From Candidatus Omnitrophota bacterium (GTDB lineage: Bacteria; Omnitrophota; Gorgyraeia; JABMRG01; JAFGKX01): a stretch of DNA of 61,421 nucleotides. The stretch spans positions 1-61,421 of the forward strand of contig JAZDPX010000049.1 of assembly GCA_043797125.1 (NCBI GenBank), read 5' to 3'. Below, one piece after another: positions 1 through 61,421 of the stretch. How positions within the stretch are numbered: the stretch's first letter is position 1; each line of letters starts with the position of its first letter. Position numbers and translations under genes: made by a program. The notes beneath the pieces are model-generated. The model made no database searches and had not been told where the DNA came from. It saw only the letters and a program-made list of their open reading frames with translations.

Positions 1-774
1 AAAAAGATTAGCCCCGCAACAGTTAATAGAGAATTAGCCTGCCTTAAATGTATGTTAAATAAGGCGGTCTTGTGGGGCAAGCTAAGCGCAAATCCCGCAA
101 CAAAGGTTAGATTACTTAAAGAGAATAATGCGAGGCTGCGGTTTCTATCAAAAGAAGAAATAATGCGCCTTTTGGGGAATTGCGCAGAGCATTTAAAGCC
201 CGTAGTAACGCTGGCCGTTTTTACCGGTATGCGCAAGGGCGAAATTCTTAACCTTAAATGGCAGGACATAGATATTCAAAGAGGGCTTATAAATATCTAT
301 GATAGCAAAAACGGCAGCAAGCGTGAAGCCTATATCAACGAAACAGTTAAAAGAGCACTTATCGCAGTAAGAAAGAATCCTGAAAGTCCTTATGTGTTTT
401 TCAGAAAAGACGGTAAGCCGTATTATAGTTTGCGTAAATCCTTCTTTACAGCCTGCAATAAATCTGGTATATTAGATTTTCGATTTCACGATTTAAGGCA
501 TACGTTTGCATCTCAGCTTGTAATGTCAGGCGTAGATATAAAGACAGTGCAAGAGTTATTAGGCCATAAGTCAATAGAGATGACGTTGCGATATAGTCAC
601 CTTGCGCCGAGCCATAAAAGCCGAGCCGTTGAGTTATTAAGCCAGAACATAGACACAAACCTTAAGAAAATTGGCACAAATCTGGCACATTTGCCTTGTG
701 AGCCTGAAATAGACGAAAAGACATTTTTTGATAATTCCTTAATAGATAAGCAGTTACAAACCTCGCCCCTGTAG
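1..774 (+). CDS. Tyrosine recombinase / phage integrase, 5'-truncated by the window edge
   Basis: Frame is open from base 1 ([16 protein letters not shown]...). Catalytic set present: TGMRKGE, SKNG, HDLRH, LLGH, RYSH. Stop TAG at 772-774 lies inside the tRNA. Confidence 0.93.
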
Positions 775-841
775 CTCAGTTGGATAGAGCGAAGGCTTCC
801 TAAGCCTTGCGTCGGGTGTTCGACTCGCCCCAGGGGCACCA
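765..841 (+). tRNA. tRNA-Arg(CCT)
   Basis: Acceptor stem GCCCCTG/CAGGGGC, D arm TAGCTCAGTTGGATAGAGC, anticodon arm AAGGC-TTCCTAA-GCCTT, T loop GTTCGAC, encoded CCA. Confidence 0.95.
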
Positions 842-1070
842 CGAACCACTCGCCTTGACCAATATAGAAGCTAGAATCAAGGCTCGGGTTCGTGGCACAG
901 CCATAGGCGAGTGGTGAGTGCCCCGTACCTGAGGAAGCCCTGAACCCGAGCAAAGTGAATGGTTCAGGGCTGACGAATGGTTCGGGGCAAGGCTCAGGTT
1001 CATGGCGCAGCCACGAAGCAGGCGCCTAAAGGCGCAGAAAAATTTTTGTGAGCGGTGAATGGTACAGGGG
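839..1070. repeat. Nested palindromic/direct-repeat cluster between the tRNA and the GIY-YIG gene
   Basis: 26-bp direct repeat at 878-903 and 988-1013 (3 mismatches). Stem ACCACTCGCCT/AGGCGAGTGGT spans 845-915. Nested stems at 920-988 and 937-970. Confidence 0.8.
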
Positions 1071-1082
1071 CCAAATACTACA

Positions 1083-1352
1083 ATGTATTTCGTTTATGTT
1101 CTAGTAAGCCATAAAGATAAAAAACTTTACACAGGTTTTACAGAAAATATTGAGCGCAGAGTCAAAGATCATAATTATGGAAAGACCCCCAGCACGAAAT
1201 TACGCCAACCGTTAGAGCTAATCTATTATGAAGCCCACCTGTCTAAAAATGATGCGCTGAAACGTGAGCGATACTTTAAGACTTCAAAAGGGAAAACTAC
1301 CTTAAAGCAAGTCCTTCACGATTCTATGCAGGCATTAATGTTACAACCCTAA
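1083..1352 (+). CDS. Small GIY-YIG nuclease family protein
   Basis: MYFVYVL...LYTGFT..IERR..HN..E..A..RE..FK pattern. ATG 1083 preferred over 1059. Confidence 0.88.
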   Translation: MYFVYVLVSHKDKKLYTGFTENIERRVKDHNYGKTPSTKLRQPLELIYYEAHLSKNDALKRERYFKTSKGKTTLKQVLHDSMQALMLQP

Positions 1353-1460
1353 ATTTTCTCACAATGTTTCAAAAAACTCTTTACAGGGCCTTTTTTTATG
1401 TTATAATATTATATACTTTTATAGTATTTTAATAAAGTATCCACTAAAATTTTATTAATT

Positions 1461-4082
1461 ATGAGAACTCTACTCAAAATAATAATATGCATAAGTATTA
1501 TCTTATCGCCCCAGCAGGCGCAGGCGCTCCGGCCCATCTCCACTGCGATTTCATCTGCTCAGATCTTTGCAATACACAAAGCGCGTGAGTACGATCGTAA
1601 CCTGCTCAAAGGACACTTAATTGAATTGGAAGATAAATATCTACCAATCGCAAAGGAGATAGTAATTTTGGCTCGTGAAATTCATAAATTTGTTCATCAA
1701 ACGCCAGCCGACAAACAATATCTAATTTTAAGGGATTTACAGGAAGAAAGGGACATGCCAGAAATCATTGCAGAGGGTAAGCATCTATCGAATCTATATG
1801 CCTCAGCAATTAATTTTAATAAAAACAGAACGTCAGAACTTAATAAGAAGAAAGCCTCATTTCTTTTAGCCATGGAGTATATTAGGGATAAAAATGAATT
1901 ATACCCTGATCTGAGCAAGCAGTTTAACGAGTTCGCACAACAAGGAATTAACCTAATCAATGCCCATCTTAATACGGGGAAAGAGGATACCCAATCGTCA
2001 AATTACGATGATTTAGGTTCTGTTATTAAATTTACTTGCAAACTTTTTAATCTTGCAAAGAAAAAAGTTAACGACTTATCCCAAGGAAGAGATTTGGTGT
2101 TTAAAATTATCGACAAAGCAATGCGCTTAAAAACCCCTCTTTCGCCAGACAGACAGGATGAAATTAATAGCCTTAGAACCAATATATTAGGAAGTGAAAA
2201 TGGTAAGAGAGTTTTTCTCTCAGCGAGGTCTCTCATTCAATTTTACCAAGCAAGTTTATTTACAGCTAGTAGTAACTATAAAATGGCACACGTTGCCGAT
2301 GTGATTCTCTACTCTCTTTATAAAAAAACCTATGACAGAAATTTTGAAACCCTTATTAAAGACGTTAAGAAATACATAGGAGTTGATGCAGCAGAAGAAC
2401 CAAGCGCTGAAGATATAAGCTTTAGTGAATTCTGGAAAGCCCGCCAACGTTATCAGCAATGGGAAAGAAAGCATGCAGAGCAGGAAATGACTGCGGAAGA
2501 AAAAGAAAAAAAATTGGAGCAAGATTTACGGACAATAGAGCAAATGATAATGGGCCAGGGATTTACCCTTCACAAAGAAACCTATGACTATAGCAGCGAA
2601 ATTGGAGCTCCATATAAAAATTGGGAATTAGCACAAGGATTAGATATCGATTTTCCAAACAAGCAACCCGACAGGGGTATAAGCAATGCCCACTGCACTA
2701 TTAAAAGAAAACATTTTGCGATAAAAGGCCAGAAAGGAAAAAGATTCGTCATCGATTTGCATATAGCCAAATCGAGTTTTACATGGCTCGGCAAAGGATA
2801 TAGTGTGCTGGTTTCAATAGGAGAAGAGTCTGATAAATTTTGGGAACCAGCATGGAAGCAAGAGAGAGTATTCTCATTAAGAATTGGCGATGAGTTTATT
2901 TACGATAAAGAAAAAGATACATTTACCCTGGTAAAAGAGGGGCTGTTTACAACGATGGACAAAAATACGAATGTCAAAATAAAAAATACAAGACCAGATA
3001 ACCCTATAGGACACATCGATGAATATATGGGTATTCAGGATTATTCCGGGCCATATAAGATGGATAAGGGGCTTTACCTTATGCTTGAACAATATGCCCC
3101 CAACGCTGAAATTATTGTTTATGGTTGTAAAAACGACCCTTTTCAATTTGCACTTATTGTAGATATATATAACGACAGGCACTTAATTCTTAATCACAAG
3201 GGTGCTGTTATTTATTCATCTACGGAACAAGGGGCAATCAATATAGACACTTTTACATATTTCATAGGAGAGGGCCACTTTGACAATGAGCACCGTCTAC
3301 AGGGCCGATTTTTTGGTCTAAGGAAAGACGGTACCAAATTTGTACTTAATAGATATGGAATTATCGAAGATGAAAAAATTAAAAACCCTGTGGCTTTTAA
3401 ACAGGAATGGGATTCTATCCATACACAAGTTCTTGCAGAATGCTATAGGTATCTTGTCAAAATGTTTTCTGGAAAATCAGAATTTTTAAAAAGCGAAGAG
3501 GGTAAATTATATGAAAGCCTAAAGAAAGATTACGCCAATTTAGAAGAGGAGCGGCTAAGGGAGATTATTCTACGATGTTTTGCTGTCAGAAAGGAAATCT
3601 TAGAAGGCCAAAAATTGTTAGAGAAGGTCTTTTTTGGAAATAATAAATGTGACATTGGTAAATATCATTACCAAATAAAACCCCACATAAGCGAATGGTA
3701 TCAGCAATATGGGGAAGGCTATAAGGATGAACGTATTAGCGAGGGTAAGCTTGCGCTAAGTAGTGCGCTGGAAACTTTTCATGTGGTCTGTGACTACTGG
3801 GGCTCAGAAGATGATTTATATTTTACATTGTGTAGTTTTGAGTATTTTTTAACTGATTCGGGTGAATTAAAAATTGCCTGCACAGACAATCTTTATGACC
3901 CAGAGGCCATGAATAAACAATATGGCGGAATTGATGCGAATACATTAAAAGAGTTTTTAGCCAAATATAGATTGACGGGAACCTTAACAGTGCCCGTACC
4001 AAGACGCTTACCAAATCCTTCGGGAGACGTTTACCGCCTGCATCGGGAAAGTGTACCCTTTGCCTTTGATGCAAGCGCGTAA
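1461..4082 (+). CDS. Large secreted hypothetical protein (signal peptide + LRP motif, C-terminus AFDASA)
   Basis: 873-aa ORF starting MRTLLKIIICISIILSPQQAQA|LRP. No domain recognised. Confidence 0.75.
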   Translation: MRTLLKIIICISIILSPQQAQALRPISTAISSAQIFAIHKAREYDRNLLKGHLIELEDKYLPIAKEIVILAREIHKFVHQTPADKQYLILRDLQEERDMPEIIAEGKHLSNLYASAINFNKNRTSELNKKKASFLLAMEYIRDKNELYPDLSKQFNEFAQQGINLINAHLNTGKEDTQSSNYDDLGSVIKFTCKLFNLAKKKVNDLSQGRDLVFKIIDKAMRLKTPLSPDRQDEINSLRTNILGSENGKRVFLSARSLIQFYQASLFTASSNYKMAHVADVILYSLYKKTYDRNFETLIKDVKKYIGVDAAEEPSAEDISFSEFWKARQRYQQWERKHAEQEMTAEEKEKKLEQDLRTIEQMIMGQGFTLHKETYDYSSEIGAPYKNWELAQGLDIDFPNKQPDRGISNAHCTIKRKHFAIKGQKGKRFVIDLHIAKSSFTWLGKGYSVLVSIGEESDKFWEPAWKQERVFSLRIGDEFIYDKEKDTFTLVKEGLFTTMDKNTNVKIKNTRPDNPIGHIDEYMGIQDYSGPYKMDKGLYLMLEQYAPNAEIIVYGCKNDPFQFALIVDIYNDRHLILNHKGAVIYSSTEQGAINIDTFTYFIGEGHFDNEHRLQGRFFGLRKDGTKFVLNRYGIIEDEKIKNPVAFKQEWDSIHTQVLAECYRYLVKMFSGKSEFLKSEEGKLYESLKKDYANLEEERLREIILRCFAVRKEILEGQKLLEKVFFGNNKCDIGKYHYQIKPHISEWYQQYGEGYKDERISEGKLALSSALETFHVVCDYWGSEDDLYFTLCSFEYFLTDSGELKIACTDNLYDPEAMNKQYGGIDANTLKEFLAKYRLTGTLTVPVPRRLPNPSGDVYRLHRESVPFAFDASA

Positions 4083-4126
4083 ATTTAACCGCATAAGCAT
4101 ATAAAAAAGAGGCAAATTTATATTTT

Positions 4127-4260
4127 AATGACAAATGACAAAGCACAAAATTCAAAATATATCCAAATATCAAATACCAAATGACAAAACTTATGTTTTG
4201 CAATTTGTTATTTGTCATTTGACATTCATTTGGATTTTGAATTTTGACATTTGTCATTGA
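4127..4260. repeat. Inverted pair of degenerate heptamer tandem arrays (AAATGAC / GTCATTT)
   Basis: Left arm AATGACAAATGACAAA...AAATATCAAATACCAAATGACAAA. Right arm TTTGTTATTTGTCATTTGACATT...TTTGACATTTGTCATT. Confidence 0.8.
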
Positions 4261-4344
4261 CACTAACTACGTAACCCAACTACGAAACGGGCTACGTTAC
4301 CGTAACCGAACTACGCTTCCTTAAGAAGTTCTCGCTAAATTCCC

Positions 4345-4392
4345 TTGACAAAGCGGCCAGTTATGGTAATTTATTACCATAAACATGGTAAA
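4345..4392 (+). promoter_or_regulatory. Promoter and palindromic operator of the MNT-HEPN pair
   Basis: TTGACA at 4345. Inverted repeat TTATGGTAAT-TT-ATTACCATAA at 4361-4382 covers the -10 region. Extra half-site ATGGTAA at 4385. Confidence 0.65.
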
Positions 4393-4395
4393 AAT

Positions 4396-4941
4396 ATGAT
4401 ATCTTTACGCTCAAAGGTAGCGATAAAACTGCTGGATTATTATTTCATTAATCCGCGCGCCCAGCATTATATTAATGAGCTGGCTAGGATTTTGGAGCTT
4501 GATCCCAAAAACACCGAAAAAAAACTCAAAGAACTCGAGGGCGAAGGCCTCTTAAAAAGCGAGTTCCGCGGCAAAGAAAGATATTTTTTCCTCGCGAAGA
4601 ATAATCCTGTTTTAAAGCACTACCAGCAGATTTTTCTGAAAACGCACGGCATAGAGAATAGGCTTAAAAGTTTGATGGGCGGTATCAAAGGGCTTAAGCA
4701 GGCATATCTATTTGGTTCATACGCAAGCAATAATATGGATTCTTCAAGCGATATTGATTTACTGGTTGTAGGCTCGCATTCTGTTTTGGAATTGCAACGA
4801 GGCATTGTTAAGCTGCAGAAGGATACAGGAAGAGAATTTAATGTGACGAATTTAAGCCCAAAAGAATTTGAAGCAAGGAAAAAGAACAAAAACCACTTCA
4901 TAAGCAGCGTTCTTAATAGTAAGATTATCAGGCTTATATGA
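4396..4941 (+). CDS. Winged-helix + minimal nucleotidyltransferase (MNT) antitoxin
   Basis: N-terminal HTH (YINELARIL...). LFGSYA...SDIDLLVV Pol-beta motif. The track's TTG start at 4345 is the -35 box. Confidence 0.85.
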   Translation: MISLRSKVAIKLLDYYFINPRAQHYINELARILELDPKNTEKKLKELEGEGLLKSEFRGKERYFFLAKNNPVLKHYQQIFLKTHGIENRLKSLMGGIKGLKQAYLFGSYASNNMDSSSDIDLLVVGSHSVLELQRGIVKLQKDTGREFNVTNLSPKEFEARKKNKNHFISSVLNSKIIRLI

Positions 4942-5339
4942 TAAATTTTGAAAACCAATATTTTCAGAAACTAGTTTTTAAAAATGAGCAGATTGAGCAA
5001 TTTTTAAAGTCCGCTTTGCATGACCTAAAAATAGCGGAAGAATCCGATATTGTAGATGTTGTTTTCAAGTTCAGTTATGATGCCATTATAAAATTAGGTA
5101 TTATGCTAATTGCCAAAAAAGGATACAAGGTTAGAAGTGTAACAGGCCACCATATTAAAATACTTGAGAAACTAAGCCAGACACTCGAAGAAGACGATAT
5201 TCTTGTGCTTGGCAATAAGATGAGGCAGGAGCGTAATGTTAATTTTTATGACGGCGGATTTTTTATCGGAGAAAAAGACAGCCAGGAATATTTGGATTTT
5301 GTAAAGAGAGTTTTTAAAAAAGCTAATTCGTTGATTTAA
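4938..5339 (+). CDS. HEPN-domain toxin-like protein
   Basis: ATGA overlap with MNT. Helical 133 aa with GHH and RQERNVNFY (R-x4-Y variant). Confidence 0.72.
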   Translation: MINFENQYFQKLVFKNEQIEQFLKSALHDLKIAEESDIVDVVFKFSYDAIIKLGIMLIAKKGYKVRSVTGHHIKILEKLSQTLEEDDILVLGNKMRQERNVNFYDGGFFIGEKDSQEYLDFVKRVFKKANSLI

Positions 5340-5341
5340 TT

Positions 5342-7111
5342 ATGAAGAGAACGCTGCGTAACATAATTTTACTAACTGCATTGTTGGCTATTGCATATGC
5401 CTGCATCAAAGCCGAAGGCCCTATCAAGCGCAAAATATACGCGAGTAAAAATGGGCGCAAAATTTACAAAAATATTGAAGAAATGGAATCGCGCGTTGAC
5501 AAATTTTTTAAAGGCATAGGCAAAGGCATAAAGCCGGGCAAGGCCAAGGCAAAAAAGCAATCCTCAGCCGAAAGAGTCGCATTATATTTTAAAGACGGAA
5601 GCACCATGATAGGCCAGATACTGGAAACTACAGACGATAAATACATCGTTGACTGGAAGGGCATGGAAACGGTTGTTTATAAGGACCAGATAGAGCGCGT
5701 GGGCAGCGCCTACGAGGCATTGGATAAAAAGGGCGCGCTTTCCGACGAGGACATTTCAAATTGGTGGCCGTATCAGAATGATATTGCCATAAGGCTTAAA
5801 AACGGGATGGTCCTTGACGCAGAGATAATAGGTGTTGAAAAAGAAAGGATTGTTATACGCCACAACATAGAGGGCGGGCATATCGAACAGGACCTCGCGC
5901 GCGGCGATATAGAGTATCTGATTTTTAAACCTGTTGATAATGATGAAAGCAAAAGCGCCCAGGCAAGGCTTGAAAGGTCGTTCGGGAAGATGCAGCTTTA
6001 TAAGGAAGGCAATTTCACCATTGTAACGGATTCATATATAACATGGGTCAATGAATGCAAGAAGACGTTAAGGAGCGTGTACACAGAGCTGTATTTTAAA
6101 TTTTTCGATCTTCTTAAAACCAGAAAGCCCAAGATGCAGATTTTTGTTGTGATATTCGACAGCTATCCTGATTTTGTCGAATACGCCGTATCAGACGGTG
6201 TGCCGGGCTGGGCAGTTGCCGGGTATTTCAGCCCGGAAGACAAGGTGCTTTATATGTTTAATATACTGGGCGAGAGGTTTTCTGGAATTTTGCTTGAGGC
6301 AATAGCCGGTCAGACAGGAAGAAAAATCGACGATATAGTAGATAAGGTAAAAGCGCAGGTTGATGAAAGATATCATATATTTATCGAAGGCCAGGCAAAA
6401 CAGATAAATGACAAATACTGGGAGGTTTATAATTATTACAAGGACAGCTTCAGGGAAGCTACGCTGTCCACGTTAAGGCATGAATTTACGCATTCAATAT
6501 TTCATAACTGGGGGCTCCAAAGCATAGAGCTTTCAAAATACGAGAAAGACAAGGAAGAGCTTATAAAAAGAAAAAAAGACTACATTGATACAGATGACAG
6601 CAAGAAAAAGACAAAACTTATAGACAGGTTAATATCAATGAGAGGCGATGACGAGTCCCTTGATGTAAAGGCGGCAAATTCGTGGCTGGCAGAAGGCATT
6701 GCCACCTACAGTGAAACAGACCCTATCGGCAGCCAGAACGACAGATGGCTATTTATATATCAGGAAATGGCGAGAAAAAATACAGTATACCCGCTTGAAT
6801 TTTTGACGGTTTATAAAATCGGAAGTTTTCCCGGGGTCTATTCAAGCGCCATGCTTGATTTGTACGCGCAAAGCTGGGCATTAGTAAATTTCCTTATGGA
6901 AAAATATCCGAAAGAATTTATTGCATACCAGGAAAGGATGTCTGCGCAAGTCGCCGCAGGTCAGGAAGATGTGAAGTGGCTCTCGGAAGCAATCGGTAAG
7001 GACATACGCGCGATAGAAAGCGAATTTACGGAATATATGAAAAGTTTCGAAGAATTAGAAGACCCCTTATTAAAACACATCGGTAGGCTCCAGGATATCT
7101 TTAAGGGTTAA
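5342..7111 (+). CDS. Exported gluzincin-type metallopeptidase-like protein (DUF1570-like)
   Basis: N-terminal signal/anchor, HEFTH, WLAEGIATY, YAQSWALV. Confidence 0.7.
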   Translation: MKRTLRNIILLTALLAIAYACIKAEGPIKRKIYASKNGRKIYKNIEEMESRVDKFFKGIGKGIKPGKAKAKKQSSAERVALYFKDGSTMIGQILETTDDKYIVDWKGMETVVYKDQIERVGSAYEALDKKGALSDEDISNWWPYQNDIAIRLKNGMVLDAEIIGVEKERIVIRHNIEGGHIEQDLARGDIEYLIFKPVDNDESKSAQARLERSFGKMQLYKEGNFTIVTDSYITWVNECKKTLRSVYTELYFKFFDLLKTRKPKMQIFVVIFDSYPDFVEYAVSDGVPGWAVAGYFSPEDKVLYMFNILGERFSGILLEAIAGQTGRKIDDIVDKVKAQVDERYHIFIEGQAKQINDKYWEVYNYYKDSFREATLSTLRHEFTHSIFHNWGLQSIELSKYEKDKEELIKRKKDYIDTDDSKKKTKLIDRLISMRGDDESLDVKAANSWLAEGIATYSETDPIGSQNDRWLFIYQEMARKNTVYPLEFLTVYKIGSFPGVYSSAMLDLYAQSWALVNFLMEKYPKEFIAYQERMSAQVAAGQEDVKWLSEAIGKDIRAIESEFTEYMKSFEELEDPLLKHIGRLQDIFKG

Positions 7112-7127
7112 ACCATGCGGAGTAAAC

Positions 7128-7490
7128 ATGCCTGTCGCAGTAGAAATAACAAAAAAAGAATTCGGCCTTTTGATGGTTTCACCGAAAGGCTCAATCGATT
7201 CAGAGACATACGAAGATTTTTTTGATAAAATAAACCCTGTATTAAGCCTGTCAACAAAAGCAGTCATAATGAACATGAACGATGTAACTTATGTAAGCAG
7301 CATGGGTGTCAGCGTTTTACTGGAGTTGAGAAAAACAGTTATCGGTAATGAAGGCATTTTTATCATGGTAAATCTGCAGCCGCAGGTAAAAAAGATTTTG
7401 GAGCTTTTAAAGGCTTTTTTGGATGAGAGTATTTATAAAAACGTCGAAGAGGCGCAAAACTATTTTTACAGGGTTCGCAAAAGAAAATAA
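7128..7490 (+). CDS. STAS-domain anti-sigma factor antagonist
   Basis: GSIDS...VTYVSSMG...LQPQV STAS pattern. Confidence 0.85.
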   Translation: MPVAVEITKKEFGLLMVSPKGSIDSETYEDFFDKINPVLSLSTKAVIMNMNDVTYVSSMGVSVLLELRKTVIGNEGIFIMVNLQPQVKKILELLKAFLDESIYKNVEEAQNYFYRVRKRK

Positions 7491-7499
7491 GGAGCGAGA

Positions 7500-7679
7500 A
7501 TGGATTATGTCTGTCCTGTATGCAACGAGCGCCTCGCAAGAGAGCTTCCCGCAATTATATCCCACACAGAAAAGCATATTGTAGATTTGATCAAAAAAGA
7601 TCACCCCGCATGGGAAGAGAAAGACGGCACCTGCAGAAAGTGCTATGAGCATTATAAAAAAAGTTTACACCCGGATTAG
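7500..7679 (+). CDS. Small putative metal-binding protein (59 aa), not in the ORF track
   Basis: AAGGAG RBS. Translation MDYVCPVCNERLARELPAIISHTEKHIVDLIKKDHPAWEEKDGTCRKCYEHYKKSLHPD*. Confidence 0.75.
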   Translation: MDYVCPVCNERLARELPAIISHTEKHIVDLIKKDHPAWEEKDGTCRKCYEHYKKSLHPD

Positions 7680-7758
7680 TCTTTTAAGAGAGTCTTATTT
7701 TTGCTTGCATTTATTCGCATAGTGTGTTATTTATAAGATTAGGCAGGAGGCAATAACC

Positions 7759-8220
7759 ATGAAAAAAACTATTTTTTTAATTATTCTAATATCTATTTTT
7801 ACAGCCGCAGGATGCGCTGATACAGGATCAAGGCGTTCTTCGGATACTACGGCGTCTTCTACGTTGGAAGTAGCTACTGCGTTAAAGTTTGATGATGTGC
7901 CGGTGCCGAGCGGATTTAAATTAGTTGCCGATGATTCATTTATTTTTGATAATGATGTGATGCGCCTAGGGATCCTTAAATACAGCGGCAGGCCGGATGC
8001 TTCGGTCGTGGTGAAATTTTACAAGGACCAGATGCCTCTTTATAATTGGCGGTTTATCAACCTCATGGAGTTTAACACGCGAATTATCAATTTTGACCGA
8101 GATGACCAGACCTGCACAATAATTGTTGAACCTCGTCAGTTAAGCACGCAGGTCACAGTAAGCGTTGCGCCGAAGGCCGGCAGGGCGGCGACGTATAAGG
8201 TTGATAAAAGCAGTCGATAG
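7759..8220 (+). CDS. Lipoprotein of unknown function
   Basis: Lipobox AAGC, AGGAGG RBS. Confidence 0.75.
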   Translation: MKKTIFLIILISIFTAAGCADTGSRRSSDTTASSTLEVATALKFDDVPVPSGFKLVADDSFIFDNDVMRLGILKYSGRPDASVVVKFYKDQMPLYNWRFINLMEFNTRIINFDRDDQTCTIIVEPRQLSTQVTVSVAPKAGRAATYKVDKSSR

Positions 8221-8250
8221 TCGATAGTCGATGGTCTATGGCCGATGGCA
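8213..8250 (+). repeat. Heptamer tandem repeat (ATAGTCG/ATGGTCT)
   Basis: GTCGATAGTCGATAGTCGATGGTCTATGGCCGATGGC. Same unit family as 59669-59705. Confidence 0.7.
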
Positions 8251-8514
8251 TAAAAAAGCACAAAATGGCAAAAATTTGTTGACAACAACATGAATTGCTG
8301 GTATGTTATAAATAGTCTAACAATAATTAAGCAGGCTTAACCGTCATAGATGGCTCAAGTTCAGGCAAAAGGGAGGTGAAGCAAATAAAAAGCCGTGAGT
8401 TGTCAAACAGATATGGCGATTAGCATATATAGATGTAGTGAAAGTTATTTAGATACTCATTAGCAGTATCTATTTTCATAAAAGATATATCAACTAAATA
8501 CTAGGAGGATTATA

Positions 8515-9906
8515 ATGAGATTATTAACCACAATTTGTGCCTTAGCGCTTGTATTGGCACTATGCGTGCCAGCTTTTGCTGAAACACAAAATGTAAAGGT
8601 TAGCGGAGACATCAGTGTATATCATGTTTACCAGAGAAACCTTGATTTAAACAAGGACGATGGTGATGCGGGCGCTGGAGATACAGCCGCGACCAATGAT
8701 ACAAGTGATTCCGATAACTTTTTTGCACAACAGGTTGGCTTGAATGTTAGCGCTGATCTGACAGATAACGTTTCAACATATGTGAGACTAATTAATGAGA
8801 GAGACTGGACCGTCAATGCTACCACCAATAATTTTGACGTAGAGCTAGATCAGGCATATGCTACTTTACGCGAAGTATTATATGCACCCCTGACTCTTAA
8901 AATCGGACGTCAAGATTTGTTTTTTGGAAGAGGCTTAATCATCGGCAGCAACGCCACAACATGGAATAACAACGGTGAACTTGGCATTGCAGAATACAGC
9001 GATCATAAGGCATTCGATGCAGTAAGAGCAACTTTAGATTATGATCCATGGACCATTGACCTTGTCTGCTCAAAGATCGATGAAGATGGCAACATGATAC
9101 AGGATGATACCGATCTTTATGGTTTAAACATTGGTTATCTGTTTGATAAATATCAGGCAGAAGCAGAAGCCTATGTGTTTCACAGACATGATCAGTCAAA
9201 CAAGCCTTTGATAGCAGCTAACACAAAGGACTTTGACACGAATGAATGCACAACATGGGGCGCTCGCGGCTCATTTGTACCATATGAAAGCTTGAATATG
9301 TGGGTAGAAGCAGCTGCGCAGACAGGCAAAGAACATGATACCACGCTGGAAACCACAAGAAAAGATAGAGAAGCATACCTGCTTAATGCAGGTGGCGACT
9401 ATACCTTTACAGATATAAAGTGGGATCCTATGATAGGGCTTGAGTATCTGTATCTTTCAGGTGAGCCTCAGGATAATCTAACAGGCGCAGGGCAGTTTGA
9501 AGGTTGGGATCCTATGTATAGGGGAAGAGCCCTAAACATAATCCGTGATTTTATGGATAACTTGTATAATTCAGATGCAGTAACCGCAGGCACCTTTAGA
9601 AGAGGAAGAAGCAGCGGGCAAACCAACCAGAGTTCAGTCGGATTATCAGGCGGTTTGGATTTGCTAGAAGACCTGGCATTGGATGCAAAACTCAGCATGT
9701 TTTGGGCTGAGGAACCATTGCTTGCAGCTTCAAGTGACAAAGAAATAGGCCAGGAGCTTGATGGTTACTTGACCTATGATTACACTGAAGATGTAGAGTT
9801 TAAACTTGCTGGCGGAGTATTTTGGCCAGATAAAGTTTATGAAGCAGTGAATAGCTGCGATGATATGGCAAGCAAAGTTGTTTCTTCAGTAAAGGTTGAG
9901 TTCTAA
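8515..9906 (+). CDS. Outer-membrane beta-barrel porin (alginate-export-like family)
   Basis: Signal peptide (AFA), LKIGRQDL..GRG motif, amphipathic strands, C-terminal Phe. Confidence 0.8.
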   Translation: MRLLTTICALALVLALCVPAFAETQNVKVSGDISVYHVYQRNLDLNKDDGDAGAGDTAATNDTSDSDNFFAQQVGLNVSADLTDNVSTYVRLINERDWTVNATTNNFDVELDQAYATLREVLYAPLTLKIGRQDLFFGRGLIIGSNATTWNNNGELGIAEYSDHKAFDAVRATLDYDPWTIDLVCSKIDEDGNMIQDDTDLYGLNIGYLFDKYQAEAEAYVFHRHDQSNKPLIAANTKDFDTNECTTWGARGSFVPYESLNMWVEAAAQTGKEHDTTLETTRKDREAYLLNAGGDYTFTDIKWDPMIGLEYLYLSGEPQDNLTGAGQFEGWDPMYRGRALNIIRDFMDNLYNSDAVTAGTFRRGRSSGQTNQSSVGLSGGLDLLEDLALDAKLSMFWAEEPLLAASSDKEIGQELDGYLTYDYTEDVEFKLAGGVFWPDKVYEAVNSCDDMASKVVSSVKVEF

Positions 9907-9918
9907 GCATAGTATCAA

Positions 9919-9950
9919 TTAGTAGCGCAGGCTTAAGCCTGCACTACTAA
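9919..9950. repeat. GTAG-type REP-like palindrome
   Basis: TTAGTAGCGCAGGCTTAAGCCTGCACTACTAA. Confidence 0.85.
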
Positions 9951-9952
9951 GC

Positions 9953-9987
9953 AAAAAGACCCCCCTAAAATTCGGGGGGTCTTTTTT
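9953..9987 (+). terminator. Intrinsic terminator after the porin
   Basis: AAAAAGACCCCCC-loop-GGGGGGTCTTTTTT. Confidence 0.85.
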
Positions 9988-10043
9988 ATATTGACACTTC
10001 GTCTTTGTATTACTATAATACTAGATAAAGGACAGGTAACCAT

Positions 10044-10403
10044 ATGAAGCAATTTATTTCAGTATTCATTATTATGTTGATATCTGCTATTGCTGGATGC
10101 GCAGAGATAACGCCTCCTTCACCGGAAGCCATTATTTCTCCCTGGAGCTCAATGCCTAATATTAGATTAGGCGATACCAAAGAAGATGTTATTAGCAGAT
10201 GGGGGGAGCCGGATGAAAAAAATGAAATAGGAGTGGATGAGTTAGGGGTTTCCAAGCAAGAGTGGGTCTATTACGGAAGATATCCTGTGGCTATTGTTGA
10301 TTATCAATATCTTTCCAAGACAAAGTACCTTTATTTTGAGGGCAATATCCTGGTCCGCCAGGAAACTAAATCAACCCCGCGGTTTCCGCAAAAAAATAAT
10401 TAA
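10044..10403 (+). CDS. Lipoprotein, SmpA/BamE-like fold
   Basis: Lipobox IAGC. LGDTKEDVISRWGEPD...WVY motif. Confidence 0.65.
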   Translation: MKQFISVFIIMLISAIAGCAEITPPSPEAIISPWSSMPNIRLGDTKEDVISRWGEPDEKNEIGVDELGVSKQEWVYYGRYPVAIVDYQYLSKTKYLYFEGNILVRQETKSTPRFPQKNN

Positions 10404-10409
10404 TCTTAT

Positions 10410-10886
10410 ATGCGCGGCATTTTAGTTGCTATAGTTGCAATAATTGTTTTTGGCACGACAGCTGTTTTATTATGGCTGCGCGAGAAAAAGCGCACAGATA
10501 AAATATGCGCTAAATTGGATTCATATTATTCCGGTTTAAAAGAAAAGCGCAAAAGCATACGTATTAAGGAAAACCTGGATGTAGTGTGCAAGGTAACCGA
10601 GGTTTCAAACAGCCACTGGTCTGTTTTCAGCAAAGATATATCCGGCGAGGGCATATGTCTACACATGCCGGAAATTTTACCGGAGAACGCAAACATAGAG
10701 CTTGTAATTGTCATTCCTGAGTCCAAGCGTGTATCAGCGCGAGGCAGGGTTGTCTGGGTAAAAGAGGCGGAGACTTCAGGTTCTGACGGAAAGCGGCAGT
10801 TTAACGCAGGAATACAATTTACCAAAATCAACCCAGCGGACAAAGATGTTTTAGTTGATTTTATCAAGAGCTCTTTGAGCGCTTAA
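10410..10886 (+). CDS. Membrane-anchored PilZ-domain protein
   Basis: N-terminal TM helix, KRKSIR, DISGEG. Confidence 0.85.
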   Translation: MRGILVAIVAIIVFGTTAVLLWLREKKRTDKICAKLDSYYSGLKEKRKSIRIKENLDVVCKVTEVSNSHWSVFSKDISGEGICLHMPEILPENANIELVIVIPESKRVSARGRVVWVKEAETSGSDGKRQFNAGIQFTKINPADKDVLVDFIKSSLSA

Positions 10887-10901
10887 AAAACGGGAGGGAG
10901 T

Positions 10902-11153
10902 ATGAACAAAACCATAGTAACATTTGATAAGAACAAGTTTGAGGAAATAAGGGTGGGGGTAAAAGAATATAAAGGTTTTGACCTGATAGACTTTAGGGTC
11001 TGGGTGGAATCTAAAGAAGTCGGAGAAAAAGTACCCACGGCAAAAGGGCTTTCTTTAAGCATAGAGCTGTTTCCAAGGCTTAAAGACGCTATCTTACAGC
11101 TCGAAAAGGTATTGAAAGATAATGATATGCTTCCTGATCAAAGGACAGCATAG
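10902..11153 (+). CDS. PC4/p15-like ssDNA-binding protein
   Basis: EIRVGVKEYKG..LIDFRVW...PTAKGLSL. Confidence 0.8.
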   Translation: MNKTIVTFDKNKFEEIRVGVKEYKGFDLIDFRVWVESKEVGEKVPTAKGLSLSIELFPRLKDAILQLEKVLKDNDMLPDQRTA

Positions 11154-11171
11154 TATTGATAATTGTTGATA

Positions 11172-11750
11172 ATGCTAAAACCTGCCAGCTTCGGCAATTT
11201 AATACAACGTTGCGTTGATGAAGACACTCAAGCATGGTCTGAATTAATAAACAGTTTTTCTCGCCTTGTATTTTTCGCTGTTCATAGTAAGATCAAAAAA
11301 CTTCATATTTACCTTCCGCCATCCGATATATATGATATCTGCCAAAATGTATTCATATCAATCTGGCAAAAGCAGAAACTAAAAACCGTAAAGCATCCTG
11401 AAAATATCAAACGCTGGCTTGCGGCAGTAGCAGAGAACGCCGCTCTTGATTATGTAAAGTCAAGAAAGTTTATTATAGACAAAAACAATGAAGAGATAAA
11501 TAACCTGGTTTTTTGTTATACGCCCAGGGAACATGCTGACGCAGAACAGCTTAACGAGGATATAGAGCTTTTTATGGACAGCCTCCCTTTTAATCAGAGG
11601 CGCGTCGGCGTGCTGGATCTGTTCTATGGCTTAAAATACTCGCAAATAGCTAAGATAGTTGATTTGCCTCTTGGAACCGTAGCCACCGCGGTAAAAAAGA
11701 TAAAAACAGCCTTAAAACAGCACCTTCTAATCAACGGTTACAATGTTTAG
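11172..11750 (+). CDS. ECF-family RNA polymerase sigma factor
   Basis: Region 2 DICQNVFISIW..WL...AEN.ALD. Region 4 GLKYSQIAKIVDLPLGTV. Confidence 0.85.
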   Translation: MLKPASFGNLIQRCVDEDTQAWSELINSFSRLVFFAVHSKIKKLHIYLPPSDIYDICQNVFISIWQKQKLKTVKHPENIKRWLAAVAENAALDYVKSRKFIIDKNNEEINNLVFCYTPREHADAEQLNEDIELFMDSLPFNQRRVGVLDLFYGLKYSQIAKIVDLPLGTVATAVKKIKTALKQHLLINGYNV

Positions 11751-11810
11751 TATTTGCTTTTTGGCTTGATTTAACCTTGCTGCGGCAGTATCATATTATA
11801 TTAAAAAGAG

Positions 11811-11850
11811 CCTGCTGCCATGCCTAACGGCAGGTAAACCGGCAGGCAGG
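11811..11850. repeat. Two nested copies of the 20-bp CCTGCC palindrome inside an RBS
   Basis: AAGAG|CCTGC...ACCGGCAGGCAGG|GAG; 40 nt. Confidence 0.7.
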
Positions 11851-11859
11851 GAGTTTCTA

Positions 11860-12939
11860 ATGAGAAACGTATTTATTTTTACTGTAATTATAAGCTTTAT
11901 CTTTACTTGCGCTCTCCTAGCGCAGGAACCAAATGGCGATCCTACCAAAGACGCTGCAGTTAAAGACTACAACGCCGAGGGAGAAGCGTTATTTAAGGCT
12001 GGTAATACGGGTGGCGCTATTATCGCGTTTCAAAAGGCGCTCGAAGCCAATCCAAACGATGAAAAAGCCTATGAAAATTTGGGAACACTGTATTTATCGA
12101 CATCGAATTATGACGATGCTATAAACACCTTTAACAAGTTAATAGAAATTGCGCCAAATTCCGTTACAGCCTATCGCAAACTTGTTTTAATATACAGTAT
12201 GAGAGGTAAGTACAGCGAACTAATATCAACAGCAGAACAGGCAATTAAACTGGACCCCAATAACATGGGCATCATTAGCCATTTAGCCAATGCTTACATT
12301 AAGCAGCAGGAATATGATAAGGCAGTTACGTATTTAAATAAATTAATTGAACAAAATGTGGGCCATCCCAGGATTTACAGTCTTTTGGCAGAGGCCTATT
12401 GCGGATTGTCAGACGAAAAAAAGGCAAGAGAGGTATTTGAAAAAAGCTATTACATGACAAGAGAAACCACAGCCTTTGAGAATGCCCCGGAGAAAGTCCG
12501 CGATGTAAATTCGCTTTTTGATGAAATGAGGGCCGGGGTGCTGGCTAAAAGAGCAAGCAAATGCATTGCAGACGGTAAGCAGGATGAAGGATTGGAATAT
12601 TATAAAAAGGCATTTGAGCTTAATCCAAAAAGTTTTGATGTATGTTACGCGCTTGCCGCCATATACGAAGTAAAAGAGGAACCAGAAAAGGTAAACTTTT
12701 ATCTTAAAAAAGCAGTTGAATTAAATCCTGAATCACTGCAGCTGATTATGGATTCCCCGTATTTTATTTCTTTTAAGGACAGCAAGGAACTTAAAGAGTT
12801 GACGCAAAAGGCAAAGAAGCAAGAAGAGCAGAAGAAAGGCGAGCAGGCACAACAACAGCAGCCGCAACAACAAGCAAACGAGCAGGCACAACAACAGCCA
12901 GAGCAGCAAAAAGAAAAGCAGAACGACAGCATAGAGTGA
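11860..12939 (+). CDS. Secreted tetratricopeptide-repeat protein with Gln-rich tail
   Basis: Signal peptide, multiple TPR repeats, Q/E-rich C-terminus. Confidence 0.85.
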   Translation: MRNVFIFTVIISFIFTCALLAQEPNGDPTKDAAVKDYNAEGEALFKAGNTGGAIIAFQKALEANPNDEKAYENLGTLYLSTSNYDDAINTFNKLIEIAPNSVTAYRKLVLIYSMRGKYSELISTAEQAIKLDPNNMGIISHLANAYIKQQEYDKAVTYLNKLIEQNVGHPRIYSLLAEAYCGLSDEKKAREVFEKSYYMTRETTAFENAPEKVRDVNSLFDEMRAGVLAKRASKCIADGKQDEGLEYYKKAFELNPKSFDVCYALAAIYEVKEEPEKVNFYLKKAVELNPESLQLIMDSPYFISFKDSKELKELTQKAKKQEEQKKGEQAQQQQPQQQANEQAQQQPEQQKEKQNDSIE

Positions 12940-12991
12940 AATAGCTGTCGTTATAATACCCTAAAAAGATTATAATAGTATCTCGACTCGG

Positions 12992-13021
12992 ACGTAGCGC
13001 AGGCTTAAGCCTGCGCTACGT
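12992..13021. repeat. GTAG-type REP-like palindrome
   Basis: ACGTAGCGCAGGCTTAAGCCTGCGCTACGT (perfect). Confidence 0.88.
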
Positions 13022-13037
13022 TTGGAGGCCTTCCAAT

Positions 13038-14477
13038 ATGCAAATAAAGGATTTAAAAATAGCTTTAGTGTCATTGCAGCAGGATGCTGAAAGGGTTCCG
13101 CCTGTAGGCCTAGTTTATCTTGCAACCTATTTAAAAGAAAAAGCAGGTTTAAACAGCAAAAATATCAGGATAATTGATAAAAATTATTTTGATATTTACA
13201 ACGAGATAGACACCTTTAACCCGCACATAATAGGCATTAGCGCGATGACTGTCAATTATCAGGAGGCGACAGATTTTGCCTTTAAGATTAAAAGAAAAGT
13301 CAACACTACTATTATAATCGGCGGCGTTCATATTTCAACACTTCCTGAATCTTTCAGGCAGTGTTTTGATATCGGGGTAATCGGTGAAGGCGAAGAAACT
13401 CTTGCGGATTTAGCCAGGCTTTATGCGGAAAAAGGAAAATTTGATTATGAAGGCCTTGAGGAAATAAAAAGTATTATATATTATAAAAACAACGAGATTA
13501 AGCAAAGCCCGATACGCGATTCATTGGAATTGGATTCGCTGCCTTTGGCTGATTTTAGTTTTGCGCATCCTAATTATTTTAGAAAAGAAGAGATACCGGG
13601 AATAAGCTCTGTCGGCAAAAAATATTATTTAATTTCCTCAAGAGGCTGCCCTTACAGGTGCCTATTTTGTTCTACTGCGCGGTTCTGGGGCAAGATGAGG
13701 CTTCATTCCCCGGAATATACCGCCCGCATAGCTGAAAAGGCACTTAAGGAATATGATGCCGATTTTTTAAAGGTTTTGGATGATTTATTTACTGTCAGCC
13801 CGCAACGCCTAAGGCTGATAAAGACAGAATTTGAAAAAAAAGGAATTCTTGACAAGATAGCAGGCATAGAGTGCTTCGTAAGGGCCAACCTTGTTACCGA
13901 GGAACTTTGCAAGGCAATGAAGGACATAAAGGTAAAAGTGGTGAATTTTGGGTTTGAATCAGGCTCAGAAAAAATATTGGGTTATTTAAAGGCAGGCAGC
14001 GTGACAGTGCAAATGAACAAAGACGCGGTCCTTTTGTGTAAAAAGTACGGTTTTAACGTTTACGGAAGCCTGATGTATGGTTCGCCTACGGAGACAATCC
14101 ATGATATGAAAAAGACCAATGAGTTTATAGACTTCTGCATAGAAAATAACGCATCCTATATTTGGAGTTTTGTATCAACGCCTTTTCCAGACACCCCTTT
14201 CTGGGATATAGCTTTACAGAGAGGCAAGGTTTCCAATGATATGGATTTTGGCCTGTTGAGCCACCATAATGCCGAAAGGCCCTTGCTTTTGGATGAAGGT
14301 ATAAGCACCGAAGAATTTCAAAAAGTTTTTTTAGATGGGAGAAGAAAATTAAGGTCCATGAAATTGAAACTGATTAAAAACTTGATATTGAAGAATTTTC
14401 CAAAAACATTATCATTGGCTGTAAAAGAACCGGGCTATTACGCTAAAAGGGCGTATAGACAGATATTCAAGCAATAG
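13038..14477 (+). CDS. B12-binding radical SAM protein
   Basis: PPVGLVYLA...GGVH...GEGE cobalamin-binding domain. SRGCPYRCLFC and GFESGS. Confidence 0.9.
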   Translation: MQIKDLKIALVSLQQDAERVPPVGLVYLATYLKEKAGLNSKNIRIIDKNYFDIYNEIDTFNPHIIGISAMTVNYQEATDFAFKIKRKVNTTIIIGGVHISTLPESFRQCFDIGVIGEGEETLADLARLYAEKGKFDYEGLEEIKSIIYYKNNEIKQSPIRDSLELDSLPLADFSFAHPNYFRKEEIPGISSVGKKYYLISSRGCPYRCLFCSTARFWGKMRLHSPEYTARIAEKALKEYDADFLKVLDDLFTVSPQRLRLIKTEFEKKGILDKIAGIECFVRANLVTEELCKAMKDIKVKVVNFGFESGSEKILGYLKAGSVTVQMNKDAVLLCKKYGFNVYGSLMYGSPTETIHDMKKTNEFIDFCIENNASYIWSFVSTPFPDTPFWDIALQRGKVSNDMDFGLLSHHNAERPLLLDEGISTEEFQKVFLDGRRKLRSMKLKLIKNLILKNFPKTLSLAVKEPGYYAKRAYRQIFKQ

Positions 14478-14523
14478 CCCGCCTGGCGGGCGAGGCAGGC
14501 CCGCCTGCGGCCGAGAGGGCAAG
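14478..14523. repeat. Two diverged tandem CCTGCC-family copies inside an RBS
   Basis: ATAG|CCCGCCTG...GGCAGG CCCGCCTG...GGCAAG|GAG. Confidence 0.6.
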
Positions 14524-14532
14524 GAGAATAAA

Positions 14533-15327
14533 ATGAATGCTGAAAAACCAAAGATATTAGTTGTTGATGATGAGCCTGACATAGTCGAGCTTTTAAAGCG
14601 TTTTCTTGAAAAGAAGGGATATGAAGTTACGGGGGCGCATAGCGGGAACGAAGCTCTTAAAAGCCTGGAAAAGCAAAAGGCGGATTTGGTGCTGCTTGAT
14701 ATGAAAATGCCCGGGCTTAACGGCGCAGAAGTAGCCAAGATTGCGAAACGAAAATATCCCAGCACAAAGTTTGTCATGCTGACCGGCTTCCCGAATTCGG
14801 CAGAAAAGTTAGCAAAGGCCAATATCCTGGAAGACATATTAATAAAGCCCATCAAGATGCAGGAATTGTTCAATCGTTTAATAGACATTCTAGGACAGGA
14901 AAAAGATGCTACAACATGGAAGCCCCAGCAGAAGATAAAGGGCAGAATTCTCCTTATCAAGGCAAAACTGCTTTTTCTGGAACCAAGTTCAATTACTTAC
15001 AATCTGCTAAGCGAGCATTTTAAATTGCTTTCAGCAGCAGGTGAAGATTATGAAACGCAACAGGCCGGCACAGAAGATGAGGTTCATAAGAAATCGATAT
15101 TATTCAAGCCAAATATATACATAGCGAATGCTTCCTTTTTAAAAAAGAAAGGCAATAAGCTTATTTCCTCTATACCGGAAGAAAGCTATCCGTATCCCGA
15201 GATTATTACCTATGATACGGATAAAGCAGGAAACATTGATAATGCAGAGATAGATAAAGTAACTAAGGCTGTACAGACAACTTGCTTAAAACACGGATTT
15301 ATCGGCATTAAATGGATAGATATTTAA
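14533..15327 (+). CDS. Response regulator (receiver domain + degenerate second receiver-like region)
   Basis: ILVVDDE, LLDMKMPG, KP motifs. Confidence 0.85.
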   Translation: MNAEKPKILVVDDEPDIVELLKRFLEKKGYEVTGAHSGNEALKSLEKQKADLVLLDMKMPGLNGAEVAKIAKRKYPSTKFVMLTGFPNSAEKLAKANILEDILIKPIKMQELFNRLIDILGQEKDATTWKPQQKIKGRILLIKAKLLFLEPSSITYNLLSEHFKLLSAAGEDYETQQAGTEDEVHKKSILFKPNIYIANASFLKKKGNKLISSIPEESYPYPEIITYDTDKAGNIDNAEIDKVTKAVQTTCLKHGFIGIKWIDI

Positions 15328-15384
15328 GATAACACTTTTATCTTGATTTACTTTTAATGTAAGCGTATTATATCCATAATAAAG

Positions 15385-15424
15385 CCTGCCTGCCGGCAGG
15401 CAGGCCTGCCTTGCGGCAGGCAAG
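15385..15424. repeat. Two tandem 20-bp CCTGCC palindromes inside an RBS
   Basis: AAAG|CCTGCCTGCCGGCAGGCAGG CCTGCCTTGCGGCAGGCAAG|GAGAG. Confidence 0.85.
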
Positions 15425-15433
15425 GAGAGAAAG

Positions 15434-16285
15434 ATGAACAGAATAATTGTATTAATTGCGGTGATGGTGTTTTTGTTTGGGACGATTTGTTCTGCGGACA
15501 TGTCCAAGAAGCATACGCTGGATGTCGGGACCGAAGTGTACATGACTAGATTAGAACAGGGAAATGAAGCGGAAGAGCGAGGCATGATGTATGGCGGTGT
15601 CGGTTCTTATACCTATCGCGGCGCAATTTTTCCGGCCGAGGAACTTAACAGGATGATGTTTAAAGCAAAGGGGCAAGTTGCCAGAGGAGAAGCGGATTAC
15701 AACAATACCGGAGATATAGATGATGTATCTCAATGGACTTGGGCAATGGAGTTTCTGTTCGGTTATGGTGTAGTTATTTCAGAGTCATTTGGAATTACGC
15801 CTTTTTTAGGGGCAGGACATAGATATTTTTGCGACGAGCTTGATGGCTTGGTTAGCACGACAAATGAAAGCGGGTACAAAAGAGAATCAAGGTATTATTA
15901 TATCCCTGTTGGCTTGGAGCTTACCACAGACACTGAAAGAGATGAGTCATTTGGCACATCGCAGGGATGGTCTTTTGGGGGCTCGGTAGAATTTGATATT
16001 TTTGTAAAGGGCAGGCAGAAAAATTATTATACAGATGCTGACCCTGCTGCCAGTGATTTTGAAGTAGATCAGGAAGAAGGCTATGGCTGGGGAGGCTCAA
16101 TAAAAATTCAGAAAAACGGAGAAAATTTAGATTTTGCAATAGAGCCTTTTGCAAGGTTATGGAATACTAACGAGACAGAAACAGAAGGAAACATTAACCT
16201 ACCGAACAATTCAATCCCCGCGCACAATTACGAGCCAAAGACCGAAATATTAGAATACGGCGCCAGGGTCACGCTCGCATTTTAA
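15434..16285 (+). CDS. Outer-membrane beta-barrel protein
   Basis: Signal peptide, Gly/aromatic alternating strands, C-terminal Phe. Confidence 0.75.
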   Translation: MNRIIVLIAVMVFLFGTICSADMSKKHTLDVGTEVYMTRLEQGNEAEERGMMYGGVGSYTYRGAIFPAEELNRMMFKAKGQVARGEADYNNTGDIDDVSQWTWAMEFLFGYGVVISESFGITPFLGAGHRYFCDELDGLVSTTNESGYKRESRYYYIPVGLELTTDTERDESFGTSQGWSFGGSVEFDIFVKGRQKNYYTDADPAASDFEVDQEEGYGWGGSIKIQKNGENLDFAIEPFARLWNTNETETEGNINLPNNSIPAHNYEPKTEILEYGARVTLAF

Positions 16286-16292
16286 ATCTTCA

Positions 16293-16318
16293 GTAGCGCA
16301 GGCTTAAGCCTGCGCTAC
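16293..16318. repeat. GTAG-type REP-like palindrome
   Basis: GTAGCGCAGGCTTAAGCCTGCGCTAC between convergent genes. Confidence 0.88.
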
Positions 16319-16358
16319 GGTTGTGGATAAGTTTGCCATCGTGCAGTTTGTGAAAAGA

Positions 16359-17888
16359 TTACTCCAGCCACAGCTTCCTGTCTAAACTGCGGTAGCTGAT
16401 GGCTTCGGATATATGAACAGCTTCTATTAATTCCTTCCCATCCATATCAGCAATAGTCCTTGCGACTTTTCTTATTCTGTCATATGCCCTCGCGCTTAAG
16501 GATAATTCGGTAATAGCCAGCTTAAGAAGCCTGGATGCCTCTTCGGTTAAGTGGCAGAATTTATCCATGTATTTTGGCGTAAGCTGCGCGTTTGAGTTTA
16601 TGCCAAGAGATTCGTATCTTAATTTTTGTATTCTTTTAGCCGCCATTACGCGTTTTTTTATTTCACAGGAGCTTTCAGCCTTGTTTTTATCAATCAGCTG
16701 GGAATATTGCAGAGGCGCAACCTCTATCTGGATGTCTATTCTGTCTAAGAGCGGGCCTGATATTTTATTTAAATAATGCTGAATTTGCACAGGCGTGCAG
16801 CTGCACTCCTTGGTCGGATGCGTGAGAAACCCGCACGGGCAGGGATTCATTGCCGCAACAAGCATGAATTTGGCGGGATATTCTACGGAGCCCGTGACGC
16901 GCGTAATCTGTATTTTACCGTCCTCCAGCGGTTGGCGAAGGCCCTCCAGGATATTTCTTTTAAATTCAGGTAACTCATCCAAAAATAATATCCCGTTGTG
17001 CGCCAGGCTTATTTCGCCCGGCGCAAGCATGGTGCCGCCGCCTAACATGCCGGCATCGGATACGGAGTGGTGAAGGCAGCGGAATGGCCTTTGCTGAATT
17101 AAAAAAGAATTAGTTTTTGTTAATCCGGCGACGCTATGTATTTTTGTGGTTTCCAATGACTCTTCATAGCTTAAGTCATCCAATATCGCCGGTATTCTTT
17201 GCGCCAGCATTGTCTTGCCCTCGCCCGGAGGCCCTATCATCAGGATGTTGTGGGATCCTGCTGTGGCTATCTCTATAGCTCTTTTTGCGTGCTGGTTGCC
17301 CTTAACGTCACAAAAATCAGGCATTACCCAGTCATGTCCGCTTATATCTTTTTTAACCACCTCTTTATACGCAGAAAGCACAATCTCGCCTTTTAAAAAA
17401 CTTGCAAGCTGATTTAAAGTTTCTATCGGGATAACGCGGCAGTCCTTCACCATGGCCGCTTCAGCCGCATTAGCGCTGGGGACCATAAAGGTTTTATCTT
17501 TTTCAACGCTCATCGCGCGCGGCAAGACACCGCTTACAGGCCTTACGATACCGTCTAAGGATAATTCTCCGCATATTATTATGTCTTTTAATGCCTCTTG
17601 TTGTAATGCGCCCCTTGCGGTAAGGATGCCTACAGCGATAGCCAAATCAAAACAAGAACCTTCTTTTTTTATGTTCGCCGGAGCCAGATTAACCGTTATT
17701 TTTGACGAGTTAAAATTAAAGTGAGAATTTCTTATGGCGGATATTACCCTTTTGGCTGATTCCCTGCAAGCTGCATCAGGCAATCCTACGATAGAAAAGC
17801 CGGGTATGCCTCCTGATACATCCACCTCAACATCAACCCTGCAGCCCTTAATGCCGTACGTTGTCCTTGATTCAACTTTTGCCAGCAT
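16359..17888 (-). CDS. comM: YifB/ComM family Mg-chelatase-like AAA+ ATPase
   Basis: IVGLPD, ITVNLAPA, GPPGEGKT, LFLDELPEF, AAMNPCPCG, ISGPLLDRID. Confidence 0.92.
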   Translation of the reverse strand: MLAKVESRTTYGIKGCRVDVEVDVSGGIPGFSIVGLPDAACRESAKRVISAIRNSHFNFNSSKITVNLAPANIKKEGSCFDLAIAVGILTARGALQQEALKDIIICGELSLDGIVRPVSGVLPRAMSVEKDKTFMVPSANAAEAAMVKDCRVIPIETLNQLASFLKGEIVLSAYKEVVKKDISGHDWVMPDFCDVKGNQHAKRAIEIATAGSHNILMIGPPGEGKTMLAQRIPAILDDLSYEESLETTKIHSVAGLTKTNSFLIQQRPFRCLHHSVSDAGMLGGGTMLAPGEISLAHNGILFLDELPEFKRNILEGLRQPLEDGKIQITRVTGSVEYPAKFMLVAAMNPCPCGFLTHPTKECSCTPVQIQHYLNKISGPLLDRIDIQIEVAPLQYSQLIDKNKAESSCEIKKRVMAAKRIQKLRYESLGINSNAQLTPKYMDKFCHLTEEASRLLKLAITELSLSARAYDRIRKVARTIADMDGKELIEAVHISEAISYRSLDRKLWLE

Positions 17889-17902
17889 AGCAGCCTCCTT
17901 AT

Positions 17903-18268
17903 TTAACCTTCGTCATCCCAAAAAGCGTCTTTAAACAGCCTCATCTGCGTCATCTTATAATTTTCGTCAAGCAGAATGGAGACAATATCAAACCTGCATA
18001 TATCATCTTCACATTTATGTTTACTCACCCATATTTTAGCGGCTTGTGTTAATTTCTTTTGTTTAATATAATCAACGGTTTCGAACGGTTCCGCAAACGA
18101 GTTTGATGCCCTAGCCCTTACTTCAATAAAGCACATGCATTCGCCATCTCTGGCAATTATATCGATCTCGCCGCACTTTAATCTAAAGTTCCTCTCAATA
18201 ATTTTATATCCCAGCCTCTTTAAATAGCTCAGCGCTATTCTCTCGCCGATAAGGCCTGTTTTATTCAT
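17903..18268 (-). CDS. yraN: YraN family endonuclease
   Basis: GE..A..YL...GY.I.ERNFR...GEIDII...FIEVR, RFD. Next to comM. Confidence 0.92.
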   Translation of the reverse strand: MNKTGLIGERIALSYLKRLGYKIIERNFRLKCGEIDIIARDGECMCFIEVRARASNSFAEPFETVDYIKQKKLTQAAKIWVSKHKCEDDICRFDIVSILLDENYKMTQMRLFKDAFWDDEG

Positions 18269-18319
18269 ATTAATTTAACGCATCCATTCTATCAGTTGCA
18301 GTTGCGTGCGAGGTTGCTA

Positions 18320-18546
18320 TAGGCTTAAGGCACTGCCGAAAAAACAATAGCGGAAGATTTGGCCACTTGTTTTGGGTGTAGGCAAAACATAGGAGTGCAG
18401 GCTGGGGAAACCGAATGAACCTTTGGATAGTAGGGCAGGCTAAAGCCTGCCCTACTATTTTCTGGTGAATTCGGAGGGGCCCCAGCCGAACGACTATAGT
18501 TTTGCACAAATCTGAAGCGTGTTTTTGAGGCAGTGCCTTAAGCCTA
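18320..18546. mobile_element. MITE-like rod-shaped element, copy A
   Basis: 18-bp terminal inverted repeats TAGGCTTAAGGCACTGCC, nested internal stems, central GTAG-REP at 18427-18458. Homologous (inverted) to 42040-42292. Confidence 0.78.
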
Positions 18547-18550
18547 ATAA

Positions 18551-18814
18551 TTACTCCTCATACGCCGACAGCACAATGCCTGCCAGCTTCTCCTTAAGCG
18601 CTTTATTTAGCAAATCAACAGTATTATACCAGCGCCCGTTTTTACCCTGCTCCTGCGGCATGCTTACAAATAGCCCTTCCTTGCCGGATACTATTCTTAA
18701 GCCCTTAATAAGGAAAGTCCCTGCAACAGATATGTCGGCAAAGCCTTTTAACGGGCCCTCGCCGCCTAGCCTGTGCATGCGCTCAACCCTTATTTCAATT
18801 CCTTCATTACCCAT
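18551..18814 (-). CDS. SpoVG family protein
   Basis: LKGFADI...F.IKGLRIV.GKEGLFVSMP. Confidence 0.88.
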   Translation of the reverse strand: MGNEGIEIRVERMHRLGGEGPLKGFADISVAGTFLIKGLRIVSGKEGLFVSMPQEQGKNGRWYNTVDLLNKALKEKLAGIVLSAYEE

Positions 18815-18964
18815 GTTATCCCCCTTTCCGGAGGCTGGAAGCCTCCTTCTTTTAATTTACCCCTCATATATATAGACGATTTTTTAGGGCAAATAATTTT
18901 AAAATAATCATATTTTTTTCGAATTTGCTTGAATTAGCAATTTTACAGTATTATAATAAGTTTA

Positions 18965-19001
18965 CCCACGCACCAGTCCCGCTTTGCGGGACGGTGCGGG
19001 G
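18965..19001. repeat. CCCGCACC-family palindrome in a 5' UTR
   Basis: CCCACGCACC-AGTCCCGCTTTGCGGGAC-GGTGCGGGG. Confidence 0.65.
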
Positions 19002-19031
19002 CTTCGCTTTAATATCAGCGGGAGGCTGTCT

Positions 19032-19712
19032 ATGCACAAGAAGATACTGCTGGAAGAGCAGGATATAGATTTTACATCAGAAGATCCTTGGCGCGTTTTT
19101 AGGATAATGAGTGAATTTGTCGAAGGGTTTGAGGAATTGGCCCATGTCGGCAACGCTGTTGCTGTTTTTGGGTCATCCAGGACAAAGCCAGCGCGCAAGT
19201 ATTACAAGCTTACCGAGAAGATAGCTTACAATATAGCAAAGGCAGGTTATGCAGTAATAACAGGCGCTGGCCCGGGCATAATGGAAGCTGCTAATAAAGG
19301 GGCAAAAAAGGCAAGCGGCCAATCCATAGGGCTAAATATAGAAGTCCCTTTTGTCCAGAGGCCCAACCGTTACGTTACGCGCCTTTTGAGCTTTCGATAT
19401 TTTTTCTGCCGTAAAGTGATGTTCGCAAAATATGCCAAGGCCTTTATAGTAATGCCCGGAGGCTTCGGCACGATGGATGAATTTTTTGAAGCTGCTACCC
19501 TTATTCAAACAGGTAAGATCACGCCTTTTCCGGTTATTTTAGTTGGCAAAGAGTTTTGGAGCGGCCTTATTGATTGGATGACTAAAAAGATGTATCGGGA
19601 AGGCAGGGTCAGCAAAGAAGATTTAAAAATCTTTCAAGTAATCGATAGCCCTAAGGAAATAGTTGCCTGTATAGATAATTTTTATAAAAAGACAACAAAG
19701 AAAAAAGGTTAA
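19032..19712 (+). CDS. LOG family (TIGR00730-like) nucleotide phosphoribohydrolase
   Basis: VFGSSR, TGAGPGIMEA, PGGFGTMDE. ATG 19032 follows GGAGG. Confidence 0.9.
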   Translation: MHKKILLEEQDIDFTSEDPWRVFRIMSEFVEGFEELAHVGNAVAVFGSSRTKPARKYYKLTEKIAYNIAKAGYAVITGAGPGIMEAANKGAKKASGQSIGLNIEVPFVQRPNRYVTRLLSFRYFFCRKVMFAKYAKAFIVMPGGFGTMDEFFEAATLIQTGKITPFPVILVGKEFWSGLIDWMTKKMYREGRVSKEDLKIFQVIDSPKEIVACIDNFYKKTTKKKG

Positions 19713-19726
19713 ACACCCATTCTTTA

Positions 19727-20395
19727 ATGCCAGGAGAGCCCTACGTAAAACGCAGATTATGCAATATATATAACATATTGTTTAAAATCTACGGGCCGAG
19801 AAATTGGTGGCCTGCAAATTCACCATTCGAGGTAATAGTCGGCGCGATATTAACCCAGAACACCTCATGGCGCAACGTAGACAAGGCGATAAGAAATTTA
19901 AAGAAAAAAAGAAAACTTTCCCCAAGAGCCCTTCATAATATAGGAAAAACAGAGCTTGCTTCGCTTATCAGGCCAAGCGGTTATTACAATATAAAAGCAA
20001 AGCGCCTTAAAAGTTTTATAGATTTTTTGTTTAAGAAACACAAAGGCAGTTTAAAAAGCCTCTTTTCAGGCGCAGCAGGCAGCTTAAGAGCCAAACTCTT
20101 AAATATAAATGGCATTGGCCCGGAGACAGCAGATTCTATTATTCTATATGCCGCTAATAAACCCGTGTTCGTTGTCGATGCATACACAAAAAGGATATTG
20201 CAGAGGCAGGGTTTGATAAAAAAGAGCGCCTCTTATGAAAAGGTACAACAGCTGTTTGAGGGCAATCTTCCGAAAAGCAGTAGATTATTTAATGAATATC
20301 ATGCCTTAATTGTAGAGCATGCAAAGACAATCTGCAAAAAAAAGCCGTTATGCGCTTTGTGCGCGCTTCGCAAGGATTGCAAATATAAAGGATAG
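19727..20395 (+). CDS. HhH-GPD endonuclease III-related DNA glycosylase
   Basis: GAILTQNTSW, GIGPETAD, VDAY, C-terminal Fe-S cysteines. Confidence 0.88.
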   Translation: MPGEPYVKRRLCNIYNILFKIYGPRNWWPANSPFEVIVGAILTQNTSWRNVDKAIRNLKKKRKLSPRALHNIGKTELASLIRPSGYYNIKAKRLKSFIDFLFKKHKGSLKSLFSGAAGSLRAKLLNINGIGPETADSIILYAANKPVFVVDAYTKRILQRQGLIKKSASYEKVQQLFEGNLPKSSRLFNEYHALIVEHAKTICKKKPLCALCALRKDCKYKG

Positions 20396-20406
20396 GAAAG
20401 CCTAAA

Positions 20407-20826
20407 ATGGATATAATCACCAAAAACATTACATTAAAGACAAAAGGGAATTGTCATGTCATTGATATTACTCATGAGGTCAGCGAAATGCTTTCAGCTT
20501 CAGGCCTTAAGGATGGCAGTGTAACTGTTTTTGTAGTGGGCTCAACAGCCGCTTTAACCACAGTTGAATATGAGCCCGGCCTGCTTAAAGATTTAAATGA
20601 TTTTTTTGAGCGAATAGCCCCTTCAAGCATCTCATATGCCCACGACGCTACATGGGGCGATGCAAACGGATATTCGCATATAAGGGCCTCTGCCATAGGG
20701 GCTTCATTGGTAATTCCATTTGTAAAAGGCGAACTGGTTCTAGGCACATGGCAGCAGATAATTTTTATAGATTTTGATAACAGGCCGCGTTCGCGTAAAC
20801 TCATAGTTCAATTTATCGGGAAATAA
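20407..20826 (+). CDS. yjbQ: YjbQ/UPF0047 family protein
   Basis: GSTAALT.E, NGYSHIRA, LGTWQQI..DFD. Confidence 0.88.
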   Translation: MDIITKNITLKTKGNCHVIDITHEVSEMLSASGLKDGSVTVFVVGSTAALTTVEYEPGLLKDLNDFFERIAPSSISYAHDATWGDANGYSHIRASAIGASLVIPFVKGELVLGTWQQIIFIDFDNRPRSRKLIVQFIGK

Positions 20827-20829
20827 TGT

Positions 20830-23800
20830 ATGGATAATTTTGCAGGGTATTATAAAAAGCTAAATGAGAAACAAAAGCAGGCGGTAGATACTGTTGATGG
20901 CCCTGTGTTAGTGCTCGCAGGCCCAGGCACTGGAAAGACCGAGCTTTTGTCCGTAAGGGCGGCGAATATTATCGATAAAAAGAAAGCTCTTCCTGAAAAC
21001 ATTCTTATACTTACCTATACTAACGCCGCTGCAAAAGCCATGAAAGAGCGTTTAGGTAAAATCTTAGGGCCCAAGGGATACGAGATTGAGGCTTGCACTT
21101 TTCATAGTTTTGCTAATTCCGTGATACTTGAATCAGAAGAGGCTGCAAATTACATACAGGAAAAGATAGAGATAACGGATATAGAACGCATAAGGGCATT
21201 TGAATATATCCTGGACAATACCGAGGGAATAGACGCAATAAGGCCATTCAGGGCGCCGTATACATACAGAAGCGAAATAGAAAAAAGGATAAGCGAATTA
21301 AAAAAGGAAGGCATAACCCCGGAGGAATTTCAAGTATTTGCGGATAATGCAAAAAAGGACGATGTGTATATCGAGGATAAACACATACCAAGGTTAAGGG
21401 CATTTGCTAAAGTGTACAAGTTATACGAGGCATATAAAAAGGGCGAGAACGAAGACCTGTTTGATGAAAGGGGCAGGTATGATTTTGATGATATGATAAT
21501 GGTCGCGCTTGAGGCGCTTAAAAAAGAAACCCAGCTCAAAAAACAGATTATGCGCCAATACACATATATAATGGTCGATGAATATCAGGATACAAACGGC
21601 GCGCAGCTGGAGCTTCTTTTTAACATCCTTCCTTCAAAAGGCGCAAATATATGCTGTGTCGGAGACGACGACCAGTCAATTTATAGATTCCAAGGCGCAA
21701 GCGTGGGAAATTTTAAGGTTTTTAAAAAACGTTTTCCTGATGCAAAACAAATTTCCCTGGAGGATAATTATCGCTCAAGCACCGAGATAATAGATATAGC
21801 TTCTAAAGCAATAAGCCAGCTGCCGCCAAGCGAAAGAGTCAATGTAAAAACCCTTCAGAATAAATGCGATTACAAAAATAAAATTACGAACTTCTTTCAA
21901 TTCAGCACGCAGACAGAGGAGCTTTTATACATAGCAGACAAGATACTGGAATTCAAAAAGGACACCCCTTACAGCGAGATGGCTGTGCTGGTAAGAAAAA
22001 GAGACGATATACTTAAGGTGATAGACCTGTTTCAGAAAAAAGGCATACCTTACGCTACAGACGGGAAAGAAGATATAGCCAATGAAACGCGAGTCAGGCA
22101 GATGCTGGACGTGCTTTATCTTGCCAATTGCAGGGATGCGACAGATGCCGCTGAAAAAGATTTAATTCTATACCGAGTATTATCAAGCGACTATTTTAAT
22201 ATACCGGTTGTTGATATTTTGCAAATCATCAATATCGCAAAACAGAAAAAGCAGGAGCACAAAAAACCTACCACTTTTCTTTCAGAATTTTTTAATGCCT
22301 TTCCAGCGGGAGGCGCGCATGATGACGAGCCGCCAAGTTCTGACTTTAAGTCGCCAAAGAGGCTACAGGCAGCAAGCTGGGCCATAAACAGGCTTTTGAA
22401 TAATTCGCAGGATATGCCTGTGCACGCGGTAATAATGAATTACATCAAGGACGTGGATTTATACGGATTTATACTTCGTGAGTTTGTGGATAACCATGTC
22501 TTAAGAATAAGAAGCTTAAGGGCGTTGTCTTCATTTGTAAACATGGTAAAGGCATCAGACATGGTCAGGCCCGGCATCAGGCTCTCGGAGTTTTTGGAAG
22601 AGATAGATATGCGCAAAGAACACGGCATGCCATTGCAGGGCAATCTGGTTACACAAACACAGGAAGGCGTAAGAATTTTTACCGCGCATGGCTCCAAAGG
22701 TTTGGAGTTTAACACTGTTTTTATACCTTTCTGCCTGCAGGACAAAAATTGGCCGATAAAGCCAAGGCCTGAGCTTATACCGTTGCCTTCGGATGTTTTT
22801 AAGACAAAAGAAAGGGTAAAGGATAAATCGGAAATTAAAAAACTTGCACTTTTCGATGAAATAAGGCTTTTTTACGTTGCCTCGACGCGCGCGAGATCGC
22901 AATTGATTTATACCGCAAGCCCGACCGAAAACAGCGTTACAAGCCTTTATATCGAAAAACTTGGGTTTAAGCTCGCTGATTATGATGCGAAGGAGGAAAA
23001 GACCTTAGAGCTTTCTCTTTCATTAACAGATGAAAAGGACCCATTTATCAAAACAGAAAGCGTGTTAAAAGATTCTATTTTCGGGCTTTCTTTAAATCCC
23101 ACAAGTGTTAATAATTACCTTTCATGCAAAAGGAAATTTTTATACAACAACATACTGCAGATTCCTTCAACGAAAAAACGGGCGCTAATTTTTGGAACCT
23201 GCGTGCATAAAGGCCTGGAGGACACATACAGAGAATTCAAAAAGACAAAAAGATTCCCTAAATTTTCATTTTTTAAGGATTCGTTTAAAGCTGAACTTGA
23301 TTTTCAGGGCGTGGAAAAATCAATATATTCTCAATGCATACGCGAAGTGGATAATTTAAAATATTGGTTTGAAATTGAATCAAAAGCCCCGGTAGAGCCC
23401 CTGGGTTTGGAAGAGAGGCTGTCAATAAGTATCGGTGATATAATTTTCACGGGTTATTACGATAAGACCGAATTGATAGATGCGAAAAATAAGACCATAA
23501 GGGTCGTAGATTACAAGACTGGCAAGCCCGATAAACATGTAAAGGCTATAGAGAAATATGATGATTTAGCAAGCGATGAGTGCGATGACTATCTAAGGCA
23601 GTTAGTTGCGTATAAACTGCTTTTTGACAGGTCTGTAAAAAGCAACAAAGGGTATAGGGTTGAGTCAGGAAGGCTTATTTTTATTGATAGTTCGGAAAAA
23701 GGTGATTTCAAAAATGTTGAAATAAAAATTTTAGACTCCATGGTAATCGAACTTGAAGGCATAATCAAATCCTGCTGGAAGAAAATTAACAACCTGGAGT

Positions 23801-23892
23801 TTGAGAAGCTGCCTGGAGCTGACCCGGAAAAATGCGGCACGCAGAAAAACCCGAGATGCGATTATTATGATATCTGCTGGAAGCATACATAA
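20830..23892 (+). CDS. UvrD/PcrA-like SF1 helicase fused to a PD-(D/E)XK nuclease with Fe-S cysteines
   Basis: AGPGTGKT, VDEYQD, GDDDQSIYRFQGA, TAHGSKGLEF, YVASTRAR. C-terminal DYKTG, QL..Y and Cys cluster. Confidence 0.9.
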   Translation: MDNFAGYYKKLNEKQKQAVDTVDGPVLVLAGPGTGKTELLSVRAANIIDKKKALPENILILTYTNAAAKAMKERLGKILGPKGYEIEACTFHSFANSVILESEEAANYIQEKIEITDIERIRAFEYILDNTEGIDAIRPFRAPYTYRSEIEKRISELKKEGITPEEFQVFADNAKKDDVYIEDKHIPRLRAFAKVYKLYEAYKKGENEDLFDERGRYDFDDMIMVALEALKKETQLKKQIMRQYTYIMVDEYQDTNGAQLELLFNILPSKGANICCVGDDDQSIYRFQGASVGNFKVFKKRFPDAKQISLEDNYRSSTEIIDIASKAISQLPPSERVNVKTLQNKCDYKNKITNFFQFSTQTEELLYIADKILEFKKDTPYSEMAVLVRKRDDILKVIDLFQKKGIPYATDGKEDIANETRVRQMLDVLYLANCRDATDAAEKDLILYRVLSSDYFNIPVVDILQIINIAKQKKQEHKKPTTFLSEFFNAFPAGGAHDDEPPSSDFKSPKRLQAASWAINRLLNNSQDMPVHAVIMNYIKDVDLYGFILREFVDNHVLRIRSLRALSSFVNMVKASDMVRPGIRLSEFLEEIDMRKEHGMPLQGNLVTQTQEGVRIFTAHGSKGLEFNTVFIPFCLQDKNWPIKPRPELIPLPSDVFKTKERVKDKSEIKKLALFDEIRLFYVASTRARSQLIYTASPTENSVTSLYIEKLGFKLADYDAKEEKTLELSLSLTDEKDPFIKTESVLKDSIFGLSLNPTSVNNYLSCKRKFLYNNILQIPSTKKRALIFGTCVHKGLEDTYREFKKTKRFPKFSFFKDSFKAELDFQGVEKSIYSQCIREVDNLKYWFEIESKAPVEPLGLEERLSISIGDIIFTGYYDKTELIDAKNKTIRVVDYKTGKPDKHVKAIEKYDDLASDECDDYLRQLVAYKLLFDRSVKSNKGYRVESGRLIFIDSSEKGDFKNVEIKILDSMVIELEGIIKSCWKKINNLEFEKLPGADPEKCGTQKNPRCDYYDICWKHT

Positions 23893-23939
23893 ATATTGCA
23901 AAGCGCCATGCCGTATGATAGCATTATTTTGAGGATATT

Positions 23940-24536
23940 ATGGCAACCGAGCCCAAATATACGCTGCTGACGAGTAAAAAGTATGGCGATATAAAGGTCA
24001 CAAAGTCACCAAGTCGCAAAGTCACACGTCAAAAAGTCACAAGAAAAAGAGCTGTGAAGATAATTAAGCGGATAGAAGGTATTATTCATACTATTATGCC
24101 AAAGCCCGCAAAGCGCACCCCGCACCATTCACTTCGTTCAGGTGCGGGGCAGGTAGCCCACAGCACAAGGCGCAAAGCCCATAGCTCAAAGCGTAAAAAA
24201 GTCACCAAGTCACAACGTCACCACGTCACACGAAAGCGCAATAAACCCAAAGAAAGGAGGCCTAAAATGGCAGAGACTAAACCCAAAGAGGTAGCCATAG
24301 GTGAGATAACCCATTTTTTTCCACATGTAAATGCCGCTGTGATAAAACTTAAACAGGCGCTTACAGAAGGCGAAACAGTGCATATAAAGGGGGGTACCAC
24401 AGATTTTACAGAGCAGGTTAGTTCCATGCAGATTGATAATAAGCCGATAAAAGAGGCAAAAAAGGGCGATGAAGTCGGACTCCTTGTTAAAGACAAGGTG
24501 CGTAAGGGCGACGTTGTGTATAAGGTTAAAGGATAA
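23940..24536 (+). CDS. Translation elongation factor-like beta-barrel protein; core starts at ATG 24267, optional basic N-terminal extension from 23940
   Basis: IGEITHFF..VNAAVIKL...SMQID...A..GDEVG. Both starts have an RBS (GAGGA; AAGGAGG). Confidence 0.7.
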   Translation: MATEPKYTLLTSKKYGDIKVTKSPSRKVTRQKVTRKRAVKIIKRIEGIIHTIMPKPAKRTPHHSLRSGAGQVAHSTRRKAHSSKRKKVTKSQRHHVTRKRNKPKERRPKMAETKPKEVAIGEITHFFPHVNAAVIKLKQALTEGETVHIKGGTTDFTEQVSSMQIDNKPIKEAKKGDEVGLLVKDKVRKGDVVYKVKG

Positions 24537-24538
24537 AG

Positions 24539-25435
24539 TTGGATAAAAAAAAATTTAAAGCGGGATTTGTTTCGATTGTAGGAAAACCCAATGTAGGAAA
24601 ATCTACAATACTTAACTGGTTTTTCGGCGAAAAATTGGCCATAGTTTCTTCAAAGCCTGAAACCACAAGAGACACTATTCGCGGCATACTAACCACAAAA
24701 GACGCGCAGATAGTTTTTATTGATACCCCGGGCATTCACAAGGCGCACTTACGGTTAGGCAAGGAGATGGTTAAAAAGGCAAGGTCATCTCTTAGCGGGG
24801 TAGATATTGTTTTAGCAGTAGTTGACGCGGCCAGGGGCATAACAGAGGATGATAACAGGCTTCTTGACCTGGTAGAAGATTTAAAAGTTCCGGCAATAGC
24901 CCTGCTTAACAAGGCTGACGCCATGAAAAGGTCAAGGCTGCTGCCAATGATTGAGGAATTCGCGGCCAAATATTCATTCAAGGATATTATACCGATATCC
25001 GCGTTAAAGGGCGACAATATGGAAGTTTTAAAAAATAAGATTTTGGAATACCTGCCCGAGGCAGACATGTATTATCCTAAAGAACAGATTACTGATAAGG
25101 ATGAAAAATTTCGCATTTCCGAAATAATAAGAGAAAAGGTGCTTGAACTGACTCATTATGAGGTGCCTCATTCTATAGCGGTTTTATTGGATGAGATATC
25201 TCCGGGCAGGGACAAAGATATTATATGCGTTAAGGCAAATATATTTGTTGAGAGAGATTCTCAAAAGGCCATTGTCATAGGCAGTGGCGGCAAAATGATA
25301 AAAGAAGTAGGCATTCAGGCCCGGGGAGATATCGAGAAATTACTAGGAAAGAAGGTATTTCTCGAGTTGTGGGTTAAGGTTTTAAAGAATTGGAGGAGCG
25401 ACCCGCGGGCCATGAAGATGTTAGGATTGGAGTGA
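24539..25435 (+). CDS. era: GTPase Era
   Basis: GKPNVGKST, TTR, DTPG, NKAD, KH domain with VIG..G..IK. Confidence 0.95.
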   Translation: MDKKKFKAGFVSIVGKPNVGKSTILNWFFGEKLAIVSSKPETTRDTIRGILTTKDAQIVFIDTPGIHKAHLRLGKEMVKKARSSLSGVDIVLAVVDAARGITEDDNRLLDLVEDLKVPAIALLNKADAMKRSRLLPMIEEFAAKYSFKDIIPISALKGDNMEVLKNKILEYLPEADMYYPKEQITDKDEKFRISEIIREKVLELTHYEVPHSIAVLLDEISPGRDKDIICVKANIFVERDSQKAIVIGSGGKMIKEVGIQARGDIEKLLGKKVFLELWVKVLKNWRSDPRAMKMLGLE

Positions 25436-25437
25436 GA

Positions 25438-25917
25438 ATGAAACAGGTTAAAGTATACTCTGTAATATTAATGCCTCAATTAGGCCAGTACCTTGTTACC
25501 TTGGAGGAGGAGCAGGGCATAAGGCTTATACCGATATGGGTCGGGCCTGCGGAAGGAATGGCTATCGGCGCTAAGCTAAACAAACAAAGTTTTCCAAGGC
25601 CTATAACTCACGACCTGCTCACAGATATATTTGCCAAGTTAAAGGTAAAGCTCGAAAAGGTCACGGTAACTGATTTAAAGGACAGCACTTTCTACGCCAC
25701 CATCACCATCGCATCGGGCAAAAAGACTTACGAGGTAGATTCCCGCCCTAGCGATGCCATTGCGCTTGCCATAAGGAATGGCAGCCCTATTTTTGTCGAG
25801 GATATCGTCTTTGATAAATGCCCGGTTATACAAAAGCCTATTACCGCAGATGAGATAAAGGATTTTAAGAAGGACCTTGAAAACTTGAAGCCCGAAGATT
25901 TTTTTAAGGAAACATAG
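25438..25917 (+). CDS. Bifunctional nuclease family (DUF151)
   Basis: IPIWVG..E, RPITHDL, DSRPSDAIALA. Confidence 0.9.
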   Translation: MKQVKVYSVILMPQLGQYLVTLEEEQGIRLIPIWVGPAEGMAIGAKLNKQSFPRPITHDLLTDIFAKLKVKLEKVTVTDLKDSTFYATITIASGKKTYEVDSRPSDAIALAIRNGSPIFVEDIVFDKCPVIQKPITADEIKDFKKDLENLKPEDFFKET

Positions 25918-25918
25918 C

Positions 25919-27022
25919 ATGCAAGACAGCAACAACGCAAAAAGATACGCCAAGGTAAGGCATAATCTCGCTATTTTTGAAACAGCGTTTACAATTTTAT
26001 TTTTATTGGCAATTCAGTTTAGCGGCATCTCGCTTTGTCTTAAAACATTAGCCTTACATTTAAGCTCAAGAGAGTTTATATTAATAGCCGTGTACCTGAT
26101 TAGCCTCGGGATTGTTTTTAATGCACTGACTTTTTGGATGGATTTTTTCGGCGGCTTCTGGCTGGAGCGCAGATTCGGGTTGTTGCGCCAGAACCTGGCA
26201 TCATGGCTTAAGGACCATATCAAGAGGCTTTTGATTGGCGGGGTGTTTTGCTTTATAGTGATTGAGGCCCTATATTATTTATTAAGAAAATTCCCGTTTA
26301 CCTGGTGGTTGTGGGGTGGCTTTTTCTGGTTTGTCTTTAGCCTGCTTCTGGCAAAAATATTTCCTGTGCTCATCGTGCCGTTATTCTATAAACTGGAAAA
26401 ACTTCAGGACGAAAATTTAAAAGCTGATTTACTGTGCCTTGCAGATAACGCTCGCATAAAAATATTGGAAATATATAAAATAGGCCTTGGCGCAAAAACG
26501 AAAAAGGCAAACGCCGCATTAACTGGCTTTGGCTCGTCCAAGCGCATATTACTGTCTGATACGCTGCTGAATAATTATTCCAAAGAAGAGATAGAGGCTG
26601 TGTTAGCGCACGAGATGGCGCATCATAAATACCGCCATATATGGAAGCTGATACTGTTGAATTTAGCGTCAACCGTCGCTGCTTTTTTGCTTATATATAT
26701 TATACATCTATATATAATAAAATACGCATTAGGTTTAGATATTCATGATATAAGCGGCTTCCCTGTTCTTGCAGCTCTATTTATTTGCTTTTCATTTTTT
26801 ACAACGCCTTTACTAAACGCTGTCAGCAGGCATTTTGAATCCCAGGCTGATACGGAGGCGATACGATTAACAGCTAACCCGCAGGCCTTTATTTCTCTTA
26901 TGGAAAAACTCACCCAGCAGAATCTTTCGGATCCTGCGCCATCAAGGCTGGTTGAAATATTCTTTTACGACCACCCGCCAGCCTCAAAGAGGATCAAGGC
27001 GGCTAGAGGAAAAATCGTTTAA
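25919..27022 (+). CDS. M48 (Ste24-like) membrane metalloprotease
   Basis: Multiple TM helices, ANAALTG, AHEMAH, E..AD, HPP...RI. Confidence 0.9.
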   Translation: MQDSNNAKRYAKVRHNLAIFETAFTILFLLAIQFSGISLCLKTLALHLSSREFILIAVYLISLGIVFNALTFWMDFFGGFWLERRFGLLRQNLASWLKDHIKRLLIGGVFCFIVIEALYYLLRKFPFTWWLWGGFFWFVFSLLLAKIFPVLIVPLFYKLEKLQDENLKADLLCLADNARIKILEIYKIGLGAKTKKANAALTGFGSSKRILLSDTLLNNYSKEEIEAVLAHEMAHHKYRHIWKLILLNLASTVAAFLLIYIIHLYIIKYALGLDIHDISGFPVLAALFICFSFFTTPLLNAVSRHFESQADTEAIRLTANPQAFISLMEKLTQQNLSDPAPSRLVEIFFYDHPPASKRIKAARGKIV

Positions 27023-27115
27023 AAAATAAATTTATACTTGCGTAGTTGGTAATTTTATGTTATATTCCATAGTAGGCATAATATACATGCAAGTTGATAA
27101 AAAGGAGGTGAAAAA

Positions 27116-27439
27116 GTGAAAAGAGTAGTTTTGATTACGCTAATTACAGCTATTATAGTCGGTGGGTTAACGCTTTCCGCAACAGCGGAACATAAGCTGG
27201 ATCGTGGTCCTAAAAACATTGCTTTAGGTTGGACAGAAGTGCCCAATTCTATAGTTAATGTTACAAAAGAAACAGACAACCCGCTTTTAGGCATAACCGT
27301 AGGTTTGCTTAAAGGGGTTCTGAATGCTTTTGCAAGAACAGCTTCCGGCGTATGGGATACCGCTACATTCCCTGTTAACTCGCAAGGGGAAAAGCCTGCG
27401 ATAAAACCTGGCATGGTTGAAGCGGCTGAAGGAAAGTAA
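27116..27439 (+). CDS. TIGR04073-like exported protein
   Basis: GTG start after AGGAGG. KL.RG..N.ALGW.E.P...RT.SGVWD.ATFP. Confidence 0.75.
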   Translation: MKRVVLITLITAIIVGGLTLSATAEHKLDRGPKNIALGWTEVPNSIVNVTKETDNPLLGITVGLLKGVLNAFARTASGVWDTATFPVNSQGEKPAIKPGMVEAAEGK

Positions 27440-27494
27440 TATAGAGCAGAGATGTTTACTGCTTAATAACAAATATTTAGGTTCTTGATGAGAG

Positions 27495-27531
27495 ACAGGG
27501 CTATCGGGATGATAGCCCTGTTTTATTTTTT
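27495..27531 (+). terminator. Intrinsic terminator
   Basis: ACAGGGCTATC-GGGAT-GATAGCCCTGT followed by a T-run. Confidence 0.75.
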
Positions 27532-27547
27532 ATAAGGAGAATATAAG

Positions 27548-28270
27548 ATGAGCCTGTTTGTATTTTTAATTATTATAATTGTGTCTTTTATAGCTGTGAA
27601 GGTCGGTGCCGTGGCATTTGAATTGACAGGCCTTAGCCCTCAACAGGCCGGATTCCAATCTCTATCCGCATTTACAGGAACCGGTTTTACCACTAGGGAG
27701 TCAGAGCTGATAGCCGTTCATGAGCAGCGCAGGAAAATTGCATCCGTTTTGATGATATCCGGAAATGTTGGCCTGGTGACGCTTATTGCCACGCTGGTTA
27801 ATACAATTGGCGAGAGCGGGTCATCCTCAACTCTTTTAGTGCCTTATTTCAAGGATTACACGAGCGCTCATCTTATACCTTATATAAATTTAGGGCTGGT
27901 TTTGCTTATTATTCTGGCAGCATATCAGTTTCTTAAGTATACCAGGATAAGCGATTTTATTATGAAAAAAGTAAAACAGAATATGATAAAAAAAAGGCTC
28001 ATAAGCAACGTATCTTTTGAGGAATTCCTGCTTACATCCGGAGGTTATGTAATATCGCAGATAGAAATCTGCAAAAGTAACCCATTGCTCGGCAGGGCAT
28101 TATCGGAATCAGAGCTGAAAAAAGAGGATATACTGGTTTTGTCTATTGAAAGGGAAGGCCAATATATTCCAAATCCCCAGGCAAGCGCGGTGATAAATTT
28201 GGGCGACAGGCTGATTTGCTTTGGCAGGCTTGAAAATATCAAAAAGGCTGCCTGCGCGCCTGATGAGTAA
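27548..28270 (+). CDS. Membrane protein with K+-channel-like pore motif and TrkA-C (RCK-C) domain
   Basis: FQSLSAFTGTGFTTRESE and a C-terminal RCK-C domain. Confidence 0.82.
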   Translation: MSLFVFLIIIIVSFIAVKVGAVAFELTGLSPQQAGFQSLSAFTGTGFTTRESELIAVHEQRRKIASVLMISGNVGLVTLIATLVNTIGESGSSSTLLVPYFKDYTSAHLIPYINLGLVLLIILAAYQFLKYTRISDFIMKKVKQNMIKKRLISNVSFEEFLLTSGGYVISQIEICKSNPLLGRALSESELKKEDILVLSIEREGQYIPNPQASAVINLGDRLICFGRLENIKKAACAPDE

Positions 28271-28290
28271 ATAAAAGGAGGCCGATAGCA

Positions 28291-28890
28291 GTGCGTAAAT
28301 TTTATATAATTATATTGAGCTTAATAATGTTGACAGAGTGCCTGCAAACCGCTTATTGCACAGAAAAGCCTTTAGAGAAGACGCCCTTTAATGTTTATGT
28401 CGATAAAAACTCAAAACTTAACCACTTTATTCCATCGGGGTGGATGGGTGATTATGGCGCAGTAAAACTTGATACAGGATACCCGGAAAACGCTCACAGC
28501 GGCTTAACCTGCATTAAAATTGTTTATAACGCAGAGCTGCCGCAAGGCGCCGGATGGGTAGGTGTTTATTGGCAGAATCCGGAGAATAACTGGGGTTCAA
28601 AAGACGGGGGTTTTAATCTTTCAGCTGCTACAAAATTGACTTTCTGGGCCAAAGGAGAAAAAGGCGATGAAAAACTGGAGTTTAAAGCAGGGGGCGTAAC
28701 CGGCGCTTATCCGGATACTGACATTGCCAGCATAGGCCCGGTTCCATTAACGAAAGAATGGAAGAAGTACGAAATAGACCTTAAAGGTCTGGACTTTTCC
28801 TATATAAGCGGTGGTTTTGTGTGGGCAGCAAGCAGAATGGATAACCCCTATGGGTTTGTAATATATATAGACGATATAGTGTATGAGTGA
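28291..28890 (+). CDS. Exported carbohydrate-binding-module-like protein
   Basis: Signal peptide. PSGWMGD..GWVGVYWQ.P.NNWG..LTFWAKGE.G.E..WKKYEIDL..YIDDI.YE. Confidence 0.65.
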   Translation: MRKFYIIILSLIMLTECLQTAYCTEKPLEKTPFNVYVDKNSKLNHFIPSGWMGDYGAVKLDTGYPENAHSGLTCIKIVYNAELPQGAGWVGVYWQNPENNWGSKDGGFNLSAATKLTFWAKGEKGDEKLEFKAGGVTGAYPDTDIASIGPVPLTKEWKKYEIDLKGLDFSYISGGFVWAASRMDNPYGFVIYIDDIVYE

Positions 28891-30083
28891 AAGGATTAAA
28901 TATAGTGCGGACAATTGCAATAACGATTATATTTACGGTAGTTTTAGCTTCAGCAGCATTTTTTGCATATTATAAATTCTTTCCTAAAGAAGCCGCAGTT
29001 TTTCAAAAAGCAGAGCCATTCTTCGTGAAAGGTACAGCAAAAATAAAAAGTAAACAAGAATCACAATGGCGCGATATAGCAAAGGATACGATTATACGGG
29101 ATGGTGATACCATAACTACTCTTAAAAACGCAAACATAGAGATTAAGTTCGGCCAGAGCCAGGAAAATTATTTGCTTGCCGCTGCCAATACCACTGTTGA
29201 GATTAAGAGGCTTGATAAAAAAGGTAATAAGAAAGTCTTTCTTAGGCAGGGCAAGACCGTTGCGTTGGTAAAAAAGCTCGATGAGAAATCTACGTTTGAG
29301 TTAAGGACGCCGCAGGCGATATGCGGTGTTTTAGGTACAGGCTTTGATGCTGAGACAACAGAAAACATAACAGTTATTAGGGTATATGAAGGCCAAGTAT
29401 ATATAAAAGGTATCAACAAATTAGGGTTTCCTATGCGCGAAGAAATGCCTATTGGAGCTGGCAAGAAGGTCAAGATAAGCAAAGATGAAGCAGAAAAACA
29501 GATATCTGATTTAACAGATGATGAAAAAAAGGCATGGGTCATGCTTAGAGACAGCATAGATGAGCATCTGTTTGTGGTATTTAATATTTATATCGACAAA
29601 GATGATCCGGGTAATCGCTATACCCCGTCAGGGTGGGTTGGAGATTACGATGCTATAAGAAGAGAGGAATCAAGCGAAAATCCTTATTCCGGCAGCACAT
29701 GCCTTAAATTTGTATATACCGGCAAAACCCCTCAAGGTGCCGGCTGGTCAGGCGTGTATTGGCAGAATCCGGTAAATAACTGGGGAGAAGTAGCAGGCGG
29801 TTATTACCTTAAGGGCGCGCGCAAACTGACATTCTGGGCCAGGGGCGAAAAAGGCGGTGAGATTATTAACAGGTTTGGTATTGGCGGCATTGGCGGCAAT
29901 TTCCCGGATTCGGCAACCAGAGAAATTGGGCCGGTTACGCTTACTAATACATGGCAGCAGTATGAAATAGACCTTAAGGGATTGGATTTGTCGTCTATCA
30001 GCGGCGGTTTTTACTGGATGACAGATAATCAATCCTGTCCTGACGGCGCAGTTTTTTATTTGGATGATATAAAGTACGAGTAA
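28887..30083 (+). CDS. FecR-domain membrane protein with C-terminal CBM-like domain
   Basis: TM anchor, FecR pattern (GD.I.T..FELRTP.A.CGVLGT.F..V.EG.V). C-terminal domain is paralogous to the upstream gene. Confidence 0.75.
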   Translation: MKGLNIVRTIAITIIFTVVLASAAFFAYYKFFPKEAAVFQKAEPFFVKGTAKIKSKQESQWRDIAKDTIIRDGDTITTLKNANIEIKFGQSQENYLLAAANTTVEIKRLDKKGNKKVFLRQGKTVALVKKLDEKSTFELRTPQAICGVLGTGFDAETTENITVIRVYEGQVYIKGINKLGFPMREEMPIGAGKKVKISKDEAEKQISDLTDDEKKAWVMLRDSIDEHLFVVFNIYIDKDDPGNRYTPSGWVGDYDAIRREESSENPYSGSTCLKFVYTGKTPQGAGWSGVYWQNPVNNWGEVAGGYYLKGARKLTFWARGEKGGEIINRFGIGGIGGNFPDSATREIGPVTLTNTWQQYEIDLKGLDLSSISGGFYWMTDNQSCPDGAVFYLDDIKYE

Positions 30084-30189
30084 CGCTTAAGTTTTATCGG
30101 GACTGCGTCCGGCTTAGCCGCAGTAGAATTTCAGAGTAGGTAAGCTTCGCCGAGACTGCGCCTAAGTGGGGAGAAAATAAAGATTTTGC

Positions 30190-30293
30190 TTGATTTTTTT
30201 TTGGGATATGGTAAAATTACTTCCTGTTACAATTAAATAGCCCACCGAGAGGGGCCTGTTGGTTTTTCTCTTTTGCCGATGGGCCCTTTTTTA
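30190..30293 (+). promoter_or_regulatory. Promoter followed by a terminator-like hairpin (short leader/attenuator candidate)
   Basis: TTGATT...TGGTAAAAT, then stem AGAGGGGCCTGTTGG/CCGATGGGCCCTTTT and a T-run. Confidence 0.45.
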
Positions 30294-30301
30294 ATGAATA
30301 C

Positions 30302-30337
30302 TTAAGTTATGTCAACCCCATGGTTGACATAACTTAA
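30302..30337. repeat. Perfect 16-bp inverted repeat
   Basis: TTAAGTTATGTCAACC-CCAT-GGTTGACATAACTTAA. Confidence 0.8.
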
Positions 30338-30373
30338 TCTCCTTCGAACTTCTTCTCTGAAGATATGAATTAA

Positions 30374-30411
30374 ATCCCGCACCAATTTTCGAAGAAAATT
30401 TGGTGCGGGAT
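30374..30411. repeat. CCCGCACC-family palindrome upstream of an RBS
   Basis: ATCCCGCACCAATTTTCGAAGAAAATTTGGTGCGGGAT. Confidence 0.7.
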
Positions 30412-30423
30412 ATGAGGATCCCC

Positions 30424-31875
30424 ATGCTACTCAAAAAAGACAAAGACATAATAGCCTCATACCTTGAAGATTACTCCAACTTAAAAGGCGGATTCGCGGA
30501 ATCCGTAGCTATTCCGGAAGCAGAAGCCGAGATAATTGAATTGCTGAAACAGTGCAGCCAAAGCAAGACCCCGGTTACAATATCCGGGGCAGGCACCGGC
30601 GTGGCAGGAGGTCGTATCCCTTTCGGCGGCGTTGCGCTTTCCATGGAGAAGTTCAATAAAGTAATATCAATCGGAAAAACAGCAACTGTCCAAGCCGGAG
30701 TCCTGCTGCAGGATTTCATGGATGAGGTTGAACGCAAAGGTTTTTTCTATCCGCCGGATCCTACGGAAAAAGATTCTTTTCTTGGCGCTAATGTCTCGAC
30801 AGGCGCTTCCGGAGCCAGGACATTTAAATTCGGGACCACAAGAGATTATGTAAAACGCCTGAGGATAGTGCTTTCAAGCGGCGAGATAGTGGATATAGAG
30901 CGCGGCAAGGTTTATGCTGGCAAAAACAATATCCTTAAAATACCTACAGCCTCTGGCAGGTTTGTCGAAATAGAGTTGCCAAGTTATAAAATGCCCGATA
31001 CAAAGAATGCTGCCGGTTATTATGTAAAGCCCGGCATGGATGCTGTAGATTTATTTATCGGGCAGGACGGAACCCTTGGAGTAATAACAGAGGTGAGTTT
31101 AAACCTATTGGATAAGCCGGAGTTGATTTTAGACTGTTACGCCTTTTTTAAAAAAGATGATGATTGTCTCGAATTCATTTATGAAGCCAAAAAAGGCATG
31201 GATGCGCTCTCTCTGGAATATTTCGACGAAAATGCTTTAAATTTGTTGCGCCCAAAACATCCTGAAATCCCCAAAGGCATTAAGGCAGCGTGTTTTTTTG
31301 AGCAGATTGCCGCAAAGGAAAATGAGGATGAATTGACAGCAAGTTGGGCCTGCCTTATGCAAAAACACAACGCTGATTTGGACAGTTCATGGTTTGTCCA
31401 GACAAAGAAGGATAGAGATAAGCTGCATAATTTTAGGCACGATGTCCCGGATAGCGTAAATGAGATTATTAAAAAGACTGACCGGATAAAAGTAGGCACG
31501 GATATCGCAGTGCCTGATGATAAATTAGCAGAAATGCTTACCTTTTATAAAAAAGAGCTTGCAAAATCCGGCATAGACTATTTAATTTTCGGCCATATCG
31601 GCAACAGCCATCTTCACGTAAACATGCTTCCAAAAGATAAATCAGAATACGAAAGGGCAAAACAGATTTATTTAGAGTTTGTAAAAAAAGCAATATCGTT
31701 AAAAGGGACAGTTTCCGCGGAGCATGGTATAGGCAAGGTAAAACACGGTTATCTTAAGCTTATGTACGGTGAAGAGGCAATAGCCCAAATGGTAAAGGTA
31801 AAGAAGGCCCTTGACCCGGCCTGCATATTAGGGCTCGATAATATTTTCCCCAAAGAGCTCTTATTGCAAAATTAA
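30424..31875 (+). CDS. FAD-linked oxidoreductase (GlcD/D-lactate dehydrogenase family)
   Basis: GAGTGVAGG, YPPDPT, G.DGTLGVITE, FGHIGNSHLH, SAEHGIG. Confidence 0.9.
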   Translation: MLLKKDKDIIASYLEDYSNLKGGFAESVAIPEAEAEIIELLKQCSQSKTPVTISGAGTGVAGGRIPFGGVALSMEKFNKVISIGKTATVQAGVLLQDFMDEVERKGFFYPPDPTEKDSFLGANVSTGASGARTFKFGTTRDYVKRLRIVLSSGEIVDIERGKVYAGKNNILKIPTASGRFVEIELPSYKMPDTKNAAGYYVKPGMDAVDLFIGQDGTLGVITEVSLNLLDKPELILDCYAFFKKDDDCLEFIYEAKKGMDALSLEYFDENALNLLRPKHPEIPKGIKAACFFEQIAAKENEDELTASWACLMQKHNADLDSSWFVQTKKDRDKLHNFRHDVPDSVNEIIKKTDRIKVGTDIAVPDDKLAEMLTFYKKELAKSGIDYLIFGHIGNSHLHVNMLPKDKSEYERAKQIYLEFVKKAISLKGTVSAEHGIGKVKHGYLKLMYGEEAIAQMVKVKKALDPACILGLDNIFPKELLLQN

Positions 31876-31946
31876 TCATTCGGTTGTAATAGCAAAGAAG
31901 TTGTGATATAGTAAATAATAAATCTTAATTAAAGGAGTGAAGCAAT

Positions 31947-32699
31947 ATGCCCGCTATTATTAATATAGACACGTTACCGCAGAAAACACGAAAGCAGGTT
32001 GCAAACTACGCGCAACAGCTTATAAAGCTGCACAGTGAGAATATTATATCAATTTTTATATACGGCAGCGCCGCGGGAACTAACTACGTACATGGAAAAT
32101 CAGATGTCAATATTGCTGTAATTTTAAAAGACCTTAAGTTTACCGATTTAAAAAAATCCTTGAAGCTCATAAATTGGGGAATACGTAAAAGAATAGCCGC
32201 GCCTTTGATTTTAACATTAAGGCATATTCAGACATCAACAGATATATTTCCTTTAGAATTTTTGGAAATGAAGGATAACAATTGTCTTTTATACGGGCAG
32301 GACCTGCTTAGCGAACTTCCGGTCAGCACAGCCAACATGAGACTTCAATGCGAACAAGAGCTTAAGGGTAAGCTTATAAGGATAAGGCAGGCGTATTTGG
32401 AAATAGGCTTAAAGAAAAAAGGCATAGAGGCCCTGTTAAAAGAGTCTCTAAGCTCGCTTTTCCCCGCATTTAGAGCGCTTTTGCGCTTAAAGACAAGGCA
32501 GATTCCATCTGTTGATAAAGAAAAGATAATTAAAGGTCTATCTGATAATTTTAGCATAGACTCAAGCGTTTTTTTTGCTATATTGCACGACAAAAAGAAC
32601 GACGAAAAGATACGCTCTAAAGATATCGAGCCTTTTTTTGAGGGATATATTAATGAAATTCAGAAGCTCGCAGTGGAAGTAGATAAACTGAGAGCCTAA
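31947..32699 (+). CDS. Nucleotidyltransferase-domain protein (TPM/LemA-associated)
   Basis: YGSAA...SDVN, DIFPLEF. Confidence 0.75.
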   Translation: MPAIINIDTLPQKTRKQVANYAQQLIKLHSENIISIFIYGSAAGTNYVHGKSDVNIAVILKDLKFTDLKKSLKLINWGIRKRIAAPLILTLRHIQTSTDIFPLEFLEMKDNNCLLYGQDLLSELPVSTANMRLQCEQELKGKLIRIRQAYLEIGLKKKGIEALLKESLSSLFPAFRALLRLKTRQIPSVDKEKIIKGLSDNFSIDSSVFFAILHDKKNDEKIRSKDIEPFFEGYINEIQKLAVEVDKLRA

Positions 32700-32705
32700 T
32701 GTCAA

Positions 32706-33497
32706 ATGACAAATATCAAAAGACTATTTCTAACAGCCATATTATTATTTGTAGCAACCCTGGCTTTTGCACGAGATGAAGTTAAGCTGCCTCAATACAA
32801 AGGCTATGTTAATGACTTTGCCAATGTTTTGAGTTCAGCTGACAGTCAGGCAATTGAATCTCTCGCGCGCGAGCTGGACACAAAGACAACAGCTCAGATT
32901 GCTGTCGTGACCGTACAAACGACAAAACCGCTTGAAATTGAACAATACGCTGTCAAGCTCTTTGAAAAATGGGGCATAGGCACAAAAGCAAAAGACAACG
33001 GCGTACTTTTATTAATGGCAGCTAATGACAAAGCAATAAGGATTGAAACAGGTTATGGCCTGGAAGGCGCTATTCCGGATGCATTGGCAAGCCAGATTAT
33101 ATATCAGGTTATAATGCCTAAGTTTAAAGACGGGAATTTAAGCAAGGGGCTGTTGTTGGGCGCTGCCGCAATTTGCCAACTTGTTGCCAAAGAATATAAT
33201 ACCCAGCTTTCCGGGCTATCTAACTATGCCGAAGACCTGGATGCGGCAACTACGAATAATGCAGTAGTGCTGTCTCGCTTTTTTATTACATTGTTATTTT
33301 TTATTCTTATTTTTGGGTTCAGGTCAGGTCTTTTATTTTATTTTCTATTTGGCAGCATGGGCAGAAGAAGAGGCGGTAAGTGGTATGGCACTGGTTACCA
33401 TGGCTCAGGAGGCGGTTTTGGCGGTGGTTTTGGAGGAGGCTTTGGTGGTTTTGGAGGGGGTATGTCCGGCGGCGGCGGAGCCAGCGGACACTGGTAA
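32706..33497 (+). CDS. TPM-domain protein (YgcG-like)
   Basis: VNDFANVL, IETGYGLEGAIPD, Gly-rich tail. Confidence 0.9.
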   Translation: MTNIKRLFLTAILLFVATLAFARDEVKLPQYKGYVNDFANVLSSADSQAIESLARELDTKTTAQIAVVTVQTTKPLEIEQYAVKLFEKWGIGTKAKDNGVLLLMAANDKAIRIETGYGLEGAIPDALASQIIYQVIMPKFKDGNLSKGLLLGAAAICQLVAKEYNTQLSGLSNYAEDLDAATTNNAVVLSRFFITLLFFILIFGFRSGLLFYFLFGSMGRRRGGKWYGTGYHGSGGGFGGGFGGGFGGFGGGMSGGGGASGHW

Positions 33498-33536
33498 AAA
33501 ACGTGTAAAGTGAAAAGTGTAAAGTTGGAGGAAAAT

Positions 33537-34103
33537 ATGAAAACTTGGATGATTGTATTAATTGTAATAGCTGTTATAATACTTATAGCGGGCGGATGGT
33601 TTATTAACGGCTTGAACACGGTTGTTGCTTTGCATGAAAATGTCTCAACTTTGTGGGCGCAGGTGGAAAACCAACTCCAAAGAAGAAACGACCTTGTGCC
33701 TAATTTGGTGAGCACGGTAAAAGGATACGCCGCGCATGAACAAGGGCTGTTTACCGAGGTAACCAGGCTTAGAAGCCAATGGAGCAACGCGCAGACCACC
33801 CAAGATAAAATAAGCGCTGCCGAAGGCCTTGGTTCTGCTATATCGAGGCTGCTTTTAGTTGTAGAAAATTACCCCGAGCTAAAGGCTAATCAGATTTTTT
33901 TAAGTTTACAGGCTCAACTAGAAGGCACGGAAAATAGAATTGTAGTTGAAAGAAACAGGTATAATGAGTCGGTAAGGCAGTTTAATACCTATATCAGGAC
34001 TGTTTTTGGCAGTTTTTTTGCCTCGGTAAGGGGGCTGAAAGAGCCTGCCGCATATTTTCAGGCAGACGCGGCAGCTAAGGCTGTTCCAAAGGTTGAATTT
34101 TAA
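33537..34103 (+). CDS. lemA: LemA family protein
   Basis: WAQVENQLQRR.DLVPNLV..VKGYA.HE, ENYPELKA, LEGTENRI. Confidence 0.93.
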   Translation: MKTWMIVLIVIAVIILIAGGWFINGLNTVVALHENVSTLWAQVENQLQRRNDLVPNLVSTVKGYAAHEQGLFTEVTRLRSQWSNAQTTQDKISAAEGLGSAISRLLLVVENYPELKANQIFLSLQAQLEGTENRIVVERNRYNESVRQFNTYIRTVFGSFFASVRGLKEPAAYFQADAAAKAVPKVEF

Positions 34104-34108
34104 TTAAG

Positions 34109-34128
34109 CCTGCCTACCGGCAGGCAGG
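34109..34128. repeat. 20-bp CCTGCC palindrome inside an RBS
   Basis: AAG|CCTGCCTACCGGCAGGCAGG|GAGAGG. Confidence 0.85.
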
Positions 34129-34140
34129 GAGAGGCTAAAT

Positions 34141-35451
34141 ATGAAAAAGCCGAAAATAACCTTAGATACAAAGAACATAGAGCCTTTTGTCAGTAAAAAG
34201 GAGATTGATTTAATTCTGCCTGAAATCGCAGTTGCAGATGAGAAGATAAAAAAAGGCACAGGATACGGCGCGGAGTTTTTAGGATGGCTTCATATAGGCA
34301 GCACAATAGGCGAGAAACTGATATCTGATATTGAAAACACCGCTGTGGATATTCGCCGCAATTCCGATATATTATTATGCATAGGCATAGGCGGCTCATA
34401 TCTTGGATCCAGGGCAGGTATAGAATTTTTATCGAAGCCTTTTCGTGACTGCTATAAAAACAAGGATCTTTCTGTGCATTTTTGCGGCAACAACTTGAGC
34501 TCAGATTATTTGGCAAGCCTGCTTGATATTATTGACACCGGAAAAAGTTTATATGTCAATGTAATATCAAAATCAGGCACAACTATTGAGCCTGCATTGG
34601 CGTTCAGGGTCGTGTACGATTTTATGAAAAAGCGCTACAGTAAAAAAGAGATTGCAAAACGAGTAATTTGTACAACAGATCAAAAAAAGGGAGCTTTAAA
34701 AAATCTGGCTATCAAGGAAAGATTTAAGACATTTGTTATACCTGATAATATCGGAGGGAGGTTTTCAGTCCTTAGCCCTGTCGGGCTTTTTCCTATGGCC
34801 TGCGCCGGCATAGATATAAAGGAACTGCTTAGCGGCGTTGCTGATTTTGAGAAATATGTTTTTGACTCTAGACCTGAAGAAAACATCGCTTATCAATACG
34901 CGGGTATCCGCAACCTCCTGTACAGGTCAGGCAAGCAGATTGAGATTTTGGCAGGCTTTCATCCGTCCCTGCATTATTTGCTTGAGTGGTGGAAACAATT
35001 ATTTGCAGAAAGCGAAGGCAAGGACTCAAAAGGCATTTTCCCGGCAATAGTTGATTTTACTCAAGACCTGCATTCGCTTGGCCAGCTGATACAACAGGGC
35101 GAGAGAAATATTTTTGAGACATTCATGGTTGTAAACAAATCATTCAGCCGGCTTGCAATTCCGCGCTTTAAAGACGATATAGACAATCTGAATTATATAG
35201 CAGGTAAAGACCTTGATTGGGTAAATACTCAAGCCTACCTTGGGACAATTGCCGCCCACATCGAAGGGGGCGTGCCTAATATGTCTATTCAAATACCTCA
35301 AAGATCAGCTTATTATTTGGGGCAGATATATTATTTCTTTGAAGTAGCTGTAGCTGTTTCCGGGTATCTTTTGAATATAAATCCGTTTGACCAGCCCGGA
35401 GTCGAGGCCTATAAGCAGAATATGTACAGGTTGCTGAAAAAACAGGTATGA
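34141..35451 (+). CDS. pgi: Glucose-6-phosphate isomerase
   Basis: GIGGSYLG, SKSGTT, GGRFSVL, QLFAESEGK, DLHSLGQ, NPFDQPGVE. Confidence 0.95.
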   Translation: MKKPKITLDTKNIEPFVSKKEIDLILPEIAVADEKIKKGTGYGAEFLGWLHIGSTIGEKLISDIENTAVDIRRNSDILLCIGIGGSYLGSRAGIEFLSKPFRDCYKNKDLSVHFCGNNLSSDYLASLLDIIDTGKSLYVNVISKSGTTIEPALAFRVVYDFMKKRYSKKEIAKRVICTTDQKKGALKNLAIKERFKTFVIPDNIGGRFSVLSPVGLFPMACAGIDIKELLSGVADFEKYVFDSRPEENIAYQYAGIRNLLYRSGKQIEILAGFHPSLHYLLEWWKQLFAESEGKDSKGIFPAIVDFTQDLHSLGQLIQQGERNIFETFMVVNKSFSRLAIPRFKDDIDNLNYIAGKDLDWVNTQAYLGTIAAHIEGGVPNMSIQIPQRSAYYLGQIYYFFEVAVAVSGYLLNINPFDQPGVEAYKQNMYRLLKKQV

Positions 35452-35459
35452 ATATAGAG

Positions 35460-35580
35460 ATAGAGTATCAGAGAATCAGAGTATCAGAACGAGAGTATTA
35501 GATTATCAGAGCATCAGATAAAATCTGATAATCTGATGCTCTGGTAATCCCGCTCTGATAATCTGATGATCCGATATTCT
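35460..35580. repeat. Inverted pair of octamer tandem arrays (ATCAGAGN / TCTGATAA)
   Basis: GAGTATCAGAGAATCAGAGTATCAGA...AATCTGATAATCTGATGCTCTG...TCTGATAATCTGATGATCCGAT. Confidence 0.8.
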
Positions 35581-35595
35581 TATTTGCTTAAGCCC

Positions 35596-36294
35596 ATGAA
35601 CTATTGCAACAATGCGGTTACTTTTCTCGTAGCCATTATGTTATGCATGGCTAACGAAACATATGCAATGCCTACAGACGGCCCCACAATGCCTGAAGAA
35701 GGAAAATTCAAAATTGGCGTGCAGTCAAACATGCTCTTTGAAAAACAGATGAAGCGGCCAAAAGGCGAAGTGGAAAGCGAACAGTATTTTAGCCTCCTTT
35801 CATATGCGCCTTCGGGTTGGTTCTGTCTGGATTTTAGGACAGGATGGGGCAGTATCAAGTTTAAGCCTGAAGGCAGCGATACTATAAATTATAACACTGC
35901 ATTTGCTGGAGGTTATGGTTTTAGGGCCAAGGTTATAGATGGCGCAAAATATATCCCAGATATATTATGGGGTTTTCAGCATATAAGTGTTCACCCTGAC
36001 CCGAGAAAGGTAAACGAAGTTAAGCATGAGATATGTATGGATGACTGGCAGGTTTCTGTAATATGCGCTAAAAAGTACTCTTTTTTTTATCCTTACGCAG
36101 CTGTCAAATATTCTAAGGCGGTGTTAACGCGCATAACCAGCCCGGAAAATGAAAGAAAAAGGTCAGGTTCGGTTGACAGGGTAGGGTTGGCCATAGGCTC
36201 TGATTTTTCACTTGGAGATCATATAGTAGTTAGTATAGAAGGCCGTTTGTTTGATGAACAGGCTCTAAACGCGAATTTAAGCTGGCGGTTTTAA
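35596..36294 (+). CDS. Outer-membrane beta-barrel protein
   Basis: Signal-like N-terminus, beta-strand pattern, C-terminal WRF. Start uncertain. Confidence 0.65.
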   Translation: MNYCNNAVTFLVAIMLCMANETYAMPTDGPTMPEEGKFKIGVQSNMLFEKQMKRPKGEVESEQYFSLLSYAPSGWFCLDFRTGWGSIKFKPEGSDTINYNTAFAGGYGFRAKVIDGAKYIPDILWGFQHISVHPDPRKVNEVKHEICMDDWQVSVICAKKYSFFYPYAAVKYSKAVLTRITSPENERKRSGSVDRVGLAIGSDFSLGDHIVVSIEGRLFDEQALNANLSWRF

Positions 36295-36414
36295 AAAAGC
36301 AATTTTTTCTTAAAATTTTTTTTGTTTCGAGTAGAAAAGGCTTGACATTTATTTTATTACTTGCTAAACTTAAAAGGATACTAAATAATAGTCAAGAGGA
36401 GGTGAAAAAAGAAT

Positions 36415-36774
36415 ATGCGTATTTCAAAGAGCTTAAAAGCTGCAATTACTGGTGTTTTAATACTATCTTTTATAGCGGTAGCTCTGCCGGCATTTGCTCA
36501 GGAAGGCAGTGTCATTGAGAAAATGGGTAAAAAACTTGGCAGAGGCTTGGTTAACGTCGCAACAGGATGGATTGAATTGCCAAAGAATATATATGACACA
36601 AGTGTTGAAACTAATAACCCGCTGATGGGAATAACATACGGCACGCTTAAAGGTGTTGGTATGACAGTAGTAAGGACCGGCGCTGGTGCATATGATATAG
36701 TAACGTTTTTGTTCCCGTTGCCAGAAGAGTATAAGCCAATACTTGAGCCTGAGTTTGTATTTGAGGAAAAGTAA
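36415..36774 (+). CDS. TIGR04073-like exported protein (paralog of 27116)
   Basis: KLGRGLVNVATGWIELPK...RTGAGAYDIVTF..P...EPEFV. Confidence 0.8.
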   Translation: MRISKSLKAAITGVLILSFIAVALPAFAQEGSVIEKMGKKLGRGLVNVATGWIELPKNIYDTSVETNNPLMGITYGTLKGVGMTVVRTGAGAYDIVTFLFPLPEEYKPILEPEFVFEEK

Positions 36775-36786
36775 ACCTCATTTTTG

Positions 36787-36831
36787 AAAGGCGAGCCCGG
36801 TTTATTTAAAAGATAAACCGCTCGCCTTTTT
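36787..36831 (+). terminator. Intrinsic terminator
   Basis: AAAGGCGAG...CTCGCCTTTTT. Confidence 0.7.
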
Positions 36832-36883
36832 AACTATTTTTATGACGCCGGGTATTTAAATAAATTATATTTGAGGTGTTTTT

Positions 36884-37237
36884 ATGAATAATACAAAAGA
36901 GCGTAGACGATATATACGAATGGAAGACCCCGTGCCCGTTACTGTCAGGTTTAAAACCGAAAATAGCATAGAGCAAATACAGACCAATTCCAAAAATATC
37001 AGCGCTACAGGAATGATGATTGAGATTGAAAAAGGCATACCTCTTGAAACTACGGTAGAAATAAGCCTTGCACCAAAAAAGACCCTCAACCCTATTCATA
37101 TAAACGCAAAAGTTGTCAGGTCTGAAAAGGACAAAGGCGAATCTTTGTATAATACGGGTCTTGAGTTTACAAAGATTGAAGAGGATAACAAAAATACCTT
37201 TTTAAAATTTTTGTGCGATACTATATATAAAATATAG
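36884..37237 (+). CDS. PilZ-domain protein
   Basis: ERRRYIR, NISATG. Confidence 0.88.
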   Translation: MNNTKERRRYIRMEDPVPVTVRFKTENSIEQIQTNSKNISATGMMIEIEKGIPLETTVEISLAPKKTLNPIHINAKVVRSEKDKGESLYNTGLEFTKIEEDNKNTFLKFLCDTIYKI

Positions 37238-37254
37238 CAATTGCTACTTACGTT

Positions 37255-37803
37255 ATGTTCTTTTTTTCTTCAACGATTATAAAAAGACTCGGCCTTTTAT
37301 TAGTTCTTGTTTTAATTTATCCTGCCTCCCTATTTTTATTCGATACTTTCCTTGCTATCAAAGAACAGGGGTTTATCTCTCCGATTAAAACAGAAGGCCA
37401 AATCCCAATAAGGGCGGATGTTTTCGGAGATGGATCTTTTGGGGCAAGACGCAGCAACGGGACAAGGCAGCATAAGGGAATAGATATAAAAGCGCCGGTA
37501 GGTGAGCCTGTTTTAGCGTCAAAGAGCGGAATTGCTGAAACAGGATGCGTCGAGGGTGGTATGGGCAAATATGTAAAGATCAGGCATCGTAATAATTACA
37601 TTACGGTGTATGGCCACCTAAGCGAGATATCCGTTAAAAATAATCGATGGGTCTGGCAGGGAGCCAAGATCGGCGAAGTTGGAAAGACAGGCAACGCCAA
37701 TTATAAACGAATGCAGGAGCACCTGCATTTTGAGATAAGGCACGAAAATAAGCAGTTGGACCCGCTCAATTTTCTGCAGAAAGAGAGGCAAGCGAAAAAT
37801 TAA
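37255..37803 (+). CDS. M23 family metallopeptidase
   Basis: HKGID, YGHL, HLHFE. Confidence 0.9.
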   Translation: MFFFSSTIIKRLGLLLVLVLIYPASLFLFDTFLAIKEQGFISPIKTEGQIPIRADVFGDGSFGARRSNGTRQHKGIDIKAPVGEPVLASKSGIAETGCVEGGMGKYVKIRHRNNYITVYGHLSEISVKNNRWVWQGAKIGEVGKTGNANYKRMQEHLHFEIRHENKQLDPLNFLQKERQAKN

Positions 37804-37864
37804 TCTGTTTTATAGTAGAAAATTTCACTTGCAAATATAAAAATCGAATGTATAATATAAAAAG

Positions 37865-37884
37865 CCTGCCTATCGGCGGGCAAG
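37865..37884. repeat. 20-bp CCTGCC palindrome inside an RBS
   Basis: AAAG|CCTGCCTATCGGCGGGCAAG|GAGG. Confidence 0.8.
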
Positions 37885-37893
37885 GAGGTAGTC

Positions 37894-38259
37894 ATGCGTA
37901 AAATCATTGCATTAATTGTGCTAACATGCGTGCTTAGTTCTTTTGTATGCGTGTCAGTGAGTTATGCGCAAGAAGAGCAGCAGGAAAACGCGGTAATAAA
38001 ATTTTTCAAAAACGTTGTTAACTGGCCTTTAAACATAACGAAAAAAGGCTCAGAGGCTGTCGGCAGGACAACGAAAAGGGCTGTTGAAATTCCACCGACA
38101 ACAGCTGCAGCTGCTGTGGATACGGTAACCGGAAGGCCGGAAAGAGCCAAGACAGTGGTTGTAGAGCCTGTCGTAGGAACAGCCGAGACAGCAAAGGAAG
38201 CTGTTGTAGGCACGGTAACAACCCCAATAGAAGGCACTACAGAGACATTTGAACGATAA
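37894..38259 (+). CDS. Exported Thr/Val/Gly-rich hypothetical protein
   Basis: Signal peptide, amphipathic low-complexity repeats. Confidence 0.7.
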   Translation: MRKIIALIVLTCVLSSFVCVSVSYAQEEQQENAVIKFFKNVVNWPLNITKKGSEAVGRTTKRAVEIPPTTAAAAVDTVTGRPERAKTVVVEPVVGTAETAKEAVVGTVTTPIEGTTETFER

Positions 38260-38280
38260 CAACATCAAAAAAGGTGTCGC

Positions 38281-39006
38281 TTGGATATAAAGATAAGGCA
38301 TTTAAAAGATATTGCTGTTTTGGATATTAATGGCGCAATAGATATAAATGCCTCGTCTTTAATAGAAAGTGTCGGCAGCCTGCTAAAGCAGGGCGCAAGT
38401 AAGATAATTATTAATCTTGATGATGTTGATTTTATAGATTATAACGGATTATCTGTGCTCGCCATAGCTTATAAAAGCGCTTTAAACAGCAAGGGAACAA
38501 TAAAGCTTTCCAACGTACCAGCGCATGTAATGGAGCTTTTGTGTATTGTAAAGCTGGACAGTGTATTCAGTATTTATGAGAATGTGGATAAGGCAGTAGA
38601 GAGTTTTAATTTAAAAAAACCCCTTAGCAGCACAGAGCCTTCATTAAAGAGCCCGCTGCGAAGAAGATTTAAGCGGTTGGGCATTGATATAAATATTTAT
38701 TACAAAAAAGCTACAAGCAGCCACCAGGGCAATAATCCTCTTTATTCAGGTTTAGCTGGCAATATAAGCGGCGCAGGGCTTTTCTTACGCACCATAAATG
38801 TTTTTCCTGCAGGGACAAAGGTTGAGTTAGATATTGTTCTTCCTAAAATCGAGAAATCAGTTTCATTCAAGGGTTTGGTGGTCTGGGTTGGCGATAAGCA
38901 GCTGCAGCCAGACCTTTATCCCGGGATGGGAGTTCAATTTGTGGATATTAACCAAAAAACGCAGGAAGAATTAATAAGCTTTATCGAAGAGAATATTGCA
39001 AAATAA
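38281..39006 (+). CDS. STAS + PilZ fusion protein
   Basis: N-terminal STAS (VDFIDYNGL). RRRFKR and NISGAG. Confidence 0.82.
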   Translation: MDIKIRHLKDIAVLDINGAIDINASSLIESVGSLLKQGASKIIINLDDVDFIDYNGLSVLAIAYKSALNSKGTIKLSNVPAHVMELLCIVKLDSVFSIYENVDKAVESFNLKKPLSSTEPSLKSPLRRRFKRLGIDINIYYKKATSSHQGNNPLYSGLAGNISGAGLFLRTINVFPAGTKVELDIVLPKIEKSVSFKGLVVWVGDKQLQPDLYPGMGVQFVDINQKTQEELISFIEENIAK

Positions 39007-39033
39007 CCAGCCTCAAGGAGCGCTTTTAATGGC

Positions 39034-39597
39034 GTGAAAAGTGACTATAAGCTTAGATTATTAATTGCGTTATTCTGGCTTTTAGTTATATATATTTTTT
39101 TACCTTTTACACCCGATGTCATCAATTTACTTTTTAGAAGACTCGGGTCTTATTATGTAAAGGCGCTGTTTGTCCTTTTGTCTATAATCGGTACAGCCTG
39201 CGTATATTTGCCTTTTGTCAGTAAATTTCGAAAACGCAAACCCGGCGCCTTATTTGCAGCGACATTTGTGCTTGTGGCTGCGGGCATTGTTAATATTTTT
39301 CTTATGTCAATACCGGCGCAGATGCTGCACATTCCCGAATATGCTGTCTTAGCCGTGTTTTTGTATAGGGCATTTACACTCGAATATGGTCGCAAAAAAG
39401 GTCTTTTTTTATCGACAGTAACAGGAATCACCGCAGGCATAATAGATGAAAGAATTATACAATATGTGTTGCCAACGAGATATTATAATATTGAAGACGT
39501 GCTCCTGAATATTGCGGGCATTATAACAGGTGTTGTATTAATATCTATATATAGGTGCGATGAGGTAAATCATGCGGATAGTAGCGCAGCGCGTTAG
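39034..39597 (+). CDS. VanZ-like membrane protein
   Basis: TM helices, HIPEY, DE.IIQY.LP.R...EDV.LN. Confidence 0.75.
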   Translation: MKSDYKLRLLIALFWLLVIYIFLPFTPDVINLLFRRLGSYYVKALFVLLSIIGTACVYLPFVSKFRKRKPGALFAATFVLVAAGIVNIFLMSIPAQMLHIPEYAVLAVFLYRAFTLEYGRKKGLFLSTVTGITAGIIDERIIQYVLPTRYYNIEDVLLNIAGIITGVVLISIYRCDEVNHADSSAAR

Positions 39598-40021
39598 CGA
39601 GGCTAAAGTTATAGTAGAAGGCAAACAAATAAGCAGTATCGGCAGGGGGCTTGTGCTTTTGGTGGCAATAGGTAAAGGCGATTCTGACGATGACATAAAC
39701 TATCTTGTGCGAAAAATAAAGAACTTAAGAATATTTGAGGACGGCGGACAGAAATTTAACCTTGATATTATGCAAGTAAAAGGCGAGATTTTAAGCATCC
39801 CGCAGTTTACTTTATATGCGGATACGCGCAAAGGCGCAAGGCCAAGTTTTGACGAAGCGCAAGCGCCGCAAATCGCGCAAGATATGTGGAAAGAGTTTAA
39901 TGCGCGCTTGCGCGCCGAAGGAATCAGCCTTAAGGAGGGTGTGTTTGCCGCAAGAATGCAGGTCCACATAGTAAACGAAGGCCCGGTAACCATTTTTTTA
40001 AACTCAAGAGGCAAGGCATGA
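39572..40021 (+). CDS. dtd: D-aminoacyl-tRNA deacylase
   Basis: MRIVAQRVS.A.V, PQFTL, KG.RPSF, NEGPVT. Confidence 0.93.
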   Translation: MRIVAQRVSEAKVIVEGKQISSIGRGLVLLVAIGKGDSDDDINYLVRKIKNLRIFEDGGQKFNLDIMQVKGEILSIPQFTLYADTRKGARPSFDEAQAPQIAQDMWKEFNARLRAEGISLKEGVFAARMQVHIVNEGPVTIFLNSRGKA

Positions 40022-40890
40022 TCTATAAAAGAATAATAACCAAGAAGCTTGGGAAGTTGTTGTTGGAGAGAAAGATAATAACGCAACACCAGCTTGAAGA
40101 GGCGCTATGGCTGCAAAAACAAGAGGGCGGTTTTTTGAGTCGGGTATTGCTTAAGCTCGGGTTTGTTACAGAAGCTGATATAGCCAGCTGCCTTTCAAAT
40201 CAGTATGGATTTCCTTATCTACCTTTGGCTAATTATACTATAGAGCCCAAAATAATTAAGCTGGTGCCTGCCGAACTTGCAAGGCAATGCGATCTTGTCC
40301 CGATAGATAAGGTAGGCGATATTTTGACTGTTGTGATGGTTGACCCTCTTAATTTGAATGCGATTGAAGAGCTAAAAGTGATTACAGACTGTAAAATCCA
40401 GGCCTTTATAGGTACTGCGTCGGATGTCACAAGCGCTGTGTTAAGATACTACGGTCCGCAGAAAGACGCGGAGAGAAAAGAAAAGGCCGATGTAATAGCG
40501 CCACTTGCGCCGCAAAAGTTTATTAATTTAAAAACCAAGGATGGGCTGGAAAAGCGCAGGTTTGTACGGCTTAATGCCTCGCTTGATTTTCATTATGCTT
40601 TTCAGGAGGAGTATTTAAAGGCAAAGACAAAAAACATAAGCGCTATTGGAATTTTATTTGTGTCTGAGAATTTTGTGCCGCTATGGACATTTTTGGTTAT
40701 AAAAATTAGAATTCCCGGCACCAAACTTCCCATAAGAGCGGTAGGCCAGGTAATAAGAATCGAAACTTTGTCTGATTTGGGATATGACGTTGCCGTGCAT
40801 CTAACTCATGTTGATAAGTCTGACAGAGCAAAGCTTAATCATTATATCCTTGAACATTTAGCTATCCTCCCGGACGATGCAAAGCAATAA
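40018..40890 (+). CDS. MshEN/GspE-N + PilZ fusion protein without ATPase
   Basis: KLGKLLL..IT..QLEEAL..Q MshEN motif and T2SSE_N region. EKRRFVR and NISAIG PilZ motifs. Confidence 0.8.
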   Translation: MIYKRIITKKLGKLLLERKIITQHQLEEALWLQKQEGGFLSRVLLKLGFVTEADIASCLSNQYGFPYLPLANYTIEPKIIKLVPAELARQCDLVPIDKVGDILTVVMVDPLNLNAIEELKVITDCKIQAFIGTASDVTSAVLRYYGPQKDAERKEKADVIAPLAPQKFINLKTKDGLEKRRFVRLNASLDFHYAFQEEYLKAKTKNISAIGILFVSENFVPLWTFLVIKIRIPGTKLPIRAVGQVIRIETLSDLGYDVAVHLTHVDKSDRAKLNHYILEHLAILPDDAKQ

Positions 40891-41356
40891 AGTTTTCATC
40901 CTGTTAGCATTTGTCTTTTTACTTATCGGCTGCTCCAGCCCCGCTATAAATACCAACCTTTATTCGGTATCAACAGTTATAGACGGCGATACCGTTATAT
41001 TATCTAACGGTGAACACGTAAGGTACATAGGTATAGATACACCGGAGACACGTAAAAAAGTTAACGGCGCATGGGAATATGTGCCTGAGCCGTTTGCGGC
41101 AGAGGCTTCTGATTTAAACAAGAACTTAGTTGAGGGAGAAACAGTTACGCTTGAGTTTGATAAGGAGCTTCGCGATAAATACGGCCGATTATTGGCTTAC
41201 GTATTTATAAGAGATAAAATGGTTAATGAAGAGCTGCTTCTTGGCGGGTATGCCAAGCTTTTAATAATTGCACCCAACACAAAATATGCAGATAGGCTGA
41301 AAAAAGCGCAAAGCGCAGCACAAGACTTAAAAAAAGGCATCTGGTCCTTAAAATGA
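40877..41356 (+). CDS. Thermonuclease (SNase-like) lipoprotein
   Basis: Lipobox LIGC, VIDGDT, RYIGIDTPE, DKYGRLLAY. Confidence 0.9.
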   Translation: MQSNKVFILLAFVFLLIGCSSPAINTNLYSVSTVIDGDTVILSNGEHVRYIGIDTPETRKKVNGAWEYVPEPFAAEASDLNKNLVEGETVTLEFDKELRDKYGRLLAYVFIRDKMVNEELLLGGYAKLLIIAPNTKYADRLKKAQSAAQDLKKGIWSLK

Positions 41357-42006
41357 GTGAGTCTTTGAAAAAAAAGAAAGCGCAGGCAATATTCAAATCC
41401 TTAAAAAAGATATATCCTAGCACCAAGATTGCGCTTGAGTTTAGAGACCCGCTGCAAATTCTAGTCGCAACTATTCTTTCCGCGCAATGCACCGACAAAA
41501 GAGTTAATATAGTAACTAAAGAGCTGTTTAAAAAATATAAAACAGCCAAAGACTATGCCGAGGCTGACCTTAAAACATTCCAAGAGCAGATTTGTTCTAC
41601 AGGCTTTTATAGAAATAAGGCCAAAAATATTATAAATGCTGCCAAGAAAATCGTAGCTGAATATGGCGCAAAAGTACCTTCCGCAATGGAAGAATTAATC
41701 AAGCTGCCAGGGGTCGCAAGAAAAACAGCGAACATAGTATTGTATAACGGGTTTGGCAGGATAGAAGGCATTGCCGTTGATACGCATGTTCGCAGGTTAA
41801 GTCAAAGGCTAAAACTATCAAAGCATGATGACCCCGTAAAGATTGAGCAGGATTTAATGAAGCTTTTTGATGAAAGCCAATGGGGAGAAATTTCCAACCT
41901 TCTAATAAGCCACGGAAGAAATATCTGCATTGCAAGAAATCCGAAATGCTGCGTCTGCGTTATCGAGAAGTTATGCCCTTCTAGCACACTCCGTTCTTCA
42001 GCGTAG
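41353..42006 (+). CDS. nth: Endonuclease III
   Basis: LSAQCTD, LPGVARKTAN, VDTHV, C-terminal Fe-S cysteines. Confidence 0.95.
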   Translation: MSESLKKKKAQAIFKSLKKIYPSTKIALEFRDPLQILVATILSAQCTDKRVNIVTKELFKKYKTAKDYAEADLKTFQEQICSTGFYRNKAKNIINAAKKIVAEYGAKVPSAMEELIKLPGVARKTANIVLYNGFGRIEGIAVDTHVRRLSQRLKLSKHDDPVKIEQDLMKLFDESQWGEISNLLISHGRNICIARNPKCCVCVIEKLCPSSTLRSSA

Positions 42007-42039
42007 GAGCCGTCTCCTAACGGCGAACAAAAAATCCAC

Positions 42040-42292
42040 ATAAGCCTTTGGGCATTGCCTCAAAAACACGCTTGAAGATTTGGGCAAAACTATAGTCGTT
42101 CGGCCGGGGCCCCTCCGAATTCACCTGAAAATAGTAGGGCAGGCTTTAGCCTGCCCTACTATTCAAGGGTTCATTCGGTGTCCCCAGTCTGCCTGCCTGA
42201 CGGTAGGCAGGCACTCCTATGTTTTGCCTACAACCAAAACGAGCGAGCCAAATCTTCCGCTATTGTTTTTTCGGCAATGCCCAAAGGCTTAT
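42040..42292. mobile_element. MITE-like rod-shaped element, copy B (carries a 20-bp CCTGCC insertion at 42192-42211)
   Basis: Terminal inverted repeats ATAAGCCTTTGGGCATTGCC / GGCAATGCCCAAAGGCTTAT. Homologous to 18320-18546. Confidence 0.78.
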
Positions 42293-42432
42293 ACTCATTT
42301 TTAGCCACCTTGCCATCCCCGCGAAACTTGTCCCCGTGAAAACGGGGAGCGGGGATCCGTTTTTTCCCTGTTTTTTCCCTTGAAAGTTCCGATATTTATG
42401 ATATACTATACATCAAACGAAGATGAAAAGGG

Positions 42433-42520
42433 CCCCGAAGGGAGAACTTCTCTGAAGTTTCTTCCTTCGGGGTTATCATTTTAGGCTTAATTAAGGCATT
42501 TAATTAAAGGTGATAGAAAG
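42433..42520 (+). promoter_or_regulatory. Leader of the LRP-motif gene: hairpin plus conserved 48-nt block
   Basis: Hairpin at 42433-42472. 42473-42520 matches 59621-59668 at 38/48 positions without gaps. Confidence 0.65.
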
Positions 42521-42523
42521 TTT

Positions 42524-43750
42524 ATGAGAAAAATTTTAGTAATTATTCTAATGCAATTTATCGTTATTAACAGCATAACAACACCCCTTGGGGCTGTAAC
42601 CGTAGATGCTTTGCGCCCCCTTTCAAGTGAACTATCTAAAAATGATTTTAAGGAGAATGAGCTTACTGCAAAAGTTATAAGCGAAGAAGTTTTGCCGGCA
42701 GTTAGAAAGATGGCCAAGGCAGCTGGGGAAATAATGTTAAGTTATAAAGGAAAATTGGATTCTCTTAGAAAAGAGATGAAATCTGATAAAACAATAGTGA
42801 CAGAAGTTGATACCAAAATTCAGGAAATGGTCATTCAAGAAATACGCTCATTATTTCCAACGCATTATATCGTTGGGGAAGAAGAAATGTCAGGCATCAA
42901 GCTGGATAAAAGTTCGCGATATACATGGACAATAGATCCCCTGGACGGAACCAAAGAATTTGTTAAAGACGGGAGTCATTATGGTTTCTCAATTTGTCTG
43001 ATGGACGAAGGTTCGCCAATCTTAAGTATTTTTTATGCGCCCGAATATCGTATAGACGGAGAACATGAATACTCTCTGTTTGAGGCTTGCGAAGGCATTG
43101 AAGGCGCTTATTTAAACGGAAAAAAAATTACCATTTCTAAATCAACAGACTTTAAAAACAAGAAGTGTTTAGTTGTAGGTAGCGCTGCTTACGGTATCTT
43201 AGGGTTTGAGCATAAGCTGAGAAGTTTATTTGGAGGGGGAGATTCTGACTGCCGCTCTACAACTTTGGAAATTTGCAGAGTCGCTTGCGGTGGCACATAT
43301 GGCGAGCCTATATTTTTTGCAAAAGCGATAATTTGTGATATGCACGATGTAATGCCTGGCATATACATAGCAGAAAAAGCAAAAGCTATAAATGTGGATT
43401 TTAAAGGAAGCAATCTTTTACCGGTAGATAAAACAAGATTAAGAGGGGAGAGCCCAAGATTTCATACTGTAATGGTAGGAAGCGAAGAAACAATAAAACA
43501 TGTTTTACCGGCATCAAGTGAATTATATGTACCTGACATGCATGATGCTTTGAGAAAAGATCCGACAATTAAGTTTCTTAAAGAATATACGGGCCTAGAA
43601 AATTTATTAGATAATCCAGTATTACATAAGGAATATTTGAAATGGCTTGGAAATGGAAAGATTACAGGACCACAAAAGAAAGCAATAGAGAATTCCTATC
43701 AGTCAAGGTTCAATTTGCAACTCTTAAATGCAATAGGAGCTGCTGCCTAA
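42524..43750 (+). CDS. Signal peptide + LRP motif protein carrying an inositol monophosphatase/CysQ-family domain
   Basis: MRKILVIILMQFIVINSITTPLGAVTVDA|LRP. IVTEVD, IVGEE, WTIDPLDGTKEF. C-terminus AIGAAA. Confidence 0.82.
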   Translation: MRKILVIILMQFIVINSITTPLGAVTVDALRPLSSELSKNDFKENELTAKVISEEVLPAVRKMAKAAGEIMLSYKGKLDSLRKEMKSDKTIVTEVDTKIQEMVIQEIRSLFPTHYIVGEEEMSGIKLDKSSRYTWTIDPLDGTKEFVKDGSHYGFSICLMDEGSPILSIFYAPEYRIDGEHEYSLFEACEGIEGAYLNGKKITISKSTDFKNKKCLVVGSAAYGILGFEHKLRSLFGGGDSDCRSTTLEICRVACGGTYGEPIFFAKAIICDMHDVMPGIYIAEKAKAINVDFKGSNLLPVDKTRLRGESPRFHTVMVGSEETIKHVLPASSELYVPDMHDALRKDPTIKFLKEYTGLENLLDNPVLHKEYLKWLGNGKITGPQKKAIENSYQSRFNLQLLNAIGAAA

Positions 43751-43755
43751 ATATC

Positions 43756-43927
43756 AAAGTGAGGTTTTTGCAATGCGAGGCACATTAGAAATTTTTTTCC
43801 AAATGTCTTTTTAGAACTTACGGCGCGGGAACGGCTAAAATTTTTTATTCTTGGGAAAGTGACCAAGCCGTAAGTTCAAAAAGACGGAAAAAAATTTCAG
43901 TGCCGAGCATTGCAAAAGCCGAACTTT
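43756..43927. repeat. Long imperfect inverted repeat (~170 bp) between convergent genes
   Basis: Arms TTTTGCAATGC/GCATTGCAAAA, GAAATTTTTTTCC/GGAAAAAAATTTC, GAACTTACGGC/GCCGTAAGTTC. Confidence 0.8.
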
Positions 43928-43931
43928 ATTG

Positions 43932-44558
43932 CTAAGCGAAGCAGTCCCTGATAATTTCTTTTATTTCCTGATAGGAGAGAGGTAAGTTGCAGACAAAATC
44001 CCTATGCGGCCTGTTATCTCTGTATTCAGGCGCCTTTTTAGGCTCCTTTAGATAGCGGCTTATCTTTTCAATATCAAAATCATATAAAAATGTCCCATGG
44101 TGCAAAAGGTACTTTTTTCGCCTTGCCTGGGCATTGCCGGAAACCTTTCTGTTGTTGAAAGCTAAATCCGACACAGGGTTATATGTCAGTGATATACCTT
44201 TTTTATTAAAGCTATTCACTAAATTACCCAGGATATATTTATAAGAGCCTTTAATGGATGCCAGGCTTTTATTCATAGTATAAGGTAAAACGAGAGAGTA
44301 GTTAAGGCACCCAATTCCCAAAAGCACTGTTCCTCCACCTGATATCCGCTGTATTATCTCAATATTGTCCTTTATGCAATTATCTAAACACACATCATTT
44401 TCTATAGAGCAACCTCTGCCAAGCACAACGGTATAGTTTGGGATTTCCCAAAAGCGAAAACACGCACCCTGCCTGCCTTGTTCAGCTTCGTTTAAAAGGT
44501 GTTCATCAAAGGCAATATTTTTTTCTGAAGTGTCCGGGCTTATCTTTATGTATTCCAT
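43932..44558 (-). CDS. lplA: Lipoate-protein ligase A family
   Basis: RISGGGTV, LNYS, KVSGNAQ, HHGT. Lies at the end of the gcv operon. Confidence 0.85.
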   Translation of the reverse strand: MEYIKISPDTSEKNIAFDEHLLNEAEQGRQGACFRFWEIPNYTVVLGRGCSIENDVCLDNCIKDNIEIIQRISGGGTVLLGIGCLNYSLVLPYTMNKSLASIKGSYKYILGNLVNSFNKKGISLTYNPVSDLAFNNRKVSGNAQARRKKYLLHHGTFLYDFDIEKISRYLKEPKKAPEYRDNRPHRDFVCNLPLSYQEIKEIIRDCFA

Positions 44559-44573
44559 GGTATCAAGGAGGGG

Positions 44574-46013
44574 CTATACACCGAAGTCTAAGTCTTTTAC
44601 AGCCTTTACTTCATCCAGCCTTTTTAAGGCAGTATTTTTCGGGAATTCTTTGAAGACTTGAGGATTTTTTTCAGCCAGCTTTGCCAATTCTATCATGACT
44701 TCAATAAACTCATCCAGAGTCTCTTTTGATTCTGTTTCTGTAGGCTCTATCATCATGGCCTCTTTTACGATAAGGGGGAAATATATGGTAGGAGGGTGTA
44801 TTCCCTTGTCAATCAAAGCCTTGGCGATATCTATAGCGTGGACGCCGTTTTTTGCCTGTCTTTGAGCTGAAAATACGCATTCGTGCATGCATGTGCGCTC
44901 AAACGGTAGATCGTAATAATTTTTTAGTTTATTCATTATATAATTGGCATTGAGGACCGCCATTTCGCTTGCCTGCATAAGCCCGTCTTTGCCCAGCAAA
45001 AGAATATATGCGTATGCCTTAACTAAAACCAGGAAATTGCCGTAAAAAGGCGCGATACTGCCTATAGATAGTTTTTTGTCAAAATCGAACTTGAAATTAT
45101 CCGCGCTCTTTATTAGCCTTGGCATTGGCAGAAATTCCGCCAAATCCTTTTTTACCCCCACAGGCCCGGCTCCGGGACCGCCCCCGCCATGCGGCGTAGC
45201 AAAGGTCTTATGAAGGTTTAAATGGACAACATCGAAACCTAAATCCCCCGGGCGCGCCCTGCCAAGAATAGCATTTAGATTTGCTCCGTCATAATAAATT
45301 AACGCGCCTGCTTTATGAACAAGTTCAGTAATCTCTTTTATGCGCGGGTTAAATATGCCTAGAGTGTTTGGGCAAGTTAACATTAACGCTGCGACATCGT
45401 CCGTCAGCGCCTGTTTCAACAAGTTTATGTCCACTACGCCGCTTTTATCCGACGGTATTTGTTTAACACTATAACCTGCAATGGCAGCTGATGCGGGGTT
45501 TGTGCCATGGCCTGAATCAGGAATCAACACCACGTTTTTTTTATTGCCTTTGTGTTTATGATAAGCCGCTATGATAAGAATGCCTGCCAGCTCGCCATGA
45601 GCACCTGCTAAAGGCTGGGTTGTAAATTCATCCATGCCTGTTATTTCGCAGAGAGACTGCTCAAGATTAAAAATTATTTCAAGTGCTCCCTGGGTGAACT
45701 TCTCACCGCCTGTTACTTGCGCAAGAAGAGGGTGCAGGCAAGTAAAGCCCTCCAGCGAGGCTAAGCCTTCTGTAAATTTAGGGTTGTACTTCATTGTGCA
45801 GGAGCCTAACGGGTAAAAATTTGAATCAACTGAAAAGTTCAGCTTAGAGAGATTGGTAAAATGACGCACCACATCAAGTTCGGAAACTTCGGGCAGTTGA
45901 GCTTGTTTCTTGCGGGTGTAATTTTCTTCAAGCATCCTTACCTGCGAAACATCGTCTGAAGGGAGAGAATATCCTTTTTTTCCGGCTCTTGATTTTTCAA
46001 AAATTAATTTCAT
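44574..46013 (-). CDS. gcvPB: Glycine dehydrogenase subunit 2
   Basis: PLGSCTMKYNP, HGTNPASA, HLNLHKTF.TPHGGGGPG. Confidence 0.95.
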   Translation of the reverse strand: MKLIFEKSRAGKKGYSLPSDDVSQVRMLEENYTRKKQAQLPEVSELDVVRHFTNLSKLNFSVDSNFYPLGSCTMKYNPKFTEGLASLEGFTCLHPLLAQVTGGEKFTQGALEIIFNLEQSLCEITGMDEFTTQPLAGAHGELAGILIIAAYHKHKGNKKNVVLIPDSGHGTNPASAAIAGYSVKQIPSDKSGVVDINLLKQALTDDVAALMLTCPNTLGIFNPRIKEITELVHKAGALIYYDGANLNAILGRARPGDLGFDVVHLNLHKTFATPHGGGGPGAGPVGVKKDLAEFLPMPRLIKSADNFKFDFDKKLSIGSIAPFYGNFLVLVKAYAYILLLGKDGLMQASEMAVLNANYIMNKLKNYYDLPFERTCMHECVFSAQRQAKNGVHAIDIAKALIDKGIHPPTIYFPLIVKEAMMIEPTETESKETLDEFIEVMIELAKLAEKNPQVFKEFPKNTALKRLDEVKAVKDLDFGV

Positions 46014-47347
46014 AAAGCTGACTCCAAAGCCTTAACATACTCATCAATTTCCTGGATGTCGCGTTTTTCAGTCACAGATACAAGCAGGCAGTCCTTCATG
46101 TGTTTGTAATATTGCCCCAGAGGCAGGCCTGCTGCAAAACCTTTATCATCCAGTTTTCTAACAACTTTCTCAGGGTCAGAATCCATCCTAACAGCAAATT
46201 CATTGAATGTCGGAAAGTTGTTTACAACCTCAGCACCCTTTATTTTTTTAATGGCAGCCTTAAGATATTCTGCCTTTTTAAAGCAAAGAGCGGCAACTTC
46301 CCGCAAACCATCTTTTCCTAAAAGGCACATGTATATAAGAGTCCTTAAGGCGCATAGCGCCTCATTAGAACATATATTTGAAGTGGCCTTTTCGCGCCGG
46401 ATATGCTGCTCTCTGGTCTGTAAGGTTAATACAAACCCTCTTTTCCCATCACTATCAGTCGTAGCGCCTACAAGCCTTCCCGGCATTTTTCTCACGAATT
46501 CTTTTTTAGTCGCCATTAGCCCCAGATAAGGACCCCCGAAAGAAAGAGGCAGGCCTAAACTCTGCCCTTCGCCTACGGCAATATCAGCATCCATTTCTCC
46601 GGGAGTTTTTAATATCCCGAGCGATAATGGATAAACACACATTATTGCTATCACGCCGAAACTATGGCATTTTTTTATAATCTCGGAATAGTCGTAAACT
46701 GTTCCGAAAAAGTCGGGATTTGCGAGGATCACGGCGGCGGTTTTATCGTCTATAGCCTGATTAAGCATATCCAGATCGCTTTGCGCAAGCAGGCATGGGA
46801 TTTCAACAAGCTCTACCGGGATGTTGCTTGTGTGTGTATAAACAATTTTTCTGTAAATAGGATTTACGCCGGCATCTATTATTAGCTTATTTCTGCCGGT
46901 AATGCGCACTGCCATCATGGCTGCTTCATAAACCGCGGTGCCGCCGTCATAAAGCGACGCATTGGCAACCTCCATGCCCATGAGGCGTGATACAGCGCTT
47001 TGGTACTCATATATAGCTTGAAGCGTTCCCTGTGATGCCTCAGCCTGATAAGGCGTGTAGGCAGTATAAAATTCGGAACGCGAAGTTAGCGCGTCTACGG
47101 CAGCGGGTATAAAATGATCATAAAATCCCGCCCCTAAAAATGAAATCAGGTTGTTATTATTTTTATTGGCAAGGCCTTTTATGTATTTTGTTACCTCATA
47201 TTCACTTTTGCCCGCAGGTATATTAAAGGAATGGGGACGCAGGTCTTGCTTTATATCGGCAAACAATTTTTCAATATCGCCATTTTGTATGCCGACAGCC
47301 TGAAGCATTTTTAGTTTGTCTTCTTGAGTGTGAGAGATGTAAGACAT
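46010..47347 (-). CDS. gcvPA: Glycine dehydrogenase subunit 1
   Basis: YTAYTPYQAE.SQG, NASLYDG, REQHIRREKATSNIC. Confidence 0.95.
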   Translation of the reverse strand: MSYISHTQEDKLKMLQAVGIQNGDIEKLFADIKQDLRPHSFNIPAGKSEYEVTKYIKGLANKNNNNLISFLGAGFYDHFIPAAVDALTSRSEFYTAYTPYQAEASQGTLQAIYEYQSAVSRLMGMEVANASLYDGGTAVYEAAMMAVRITGRNKLIIDAGVNPIYRKIVYTHTSNIPVELVEIPCLLAQSDLDMLNQAIDDKTAAVILANPDFFGTVYDYSEIIKKCHSFGVIAIMCVYPLSLGILKTPGEMDADIAVGEGQSLGLPLSFGGPYLGLMATKKEFVRKMPGRLVGATTDSDGKRGFVLTLQTREQHIRREKATSNICSNEALCALRTLIYMCLLGKDGLREVAALCFKKAEYLKAAIKKIKGAEVVNNFPTFNEFAVRMDSDPEKVVRKLDDKGFAAGLPLGQYYKHMKDCLLVSVTEKRDIQEIDEYVKALESAL

Positions 47348-47348
47348 T

Positions 47349-47729
47349 TTATAAAGTATCTAGGTAATCCTTGTAAGCGTTGGCGTCTAAAAGAGAGCCT
47401 ATCTCAGCGTTATCAGTAAATTTTACTTTACAGATCCAGCCTTCCTTGTAAGGAGATTTGTTAATTAATTCAGGCTCATTGATAAGCTTTTCATTTACCT
47501 CTATAATTTCACCGGAAAGAGGAACATATATATCGCTCGCCGCTTTTACAGATTCCACAGTTGACAATGCAGTAGATTTTTTTACGGTAGTCCTGTTTTC
47601 AGGGACTTCTATAAAGGTGATATCTCCGAGAGCCGACTGCGCGTAGTCTGTTATGCCAAAGATGGCTTGGTCATTAACTATTTTTACCCACTCATGTTCT
47701 TTTGTGTACTTTAAGTCATTCGGTATCAT
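47349..47729 (-). CDS. gcvH: Glycine cleavage system H protein
   Basis: HEW, GITDYAQ..LGD, ESVKA lipoyl lysine. Confidence 0.95.
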   Translation of the reverse strand: MIPNDLKYTKEHEWVKIVNDQAIFGITDYAQSALGDITFIEVPENRTTVKKSTALSTVESVKAASDIYVPLSGEIIEVNEKLINEPELINKSPYKEGWICKVKFTDNAEIGSLLDANAYKDYLDTL

Positions 47730-47742
47730 ATTTACTCCACGT

Positions 47743-48816
47743 CTATTTTTTATAAAACGGCGGCATTGTTATTGTCGCATTAATAGTGACTTTATTGTCG
47801 CTGAGCGTAATTGCGCCGCCTTCAACTGCGAATTCTTTTTCCATATAGCATAGTCCTATTGCCTTTTTAAGGCAAGGGGAAAAAGATGCGCTTGTTACTT
47901 TGCCTATAGTCTTGTTACTGCATATGACGTTAAAGTTATGCCTTGGGCTTTGGCGGCCTTCGGCAATAAATCCGACTAGGATATTTTTTACTCCGTCAGA
48001 TTTTTGCTTAAGAAGGGCGTCTTTTCCTATAAAAGCCTTGTCAAAATAAATAAATTTTTCCAAATTAGCCTCAAGGGGCGTATGGTCAAGGTCTATATCC
48101 TGTCCAAAAAGTGAATATCCCATCTCAAGCCTTAATGTATCGCGCGCGCCAAGGCCCGCAGGTTTTACATCGGGATTTTTAAGAAGCGCGCGCCACAGGT
48201 TAACAGCGTTTTCTTTTAACAAATATAATTCATATCCCAGCTCGCCTGTATATCCTGTCCTGCTTATAATGGTTTCAATTTTACACACTTTTGCCGTTAC
48301 AAAATGGTATTTTTTGATTGTTTCCAATTTTGCTTCCGTAAAGGCTGAGAGGACCTTTGCGGAAAGCGGCCCCTGTAAATCTATCTTTGCTATTTCATCG
48401 GATATATCGGTAAATTTAGTTGCTGAGGAAAGATTGGATTGTATCCACTCCTTATCCTTCTGAATGCAGGCAGCATTTACAACCAGCATAAACTCGTCTT
48501 CAGTCGTCCTGTATATTATTAAATCATCCAGGATTTTGCCTTCGTTATTAAGCATAAAACCATAGCGGCATCTGCCAGCATCCATATCGTGGCTGCGGCA
48601 TGTTAAAAGGTTATTAATATCCTGGTTAGCGGTGTTGCCTTTAAGTATAAACTCGCCCATATGACATATATCAAAAAGCCCCGCCTTTGTTCTTGTGTGC
48701 AGGTGTTCTTCGATTATGCCGGAATACTGCACCGGCATGTTCCATCCGGAAAAATCCACCATGCGTGCGCCTAAGCGGATGTGTTCATTATAAAGAGGAG
48801 TATTTTTTAAAGGCAT
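47743..48816 (-). CDS. gcvT: Aminomethyltransferase (T protein)
   Basis: FSGWNMP.QY, GLFDI.HMG, SRTGYTGE.GYE, GLGARDTLRLE. Confidence 0.95.
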   Translation of the reverse strand: MPLKNTPLYNEHIRLGARMVDFSGWNMPVQYSGIIEEHLHTRTKAGLFDICHMGEFILKGNTANQDINNLLTCRSHDMDAGRCRYGFMLNNEGKILDDLIIYRTTEDEFMLVVNAACIQKDKEWIQSNLSSATKFTDISDEIAKIDLQGPLSAKVLSAFTEAKLETIKKYHFVTAKVCKIETIISRTGYTGELGYELYLLKENAVNLWRALLKNPDVKPAGLGARDTLRLEMGYSLFGQDIDLDHTPLEANLEKFIYFDKAFIGKDALLKQKSDGVKNILVGFIAEGRQSPRHNFNVICSNKTIGKVTSASFSPCLKKAIGLCYMEKEFAVEGGAITLSDNKVTINATITMPPFYKK

Positions 48817-48902
48817 TTTAATTAATTATATGCCAAATGCGCGGTTTGTCAATATTTTACTTTTAAAAACACTCACTTTTATATATAATAGACACTTACA
48901 TA

Positions 48903-49778
48903 ATGATAAAAGAAGCTATGTTGTATAAAAGCATGGATGGCTCTTTAGTTGAGTGCGGCCTATGCGCCCATCACTGCAGGATTGCGGAGTCGCAATTCGG
49001 GTTCTGCAAAGTCAGGCAGAATAAGGAAGGCAAGCTGTATACGCATGTTTACGGCGAAGTAATTGCTGCCCATGTTGACCCGATAGAGAAAAAGCCGCTA
49101 TACCATTTTTTGCCGGGCAGTATGTCATATTCAATAGCCGCACCGGGATGCAATTTCAGGTGCGGGTTTTGCCAGAACTGGCAGATATCGCAGCTTTCAG
49201 CGCAAGATCAAGCATCAAAAGTAATGTATAAAATGTCTTCCGAACAGATAGTAAAAGCAGCAATAGAAAACAACTGTAAGAGCATATCCTACACCTATAC
49301 GGAGCCGACCATATTTTTTGAATATGCCTTTGATACGGCGAAGATAGCAAAACAAAAAGGCCTAAGCAATATTTTCGTTACAAACGGCTTTATGACTGCA
49401 GAGACGCTGCAGATGATTAAACCATACCTGGATGCAGCCAATGTTGACCTTAAGTTTTTTAGAGAAGAAACCTATAAAAAGATATGTAAAGGCAGGTTGC
49501 AGCCTGTGCTGGACTCGATTAAGCTGATGAAAAAATCAGGGATATGGTTAGAAATAACCACTTTGGTTGTTCCGGGTTTGAATGATTCAGAAGAGGAATT
49601 GGCTGATATCGCGGCATTTATAGCAGGCGTTGACAAGAAAATACCGTGGCACATAAGCCGCTTTTTTCCAAACTTCGAATATTATAATGTAGGCGCGACG
49701 CCTTTGGATATCTTAAAAAAAGCAAAAGAAATAGGTAAAGAAAAAGGTTTGCAGCATGTATATTTGGGGAATGTATAG
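48903..49778 (+). CDS. amrS: AmmeMemoRadiSam system radical SAM enzyme
   Basis: C..CAH.C....G.C.VR, DPIEKKPLYHF.PG, GCNFRCGFCQNW, YTYTEP. Confidence 0.9.
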   Translation: MIKEAMLYKSMDGSLVECGLCAHHCRIAESQFGFCKVRQNKEGKLYTHVYGEVIAAHVDPIEKKPLYHFLPGSMSYSIAAPGCNFRCGFCQNWQISQLSAQDQASKVMYKMSSEQIVKAAIENNCKSISYTYTEPTIFFEYAFDTAKIAKQKGLSNIFVTNGFMTAETLQMIKPYLDAANVDLKFFREETYKKICKGRLQPVLDSIKLMKKSGIWLEITTLVVPGLNDSEEELADIAAFIAGVDKKIPWHISRFFPNFEYYNVGATPLDILKKAKEIGKEKGLQHVYLGNV

Positions 49779-49802
49779 AGCAATAAAGAAAGGAATTGCA
49801 AA

Positions 49803-50075
49803 ATGGCAAAGATAAAGATACAGAAACTGGATGATATAACGCTGGAAGAGATGGGGGTAATGGCCTGGCCCATATGGGAAAAAGAAGTATCAAGATTTGA
49901 CTGGCACTACGACGAACAGGAGACCTGTTATTTTTTAGAAGGCAAAGTGACAGTTGAAACCAAAGACGGAAACGTCTCTTTTGGCGAAGGCGACCTCGTA
50001 ACATTTCCAAAAGGCTTAGCATGCGTGTGGAATATAAAAGAGCCCGTAAGAAAACATTATAAATTTGGAGACTAA
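49803..50075 (+). CDS. Cupin (DUF861-like)
   Basis: WPIWEKE.S.FDW.Y...ETCY.LEG.V...GDLV.FPKG..C.W. Confidence 0.88.
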   Translation: MAKIKIQKLDDITLEEMGVMAWPIWEKEVSRFDWHYDEQETCYFLEGKVTVETKDGNVSFGEGDLVTFPKGLACVWNIKEPVRKHYKFGD

Positions 50076-50078
50076 TAT

Positions 50079-50660
50079 ATGGCAATAGAAGAATATCTGC
50101 ACAACATAAAGGATATAAATGAGATATCAGTTGCTATTGACAGATGGGATGATATTTTTTCTGATTTTGATCCCAGCCCGATAGAACACAGGACCCTCTC
50201 AGAAGATTTTATTTACGAGCTGAAAAAGCGCCACCGAGAAAGCAAATCGGGAAGATTTATTATTACGATATACGCGCCAAAAAGTCTCCATGATGAGGCA
50301 ACAGAAAAAATGGTGATAAATAGGCTTAAGCAATATTTTCATTTCAGGGCCCTGCAGGAGAAAAAGCAGCTTAGAGGGGTCAGGATTACGGGTTTTGTTT
50401 TTGTCGCCTGCGGCATATCGTCGCTTGCTCTTTTGACTATTTTAACATATTCAAAAAAATTTACTGATTTAACGATTGAGCTCATAGGGATAGTATTTAT
50501 GCCTTTGGGATGGTTTGGCTTATGGGAAGGTTTTTCTAGAATAGTTGATAGTTCGCCTTTATTGCGCCAGGATGAAAACCTATTTATCAGGCTTTCAAAG
50601 GCTAGTTACCAGTTTAAGCACGTAGAATACAAGGAGGCAGGCATTGGAATGCAGGAATAA
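50079..50660 (+). CDS. Hypothetical membrane protein
   Basis: [13 protein letters not shown] motif and two C-terminal TM helices. Confidence 0.7.
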
Positions 50661-50835
50661 GAAAAACATGTCAATGTGCAATTGCACTTACCAGCCGTGC
50701 AGCAGAAAGGGCATTTGTTGCGAGTGTCTGCATTATCATAGAAGGCAGGGTGAACTTCCTGCCTGTTATTTTCCTAACGACATCGAGAAAACCTATGACC
50801 GCAGCATACAAAGATTCATCAAGGCCCAAAGATAA
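50644..50835 (+). CDS. Small Cys-rich protein (DUF6485-like)
   Basis: TTG start after GGAGG. CNCTY.PC.RKG.CCEC..YH....LPAC. Confidence 0.75.
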
Positions 50836-50843
50836 AATTTGCC

Positions 50844-51392
50844 ATGAGCTATACTCTTGATAAAGTTGTAGTCGGGTTTTTGCAGACAAATTGTTATCTG
50901 CTGGCTGATGCGAAGACTAAAAACTGCGCGATAATTGACCCGGGAGCGGATTATGAGCTTATTAAGGCCCGGCTTGATAGAAAAAACCTAAAGCCTCTTT
51001 TTATAATTAACACGCACGGGCATCCTGACCACACAGGAGCAAACAAGCAGTTCAATCTCCCGTTGTATATGCATAAGGACGACGCTATTTATCTGTCGCA
51101 AAAACCCGATAAACTGCTTAAAGACGCGCAGGAAATTCAGCTTGATAGTCTACTGCTTAAGGTTATTCACACCCCCGGGCATACACCCGGGGGTATATGT
51201 ATTTTATGCGAAGATATCCTTTTATCGGGAGATACGTTATTTGAGTCCGGGATAGGGAGAACAGATCTACCTTATGGTGACGAAGCGCAGATATTGAATT
51301 CGATAAAGAGAAAGCTTTTTACGCTAGATGGCAATATTAAGGTTTACCCCGGGCACGGCCCGGAAACGACAATAAAAAGAGAAAGGAGCTAA
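50844..51392 (+). CDS. Metallo-beta-lactamase-fold hydrolase
   Basis: THGHPDH, HTPGHTPG, SGDTLF, PGHG. Confidence 0.92.
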   Translation: MSYTLDKVVVGFLQTNCYLLADAKTKNCAIIDPGADYELIKARLDRKNLKPLFIINTHGHPDHTGANKQFNLPLYMHKDDAIYLSQKPDKLLKDAQEIQLDSLLLKVIHTPGHTPGGICILCEDILLSGDTLFESGIGRTDLPYGDEAQILNSIKRKLFTLDGNIKVYPGHGPETTIKRERS

Positions 51393-51394
51393 TC

Positions 51395-51937
51395 ATGGGA
51401 ATTAGCATGGATAGCTGGTATGGTATTTTAGCGCCAAGGCCTGTTGTCTTGGTCTCTACAATAAGCAAAAACGGGATATCAAATGCAGCGCCTTTTAGTT
51501 TTGTAATGCCCGTTTCTTCAGACCCGCCTTTGATAGCCTTCGGCTCCGTTGAAAAACGCCATACTTTGCAGAATATAAGAGAGACAGGCGATTTTGTGAT
51601 TAATATACCGTCAGTTGAATTAATTCAACAATTATGGGGTTGTGCCGAGAGCCTTCCAAGAGATGTAAGCGAGATAATGCATACAGGCCTTACCGAGGTT
51701 AAATCAAACAAGGTTAAGTCCCCGAAAATAAAAGAATGCTTTGCGAAGCTTGAATGCAAACTTGAAAAGGAATGCCCTGCGGGAGACCATATAATCGTTA
51801 TCGGTAGAATTGTAGACATGGAAATAGATAAGAAGGTTTTAAACGGCAATAAATTAGACCCGCACAAGGCCAATCCCCTAATGCACCTAAAAGGCGAGAA
51901 CTTCGCCAAAGTCGGAGAGATTATCCGGGCTGAATGA
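51395..51937 (+). CDS. Flavin reductase family protein
   Basis: PRPVVLVST..NAAPFSF, LECKL, GDH. Confidence 0.9.
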   Translation: MGISMDSWYGILAPRPVVLVSTISKNGISNAAPFSFVMPVSSDPPLIAFGSVEKRHTLQNIRETGDFVINIPSVELIQQLWGCAESLPRDVSEIMHTGLTEVKSNKVKSPKIKECFAKLECKLEKECPAGDHIIVIGRIVDMEIDKKVLNGNKLDPHKANPLMHLKGENFAKVGEIIRAE

Positions 51938-53148
51938 GCAAAATAATAATGCACATAGACATGGATGCATTCTTTGCGTCTGTGGAAACAAGGGATAATC
52001 CCGCCTTAAAAGGCAAGCCTGTTGCAGTAGCAGGCGCAAACCAGCGCACGGTAATAGTAAGCCCTTCCTATGAAGCCAGGGTATTTGGCGTAAAAACAGG
52101 CATGACCAAATCGCAGGCCCGCAGCCTGTGCCCATCTATAACATTTATTACCGCAAACACCCATAAATATACGCGCGCCTGCAGTGAAATAGTGAAAATA
52201 CTTTATTCCTTTACTCCGGATATCGAGGTATATTCGATTGATGAATTTTTCATTGATGTAACCAATAGCCTCCATTTATTCGGCCCTGCCGAACAAACCG
52301 CGCAGATGATAAAGGATAAAATAAAGAAGGAATTAAAACTTCCCTGCACCGTAGGCATTTCTTATAACAAGCTGTTGGCAAAGATAGCAAGCGACAACAA
52401 TAAGCCGGACGGGCTTTTTGAAATAGACAGCAAAAACAAAAATACGGTTATCGGCAAGCTGGATGTGTCTTCGATATGGGGCATAGGACCAAGTACATCA
52501 AAAAAATTGTATAATATCGGAGTCGTGACATTAAACGATTTAAAGAGTTTGAGCATGGAATTTTTAAATGAAAAATTCGGTATGTATGGCTTAACGCTGT
52601 ATAATATGGCGCGGGGAATCTGGGATGATGAGGTTGTAACTGCAGATAAGCAAGAGCAAGCAAAATCAATAGGCCACAGCATGACCTTTAGCGCTGATGC
52701 CAATGGTATTGAAGAGCTAAGAGGATATCTTCTTGAATTGTGTAAAAAGGTTGCTGAAAGATTAAGGCGCGAAAATTTAAAAGGAAAGTGCGTAAGCGTA
52801 ACAGTAAGATACAAGAGTTTTAAGACCTTTTCAAGGCAAAAATCCACAAACGCGCTTATCGATACAACAGAGCGCATTTACAAAATAGCCACAGATATAT
52901 TAAAATCCATAGATCTTAAAGAGCCTGTCAGGCTTCTTGGGGTAAGTATTTCGAGATTAAGGCAGGATGAATATAAGGGTTTTCTTTTTAAGGAAGAAGA
53001 GAAAAGGCACAAAATCGATACTGTACTCGATCAGATAACAGCAAAATTTGGCAACACTGCTATAACGCTTGGGTCACTTGTCAACAAAAGGTCCTACAAA
53101 AGAGTCATTTCCCCGGCCTGGCGGCCTTCCGGAGCCAGGAACTATTAA
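51934..53148 (+). CDS. dinB: DNA polymerase IV
   Basis: HIDMDAFFASVE, SYEAR.FGV, SIDE, KLLAKIAS..KPDG. Confidence 0.95.
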   Translation: MSKIIMHIDMDAFFASVETRDNPALKGKPVAVAGANQRTVIVSPSYEARVFGVKTGMTKSQARSLCPSITFITANTHKYTRACSEIVKILYSFTPDIEVYSIDEFFIDVTNSLHLFGPAEQTAQMIKDKIKKELKLPCTVGISYNKLLAKIASDNNKPDGLFEIDSKNKNTVIGKLDVSSIWGIGPSTSKKLYNIGVVTLNDLKSLSMEFLNEKFGMYGLTLYNMARGIWDDEVVTADKQEQAKSIGHSMTFSADANGIEELRGYLLELCKKVAERLRRENLKGKCVSVTVRYKSFKTFSRQKSTNALIDTTERIYKIATDILKSIDLKEPVRLLGVSISRLRQDEYKGFLFKEEEKRHKIDTVLDQITAKFGNTAITLGSLVNKRSYKRVISPAWRPSGARNY

Positions 53149-54311
53149 ACAGACATCTTTAATATCGCTACAATATCTTTTTCACCCAAAGGCTTAAAAG
53201 ACCCTATTGTGTCCTCGGATTTAAGCGCCATTTTCGCCATGACGCTGAATTTATCAACAGGGACTTTAACCTCGGTTAAAGTTTTTGGCAGGTCTAAGGA
53301 TGTAAAAAATTCTTTTGTCTTACTAATAGCCCCGTTAGCTATATCTATATCTTTTTTATCTTTATCTATTCCCCAGACATTTATCCCGTACTCTGCGAAT
53401 TTAGGCAAAGTTTCTTTGCTTAAGACATATATCATCCAATTTGGAAATATTATCGCAAGTCCTGCTCCGTGACTTATATCATATATTGCGCTTATCTCAT
53501 GCTCTATTGCATGGCATGCCCAGTCCTGCTCCTTGCCTTCGCCTATTAAACCATTAAGAGCCAGAGTGCTTGCCCATAAGATATTAGCCCTTGCCTCATA
53601 ATCGCGCGGCCTTTTGCAGCAAACAGGCCCGTATTTAATGCATGTTTTTAATAAGCCTTCAGCTAATCTGTCCTGCGCATCAGCGCCTTTTGTGTGGCTA
53701 AAATATTGCTCAAATACATGCGCCATTATATCAGCAACGCCTGCTGCCGTATGAAATTTATTTACGGTATAGGTGTATTCCGGGTCTAAAATAGAGAAGG
53801 CAGGCTTAATTTTTTCTGTGATTAGCGCAAGCTTTCTTTGCGTGTCTTCATTGCTTATAACAGCATTGCCGTTTGCTTCAGTGCCTGTAGCGGCAAGGGT
53901 AAGCACGCAGCCTAAAGGCAGGGCGTTGTTTGGTGAGGCATCTTTAACAAAAAAATCCCATACATCGCCGTCATGTTTTGCGCCTACCGCAATTGCCTTG
54001 GAGGCATCAATTACGCTGCCGCCTCCGATACCTAAAATAAAATCTATTTTTTCTTTTTTGCATATCTCTATGCCGCTATATACACTCTTAAGACGCGGAT
54101 TTGGCTGGATTCCCGAAAGTTCAACATACCAGACGCCGGCTTGCTTGACTTGTCTCATAACATCATCAAATATGCCGTTTTTCTTAATACTGCCCTGGCC
54201 TGTCGTGATTAATATTTTTTTTGCCCGTTTTTTTAATTCCTGTGACAACGCCGTTATCTGGCCTTTGCCGAAATAAATTTTTGTCGGTATATGGTGTATG
54301 AAATTTAACAT
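53145..54311 (-). CDS. Iron-containing alcohol (butanol) dehydrogenase
   Basis: GGGSVIDASK, TLAATG.E, H.FEQY, H.IEH, HGAGL. Confidence 0.9.
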   Translation of the reverse strand: MLNFIHHIPTKIYFGKGQITALSQELKKRAKKILITTGQGSIKKNGIFDDVMRQVKQAGVWYVELSGIQPNPRLKSVYSGIEICKKEKIDFILGIGGGSVIDASKAIAVGAKHDGDVWDFFVKDASPNNALPLGCVLTLAATGTEANGNAVISNEDTQRKLALITEKIKPAFSILDPEYTYTVNKFHTAAGVADIMAHVFEQYFSHTKGADAQDRLAEGLLKTCIKYGPVCCKRPRDYEARANILWASTLALNGLIGEGKEQDWACHAIEHEISAIYDISHGAGLAIIFPNWMIYVLSKETLPKFAEYGINVWGIDKDKKDIDIANGAISKTKEFFTSLDLPKTLTEVKVPVDKFSVMAKMALKSEDTIGSFKPLGEKDIVAILKMSV

Positions 54312-55150
54312 TATTTATACCCGCGTTTTTTTAGGTATATCTTTGTCAGAAAATCAATCAGGGTTTCAGGAGAGACTTTTTTAACCAGCCAGACAAACCT
54401 GGCTTTTGATGTTATTACATAACGCGCGCGCGGCCTTTTGCTTTCCAAAGCATGCGCTATTTTTTTTGCCACGGCCTCCGCAGGCGCTTTTGTGCCTTCC
54501 ATGGTTATGTTAAGCCGCCTTTCTTGTATAAGGTTGTATGCCTTAACGTGAGGGCTTGTTTTTTTATTTTGGAGCGTATACATAAGCTTTAGGGAATTGT
54601 CATTAAATTTTGTCTTTATAGAACCAGGCTCTATTATAGAAACGCTGATATTTGTATCTGATAACTCGAGCCTTAAAGCATCAGATAAGGCCTCAAGAGC
54701 GTATTTACTTGCGCAGTAAGCGCCCATGTAAGGAAGAGTAAATCTTCCTACAATAGAACTTACATTTACAATGCGGCCATGATTTTGCCTTCTAAATACA
54801 GGTATCAGCAAATTAGTCAGCTCTTGTAAGCCGAATAAATTAGTATCAAATTGTTTGCGTAAAATTTCCTGAGTTAAATCCTCAACAGCGCAGGTTAAAC
54901 CAAAACCCGCATTATTAACCAGGGCATCAAGCTTACCTTGTGTTTTGGAGAGCACATAATCAGCAGCCGCTTTGATAGAAGAGGAGCTGTCAAGGTCAAG
55001 GGCGCATGATTCAAAACCAGCGTCAATCAAAGCTCTTACATCTTCGGGTTTTCTAGCTGTTGCAAAAACTTGCCAGCCTCTTTTTTTTAGCATTTCTGCG
55101 CAAGCTCTCCCTATTCCGGATGAAGAGCCTGTGATAAGTGCGGTTTTCAT
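54311..55150 (-). CDS. Short-chain dehydrogenase/reductase
   Basis: TGSSSGIG, NNAG, YCASK. Confidence 0.92.
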   Translation of the reverse strand: MKTALITGSSSGIGRACAEMLKKRGWQVFATARKPEDVRALIDAGFESCALDLDSSSSIKAAADYVLSKTQGKLDALVNNAGFGLTCAVEDLTQEILRKQFDTNLFGLQELTNLLIPVFRRQNHGRIVNVSSIVGRFTLPYMGAYCASKYALEALSDALRLELSDTNISVSIIEPGSIKTKFNDNSLKLMYTLQNKKTSPHVKAYNLIQERRLNITMEGTKAPAEAVAKKIAHALESKRPRARYVITSKARFVWLVKKVSPETLIDFLTKIYLKKRGYK

Positions 55151-55217
55151 TAATCTCCTTGCTGAGTCAGCGTTAATATATTATAATATAGCTTACTAGA
55201 AAAGCAAAGGCAAATTA

Positions 55218-55276
55218 GGGGACGGTTCACCCCCAAGCTTGGGGACGGTTCACTACTGTGCTTGGAAAGTGTCCCC
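55218..55276. repeat. GGGGAC-family repeat cluster
   Basis: GGGGACGGTTCAC twice, followed by GTGTCCCC. Confidence 0.6.
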
Positions 55277-55286
55277 TGCGCATAAC

Positions 55287-56084
55287 ATGTTTAAAATCCT
55301 TATATATATAATAATAATTGTAGTTATCCTTACAACGTATATCCGTTATATTGAAGGCCGCAGCATATTCTTTCCTATGAAAAGGATGGAATTTACGCCT
55401 GATTTTGCTAATCTGCCTTACGAAGACGTATATATAACCACACAGGATAATGTCAAAATAAACGGCTGGTTTATACCTGGGGATAATGCCAAATATACGC
55501 TTTTATTCTGCCATGGCAATGCTGGAAATATCAGCCACAGGCTTGAGAAAATAATTATCCTTCGCGATATCGGCGTTAACATATTCATTATTGATTACAG
55601 AGGCTATGGCAACAGCGAAGGCAGCCCTTCGGAAAAAGGCCTGTATATTGATGCAAGGGCAGCATACGATTATCTGGTTAATACCAGAAAAAATGCCCCA
55701 GAAAACATTATTATTTACGGAGAATCTTTAGGCGGAGCGGTTGCTGTAGACCTTGCCTCAAAGGTAAAGGCAGGAGCATTAATAGCAGAAGGAACTTTCA
55801 GCAGCGCAAGGGATATGGCAAAAAAGATGTACCCGTTTTTACCTGCGCTTGTTTTCTCAAGCAGGTTGGATTCAGTATCAAAGATTAAAAAGGTAGGCGC
55901 GCCTAAGCTTTTTATTCACAGTAAAAACGATGAAATAGTCCCATTTATCCTTGCCATTAAGCTTTATAATGCGGCAGGAGAGCCCAAAGACATGATAGAG
56001 CTTTTTGGCGGCCACAATACCTACCACATAGACTCGAAAAACAAATATATTTCTTCAATAGCAAAGTTTTTAAGCAGGCTTTAG
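55287..56084 (+). CDS. Alpha/beta hydrolase (ABHD13/Bem46-like)
   Basis: N-terminal TM, HGNAGN, DYRGYG, GESLG, D..V, GGHN. Confidence 0.9.
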   Translation: MFKILIYIIIIVVILTTYIRYIEGRSIFFPMKRMEFTPDFANLPYEDVYITTQDNVKINGWFIPGDNAKYTLLFCHGNAGNISHRLEKIIILRDIGVNIFIIDYRGYGNSEGSPSEKGLYIDARAAYDYLVNTRKNAPENIIIYGESLGGAVAVDLASKVKAGALIAEGTFSSARDMAKKMYPFLPALVFSSRLDSVSKIKKVGAPKLFIHSKNDEIVPFILAIKLYNAAGEPKDMIELFGGHNTYHIDSKNKYISSIAKFLSRL

Positions 56085-57370
56085 GGAGAAATCCACTTCT
56101 CTTTTGGCGGGTTAAAATATCCGAATTTGATTTTGGAGAAGCGTTTTTTAATTTCTTTCATCAAATTCTTTATACCTATCATATTTTCCGGTCTTAGGGC
56201 CACCTTCATAAGTCTTGCGTAAGCAGCAGGGTCATAATTCAGATTTCGCCACTGTATCATATCAATACGGTTGTCTTTAAGAAATTTAAGTAGGGTTTTT
56301 ACTTCTGCGATTTCATCCGTAAATCCAGGGGCAGTGAAATAGTTTATCGAAACAAATCCCCCAGCTGCTTTTGTGTATTCTATAGACCTTATAACATCCT
56401 CAAATTTATAGCCTATGGGCTTAAAATAGGCATTGTAATATTTTTCCTGTACGCTATTTAGGCTTACGCGTATGCTGTCCAAACCTGCCGCAAAAAGCTG
56501 TTTTACGATTTTAGGCTTGCTGGCGTTGGTATTCAGGTTTATTGTGCCTTTTTTTGTATCTTTTCTTATTAATTTGATTGCTTCAAGCAGCACATCGCTA
56601 ACCATAAGCGGTTCCCCTTCGCAACCTTGCCCGAAACTTACCACAGGGTTTCTTACGTCATTAATATGAAACAGGGCTACTTGAGATATTTCTTCAGCCG
56701 TTGGGGTAAAGGTGATTCTTGGTTGTGTTATAGAGCAGTTTTTATCAGGCTGAAAAGATAAACATCCTGCGCATCTTGCGTTGCATTTCGGAGAAGTTGG
56801 CAGTGGACATTCGTATCTTTGTAAAAAGAAATTTTTCCCTGCAGGGCAGTTATAAACAAGGGCGCATTTTGTAAGGTGCTTAAACAATCTGTTGCCGGCA
56901 AATATTTTTTCAAATTTCTTTACATTTTGTTTTATCTTTTTAATGCTCATTAGCCTTAAATCCTGCCTTTTTTCCCTATCAACCCTTACTGCAGGCACAT
57001 AGAAATCCCCATCATAAAAAGCTACAGGCGCATAAGAAAAAAGAGGCAGCATTTTGGCATTTTTTTCCTGGACATATGCTGTTGAGTATGTGGCTGTGTA
57101 TCCCGGTGATACAAAAGCAGCTACTGCAAAGCATTTTTCTCTTAACTTTGAATAAGGATTTGTCTTTAGGGTTGTAAGCTGGCCTGTTTTTGAATCATAG
57201 CCAACAGGGTATCTTTCAGGCAGCACAAAAAGCTCGCTTCCAAAGGGCAATTTTATCAAATCTTTCCTTGAAAGAGGAAATAGTATCCCTGCCTTTGATG
57301 CCGCAGGTTGTAGGCCGGGCACATCAAGGATATTATGGTTTTTATCAGCTATTATTAAGGCTGGCTTCAT
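56081..57370 (-). CDS. Radical SAM protein
   Basis: PTSPKCNARCAGC, SFGQGCEGEP, NLNTN. Confidence 0.88.
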   Translation of the reverse strand: MKPALIIADKNHNILDVPGLQPAASKAGILFPLSRKDLIKLPFGSELFVLPERYPVGYDSKTGQLTTLKTNPYSKLREKCFAVAAFVSPGYTATYSTAYVQEKNAKMLPLFSYAPVAFYDGDFYVPAVRVDREKRQDLRLMSIKKIKQNVKKFEKIFAGNRLFKHLTKCALVYNCPAGKNFFLQRYECPLPTSPKCNARCAGCLSFQPDKNCSITQPRITFTPTAEEISQVALFHINDVRNPVVSFGQGCEGEPLMVSDVLLEAIKLIRKDTKKGTINLNTNASKPKIVKQLFAAGLDSIRVSLNSVQEKYYNAYFKPIGYKFEDVIRSIEYTKAAGGFVSINYFTAPGFTDEIAEVKTLLKFLKDNRIDMIQWRNLNYDPAAYARLMKVALRPENMIGIKNLMKEIKKRFSKIKFGYFNPPKEKWISP

Positions 57371-57441
57371 ATTATTCGCTTATTATAGGCTCTATAAGGG
57401 GCGTTCGCAAGGCGAAAATCGCATATTTGCCCGGATTTTGA

Positions 57442-57503
57442 TTGACAAATAATAGGACATATTATATAATAAATTTATAAAATAAATAGGACATATGTCC
57501 TAT
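57442..57503 (+). promoter_or_regulatory. Consensus sigma-70 promoter and palindromic operator of the HTH-Fic gene
   Basis: TTGACA(57442)-17 nt-TATAAT(57465). AATAGGACATAT lies in the spacer and recurs in the perfect palindrome ATAGGACATATGTCCTAT (57486-57503). Confidence 0.75.
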
Positions 57504-58427
57504 AAATCAAATATGAATAAACTAAAAAAAGGTATATTTTCGGATAAAGAGAAATTAGGCCAGCTTATCGCGTGCGCGGGATTTACCTCGACAAAAATAG
57601 CTAACGCAATTGGGGTAACTTACAAGACTGTGTACCGCTGGCTGCATAAAAAGGTGAAACCACACCATGGACAATCACAGCGCATCGATGAATTGTACAA
57701 AGAATACGTGGATATAACGCCAATGGTATATGCAACAAAGAAGGAATTCACCAGAGGCCCTTTAGAAATTCTGAAAAACAACCAAAAAATACGTAATAAA
57801 TTTTTTCTTGAAATGACTTATCATTCAAATGCCATTGCAGGAAGTAAAATGACCATAAAAGAGACCCAAAAGGCAATAAAGGGCGAGAAGGTAAGAGGTA
57901 AGAGTCTGTTTGAGCAGCTTGAGGCTATTAATCACAACAATGCCTTAGGTTTTATGCTCGAATGCCTAAAGCCGGGTTTTAAAATAACAGAAGATTATAT
58001 ATTAAAATTGCATAGCATTGTTATGTATAATTTTAATGATAAGTTACCAGGCAAATACAGGACTGGGCCTGTTAACCTGGTAAACGCAGAAAAGCCTCTG
58101 CCAAGTGTCAAAGAAGTGCCGCCAAAGATGAAGAAGCTAATAAGCACCATAAACAGCCCCAAGCCGGAAATAATCAAAAAGGCCGCAACGGTTCATTATA
58201 ATTTTGAGACTATTCATCCGTTTTTTGATGGAAACGGCAGGGTTGGCAGGCTTATTATGATAACCCAGCTTTTAAGCAGGGGATTTGGCCCTGCGATTAT
58301 AAAGATTGAAGACAGGTATAAATATTTCACTGCTTTGGGAAAGGGTGATATGGGAGATTTTCAGAATTTGGTTCAGCTTACATGCGAAGCTGTACTAAAC
58401 GGGTATGAAATGATGGCTACAGCATAG
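57495..58427 (+). CDS. HTH + Fic-domain protein
   Basis: IANAIGVTYKTVYRW HTH and HPFFDGNGRVGR Fic motif. Alternative start at 57513. Confidence 0.9.
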   Translation: MSYKSNMNKLKKGIFSDKEKLGQLIACAGFTSTKIANAIGVTYKTVYRWLHKKVKPHHGQSQRIDELYKEYVDITPMVYATKKEFTRGPLEILKNNQKIRNKFFLEMTYHSNAIAGSKMTIKETQKAIKGEKVRGKSLFEQLEAINHNNALGFMLECLKPGFKITEDYILKLHSIVMYNFNDKLPGKYRTGPVNLVNAEKPLPSVKEVPPKMKKLISTINSPKPEIIKKAATVHYNFETIHPFFDGNGRVGRLIMITQLLSRGFGPAIIKIEDRYKYFTALGKGDMGDFQNLVQLTCEAVLNGYEMMATA

Positions 58428-58497
58428 TAGCGCAGGCTTAAGCCTGCGCTACTATGCTTTCAGTAGGCAAACCGGGGCAGGCTTAAGCCTGCCCTAC
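58421..58497. repeat. Two GTAG-type REP-like palindromes
   Basis: Perfect 38-bp palindrome at 58421-58458 and GGGCAGGCTTAAGCCTGCCC at 58475-58494. Confidence 0.88.
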
Positions 58498-58509
58498 CAT
58501 CGTGGATAA

Positions 58510-59475
58510 TTAAATATTATTAATTAAATTCACAAGCTCCTTATAAGATCTCGTAGCGCATATAGCAGAGCGCACCTTGCCTGCATCCGGAACGCCCTTT
58601 AAATACCACATGGCTATTTTAAGCATAAGCCCAACCCTGCCCATGGTTTTGCTTCCTTTGTGTGTTTCCAATAACTTCAGGTGTTTTTTCAGCACTTTTT
58701 TTTTGGCAGAAATAGTCGGCTCAGGCAAAATTTTTCCATTTTTTAAATAGGCATCAATCCCTTTGAATATCCAAGGATAGCCAAGTGCGCCCCTTGCAAC
58801 TAAAATACCATCACATCCTGTTTCATCAAACATCTTTTTAGCCAGTTGCGGATTAAGTACATTGCCGCTTCCAAAAACAGGTATTTTTAAGGCGGTTTTT
58901 ATTTCCCTTATAGACTCATAATCAACCTCGCCTGCATAGCCTTGCGCCCTGGTCCTTCCATGCACAAAAACAGCCGAAGCGCCGCTTTCCTGGCAGGTTT
59001 TGGCTAAAATTAGGGCTTCCGGAAGGCTTTTTTTGCCATATCCTATCCTAATTTTAACTGTAACCGGAACAGGCAGGAAAGAGGAGAGTCTCAGTAAGAT
59101 CCTTCCTAATTTTTTAGGCTCTTGCAGCAAATATGCGCCTGCGCCTTTGGATGTAACCTTTTTTGCAGGGCAGGCGCTGTTGATATCCAAAAAAGTAACA
59201 TCAACAAGGCCTAGTAGTTTTTGAGCAGCATCAGATAACATTTCAGGATCAGAGCCTAATAATTGCGCGGCTATTGGCGAGTCAGTTTTGTCGGTTTTTA
59301 GCATGTACAAAGTTCTGGGATGCTGATATAAAAGCGCCTTTGCTTCAACCATTTCAAAAAAACAGAATTTAGCGCCATGCTCGCGCGCTATAAGCCTGAA
59401 TGAGTAATCCGTGCACCCTGACATCGGCGCCAGGAATATGTTGGTCTTTATAGTACTTGAGCCGATTTTTATCAT
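58510..59475 (-). CDS. dusB: tRNA-dihydrouridine synthase B
   Basis: LAPMSG.TD..FR, QL.GS, DINSACP, VTVKIR.G, VHGRT, G.DG..VARG. Confidence 0.9.
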   Translation of the reverse strand: MIKIGSSTIKTNIFLAPMSGCTDYSFRLIAREHGAKFCFFEMVEAKALLYQHPRTLYMLKTDKTDSPIAAQLLGSDPEMLSDAAQKLLGLVDVTFLDINSACPAKKVTSKGAGAYLLQEPKKLGRILLRLSSFLPVPVTVKIRIGYGKKSLPEALILAKTCQESGASAVFVHGRTRAQGYAGEVDYESIREIKTALKIPVFGSGNVLNPQLAKKMFDETGCDGILVARGALGYPWIFKGIDAYLKNGKILPEPTISAKKKVLKKHLKLLETHKGSKTMGRVGLMLKIAMWYLKGVPDAGKVRSAICATRSYKELVNLINNI

Positions 59476-59583
59476 GGGCTACATTATATACTTGCCTGGC
59501 ATTATATGTCAATGTACTAATTTTTCTTGTAAATCCAATAATTCTATGGTATTATATTAAAAATTGAATTATACGAAAAGAGC

Positions 59584-59705
59584 GACCTCATGTTTGCGTA
59601 CCAAACGCATGCGTGAGGTCTTATAGTTTTAGGCTAAATTAACACTTTTAATTAATGGGGTTATAAAGATAGTCAATAGTCTATAGTCAATGGTCTATGG
59701 TCAAT
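59584..59705 (+). promoter_or_regulatory. Leader of the third LRP-motif gene: hairpin, conserved 48-nt block, heptamer tract
   Basis: Hairpin GACCTCA..TGAGGTC at 59584-59620. Conserved block at 59621-59668. ATAGTCA/ATGGTCT repeats at 59669-59705. Confidence 0.65.
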
Positions 59706-59714
59706 AAAAAATAT

Positions 59715-61421
59715 ATGAGAAAAATAATAGCAATAACGATAACGATTGTTCTGACAATGACACAGCAGGGGCTATGTCTTAGGCCGCCATCTTTTTTGGA
59801 TTCAGATAAAATTATAAAAGAATTAGATAGCAGTAATAGAATTTCTATTAGGTCTATTCTTAAGCAATTCGCTTATAATCCACCCATAACCATGCCGGAT
59901 TCAATGAAGAAAGATTATTATAGTCCTGAAATTGCAAGGTTGTTGGTATTGATTTTGTTTAATGTCCTGGAAAAATATACTTACCAGTTGCCATTAGATA
60001 TATTTGGAAAACCAAAGGTATTGAAGCAAATAAAATCTATACTTGATGAAAGTGTTATTCCGTTGATACCTAAATCTAAATATGGGTTAGATGATCCGAT
60101 TGTTTCGTTTGTAGATATATTGCAGGGAAAAGGTAAGGTATTAATAGGCGATAGGGCGCTTACTTTACCAGAAATTTCAGGATCCTATGACCTAAATGCA
60201 TATGAAAGAAATGCCATAATAAATTCCATTGATTTTACAACAGTTATAATGGCGCATAATATATTCAGGCTGGAAAATATTATTGACGCAGCAGACGTGT
60301 GCGGGGCGCTGACATTTGAGGCCTTGCAAGGTAAAGCAGTTGAACTGGATATGGCCTTGCACGATAAAGCTAGGCCCCATGCAGGGCAGGTTATAACAGC
60401 TTCAAATATGCGTATTTTGACAAAAGGCAGTACCCTGGTGCAAAATCCGGAGGATATCAGCAATATTGTTCAGGATGCTTATTCTTTAAGGGGAATACCC
60501 CAGATTCACGGCGCTACAAGAGATGCCATTATTTACGCGACAAATTTATTGGACGAGGCCCTTAATTCGCCTCCACGAAAAATATTAAGCAAAAAAGCAA
60601 TAAGCCAGGCGCTATCAGCGGACTTACTCCGCGTTGCCGTAAGTGAACTAGCAGATGTGTCGGAGAGGCGTATTAACCGCTTGATTAATCCCGTATTAAA
60701 TTCTGGATTAACATCTTTTTTGATAGATAAGAAAGCGGCTCTAGCCGGCCTTAACTCAAGCTTTATGATCCCTCAGTATGCAGCTGCTTCGATTGTCAAT
60801 ATGCTTAAAACCCTTGCTCATCCAACAGGTTTATTAACGCAACCCGCAGAATGTTTGAGTTGTCAGCAACTAAGCGATTCCATAGATCTTGTCGGGGATG
60901 TTTTAGCAATAGAGCTAATGAATGCAGCGCAGGCCGTGGATCTTAGGCTGGATATAATTAAGGCAGGTTTGGGGCAAGGAAGCAAAAAAGCTTATGATCT
61001 GGTAAGAAGCGAAGTTAAGCATTTAGAAGAAGACAGGATACTGCATGATGATGTATTAAAAATAAAAAATCAAATTGAAAACGGAGAATATAGCGAAGTA
61101 TTAAGAATCTTACAAAAACGGGAGCAAGAGACCACGCCTTATCCTTATAGAACGCAGTTACAAAGTAGCAGTGCGCCTCGCCAAATTGTTTCATTAAATG
61201 GCTCTGCAGTTTTATTAGAGGACATAAGGGATGTGGCGGAAAGAAATGCTTCTGTATCAATACCAAAAGAAGCTTACGTTAAAATTAACGAATCGCGCAG
61301 AGTTGTCGAAAAGATTATCGAAGCAAAGAAAGCCGTATACGGAATAACAACCGGGTTTGGTCCTTACGCTAATATATTTGTCTCGCCAGGAGCCGCGGAA
61401 CAATTGCAGGTAAATCTTATT
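59715..61421 (+). CDS. Signal peptide + LRP motif protein with tandem histidine ammonia-lyase-like domains; 3'-truncated by the window edge, not in the ORF track
   Basis: Manually translated open frame of 569 codons: MRKIIAITITIVLTMTQQGLC|LRP...RPHAGQ...VQDAYSLR..PQIHGA...SERRI.RL.NP...MIPQY.AAS...DR...then a new HAL N-terminus VYGITTGFG at 61335. Confidence 0.85.
   Translation, partial: MRKIIAITITIVLTMTQQGLCLRPPSFLDSDKIIKELDSSNRISIRSILKQFAYNPPITMPDSMKKDYYSPEIARLLVLILFNVLEKYTYQLPLDIFGKPKVLKQIKSILDESVIPLIPKSKYGLDDPIVSFVDILQGKGKVLIGDRALTLPEISGSYDLNAYERNAIINSIDFTTVIMAHNIFRLENIIDAADVCGALTFEALQGKAVELDMALHDKARPHAGQVITASNMRILTKGSTLVQNPEDISNIVQDAYSLRGIPQIHGATRDAIIYATNLLDEALNSPPRKILSKKAISQALSADLLRVAVSELADVSERRINRLINPVLNSGLTSFLIDKKAALAGLNSSFMIPQYAAASIVNMLKTLAHPTGLLTQPAECLSCQQLSDSIDLVGDVLAIELMNAAQAVDLRLDIIKAGLGQGSKKAYDLVRSEVKHLEEDRILHDDVLKIKNQIENGEYSEVLRILQKREQETTPYPYRTQLQSSSAPRQIVSLNGSAVLLEDIRDVAERNASVSIPKEAYVKINESRRVVEKIIEAKKAVYGITTGFGPYANIFVSPGAAEQLQVNLI

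Follow-up and report, generated by a model that had tools for sequence, protein, structure and literature searches.

A post-signal-peptide LRP motif and a C-terminal hexapeptide paired on cytoplasm-type proteins of Omnitrophota

Omnitrophota are widespread, uncultured and ultra-small bacteria that are presumed to rely on other cells or to prey on them. A 61,421-nucleotide contig of a Candidatus Omnitrophota bacterium (here called the window) carries three genes whose products begin with a signal-peptide-like segment followed by Leu-Arg-Pro (LRP), and the two complete products end alike in a short, Ala-rich sequence. The initial annotation proposed that these two motifs form an address for a dedicated secretion, sorting or effector-delivery route in a PVC-type organism. 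The assignment of the organism stands, as it is PVC-related with Candidatus Omnitrophota as its best named relatives, and the locus poses the question of what the paired motifs do. Here we describe the motifs, their coupling and conservation, the diversity of the cargos and the shared regulatory leaders, all of which are directly observed, and weigh the explanations for them.

LRP genes of the window and their 5′ leaders

All three open reading frames (ORFs) were confirmed from the sequence at the coordinates originally claimed for them, as were the matching C termini of the two complete proteins, AFDASA and AIGAAA. The features of the window are as follows.

1461–4082, + strand: member 1, 873 amino acids (aa)
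1461–1526, + strand: signal-peptide-like residues 1–22 of member 1, upstream of LRP at 1527–1535
4062–4079, + strand: C-terminal AFDASA of member 1, with the stop codon at 4080–4082
42380–42385 and 42402–42407, + strand: promoter-like TTGAAA and TATACT, 5′ of the member 2 leader
42421–42517, + strand: structured 5′ leader of member 2 (covariance model 104.5 bits; folding z −5.26)
42524–43750, + strand: member 2, 408 aa
42524–42610, + strand: signal-like residues 1–29 of member 2, with LRP at 42611–42619
59571–59665, + strand: second copy of the leader, at member 3 (covariance model 52.7 bits, E 9e-8; outside the training set)
59715–>61421, + strand: member 3, which runs off the contig end, so that its 3′ end is missing
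59715–59777, + strand: signal-like residues 1–21 of member 3, with LRP at 59778–59786

Member 1 starts with MRTLLKIIICISIILSPQQAQA, followed by LRPISTAIS. The corresponding junctions are AVTVDA followed by LRPLSSELS in member 2, which ends in AIGAAA and a stop codon (AIGAAA at 43730–43747), and TQQGLC followed by LRPPSFLDS in member 3. The middles of the three proteins had been described as unrelated, and the Pfam scan agrees, matching no family in member 1 (873 aa), Inositol_P (IMPase/CysQ-like; residues 54–302, E 3.4e-33) in member 2 and Lyase_aromatic (HAL-like; two stretches, E 3.1e-75) in member 3. Member 2 has a C-terminal extension of ~100 aa beyond its IMPase/CysQ-like domain, and an untagged, housekeeping IMPase paralogue lies elsewhere in the genome. 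A search of member 2 against 5.8 billion proteins found no close homologue.

In the member 2 leader, a hairpin rich in GC carries a U-rich tail and is followed by the palindrome TTAATTAAGGCATTTAATTAA and a Shine–Dalgarno sequence. Its covariance model has ten matches in the genome, all 5′ of LRP genes and two of them in the window, and one match 5′ of an LRP gene in another genus. Rfam returned only two chance-level matches for positions 42000–42600 (E 0.5–0.9, far below the gathering score). This shared structured leader may represent a new cis-regulatory RNA.

Coupling and conservation of the two motifs

The genome is a 2.06-Mb MAG, and its proteome was derived from a crude gene call. We counted the N-terminal motif as a small residue and LRP-(M/I/V/A)-(A/S) after a hydrophobic core, and the C-terminal motif as A-(I/F/L)-x-x-(A/S/C)-A-stop. 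The N-terminal motif is present in 43 of the 287 signal-peptide-like proteins of the crude gene call (~15%), and the expected co-occurrence of the two motifs is pronounced: 34 of these 43 proteins carry the C-terminal motif, compared with 0 of the other 244 (Fisher P = 3e-36); LRP is absent from the ordinary exported proteins of the set. Of the 3338 open frames that reach 100 aa or more, 32 have both motifs, 19 the N-terminal motif only, 70 the C-terminal motif only and 3217 neither (odds ratio 77, P = 5e-38). The nine N-only proteins include three cut by contig ends, about two that are apparently split, two with variant ends (GKA and KWA) and two without the motif; complete N-motif proteins lacking the C-terminal motif number two to four. 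The family is far larger than the three genes in the window, with 37 complete members that account for 5.5% of the crude proteome. Likewise, the suspected excess of LRP over chance is evident, with a signal-like N terminus and LRP in 42 ORFs of the genome, compared with 1–9 for each of 13 control tripeptides.

The information content of the family is confined to positions −6 to +9 around LRP and the last 6–10 residues. The N-terminal consensus is a small residue followed by L-R-P-(M/I/V/A)-(A/S)-(T/S)-x-(N/L/V)-S. In the alignment, a basic n-region leads into a core of ~12 residues that is rich in Ile, P-Q-Q is often present, and the residues at −3 and −1 before LRP are small, so that the N termini show the features of Sec/signal peptidase I substrates (a basic n-region, a core of ~7–15 residues and small −3/−1 residues). 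Residue −1 is A/C/S/T/G in all 77 sequences (37/37 own and 40/40 from relatives), and residue −3 is A/S/G/T/C in 31 of the 37 own members. The initial placement of LRP right after the signal-peptidase site holds in part: the gap between the core and LRP is 5–9 residues in 20 of the 37 own members and 26 of the 40 relatives' proteins, but LRP lies at least 15 residues past the core in 14 of the 37 members, and therefore does not always occupy positions +1 to +3 of the signal peptidase I product. A Tat signal peptide was rejected (RR in the n-region of only 1/37 members). A lipobox, defined as [LVI][ASTVI][GAS]C at the cleavage site, was also rejected, as Cys at −1 occurs in 5 of the 37 own members, after L, F or E and before LRP.

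At the C terminus the consensus reads A-(I/F/L)-x-(S/A/Q)-(A/S/C)-A-COOH, and position −9 is hydrophobic. Position −1 is Ala in 69 of 69 selected sequences, −2 is A/S/C, −3 is S/A/Q, and I/F/L at −5 and Ala at −6 are conserved. Both motifs are short and, as judged from their sequences, under selection at the protein level; for the C-terminal motif this follows because the terminal Ala-Ala codons are synonymous-diverse, with all Ala codons in use, and no shared DNA element was found 3′ of the stop codon among the tagged genes. A domain of the sortase, exosortase or rhombosortase type was rejected: the proteins stop at the motif and match no curated NCBIfam or Pfam sorting model, and NCBIfam, scanned with the last 40 residues of 37 proteins (E up to 1), yielded a single sub-threshold srtB_target match (12.2 bits; cut-off 18.15). 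The T9SS C-terminal domain (CTD; a ~80-residue β-sandwich, Por_Secre_tail) is absent from the Pfam matches of 36 own pieces and 63 library proteins.

Profile searches revealed that the motif pair is kept across the order and in a world-wide protein library, extending the initial proposal to related genomes. The N-terminal profile matched all 15 genomes searched within the order; all 40 matches examined there have a small residue followed by LR(P/S), and [AS]A terminates 32 of the 36 whose 3′ end is complete. Diverged forms of the signature are present in other families of the class. Searched against 1.84 billion protein representatives, an N-terminus-only profile retrieved 146 proteins, and the C-terminal motif ends 83 of the 97 non-own proteins of at least 300 aa. 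A literature search returned no mention of the LRP or C-terminal tags.

Cargos, export machinery and competing explanations

The Pfam matches over the family bear out the notion of swappable, unrelated cargos of cytoplasmic type. They comprise metabolic domains (PPDK, PfkB, iPGM, HAD, QRPTase, IMPase and HAL-like), signalling and regulatory domains (Pkinase, HATPase_c, response regulator, sigma-70 and HTH_8), and GNAT, SF1 helicase, radical SAM/B12, methyltransferase and DnaJ domains, and no secreted-hydrolase family occurs in the 36 own pieces and 63 library proteins. The tagged copies of IMPase, PPDK and sigma-70 exist in addition to untagged paralogues, and 36 of the 37 members lack a second membrane segment. 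The family contains 1.07 Cys per 100 aa, against 0.60 for the remaining proteins of exported type (P = 9e-5), and is thereby closer to the level of cytoplasmic proteins.

No dedicated machinery was found in the genome, which encodes SecA, SecY, signal peptidase I and S41 protease only once each; the last of these is of the periplasmic type and has a PDZ domain, and PDZ ORFs number three in the whole genome. No sortase-like partner for the C-terminal tag was identified in the genome. Four secretin loci are present, and two members of the family lie upstream of one of these loci, next to its T2SS-like operon; such an operon lies next to tagged genes in 0 of 11 relatives. In one relative (G003), the ExeA-type T2SS protein finds only 32–35%-identical matches, and a fully tagged protein is still kept.

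On these sequences, we lean towards the explanation that LRP and the C-terminal hexapeptide together form a two-part code, specific to an Omnitrophota clade, by which effector-like proteins exported through Sec are sorted or processed. As the anatomy of the N terminus suggests, the signal peptide would take the protein through SecYEG. After translocation, two short linear motifs may be read in a sorting, processing or release step, such as outer-membrane passage or a check by a protease that binds C termini: the LRP block, which lies at the signal-peptidase site or a little beyond it, and the hexapeptide at the free C terminus. The cargos would most likely act in the cytoplasm of another cell, as effector-like proteins of a host-dependent bacterium, because their domains depend on ATP, SAM, Fe-S or DNA. 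Exported radical-SAM/B12 enzymes, kinases and sigma factors would be inactive in the periplasm, which counts against this explanation; the sorting code therefore requires a further, putative step.

Several observations speak against a sorting code, namely the near-cytoplasmic Cys content, the unconserved T2SS-like neighbourhood, the lack of dedicated machinery, the 14 of 37 members in which LRP is too distant from the core to mark the signal peptidase I site, and the two to four complete N-motif proteins without the C-terminal motif. Moreover, Tat would suit the export of cofactor enzymes, yet the RR pair is confined to one member.

The tags could instead set protein lifetime rather than route, through rapid or conditional proteolysis that, for example, removes copies in the wrong compartment, which we consider unlikely. 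A Leu-Arg N terminus exposed by cleavage is of a bacterial N-degron type. The small-small-Ala-Ala ending resembles the tmRNA tag and the ends preferred by Tsp/Prc/Ctp proteases, the tmRNA tag of this genome itself ends in PLAA, similar to the family at −1 and −2, and the single S41 protease with its PDZ domain would be a fitting reader. By contrast, the family has S/A/Q at −3 instead of the Leu of the tmRNA tag, the conserved residues at −6 and −5 imply a more specific reader, and a degron alone leaves the tight coupling to one signal-peptide class unexplained. Lifetime control could also be one step within the sorting explanation rather than an alternative to it.

It is likewise improbable that the N-terminal segment stays uncleaved and keeps the proteins in the cell, as an anchor or a targeting signal for the inner membrane or an internal, ATP-containing compartment, with LRP and the hexapeptide as assembly or import motifs. 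Signal peptides do target proteins to the anammoxosome of PVC relatives, and every cargo is of cytoplasmic type, with a family Cys content near the cytoplasmic level. In its treatment of long Omnitrophota proteins, a preprint interprets many with such domains as membrane-anchored with their bulk in the cytoplasm (10.64898/2026.06.07.730766), in line with anchoring. However, the core of only ~12 residues, followed by a helix-breaking Pro and small −3/−1 residues, has the features of a cleaved signal peptide, the basic residues before the core place the bulk of the protein outside by prediction, and the tags occur on extra paralogues only, with the housekeeping copies untagged. Finally, functionless tags, in which a 5′ cassette of leader and signal peptide spread by duplication and recombination and the C-terminal likeness is inherited or accidental, would agree with the resemblance at the DNA level between the leader and signal-peptide regions of ~10 paralogues but are very unlikely, given the unrelated cargos, a C-terminal motif conserved without its DNA, and the persistence of both motifs across the order and in most distant representatives found through the N-terminal end alone.

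Relation to known targeting systems

Whatever their role, the tags define a coherent, searchable protein set (5.5% of the crude proteome here and at least 146 protein clusters world-wide) and open reporter export, peptide pull-downs and terminomics as experiments. A sorting code would be of a new type, combining a post-signal-peptide motif with a free C-terminal hexapeptide, and would explain why 'cytoplasmic' enzymes, giant proteins among them, bear signal peptides. An effector code would allow the effector repertoire of an uncultured phylum to be read from sequence, and degrons or anchoring motifs would still reveal an undescribed regulatory layer.

As with the T9SS CTD, LPXTG, PEP-CTERM, GlyGly-CTERM and MYXO-CTERM, a signal peptide and a C-terminal tag occur on an unrelated, lineage-specific set of proteins. 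However, those tags are domains of 20–90 residues, or a motif with a membrane helix and a basic tail, whereas the LRP family has 6–10 residues ending at the carboxylate. The small, non-polar last residues (A-A-COOH) are shared with targets of tmRNA-tag readers and of Tsp/Prc/CtpA-type PDZ proteases, but the family tag, unlike the tmRNA tag, is gene-encoded, conserved at −5, −6 and −9, and coupled to an N-terminal motif. In the Bacteroidota Q-rule, the lipoprotein export signal and CsgA N22, the first mature residues carry a clade-specific post-Sec signal, similar to the putative signal just past the signal peptide here. Unlike those three, this putative signal is LRP, occurs on only ~15% of signal-peptide-like proteins and is paired with a C-terminal motif. 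PTS1, a eukaryotic peroxisomal tripeptide for the post-translational import of folded proteins without a signal peptide, is also a short motif at the extreme C terminus, where its carboxylate is free, and many metabolic enzymes carry it, but the LRP proteins are bacterial and have a signal peptide.

The oomycete RxLR and apicomplexan PEXEL/TEXEL motifs are host-targeting motifs of the eukaryotic secretory pathway, are cleaved by aspartic proteases and have no C-terminal partner. The LRP family has the signal peptide and nearby short motif on a diversified repertoire by which such sets are recognized: a short, variable gap separates the signal peptide from a Leu/Arg motif, and unrelated, putative effector domains follow in a large, fast-diversifying set. 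We tentatively propose a bacterial counterpart, in which a special signal peptide with LRP and a C-terminal A-I-x-S-A-A-COOH may direct the products of ~5% of the coding capacity of host-dependent Omnitrophota nanobacteria into the cells of a host or prey, part of the set being switched on by the 5′ leader RNA. The proposed delivered set would include enzymes (kinases, methyltransferases and those of the glycolytic and radical-SAM types), sigma/HTH regulators and J-domain proteins, and would extend to giant proteins. The LRP family differs from RxLR and PEXEL in that it belongs to a bacterium, LRP in most cases adjoins the signal-peptidase site, and the free C terminus bears a second motif.

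Tagged genes of the window and of its genome

Translation of sub-ranges placed three open reading frames (ORFs) where the initial annotation had put them, with the ends it had described.

Tagged genes of the window, with termini read from translation
1461-4082: gene 1; N end MRTLLKIIICISIILSPQQAQA followed by LRPISTAIS; C end AFDASA-stop
42524-43750: gene 2; N end ...GAVTVDA followed by LRPLSSELS; C end AIGAAA-stop
59715->61421: gene 3; N end ...TQQGLC followed by LRPPSFLDS; 3′ part lost at the contig end

The middles of the three proteins had been called unrelated, and Pfam agrees, assigning an inositol-monophosphatase (IMPase)-family domain to gene 2, two aromatic-amino-acid-lyase stretches to gene 3 and no family to the 873-residue orphan encoded by gene 1. 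In the ESM Atlas, the orphan gave no usable feature match, and its structure matches, obtained on a poor model, reached TM ≤0.26. A close homologue of the IMPase-like protein was absent among 5.8 billion proteins searched; the next-best matches are CysQ-like, with 32–39% identity over part of the length only, and a search for related loci with this protein found no relatives. In gene 3 (59715-61421), the first of the two lyase stretches matches the Pfam model only from position 107 on, and the second, complete-looking domain begins near the contig end.

The window corresponds to contig C49 in a metagenome-assembled genome of 2.06 Mb (54 contigs, 94.75% complete), and 16S rRNA is absent from this assembly. 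We scanned all open frames for a start codon, a basic residue and a hydrophobic stretch followed by LRP. This arrangement occurred in 42 cases, against 1–9 for each of 13 control tripeptides, and is thus above chance. Among 3338 frames of at least 100 residues, 32 combine the N motif with [ASC]A at the C terminus (odds ratio 77, P = 5e-38). A crude non-overlapping gene call yielded 1714 genes, from which a simple signal-peptide heuristic selected 287 exported-looking proteins. The pattern small residue-LR[PGAQNS]x[AST] is present in 43 of these 287, and an [ILVFMA]xx[ASC]A end in 34 of the 43, versus none of the 244 other exported-looking proteins (P = 3e-36), so that the proposed co-occurrence of the two motifs is borne out. 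Ordinary envelope proteins of the window, among them lipoproteins and barrel-like proteins with a terminal F, lack LRP. Among the nine proteins with the N motif only, three are cut by contig ends, about two are seemingly split into two ORFs and two have variant ends. Complete two-motif members number 37 and amount to 35,723 residues, or 5.5% of the crude proteome. Adjacent ORF pairs with the N motif on the first and the C motif on the second (C38:69358-70539 with 66535-69147; C6:74954-76363 with 74534-74917; C19:17753-20931) seem to be tagged genes that a frameshift, a stop or a misassembly has broken in two.

Anatomy and distribution of the motifs

Logos were built from the 37 proteins of this genome and 40 proteins of relatives; only L, R and the last two residues had served as selection criteria, the other positions being unselected. 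The N block reads P/A (−6), Q/D (−4), A/G/S (−3), Y/F/L (−2) and A/C (−1), followed by L-R-P-(M/I/A/V)-(A/S)-(T/S)-x-(N/L/V/I)-S, and the C block reads hydrophobic (−9), A (−6), I/F/L (−5), x, S/A/Q (−3), A/S/C (−2) and A (−1) before the stop. The logos show no conservation beyond about 15 residues of the N block and 6–10 of the C block. The motifs are absent from NCBIfam, Pfam and Rfam; NCBIfam returned generic signal-peptide noise only for both termini, and neither end matches a curated sorting-signal model.

The claim that LRP directly follows a signal-peptidase site holds in part. The hydrophobic core is Ile-rich and about 12 residues long, and the gap between it and LRP is 5–9 residues in 20 of 37 own proteins and 26 of 40 from relatives, a spacing that would fit a signal peptidase I site, whereas in 14 of the 37 own proteins it is at least 15 residues, which makes the LRP block a motif in its own right. 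A second short motif, K-x-S-S-S-(A/S)-G, lies 10–45 residues after LRP in 10 of the 40 relatives' proteins (L051, L053, L055, L061, L066, L072, L079, L082 and L083), with a variant ..S-A-G-x-E-E in other families of the class (L168-L175); it was dropped as part of the core signature, since 0 of 37 own proteins carry it.

The GcvPB protein of the window is closest to Candidatus Omnitrophica/Omnitrophota genomes (64–65% identity) and then to other PVC phyla, in keeping with the PVC-type organism that had been suggested, and several tagged relatives bear the NCBI name 'Candidatus Omnitrophota bacterium'. In the HMM search of related genomes suggested in the initial annotation, a profile of 20 own N termini (E ≤0.01) matched all 15 same-order genomes searched, against 0 of 15 belonging to other families of the class. 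Forty of these matches were retrieved, and all carry a small residue followed by LR(P/S); 36 of them are complete at the 3′ end, where 32 have [AS]A, two AV and two another sequence. A broader profile, run over 200 genomes sampled across the phylum, matched strongly only in the same order (4/4) and weakly elsewhere. Ten weak matches, retrieved from five genomes in other families of the class, all have a signal peptide and then ALR(P/S/Q); among the eight complete ones, four end in [AS]A, two in FA or MA and two depart from the pattern. The signature therefore predates the order but has diverged.

Using HMMER with the N-terminal profile alone (E ≤0.001), we matched 146 proteins among 1,835,955,588 cluster representatives. 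The N motif is present in 127 and the C motif in 87 of 129 library proteins from other genomes; the latter occurs in 83 of 97 proteins of at least 300 residues and in 4 of 32 shorter ones, mostly fragments. A profile search with a longer alignment gave 15 matches, and a word-indexed search with residues 1–40 of one member found itself only. The signature-bearing protein set is large, diverse, partly co-regulated and restricted to Omnitrophota.

Cargos, upstream elements and neighbours

A Pfam scan of 36 own pieces left 11 without a family. The others include PPDK/PEP-utilising domains, two PfkB kinases, an iPGM-like metalloenzyme, four HAD hydrolases, two protein kinases, two HATPase_c domains, GNAT, an SF1 helicase, two B12/radical-SAM enzymes, two WD40 proteins, sigma-70 regions 2/3, a response-regulator receiver, a GT5 synthase, an ARMT1-like phosphatase, a methyltransferase and a 7941-residue giant with Cys/Met-PLP and proline-dehydrogenase domains, besides the IMPase-like and HAL-like proteins of the window. 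IMPase, PPDK and sigma-70 have untagged paralogues, so the tagged copies are extra. A further membrane segment is absent in 36 of 37 members, and their median cysteine content per 100 residues is 1.07, compared with 0.60 in other exported-type proteins (P = 9e-5) and 1.33 in cytoplasmic ones (P = 0.03). Of the 86 two-motif library proteins, 63 were scanned, and 31 had a family at E ≤1e-6: QRPTase, many methyltransferases, PPDK, GNAT, repeated HTH_8, HMGL-like, HEAT, PRK, sugar transferases, GT1, ATP-grasp/CoA-ligase, radical SAM, HATPase_c, receiver domains, protein kinase, RNHCP, HAD/TPR, arginase and, in one protein, three DnaJ domains. Glycoside-hydrolase, protease, lipase and nuclease families did not occur among these 63 proteins.

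Four giant ORFs of the genome have related C termini: C45:55676-97663 (13,995 residues, ..AIEAQA), C9:2-19534 (6,510, ..EILAQA), C47:14922-24434 (3,170, ..IIASQA) and C16:2-23194 (7,730, ..AVSQNA). One of them has SYA followed by YNRP where LRP is expected. The tag system may therefore reach the known giant proteins of the phylum. A 5′-truncated ORF (C12:1-1188) ends in ..AKAAIMAA and contains what we take to be a stretch like the C-terminal part of glyceraldehyde-3-phosphate dehydrogenase, possibly another glycolytic cargo.

About ten members share a conserved upstream region of ~150 nt comprising, in order, promoter-like hexamers, ATGAAAAGGG, a GC-rich hairpin with a U-rich tail, and then the palindrome TTAATTAAGGCATTTAATTAA and a strong Shine-Dalgarno sequence. 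In other members, a sigma-70-like promoter is accompanied by a CCTTTTATAA motif. The 24-nt core of this leader has 10 copies in the genome, nine of them directly upstream of LRP genes; the fold of the window copy before gene 2 has z = −5.26, and in an alignment of seven sequences, 6 of 18 predicted pairs retain pairing through changes on both sides. No Rfam family matches. Each of the 10 leader copies that a covariance model found in this genome lies 5′ of an LRP gene. One more, again immediately before an LRP gene, came from a different genus within the same family, and the other 29 genomes searched had none.

Upstream elements of the window
59571-59665: leader copy not used in training the covariance model, before the HAL-like gene
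8212-8239 and 59671-59705: RGTCNAT heptamer arrays, of 56 genome-wide

The arrays hold 3–6 tandem heptamers in intergenic spacers, often just 5′ of start codons, and the HAL-like gene owes a spurious upstream start, at 59697, to the array at 59671-59705. As they occur genome-wide, they were rejected as a family-specific element.

The only recurrent neighbours of family genes are MntA/HepT-like pairs and short repeat-derived pseudo-ORFs. Gene 1 is flanked by a 5′-truncated tyrosine recombinase (1-774) on one side and by an MntA-like nucleotidyltransferase with a small partner ORF (4345-5339) on the other, and MntA-like paralogues adjoin two further tagged genes (C6, C19); such neighbours hint at island-like contexts. 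Two stretches that resemble each other (window 42080-42304 and C26:37757-38074) read as short pseudo-ORFs (MGKTIVVR...) and precede a tagged gene by a few hundred bases each; they are probably a repeat or non-coding element and not protein. Sub-threshold NCBIfam matches to magnetosome MamA (TPR; 11860-12936) and MamQ (LemA-like; 33510-34100) lie well under the cut-offs and probably reflect generic fold similarity.

The genome has four T2SS/T4P-like secretin loci, one S41 C-terminal-processing protease with a PDZ domain (three PDZ ORFs in total) and one each of signal peptidase I, SecA and SecY; accessory SecA2/SecY2 or an additional signal peptidase was not found in it. On contig C6, two family genes lie directly upstream of a PilM-like/secretin/GspE/GspF operon. 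In 11 relatives for which 6 kb upstream of it was available, no tagged gene occupies this position (2 further regions are cut by contig ends), so the arrangement is not conserved among them. The number of secretins per genome (2–7) does not separate carriers from non-carriers. In one related genome (G003), an ExeA-type T2SS protein has 32–35%-identical matches only; this genome was rejected as a 'natural knock-out' because it encodes at least one protein with both tags.

Possible roles of the tags

Two short terminal motifs, specific, coupled to each other and conserved, mark a large and diverse protein set. The N terminus would be a cleaved Sec signal, with both motifs presumably read after translocation. 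The dependence of the cargos on ATP, SAM, Fe-S clusters, DNA or Hsp70 makes a function in the periplasm implausible, and onward delivery, with the tagged proteins acting like effectors, is the most economical reading.

Alternatively, the tags could control protein lifetime, as the genome's own tmRNA tag ends in PLAA and small non-polar C termini suit Tsp-type proteases; the predicted complex of the S41 protease with a 40-residue C-terminal tail scored 0.00, which counts neither way, and we consider this role unlikely. That the N-terminal segment serves internal anchoring or compartment targeting is quite unlikely. Non-functional spread of a cassette is very unlikely, given that the N-terminal profile alone retrieved long library proteins that mostly end in the C motif, that every synonymous codon is in use for its Ala-Ala-stop and that members share no DNA element downstream of the stop codon, the latter two pointing to selection at the protein level.

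Passages of Omnitrophota preprints describe giant proteins with signal peptides and similar 'cytoplasmic' domain sets, with T2SS-like loci nearby; these passages agree with the tag finding and do not describe the tags. The motifs are likewise unmentioned in the searched text of Omnitrophota papers and preprints and of an Antarctic-lake study, whose supplementary tables could hold them.

If the tagged proteins are delivered onward, their tags would resemble the RxLR and PEXEL motifs, which mark effectors of eukaryotic parasites.

Follow-up and report, generated by a model that had tools for sequence, protein, structure and literature searches.

A 20-bp palindrome, probably an insertable DNA unit, occupies ribosome-binding sites in a Candidatus Omnitrophota genome

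Introduction

IS200/IS605 elements, which move as single strands by "peel and paste", carry two different subterminal hairpins and use a fixed target of 4-5 nt on one side. The 20-bp palindrome described here resembles these elements and their gene-less derivatives in being hairpin-dependent, in lacking a target duplication and in inserting next to a short sequence, but the whole element is a single perfect palindrome. Fungal mitochondrial GC clusters are very short GC-rich palindromes that look like insertions in AT-rich DNA, also near tRNA genes; the palindrome is likewise very short, GC-rich and insertion-like, although the clusters reside in other hosts and have other sequences, and we know of no link between them and ribosome-binding sites (RBSs). 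Rickettsia palindromic elements share with it a tolerated insertion into genes, but they are longer, at 100-150 bp, and confined to a single lineage.

REP sequences, which are associated with RAYT (TnpA-REP, Y1 HUH) transposases (Nunvar et al. 2010, PMC2817692), are short GC-rich palindromes that occur in tens of intergenic copies, are non-coding and cause no target duplication. The palindrome agrees with them in all of these respects. It differs in that it has no GTAG head and that no RAYT gene was found with copies of it on its flanks; the same stretch of DNA does contain a GTAG palindrome family, but a separate one. REPs are lineage-specific and form inverted REPIN/BIME pairs, whereas the palindrome is identical across phyla, does not follow Y1 presence in its copy number, occurs singly or in direct tandem, and has a defined target junction inside RBSs. 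NTS/SRM hairpin repeats go with the Ssn GIY-YIG single-strand nucleases, and their authors raise an IS-like reading and mention IS200/IS605-type elements (Chenal et al. 2025, PMC11893778). Like those repeats, the palindrome is a small hairpin conserved over distant phyla and found at some loci near small single-domain GIY-YIG genes, but it does not fit the motif published there, CGTCATTCCCGCGMAVGCGGGAATCYRG. The genome studied here has ~18 canonical SRM copies of its own, one of which is interrupted by the palindrome. Searches by sequence and keyword found no description of the palindrome; the motif tables of PMC11893778 might list related hairpins.

This study analysed a stretch of 61,421 nt (contig JAZDPX010000049.1, assembly GCA_043797125.1; here referred to as the window) from a Candidatus Omnitrophota bacterium, together with the genome to which it belongs, 201 genomes of the class, further phyla and viral contigs.

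Results and discussion

The palindrome and its copies in the window

The repeat unit is the perfect palindrome CCTGCCTGCCGGCAGGCAGG, which starts with CCTG, ends with CAGG and has flanks that vary between copies. Its genomic copies number 22 exact and 60 at ≤3 mismatches, against 0 for shuffled palindromic controls (n=20), and the core pattern matches four times in the window where 0.03 matches are expected. Good copies are intergenic or lie at ORF edges, tandem copies have zero spacer between units, and the mRNA form is predicted to fold into a 7-bp hairpin (GCCUGCC/GGCAGGC). An intrinsic terminator was considered and rejected, as the sense-strand hairpin is followed by GGAG and not by a U-run, T-runs being confined to the antisense strand. 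The sole match in an Rfam scan of the window was tRNA.

The initial annotation had placed five palindrome blocks directly in front of genes and a further copy in a MITE, and all of these were found in the sequence (Table 1). Behind each of the five blocks come GAG(G), a gap of 5-9 nt and the ATG of an ORF, and deletion of the block restores, in the order of the sites, AAGAGGAG, ATAGGAG, AAAGGAG, AAGGAG and AAAGGAGG, as proposed. The idea that the 3' end of the palindrome rebuilds the Shine-Dalgarno sequence at unchanged spacing held as well: the CAGG|GAGG junction still reads AGGGAGG, and the rebuilt site keeps its original spacing to the start codon. The second unit of the tandem pair in front of the 283-aa gene ends in CAAG, so that the CAAG|GAG junction reads canonical AAGGAG.

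Table 1. Palindrome copies and MITEs in the window, with the ORFs that follow them
Feature	Coordinates	Strand	Details	ORF behind (start codon)
Nested composite	11811..11850	+	Outer palindrome with a diverged copy inserted at its centre (GCC^GGC); rebuilt AGGGAG at 11848-11853; one of the 4 genomic loci of the 41-nt composite	TPR lipoprotein gene, 11860-12939 (ATG 11860)
Two tandem hairpins, diverged sister subfamily CCCGCC..GGCGAG	14478..14523	+	CCCGCCTGGCGGGCGAGGCAGG then CCCGCCTGCGGCCGAGAGGGCAAG; fills the gap from the TAG stop of a radical-SAM gene (14477) to the GAG of the next gene's site	Response-regulator gene, 14533-15327 (ATG 14533)
Exact palindrome	15385..15404	+	0 mismatches; promoter-side member of spacer-less tandem pair
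Diverged copy, ending CAAG	15405..15424	+	3 edits; second unit of tandem pair	283 aa, 15434-16285 (ATG 15434)
Single copy	34109..34128	+	1 mismatch; after the LemA stop codon and ahead of the pgi RBS	pgi, 34141-35451 (ATG 34141)
Single diverged copy	37865..37884	+	4 edits; stem keeps a G.U-compatible T.G pair; then GAGG	121 aa, 37894-38259 (ATG 37894)
Variant CCTGCCTGACGGTAGGCAGG	42192..42211	+	Inside ~250-bp MITE (about 42042-42290) with 18-bp terminal inverted repeats
Second window MITE	18321..18548	-	Precise empty site cagcctg|cact

Filled and empty pairs

Insertion without target duplication, previously proposed from a single pair of MITEs, is borne out by four sets of paralogous sequences that differ by exactly 20 bp. 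Two tandem tRNA-Gln(UUG) genes have these 20 bp, located in the T-stem, as their sole difference. The MITE comparison extends to 19 aligned copies of ~250 bp, of which 12 contain the insert and 7, including the second window MITE, lack exactly 20 bp. In an NTS/SRM hairpin at C4 35256 the palindrome sits in the loop, whereas the otherwise identical hairpin at C45 128066 is without it, and it is present in one of the five copies of a leader hairpin, GTCCCGAGGAxCG..AGCGACGAGGG. These pairs show that the unit is discrete, and we consider the palindrome likely to be a non-coding, insertable DNA element, a judgement that applies jointly to the whole of the explanation preferred here. Direct repeats of 6-10 nt, which flank 11 of the 52 non-MITE copies used as the set for target analysis (null mean 2.1, maximum 7), are unexplained by a model without target duplication.

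Preference for ribosome-binding sites in this genome

Of these 52 copies, 16 (at 14 loci) have AAG^GAG(G) as their exact junction and sit 8-16 nt ahead of a start codon called by a crude purpose-made gene caller, in line with the enrichment at RBSs anticipated earlier. A random intergenic junction falls at G^GAG within that distance of a start in only 0.51% of cases (812/158,099), i.e., ~0.27 copies expected of 52. The 97 outward flanks are enriched over the intergenic expectation 12.7x for GAG, 28x for GAGG and 6.2x for CTT (AAG^ read on the opposite strand), yet many copies have neither AAG^ nor ^GAG. Since the preferred target AAG^GAG is the Shine-Dalgarno core, the palindrome is found in the RBSs of ~22 genes (about 20-22, counting diverged copies and the sister subfamily), which include a leuA-like gene as well as rpoD, yajC, aspartate kinase, pgi and rplU. 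The presence of the latter five implies that expression is not abolished by the insert. A 20-bp element can sit in an RBS and leave essential genes active because its own end recreates the signal.

Orthologous sites in relatives were empty, as the initial annotation had led one to expect. For pgi, the palindrome is absent in 6/6 relatives; for the 283-aa gene, the orthologue in relative G002 reads AAAAAG^GAGAG with no insert; and for the 121-aa gene, G002 has an uninterrupted AAAAAGGAGGTA across the insertion point, lying behind TTGCAT-17-TATAAT. The corresponding window copy begins 7 nt after a promoter-like TTGCAA-17-TATAAT, read by eye. The nearest relatives compared share 40-70% protein identity, so these empty sites are not strain-level alleles, and a metagenome scan with the pgi protein reached 69% identity at best and found no strain-level empty alleles.

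In predicted RNA folds of all five window sites (-14.9 to -30.3 kcal/mol) the Shine-Dalgarno sequence is unpaired, and by this modelling the hairpin should end just before the rebuilt site and leave it free. The RBS may be viewed, with the initial annotation, as a putative "safe harbour" in which the hairpin could be "tuning translation". A separate reading would make hairpin plus GGAG a host cis-regulatory leader that is kept for its function, as a 5' mRNA stabiliser or translation tuner, with mobility being secondary. This would suit the promoter-like hexamers at 11811, 15385 and 37865 (the last by eye), which put the hairpin within ~10 nt of the predicted mRNA 5' end, the three stem substitutions noticed (C14 60054, C23 76560 and window 37865), all G.U-compatible on the sense strand, and the CAGG to CAAG changes that restore AAGGAG. 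However, orthologous genes do not share the hairpin, the genes downstream of inserts are functionally unrelated, promoter-like matches are not commoner than in shuffles (12 vs 9.6), and the identical sequence occurs in non-genic contexts and other phyla, all of which makes a primarily regulatory role doubtful, if still conceivable.

Composite units

The nested composite of 41 nt recurs at four genomic loci, three of which are RBSs of unrelated genes (rpoD, the leuA-like gene and the TPR gene), and this recurrence indicates that the mobile segment is set by the unit's ends. A 49-nt composite of the sister subfamily is found at C29 24288 and C36 54696. Such copying of whole 41-nt and 49-nt composites between RBSs, together with the AAAG/GAGG flanks common to all RBS copies, could also be read as spreading by template switching or short-patch gene conversion, with AAAG and GAGG as microhomology and no transposase involved. 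Against this, the same units occur in unrelated flanks, e.g., the fourth 41-nt composite at C13 139216, which lies outside RBSs, and the insertions in tRNA genes, MITEs and hairpin loops are without such microhomology. Template switching or conversion as the route of spread is accordingly judged unlikely.

Occurrence in other genomes, phyla and phages

The exact 20-mer is present in 97 of the 201 genomes of the class, as compared with 0 for a reversed control pattern, and it was found, identical in sequence, at >121 loci over many phyla. In viral contigs, 40 stretches carry the palindrome between terminase, portal and tail genes. It is pan-bacterial and not specific to RBSs: tRNA-gene remnants and hairpin loops are frequent settings, tRNA-gene loops and coding sequence are further ones, and half-sites are seen at such copies too (TA^GAGC in the tRNA D-loop, GAAG^ in the SRM loop). 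Deleting the palindrome in silico at 121 cross-phylum loci yielded 0 new complete tRNA genes; the interrupted tRNA copies at these loci are fragments. The RBS preference is much weaker outside this genome: an arm followed by GAG is found in ~7% of copies in other class genomes (58 flanks per 831 copies) versus 21% here, and cross-phylum flanks start with GAG in 9/242 cases, with no strong motif across phyla.

This weak bias elsewhere, and the apparently greater age of the RBS copies, which are more diverged (mean about 2 edits) and exact in 3/16 cases versus 19/36 elsewhere, would fit random intergenic insertion in which harmless copies were retained at RBSs and others purged. Retention by itself nevertheless seems distinctly improbable, as the identical G^GAG junction is found at 15 genes plus the leuA-like gene and not a few bases upstream, AAG/GAG half-sites are enriched at non-RBS copies as well, and spacer-less tandems are left unaccounted for. 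Given the divergence of the RBS copies, selection for retention may add to targeting. Finally, a transcription-factor operator marking a regulon, which the perfect palindromic form and the nearby promoter-like sites might suggest, is scarcely credible, since copies lie inside operons right after stops (14478, 34109), in tRNA genes, MITEs, coding sequence and phages, and the genes have no common function.

Possible mechanism and candidate enzymes

Hence, the palindrome is probably an insertable unit without target duplication that belongs to a cross-phylum family and prefers AAG^GAG in this genome. Its integration would take place on single-stranded DNA and may be catalysed in trans, with RAYT-like Y1 and UPF0213-type GIY-YIG proteins as candidates, and an insert in an RBS would be nearly neutral or, as a 5' leader hairpin, of slight use. 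More tentatively, the 20-mer might be among the smallest mobile DNAs known. On this reading, the hairpin would stand alone and depend for its movement on a single-strand-specific enzyme acting in trans, either a UPF0213/Ssn-like GIY-YIG nuclease or a RAYT, and phages would carry it between phyla. Its targets would be AAG^GAG-like sites exposed as single strands in Shine-Dalgarno regions, in tRNA loops and in the loops of other hairpins, and the lineage studied here would have adopted it as a 5' leader hairpin for ~1% of genes, rpoD, yajC and rplU among them.

The genome encodes two RAYT-like Y1 proteins and four small UPF0213-type GIY-YIG proteins; for the latter, the best solved relatives are UPF0213 1ZG2 and 1YWL, and no NCBIfam family scored above cut-off. 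The suggestion that a RAYT/IS200-like gene might be flanked by the palindrome found no support: no such gene was found, and the one RAYT-like gene whose flanks were read (C45:18125-18694) was rejected as mobiliser, because it is flanked by a different REP of the GGGGACGGTTCACCCC type. Nor did a genome-wide scan list a good palindrome copy next to the C29 gene for a Y1 fusion. Co-occurrence was likewise discarded as a guide to the enzyme, as Y1 domains (162/201 class genomes) and small GIY-YIG genes (171/201) are near-ubiquitous and do not track the palindrome. For example, G106 lacks a Y1 match despite its 19 copies, and G093, with 20 copies, lacks a match to the GIY-YIG query used; among the 20 Y1-negative genomes listed (19 further genomes are Y1-negative), 5 contain the palindrome, and the copy number reaches 19 in one of these. 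Upstream of the small GIY-YIG genes, the palindrome is present at one of the four here, and it lies 20-40 nt from such genes at one locus here and in at least six places in other class genomes. Four of five GIY-YIG cassette leaders are without it, which marks the palindrome there as an insertion into the leader.

If the preferred explanation is correct, an insertion hot spot can lie in the most conserved short signal of bacterial mRNAs. That the 20-mer is unchanged over phyla and phages might be explained, among other ways, by a conserved recognition machinery, which, if found, could give a site-specific tool for single-strand DNA, as with the Ssn nucleases. For annotation, palindrome hairpins would account for many of the "odd" GC-rich leaders and the broken tRNA copies of assemblies of uncultured bacteria.

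Genes between neighbouring copies are ordinary; judging from translations alone, their products include an EF-G-like protein, members of toxin-antitoxin-like pairs and membrane proteins. The viral ORFs ≤250 nt from a copy included 1 GIY-YIG and 0 Y1 among 137 of 207 scanned, the other 70 being mostly short or overlapping frames. By our own reading, the 20-mer has stop codons in 0 frames. It appears in frame, as predicted LPAGRQ, in an S6-like protein and in a protein with a diaminopimelate-epimerase-like motif, both labels being assigned by eye from the translations and not by family search.

Copies of the palindrome in the genome

The element consists of one perfect palindrome, CCTGCCTGCCGGCAGGCAGG. 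The genome under study (2.06 Mb, 54 contigs, 42% G+C, the window being its contig C49) contains 22 exact copies, 60 at up to three mismatches, and 94 at up to four; 20 composition-matched shuffled palindromes gave 0 matches at up to three mismatches. An edit-tolerant list retained 64 good copies, 12 of them in one MITE family, leaving 52 non-MITE copies. In the window, the positions that the initial annotation had assigned to five blocks and one MITE copy were confirmed exactly. Every block runs directly into GAG(G), and 5-9 nt beyond this a real ORF opens with its ATG. Four loci in the genome carry a 41-nt composite, i.e., an element inside an element, with a diverged second copy at the central GCC^GGC (^ marks an insertion junction).

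Positions of element copies and associated features; those without a contig name are window positions
Position	Feature	Gene or context
11811-11850	element block	5' of TPR lipoprotein gene
14478-14523	element block	5' of response regulator gene
15385-15424	element block	5' of gene for 283-aa protein (0 Pfam matches)
34109-34128	element block	5' of glucose-6-phosphate isomerase gene (pgi)
37865-37884	element block	5' of gene for 121-aa protein (0 Pfam matches)
C23 76560	diverged copy	start codon at C23 76590
C36 16414-16434	element copy	12 nt 5' of ATG of a 538-aa ORF
C45 126265; C21 19569; C13 140562	element copies	direct-repeat or heptamer-like contexts
C4 35256	canonical NTS/SRM hairpin, filled	GTCATTCCCGCGGAAG, 20 bp, CGGGAATCC
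C45 128066	same hairpin sequence	20-bp insert absent
C13 29387; C23 62529; C47 23459	canonical NTS/SRM hairpins	GTCATTCCCGCGAAAGCGGGAATCC
12992-13021; 16293-16319	GTAG-headed palindrome (26-30 bp)	GTAGCGCAGGCTTAAGCCTGCGCTAC
765-841	tRNA-Arg(CCT)
1083-1352 (+)	small UPF0213-type GIY-YIG gene (89-97 aa)	240 nt downstream of tRNA-Arg(CCT)
C45 18125-18694 (L001 1465-2034)	189-aa RAYT-like gene	inverted GGGGACGGTTCACCCC repeats, two per side
C29 (L002 1429-2778)	449-aa Y1-like fusion
C32 568-587; C32 2713-2732 (L215)	identical palindrome-containing junction repeats	2,145 bp apart

Bias toward ribosome-binding sites

The proposal that the element favours Shine-Dalgarno sequences holds across this genome: at 14 loci, 16 of the 52 copies outside the MITEs lie directly 5' of GAG(G), with a called start codon 8-16 nt beyond the element. 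According to a crude gene caller of our own (1,631 genes, 158,099 intergenic bases), a random intergenic junction has this arrangement at 812 of 158,099 positions (0.51%), corresponding to ~0.27 expected copies versus the 16 observed. Two further loci, window 11811 and C23 76560, fall beyond the four-edit list by divergence, and six further ribosome-binding sites hold only a sister subfamily of diverged hairpins (CCCGCCTGCGGGCGAG..CAGG^GAGG), bringing the affected genes to ~22 in all. These include rpoD, yajC, rplU, an aspartate kinase gene, an isopropylmalate-synthase-like gene, and genes for several secreted or outer-membrane proteins; pgi was named by Pfam match, and the names of the other targets come from reading the translated sequences rather than from a family search.

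Among 97 outward flanks, GAG exceeded the intergenic expectation 12.7-fold, GAGG 28-fold, CTT (the complement of AAG^) 6.2-fold, and GAT 5.1-fold. Because AAG^GAG is the Shine-Dalgarno core, the ribosome-binding site is the best fit to both half-site preferences. Single half-sites are also used elsewhere, e.g., in tRNA D-loops (TA^GAGC, at 4 of 30 examined places in other class genomes where a palindrome arm is directly followed by GAG) and in the loop of SRM hairpins (GAAG^). The 538-aa ORF on contig C36, which has an N-terminal GIY-YIG domain and is probably uvrC, has no GGAG between the copy and its ATG.

Empty orthologous sites and insertion as a discrete unit

The nearest genomes are from the same family but different genera, at protein identities of 40-70%. 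The pgi orthologues in all five genome relatives and one close metagenome relative have a plain GGAG/GAGG and no element, as the insertion reading had predicted; across the junction, relative G001 reads TTAAGGAGA. The 283-aa gene has an orthologue only in G002, with an element-free AAAAAG^GAGAG behind TTGACT-17-TATAAT. For the 121-aa gene, the same genome has AAAAAGGAGGTA behind TTGCAT-17-TATAAT, i.e., the window flanks minus the insert, and the site is also empty in G004 and G016. No clear orthologue of the response regulator gene was found among the relatives compared. Copies of the element keep 80-100% identity to the consensus, while the leaders around them have diverged, which argues for a gain in the genome under study over a loss in its relatives.

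Insertion without target duplication, also part of the original proposal, is borne out within the genome by four independent paralogous sets that differ by exactly 20 bp. In a tandem tRNA-Gln(UUG) pair on contig C14, one gene carries the element within the 3' strand of its T-stem; the other is uninterrupted, with GGTTCGAATC directly followed by CACCTCCGCCA. A ~250-bp MITE with 18-bp terminal inverted repeats is filled in 12 of 19 copies and reads cagcctg^cact in the remaining seven, a split that does not track another indel marker in the alignment. The third set is the NTS/SRM hairpin found filled on C4 and empty on C45, and the fourth is a leader hairpin adjoining tRNA genes, of which one in five copies is filled and two lie 5' of small GIY-YIG genes. 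The initial annotation is confirmed as an observation, and the core of its reading is supported.

Effect on the ribosome-binding site

At the five window sites, RNAfold predicts either a tetraloop hairpin with a 7-bp stem (GCCUGCC/GGCAGGC) or a longer composite stem, at -14.9 to -30.3 kcal/mol; AGGGAG, AAGGAG, or AAGGAGG remains unpaired. In several copies CAGG has become CAAG, which restores a canonical AAGGAG, and the three stem substitutions seen are all G.U-compatible on the sense strand. Promoter-like hexamers at 11811, 15385, and 37865 (the last read by eye) would place the hairpin within ~10 nt of the predicted mRNA 5' end. Because such matches near the element are no more frequent than in shuffles, and the 14478 and 34109 sites lie inside operons directly 3' of a stop codon, any effect of the insert on mRNA stability or translation is one that we infer.

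Occurrence in other genomes

At up to two mismatches, the 201 class genomes sampled have 0-55 copies of the 20-mer each, with at least one in 97; a reversed control pattern gave 0 matches across the same 201. The exact 20-mer occurs in at least 121 stretches of a species-genome collection. By record title, the matches listed cover Patescibacteria groups, Bacteroidota, Omnitrophota, Planctomycetes, Gamma- and Deltaproteobacteria, Bdellovibrionales, Thermodesulfovibrio, and Chloroflexi. Four Bacteroidota records lack a MAG label (Winogradskyella echinorum, Flagellimonas yonaguniensis, Longitalea luteola, and Flavivirga sp.). In viral contigs, 40 stretches carry the 20-mer, which sits there between terminase, portal, and tail genes.

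The element of the initial annotation is therefore real, but the preference for ribosome-binding sites characterises this lineage rather than the whole family: such sites account for two of the 30 first-listed copies in class relatives, and nine of 242 flanks across phyla, among the matches listed, start with GAG. A palindrome arm directly followed by GAG was counted at 58 flanks per 831 copies in other class genomes versus 11 per 53 in the genome under study. Common locations there are instead tRNA-gene fragments, SRM-like hairpin loops, and positions flanked by short repeats, either direct or in heptamer-like tandem units. Four Patescibacteria and Chloroflexi records (L088, L084, L113, and L099) carry the exact 20-mer inside an ORF, in frame, where it is translated as LPAGRQ and an extra base preserves the frame; by translation reading, L088 is ribosomal protein S6-like and L099 has an SMGNPH motif like diaminopimelate epimerase.

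Relation to known repeats and candidate enzymes

Among known repeats, the element comes closest to REP/RAYT elements and to the NTS/SRM repeats associated with Ssn GIY-YIG single-strand nucleases (Chenal et al. 2025, PMC11893778), and it misses defining features of both. Canonical NTS/SRM hairpins, matching the Neisseria motif given by Chenal et al. (2025, PMC11893778), occur separately at ~18 loci in the genome. The element is classed here with REP-like mini-palindromes. Literature searches by sequence and keyword found no paper with the sequence or a description of such an element; what this analysis adds is a quantified AAG^GAG targeting, together with orthologous sites that are empty.

No mobilising enzyme could be assigned: the Y1 and GIY-YIG families are near-ubiquitous in the class, and neither follows copy number. 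The initial annotation had suggested a search for a RAYT/IS200-like or other nuclease gene flanked by the repeat, a layout that did not hold for the RAYT-like gene on C45, one of two Y1 genes in the genome; its flanks form a classic REPtron layout with a different repeat family. The other, on C29, is a fusion of an N-terminal Y1-transposase-like domain (tyrosine motif RHIHLNP) with a long C-terminal extension, and may, from its sequence, be domesticated or inactive. A family-2 hairpin occupies the ribosome-binding site of the gene that follows.

Four small GIY-YIG genes resemble UPF0213 structures, and three adjoin tRNA genes. In the window, a GC-rich structured spacer separates tRNA-Arg(CCT) from the GIY-YIG gene. 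On C45 and C47, the tRNA 3' end is repeated after the paralogue, which thus lies between the tRNA gene and this duplicate like a cassette inserted in a tRNA gene. The palindrome occurs 32 nt upstream of one such gene in this genome and directly upstream of others at no fewer than six places in other class genomes. In the genome under study, however, the palindrome has inserted into the leader hairpin of the cassette.

Integration into single-stranded DNA by a putative trans-acting enzyme would fit the hairpin-loop targets, the lack of target duplication, and the composites moving as end-defined units, taken together. Such a route leaves unaccounted for the flanking direct repeats at 11 of the 52 copies in this genome, where a flank word of at least 6 nt is shared (null mean 2.1). 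Away from ribosome-binding sites, short direct repeats flank many of the copies, or the copies fall within tandem heptamer-like runs, also at loci L229, L143, L124, and L092; at L229, TCTCGTCTCTCGCT flanks the palindrome on both sides.

The GTAG-headed palindrome belongs to a ~60-bp repeat with at least eight copies in the genome, and probably represents the genuine REP belonging to a RAYT. One copy stops 4 nt short of the GGAGG of a radical-SAM gene, and a close variant forms the MITE centre. Between the two repeats on contig C32 lie two gene pairs named from translations, one nucleotidyltransferase/HEPN-like and the other also toxin-antitoxin-like, in what looks like a small cassette array.

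Follow-up and report, generated by a model that had tools for sequence, protein, structure and literature searches.

We analysed a window of 61,421 nucleotides, a single contig from the genome of a Candidatus Omnitrophota bacterium, in which two genes on the forward (+) strand are preceded by related leaders. The Omnitrophota have been described as uncultured bacteria of very small size that presumably live on other cells. A conserved N-terminal signal ending in LRP is used in the order to which this genome belongs, and the set of genes bearing it is expanded in this bacterium. Gene 1 (42524..43750, 408 aa) encodes a signal peptide and LRP followed by a domain of the inositol monophosphatase (IMPase)/CysQ family (Pfam Inositol_P, E = 3.4e-33), and all of its NCBIfam matches fall below their cut-offs. 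Gene 2 (59715..61421) likewise encodes a signal peptide and LRP, continues into an aromatic amino acid lyase domain, which Pfam matches in two stretches (Lyase_aromatic, E = 3.1e-75), and runs off the contig; NCBIfam histidine ammonia-lyase models match it below their cut-offs. As an earlier note on this DNA had reported, both open reading frames start with ATGAGAAAAAT, at 42524 and 59715.

Upstream of gene 1, a consensus scan places a putative sigma-70-like promoter at 42380..42407 (TTGAAA-16-TATACT with TG before the -10; 10/12 matches). It is followed by a 5' box, AUGAAAAGGGC, which aligns with the other copies (42423..42433), and by a hairpin, P1, that is variable in sequence and conserved in pairing (42434..42472; fold z = -4.0). 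Next comes a 48-nt block, recognised by its identity to the other copies, that holds a U-rich run UUAUCAUUUU, a second hairpin, P2, and a tail GAUAGAAAG (42473..42520). In the RNAalifold consensus P2 of this copy (42485..42511) reads GCUU-AAUUAA, loop GGCAU, then UUAAUU-(AA bulge)-AGGU. Upstream of gene 2 the same elements recur in the same order: a putative promoter (59527..59555; TTGTAA-17-TATTAT with TG before the -10; 9/12 matches), the box ACGAAAAGAGC (59573..59583, aligned with the other copies), a predicted P1 hairpin unrelated in sequence to that of copy 1 (59584..59620), and the block (59621..59668, with P2 at 59633-59659), which is recovered by pairwise identity, nhmmer profile and covariance model. 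The covariance model match spans 59573-59668 and scores 86.5 bits. Between this block and the start codon lies a five-unit array of the heptamer RGTCNAT (59671..59705). Such arrays occur 58 times in the genome, mostly before genes without LRP, and by this distribution the array is a genome-wide repeat and not a part of the leader; an alternative in-frame ATG in the list of open reading frames, at 59697, falls inside it.

When recomputed, the two blocks were identical at 38 of 48 positions without gaps, both contained the dyad AATTAA-N5-TTAATT, and both were preceded by GAAAAG(G/A)GC and a strong hairpin of differing sequence (42434-42472 and 59584-59620), all of which agrees with the earlier description. 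With the copy 1 block as query, we scanned the 2.06-Mb genome without gaps on both strands and found eight other places; one was copy 2, and the remaining seven matched at 36-44/48. When the query was shuffled by mononucleotide ten times, no match rose above 31/48, which answers the objection that such matches could arise by chance; by this comparison the similarity between copies exceeds chance. The genome-wide search that the note had proposed yielded ten loci, each directly upstream of an open reading frame for a signal peptide and LRP and in the same sense as that frame (10/10). An nhmmer profile built from nine sequences separated them from noise, with nine loci at E <= 1.3e-9 and noise at E >= 2.6; at the tenth, the block is split by an insertion and gives two part matches (E = 0.0023 and 0.021). 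The copy at C6:29999 retains the block, but its box and the 5' arm of its P1 are gone. A dispersed repeat or MITE does not describe these copies, all ten of which precede LRP frames and share identity in islands rather than uniformly. No boundary common to all 3' flanks was found among the nine of ten genes compared (the tenth runs off its contig), and matches between those nine flanks involve a few genes only.

Outside this genome we found nine distinct copies, one in a metagenome-assembled genome of the same family and eight in metagenome contigs, and the leader occurs in 2 of 41 related genomes. Five of the nine precede LRP frames, one precedes an LRP-type signal cut by a contig end, one an 'LRA' variant and one a signal peptide without LRP, and one has no nearby open reading frame; the metagenomic copy L023, identical to L026, is not followed by a signal-peptide gene.

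The leader is approximately 100 nt long and consists of the 11-nt box, P1, the U-rich run, and the AU-rich P2 hairpin with its AAAG tail. The order and tight spacing of box, P1 and block are constant, P1 spans 37-80 nt, the distance from the -10 to the box varies from 8 to 20 nt, and the block ends between -9 and about +75 nt from the start codon. Conservation is confined to two islands. Mean pairwise identity among nine genomic copies is 0.90 for the box (0.51 when shuffled) and 0.80 for the block, and P1 (0.59), promoter (0.64), signal-peptide codons (0.62) and cargo (0.56) lie near the shuffled level (0.50-0.57). Predicted sigma-70-like hexamers, near consensus and with an extended -10, were found 8-20 nt upstream of the box in 14 of 19 copies; promoter identity was 0.64 against 0.57 in shuffles, and only the consensus hexamers are shared.

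The note had also called for a covariation check of collected leaders, and in a 19-sequence alignment this revealed that P1 pairing is maintained by compensatory change: 12 of its 13 pairs have changes in both arms of the stem, with pairing in 91.7% of cells. The covariation score of P1 was 0.443, against 0.146 in shuffles (0/500 of which reached 0.443) and at most 0.107 for slid partners. P2 is paired in 91.1% of cells and has almost invariant arms, with the consensus GCUU-AAUUAA-NNCWU-UUAAUU-AA-AGGU (RNAalifold). Its sole variable pair, alignment columns 105/182, is UA in seven sequences, AU in six and unpaired in six, and is thus kept in 13/19. Since P2 and all other elements outside P1 are almost invariant, they cannot be confirmed by covariation. 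However, the base of P2 contains G-U pairs (GU in 11/19, UG in 17/19), which can pair only in the sense-strand RNA, and we infer from this model that P2 forms in RNA. The C of the P2 loop is conserved and the flanks, UUUU-N-GGC and GG...AAAG, are asymmetric. In one copy a self-folding insertion of 54 nt (-27.5 kcal/mol), unique in the genome, sits exactly in the P2 loop and leaves both arms intact. A scan of all column pairs found no further or alternative covarying helix. The leader therefore does not resemble a riboswitch with a multi-helix aptamer, as covariation is restricted to P1, the arms of P2 do not vary and no additional helix has support. Together, the two conserved islands and the covarying P1 point to an RNA element under purifying selection and not to copying in the recent past.

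The genes downstream share little beyond their heads. The ten cargos, which include members of the IMPase family, an aromatic lyase, an SF1 helicase, a GHKL ATPase and a radical SAM protein among others, show no pairwise similarity at E < 1e-5 by BLASTP and have differing Pfam domains, which bears out the earlier suggestion of different cargos on a shared head. Between C17 and C32, nucleotide homology runs from the 5' box through P1, block, start codon and signal peptide and ends after the LRPxA codons; in this pair only the 5' flank and leader peptide are homologous, and the coding sequences beyond them are unrelated. Across eight copies, similarity of P1 and of the signal-peptide codons is modestly correlated (Mantel rho 0.39, p about 0.03). 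These comparisons support the view that the leader and the signal-peptide-LRP segment constitute one conserved 5' module on unrelated cargos. The note had included the promoter in this module; its leader and signal-LRP portion stands, and the promoter portion is not clearly borne out by an identity so near that of shuffles. The genome holds 27-39 signal-LRP genes, many with enzyme domains that are normally cytoplasmic. Since the leader occurs on 10 of about 39, it marks a subset and not the family, and about 29 other LRP genes have the same type of head without it. The ten leader genes are scattered singly among housekeeping genes. That they form a regulon, as had been proposed, is plausible.

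The leader is probably a new common control element. We put at about even the chances of one particular reading, that it is a lineage-specific cis-acting leader RNA that forms part of the 5' module and exerts common post-transcriptional control over a subset of LRP genes. Under this reading, the leader of about 100 nt would be transcribed and folded, and joined to the signal-peptide-LRP segment as one 5' module in front of unrelated cargos. The box, P1 and P2 would together be recognised as one surface by a trans-acting factor that is most likely a protein. The factor would set the fate of the mRNA, through decay by RNase E/G or RNase Y at AU-rich single strands or through ribosome loading, so that the subset of LRP-tagged proteins would be made together. 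Genes for RNase E/G and RNase Y are present in the genome (94.75% complete), in which no candidate for the factor emerged: CsrA and Hfq were not found, and NusG is encoded by a single gene with no paralogue found. That the leader instead represents a new signal-responsive RNA class, a small-molecule sensor or a protein-read RNA 'address' that switches on LRP-tagged enzymes of cytoplasmic type (helicase, GHKL ATPase, radical SAM, methyltransferase, inositol-phosphatase family) delivered by this nanobacterium to host or prey cells, seems to us improbable; if true, it would make the leader the regulatory key to an effector arsenal in Omnitrophota.

A possible, though not a probable, alternative is a transcription attenuator, in which P1, rich in GC, would form an intrinsic terminator together with the A-run before it and the U-rich run after it, just downstream of a strong promoter, and regulated read-through would decide whether the LRP gene is transcribed. 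The layout of the leader resembles that of an intrinsic terminator or attenuator, with an A-rich 5' flank in the box, a GC-rich stem-loop (-20 to -45 kcal/mol) and a U-rich 3' flank directly past the promoter, and most copies have 5-6 U within 8 nt after P1, counted from the folds. A terminator scan flagged copy 1 (part of P1 plus TTATCATTTT), and outside this genus but within the order, LRP genes are preceded by promoter, GC hairpin and U-run without the P2 block. However, the scan did not flag copy 2, and the U-run is interrupted by conserved A positions, UUAUUAUUUU, and is not a plain U tract. No antiterminator pairing emerged from the all-column scan, and 5' of P1 there are only 11 conserved and 1-13 variable nucleotides, in which neither an antiterminator nor a sensor was found. 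Moreover, the best-conserved part is the block with P2, and this is situated 3' of the point of release, where as RNA it would have no influence on termination at P1. NusG, as noted, is encoded by one gene with no paralogue found.

Rather more doubtful is a non-regulatory cassette for constitutive expression, which would give high and stable output: the Shine-Dalgarno (SD)-like AAAGG in box and block would hold the 30S subunit while AU-rich tracts enhance translation. AAAGG ranks among the 5-mers most enriched ahead of start codons in this genome (124 against a background of 42). It is present in the box, at the P2 base and in part in the AAAG tail, and the near-consensus promoters with extended -10 would suit such a cassette. 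Yet a generic enhancer needs no invariant loop C, exact AAUUAA arms or covarying P1 at fixed spacing, and the leader is found at LRP genes only and at no highly expressed housekeeping gene. Nor does P1 fit a stabiliser: it lies 9-24 nt or more from the predicted 5' end, a distance too great for 5'-terminal protection by 5' stabiliser hairpins, and the RNase J C-terminal domain was not found in the genome.

We consider it unlikely that the conserved dyad acts as a DNA operator, with a dimeric transcription factor bound to AATTAA-N5-TTAATT as an elongation roadblock and the P2 RNA fold incidental. The arms, TTAATTAA, are palindromic and almost invariant, their half-site centres lie about 11 bp apart, as is typical of helix-turn-helix dimers, and P2 as RNA draws no support from covariation. 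However, the distance from promoter to dyad varies by tens of bases because of the variable P1 (37-80 nt) and -10-to-box interval (8-20 nt), the 54-nt insertion parts the half-sites in an otherwise intact copy, and the flanks and loop C are conserved yet asymmetric. An operator would also leave unexplained why the block always comes with the box and the covarying P1, arranged in one order. Less credible still is a functionless recombination handle, homology serving only to graft the signal-LRP head onto new cargos: the sharp boundary past the LRPxA codons in C17 and C32, the unrelated cargos and the correlated similarity of P1 and signal peptide would suit it, but after recent copying or gene conversion the segment should be similar throughout, whereas the islands stand at 0.80-0.90 with P1 and signal-peptide codons near the shuffled level, P1 changes are compensatory, and about 29 LRP genes have the same type of head without the leader.

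Searches of Rfam 15 matched no family to the leader: across the whole window only a tRNA (765-838) reached the gathering score, and within 42380-42560 at E <= 10 the best match scored 19 bits against gathering scores of 35-100, all matches being of microRNA or snoRNA hairpin type. Orphan structured 5'-UTR motifs of the Rfam type likewise combine a leader before one gene set, a compensatory variable stem and invariant flanking nucleotides; here, in contrast, the genes are defined by a shared N-terminal signal and not by a pathway, and the range is very narrow. In fourU and ROSE RNA thermometers, a weak AU-rich hairpin base pairs with an AGG beside a run of four U, and P2 is likewise a weak AU-rich hairpin with AGG at its base beside four U. 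However, even in the closest copy this AGG begins about 6 nt upstream of where an SD usually lies in this genome (in copy 1 GGTG starts at -15, whereas the SD peak is at -10 to -8), and in other copies it is tens of bases from the start. With separate SDs nearer the start in C17, C32 and C38:70539 and a block-to-start distance of -9 to about +75 nt, P2 does not behave as a thermometer hairpin that sequesters the operative SD or start. In E. coli, the 5' UTRs of the cspA family, which act on mRNA stability and translation, contain two boxes, the 'cold box' close to the 5' end and the 'upstream box' ahead of the SD. The LRP leaders similarly show two conserved islands among paralogues, the first close to the 5' end and the second ahead of the ribosome-binding site. 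The two are unrelated in sequence, and the islands of the LRP leader flank a long variable hairpin and keep no fixed distance to the start codon. A module of the same kind is the upstream homology box of Borrelia, where paralogous genes for secreted or surface proteins reportedly have a conserved 5' flank and leader peptide in common but encode different mature proteins. That box is said to be a promoter and operator region acting at the DNA level on prophage plasmids, whereas the conserved part of the LRP leader, with its covarying hairpin, is downstream of the promoter and belongs to genes scattered singly. The Borrelia box is attributed to the ospE/ospF-related lipoprotein genes (Marconi et al. 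1996, as cited in PMC10016077).

The LRP leader thus offers a clean example of a 5' module, leader plus targeting peptide, moved between unrelated genes. A shared leader under selection predicts a co-controlled subset of LRP genes, provides a combined sequence and structure model with which metagenomes can be searched for such genes, and is small enough for reporter tests without culturing the organism. At the 1461 gene, which the earlier note had singled out as lacking a clear copy, neither the profile nor the covariance model matches; this gene bears another, short leader.

The two 48-nt blocks that follow the first hairpin of the leaders in the window (copy 1, 42423-42520, before gene 42524; copy 2, 59573-59668, before gene 59715) are identical at 38 of 48 positions without gaps, just where the earlier note had placed them. 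Its other observations were borne out as well: both blocks contain the dyad AATTAA-N5-TTAATT, each is preceded by GAAAAG(G/A)GC and a strong hairpin (P1) of unrelated sequence, and both ORFs begin with ATGAGAAAAAT. The fold z-scores of the P1 hairpins are -4.0 for copy 1 and -3.5 for copy 2. The window is an entire contig of 61,421 bp and belongs to a 2.06-Mb genome of 54 contigs and 42% G+C. When both strands of this genome were scanned without gaps using the copy-1 block, eight other places matched at 36-44 of 48 positions, whereas ten shuffled versions of the query never exceeded 31 of 48; the similarity is therefore not a by-product of AT-richness. A profile search based on the two blocks returned eight more loci, and a nine-sequence profile returned ten loci, nine of them at E <= 1.3e-9 and one, split by an insertion, at 0.0023 and 0.021, with everything else at 2.6 or above. 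Each of the ten copies stands directly 5' of an ORF on the same strand that encodes a basic N-terminus followed by a hydrophobic core and (A/S/C/G)-Leu-Arg-Pro (LRP), signal peptides being called by eye and with a simple hydrophobicity rule. The two LRP genes of the window stand singly amid housekeeping genes. Elsewhere the leader-bearing gene is sometimes the first of a tandem LRP pair (C38:20754-22497, C6:76363-77407 and C6:29973-31570, all on other contigs of this genome), and in the pair C6:31476/29973 the second gene has a truncated leader copy of its own.

The 5'-most part of the region is a sigma-70-like promoter, recognized by consensus matches only and in many copies with a TG ahead of the -10, followed after an unconserved gap of 8-20 nt by an 11-nt 5' box (AUGAAAAGGGC). 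Next comes P1, which folds over 37-80 nt, any flanking pairs counted, and then a U-rich run with the consensus UUAUUAUUUU. The second hairpin, P2, has the stem GCU(U/A)-AAUUAA, the loop NNC(A/U)U, the arm UUAAUU, an AA bulge and (A/U)GG(U), and is followed by a tail that ends in an invariant AAAG. The distance from the end of the block to the start codon varies from -9 nt (within the tail, metagenomic copy L029) to about +75 nt (metagenomic copy L036), and in three genomic copies a heptamer array inserted between block and start codon provides added spacing. Such tandem arrays (RGTCNAT, 3-6 units; 59671-59705 and 8212-8239 in the window) resemble the short tandem heptamer repeats of cyanobacteria. 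They number 58 genome-wide and are intergenic, often lying just 5' of the start codons of ordinary genes; as a genome-wide repeat unrelated to LRP genes, they were rejected as a part of the leader.

We aligned the ten genomic copies with nine distinct sequences from elsewhere. P1 shows two-sided changes in 12 of 13 pairs, with 91.7% of cells paired. Its covariation score is 0.443; shuffles score 0.146, none of the 500 reaching the observed value, and sliding the partners gives 0.107 at most. The helix is thus strongly supported, even though the shuffle statistics overstate independence because ten of the 19 sequences are paralogues from one genome. P2 is 91.1% paired and almost invariant, its single variable pair being kept in 13 of 19 sequences, so that covariation says nothing for or against it. 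When every pair of columns in this alignment was scanned, no further covarying helix emerged. Indirect features of the sequence nevertheless favour P2 as an RNA hairpin, namely G-U pairs at its base, the asymmetry of its conserved flanks and loop, and a unique self-folding insertion of 54 nt in copy C6:77257-77407 that falls exactly in the P2 loop and leaves both arms intact. Candidate outer helices of UUUU with AAAG and of AAAA with UUUU are invariant on both sides. A pseudoknot of the P2 loop CAU with the box AUG and bases upstream was dropped, as five base pairs formed in 7 of 13 copies against about 4.7 expected (by hand), which is not significant.

Mean pairwise identity over nine genomic copies was compared with shuffled controls, which gave 0.50-0.57. 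Identity is 0.90 in the 5' box and 0.80 in the 48-nt block, 0.64 in the promoter region, 0.62 in the signal-peptide codons, 0.59 in P1 and 0.56 in the cargo, the protein part after LRP. Because the two conserved islands bracket a hairpin that keeps its pairing and not its sequence, we ascribe this pattern to purifying selection acting on an RNA fold and not to recent duplication or gene conversion, neither of which would yield it. P1 was also rejected as a dispersed repeat, the sole extra stand-alone copy being a copy-1-type P1 at C26:6267-6305 (35 of 39 identical), in a non-leader context without box or block.

The earlier note had also proposed that promoter, leader and signal-LRP segment travel as one module. 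For the leader and the signal-LRP segment this stands. In the copies on contigs C17 and C32, nucleotide homology starts at the box, runs through P1, where the differences are compensatory, and the block, and continues past a second Shine-Dalgarno sequence (SD) and a GTG start codon into the signal peptide; it stops after the LRPxA codons. Downstream, one copy carries a helicase-type protein of 1,689 aa and the other an HATPase_c protein of 595 aa. Among eight copies, moreover, similarity in P1 goes with similarity in the signal-peptide codons (rho 0.39, permutation p about 0.03) and is uncorrelated with promoter or cargo similarity. Together, these results indicate that leader and targeting peptide have a common history and were joined as one unit to unrelated genes. 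The promoter shows no clear sign of belonging to it, sharing consensus hexamers only, and no conserved 3' cassette boundary was found among the leader genes. In evolutionary layout the arrangement would be analogous to the upstream-homology-box genes of Borrelia, which reportedly have a common 5' flank and leader peptide.

Of about 39 LRP genes, a subset of 10 carries the leader. The total comes from a heuristic ORF screen, in which 39 of 52 raw rows were kept by eye as signal-plus-LRP genes after removal of spurious short ORFs, one duplicate, and rows in which no basic residue and hydrophobic core stood shortly before LRP. The signal has the form (A/S/C/G)-LRP-x-(A/S), is found in the window in genes 1461, 42524 and 59715, and is itself covered by no Pfam or NCBIfam model. 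An independent profile, built from eleven N-termini, matched 27 times in this genome. The 15 further genomes of the order gave 0-7 matches each, with at least one in 13 of them, and 25 genomes of other orders gave two marginal matches only; on these counts the LRP head is an order-level trait expanded in this genome. Pairwise BLASTP among the ten leader-associated cargos detected no similarity at E < 1e-5. Pfam assigns them to the inositol monophosphatase family, aromatic amino acid lyase, SF1-helicase-type AAA_11/AAA_12, HATPase_c and radical SAM with a B12-binding domain; there are also weak methyltransferase matches below the Pfam cut-off, and four cargos have no confident family. Since such domains are usually cytoplasmic, ordinary periplasmic export would be surprising, which suggests that LRP cargos may be delivered to another cell. 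The lyase protein (59715-61421) matches Pfam in two stretches, the better at residues 100-431 (profile positions 107-465), where the N-terminal part of the domain is absent. By eye, the Ala-Ser-Gly triad that usually forms the cofactor cannot be made out in the first copy, and residues at the contig end resemble the start of a candidate second lyase domain.

Outside this genome the leader is rare. A covariance model built from eight copies matched, among 41 related genomes, only this one (10 matches) and a MAG of another genus in the same family (1 match). Among 151 genomes of the class it added one 39.6-bit match in genome G050, counted as false because it is without P2 and precedes an unrelated small ORF. 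A laxer search (E <= 1) of 16 genomes of the order added only hairpin and U-run matches without the P2 block. A degenerate block pattern found three loci in a collection of species genomes, one being the same-family MAG; the two others, titled Polaribacter and Arsenophonus, were dropped as matches to the AT-rich core only. In one scan of metagenome contigs it found 15 loci, of which 11 match the full model and represent eight distinct sequences, while four match the AT-rich core only and were dropped. Five of the resulting nine distinct outside copies (eight metagenomic and the MAG) precede signal-plus-LRP ORFs. Of the remaining four, one is followed by an LRP-type signal cut by the contig end, one by an ORF with 'LRA' and one by a signal peptide without LRP; the fourth has no ORF close by, and 250 nt separate it from the next, by eye a SmpB-like candidate. 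No Rfam 15 family matched at either threshold used, a literature search confined to top-ranked items returned no Omnitrophota leader RNA, and the words 'LRP', 'leader' and 'UTR' are absent from one preprint by word search. In kind, the element is a putative orphan cis-regulatory leader motif that lies outside every described RNA family with which it was compared.

In our working model, the leader would be recognized by a protein that sets the fate of the mRNA. Box, P1 and block are tightly spaced, while promoter and start codon lie at variable distances from them, which implies that the unit acts as a whole and that occlusion of the start site is not required. Candidate cutters would be RNase E/G and RNase Y, whose genes are present and which cut sites of this kind, AU-rich single strands beside stable hairpins. 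In the 94.75%-complete genome, neither the candidate trans factors CsrA and Hfq nor an RNase J C-domain was found, and there is one NusG without a second. The main rival is attenuation, since box, P1 and U-run resemble an intrinsic terminator and similar hairpin and U-run leaders precede LRP genes in related genera. However, the best-conserved block would then lie beyond the release point, the U-run contains fixed A positions, and no antiterminator fold was found. An RNA thermometer or other sequestration of the SD is unlikely as a general mechanism. The SDs of this genome are canonical (GGAG starting at -12 to -9), and the AGG at the P2 base would have to be about 6 nt further downstream to match them, even in the copy where it comes nearest to the start codon; several copies also have an SD of their own nearer the start. 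A uORF starting at the box AUG was rejected, its peptides (5-31 codons) being unconserved and without an SD by eye; the rejection is weak, since 15 of 16 intact-box copies have AUG, UUG or GUG as the putative first codon and one has ACG. A sigma-54 or sigma-70 promoter within the block was rejected by eye for its poor hexamer fit.

Leaders of other types stand before other LRP genes. One is a short (C)CUUUUAUAA...AUAAAG element that directly follows the -10 and is present before gene 1461 of the window and at least eight more LRP genes. The whole arrangement is an extended -10, 5-8 nt, (C)CTTTTATAA, 3-9 nt and ATAAAG, with a small AU hairpin or dyad. Its site in the window is 1416-1445; further sites are C4:35608, C6:124189, C6:109916, C26:1150, C33:161326, C38:131975 and C45:42462. 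When the genome was scanned with a regular expression for this element, LRP ORFs followed 8 of 20 promoter-adjacent matches and two matches without a promoter call, and the promoter-adjacent match at C19:26664 had no ORF called downstream. Just 5' of the copy-1 promoter, at 42318-42368, there is a GC-rich palindrome, CCCCGCGAAACTTGTCCCCGTGAAAACGGGGAGCGGGGAT, accompanied by a T-run; it is repeated near 109,950 on C6, 5' of another LRP gene. A different palindrome, CCTGCCTGCCGGCAGGCAGG, recurs at C6:30100 and on C45, C9 and C26; in the truncated leader copy at C6:29999 it occupies the expected place of the 5' half. Finally, three PilZ-domain proteins are encoded inside the window in a stretch of 4 kb (36884-40890), one alone, one as a STAS fusion and one as an MshEN fusion, which points to c-di-GMP signalling in this organism.
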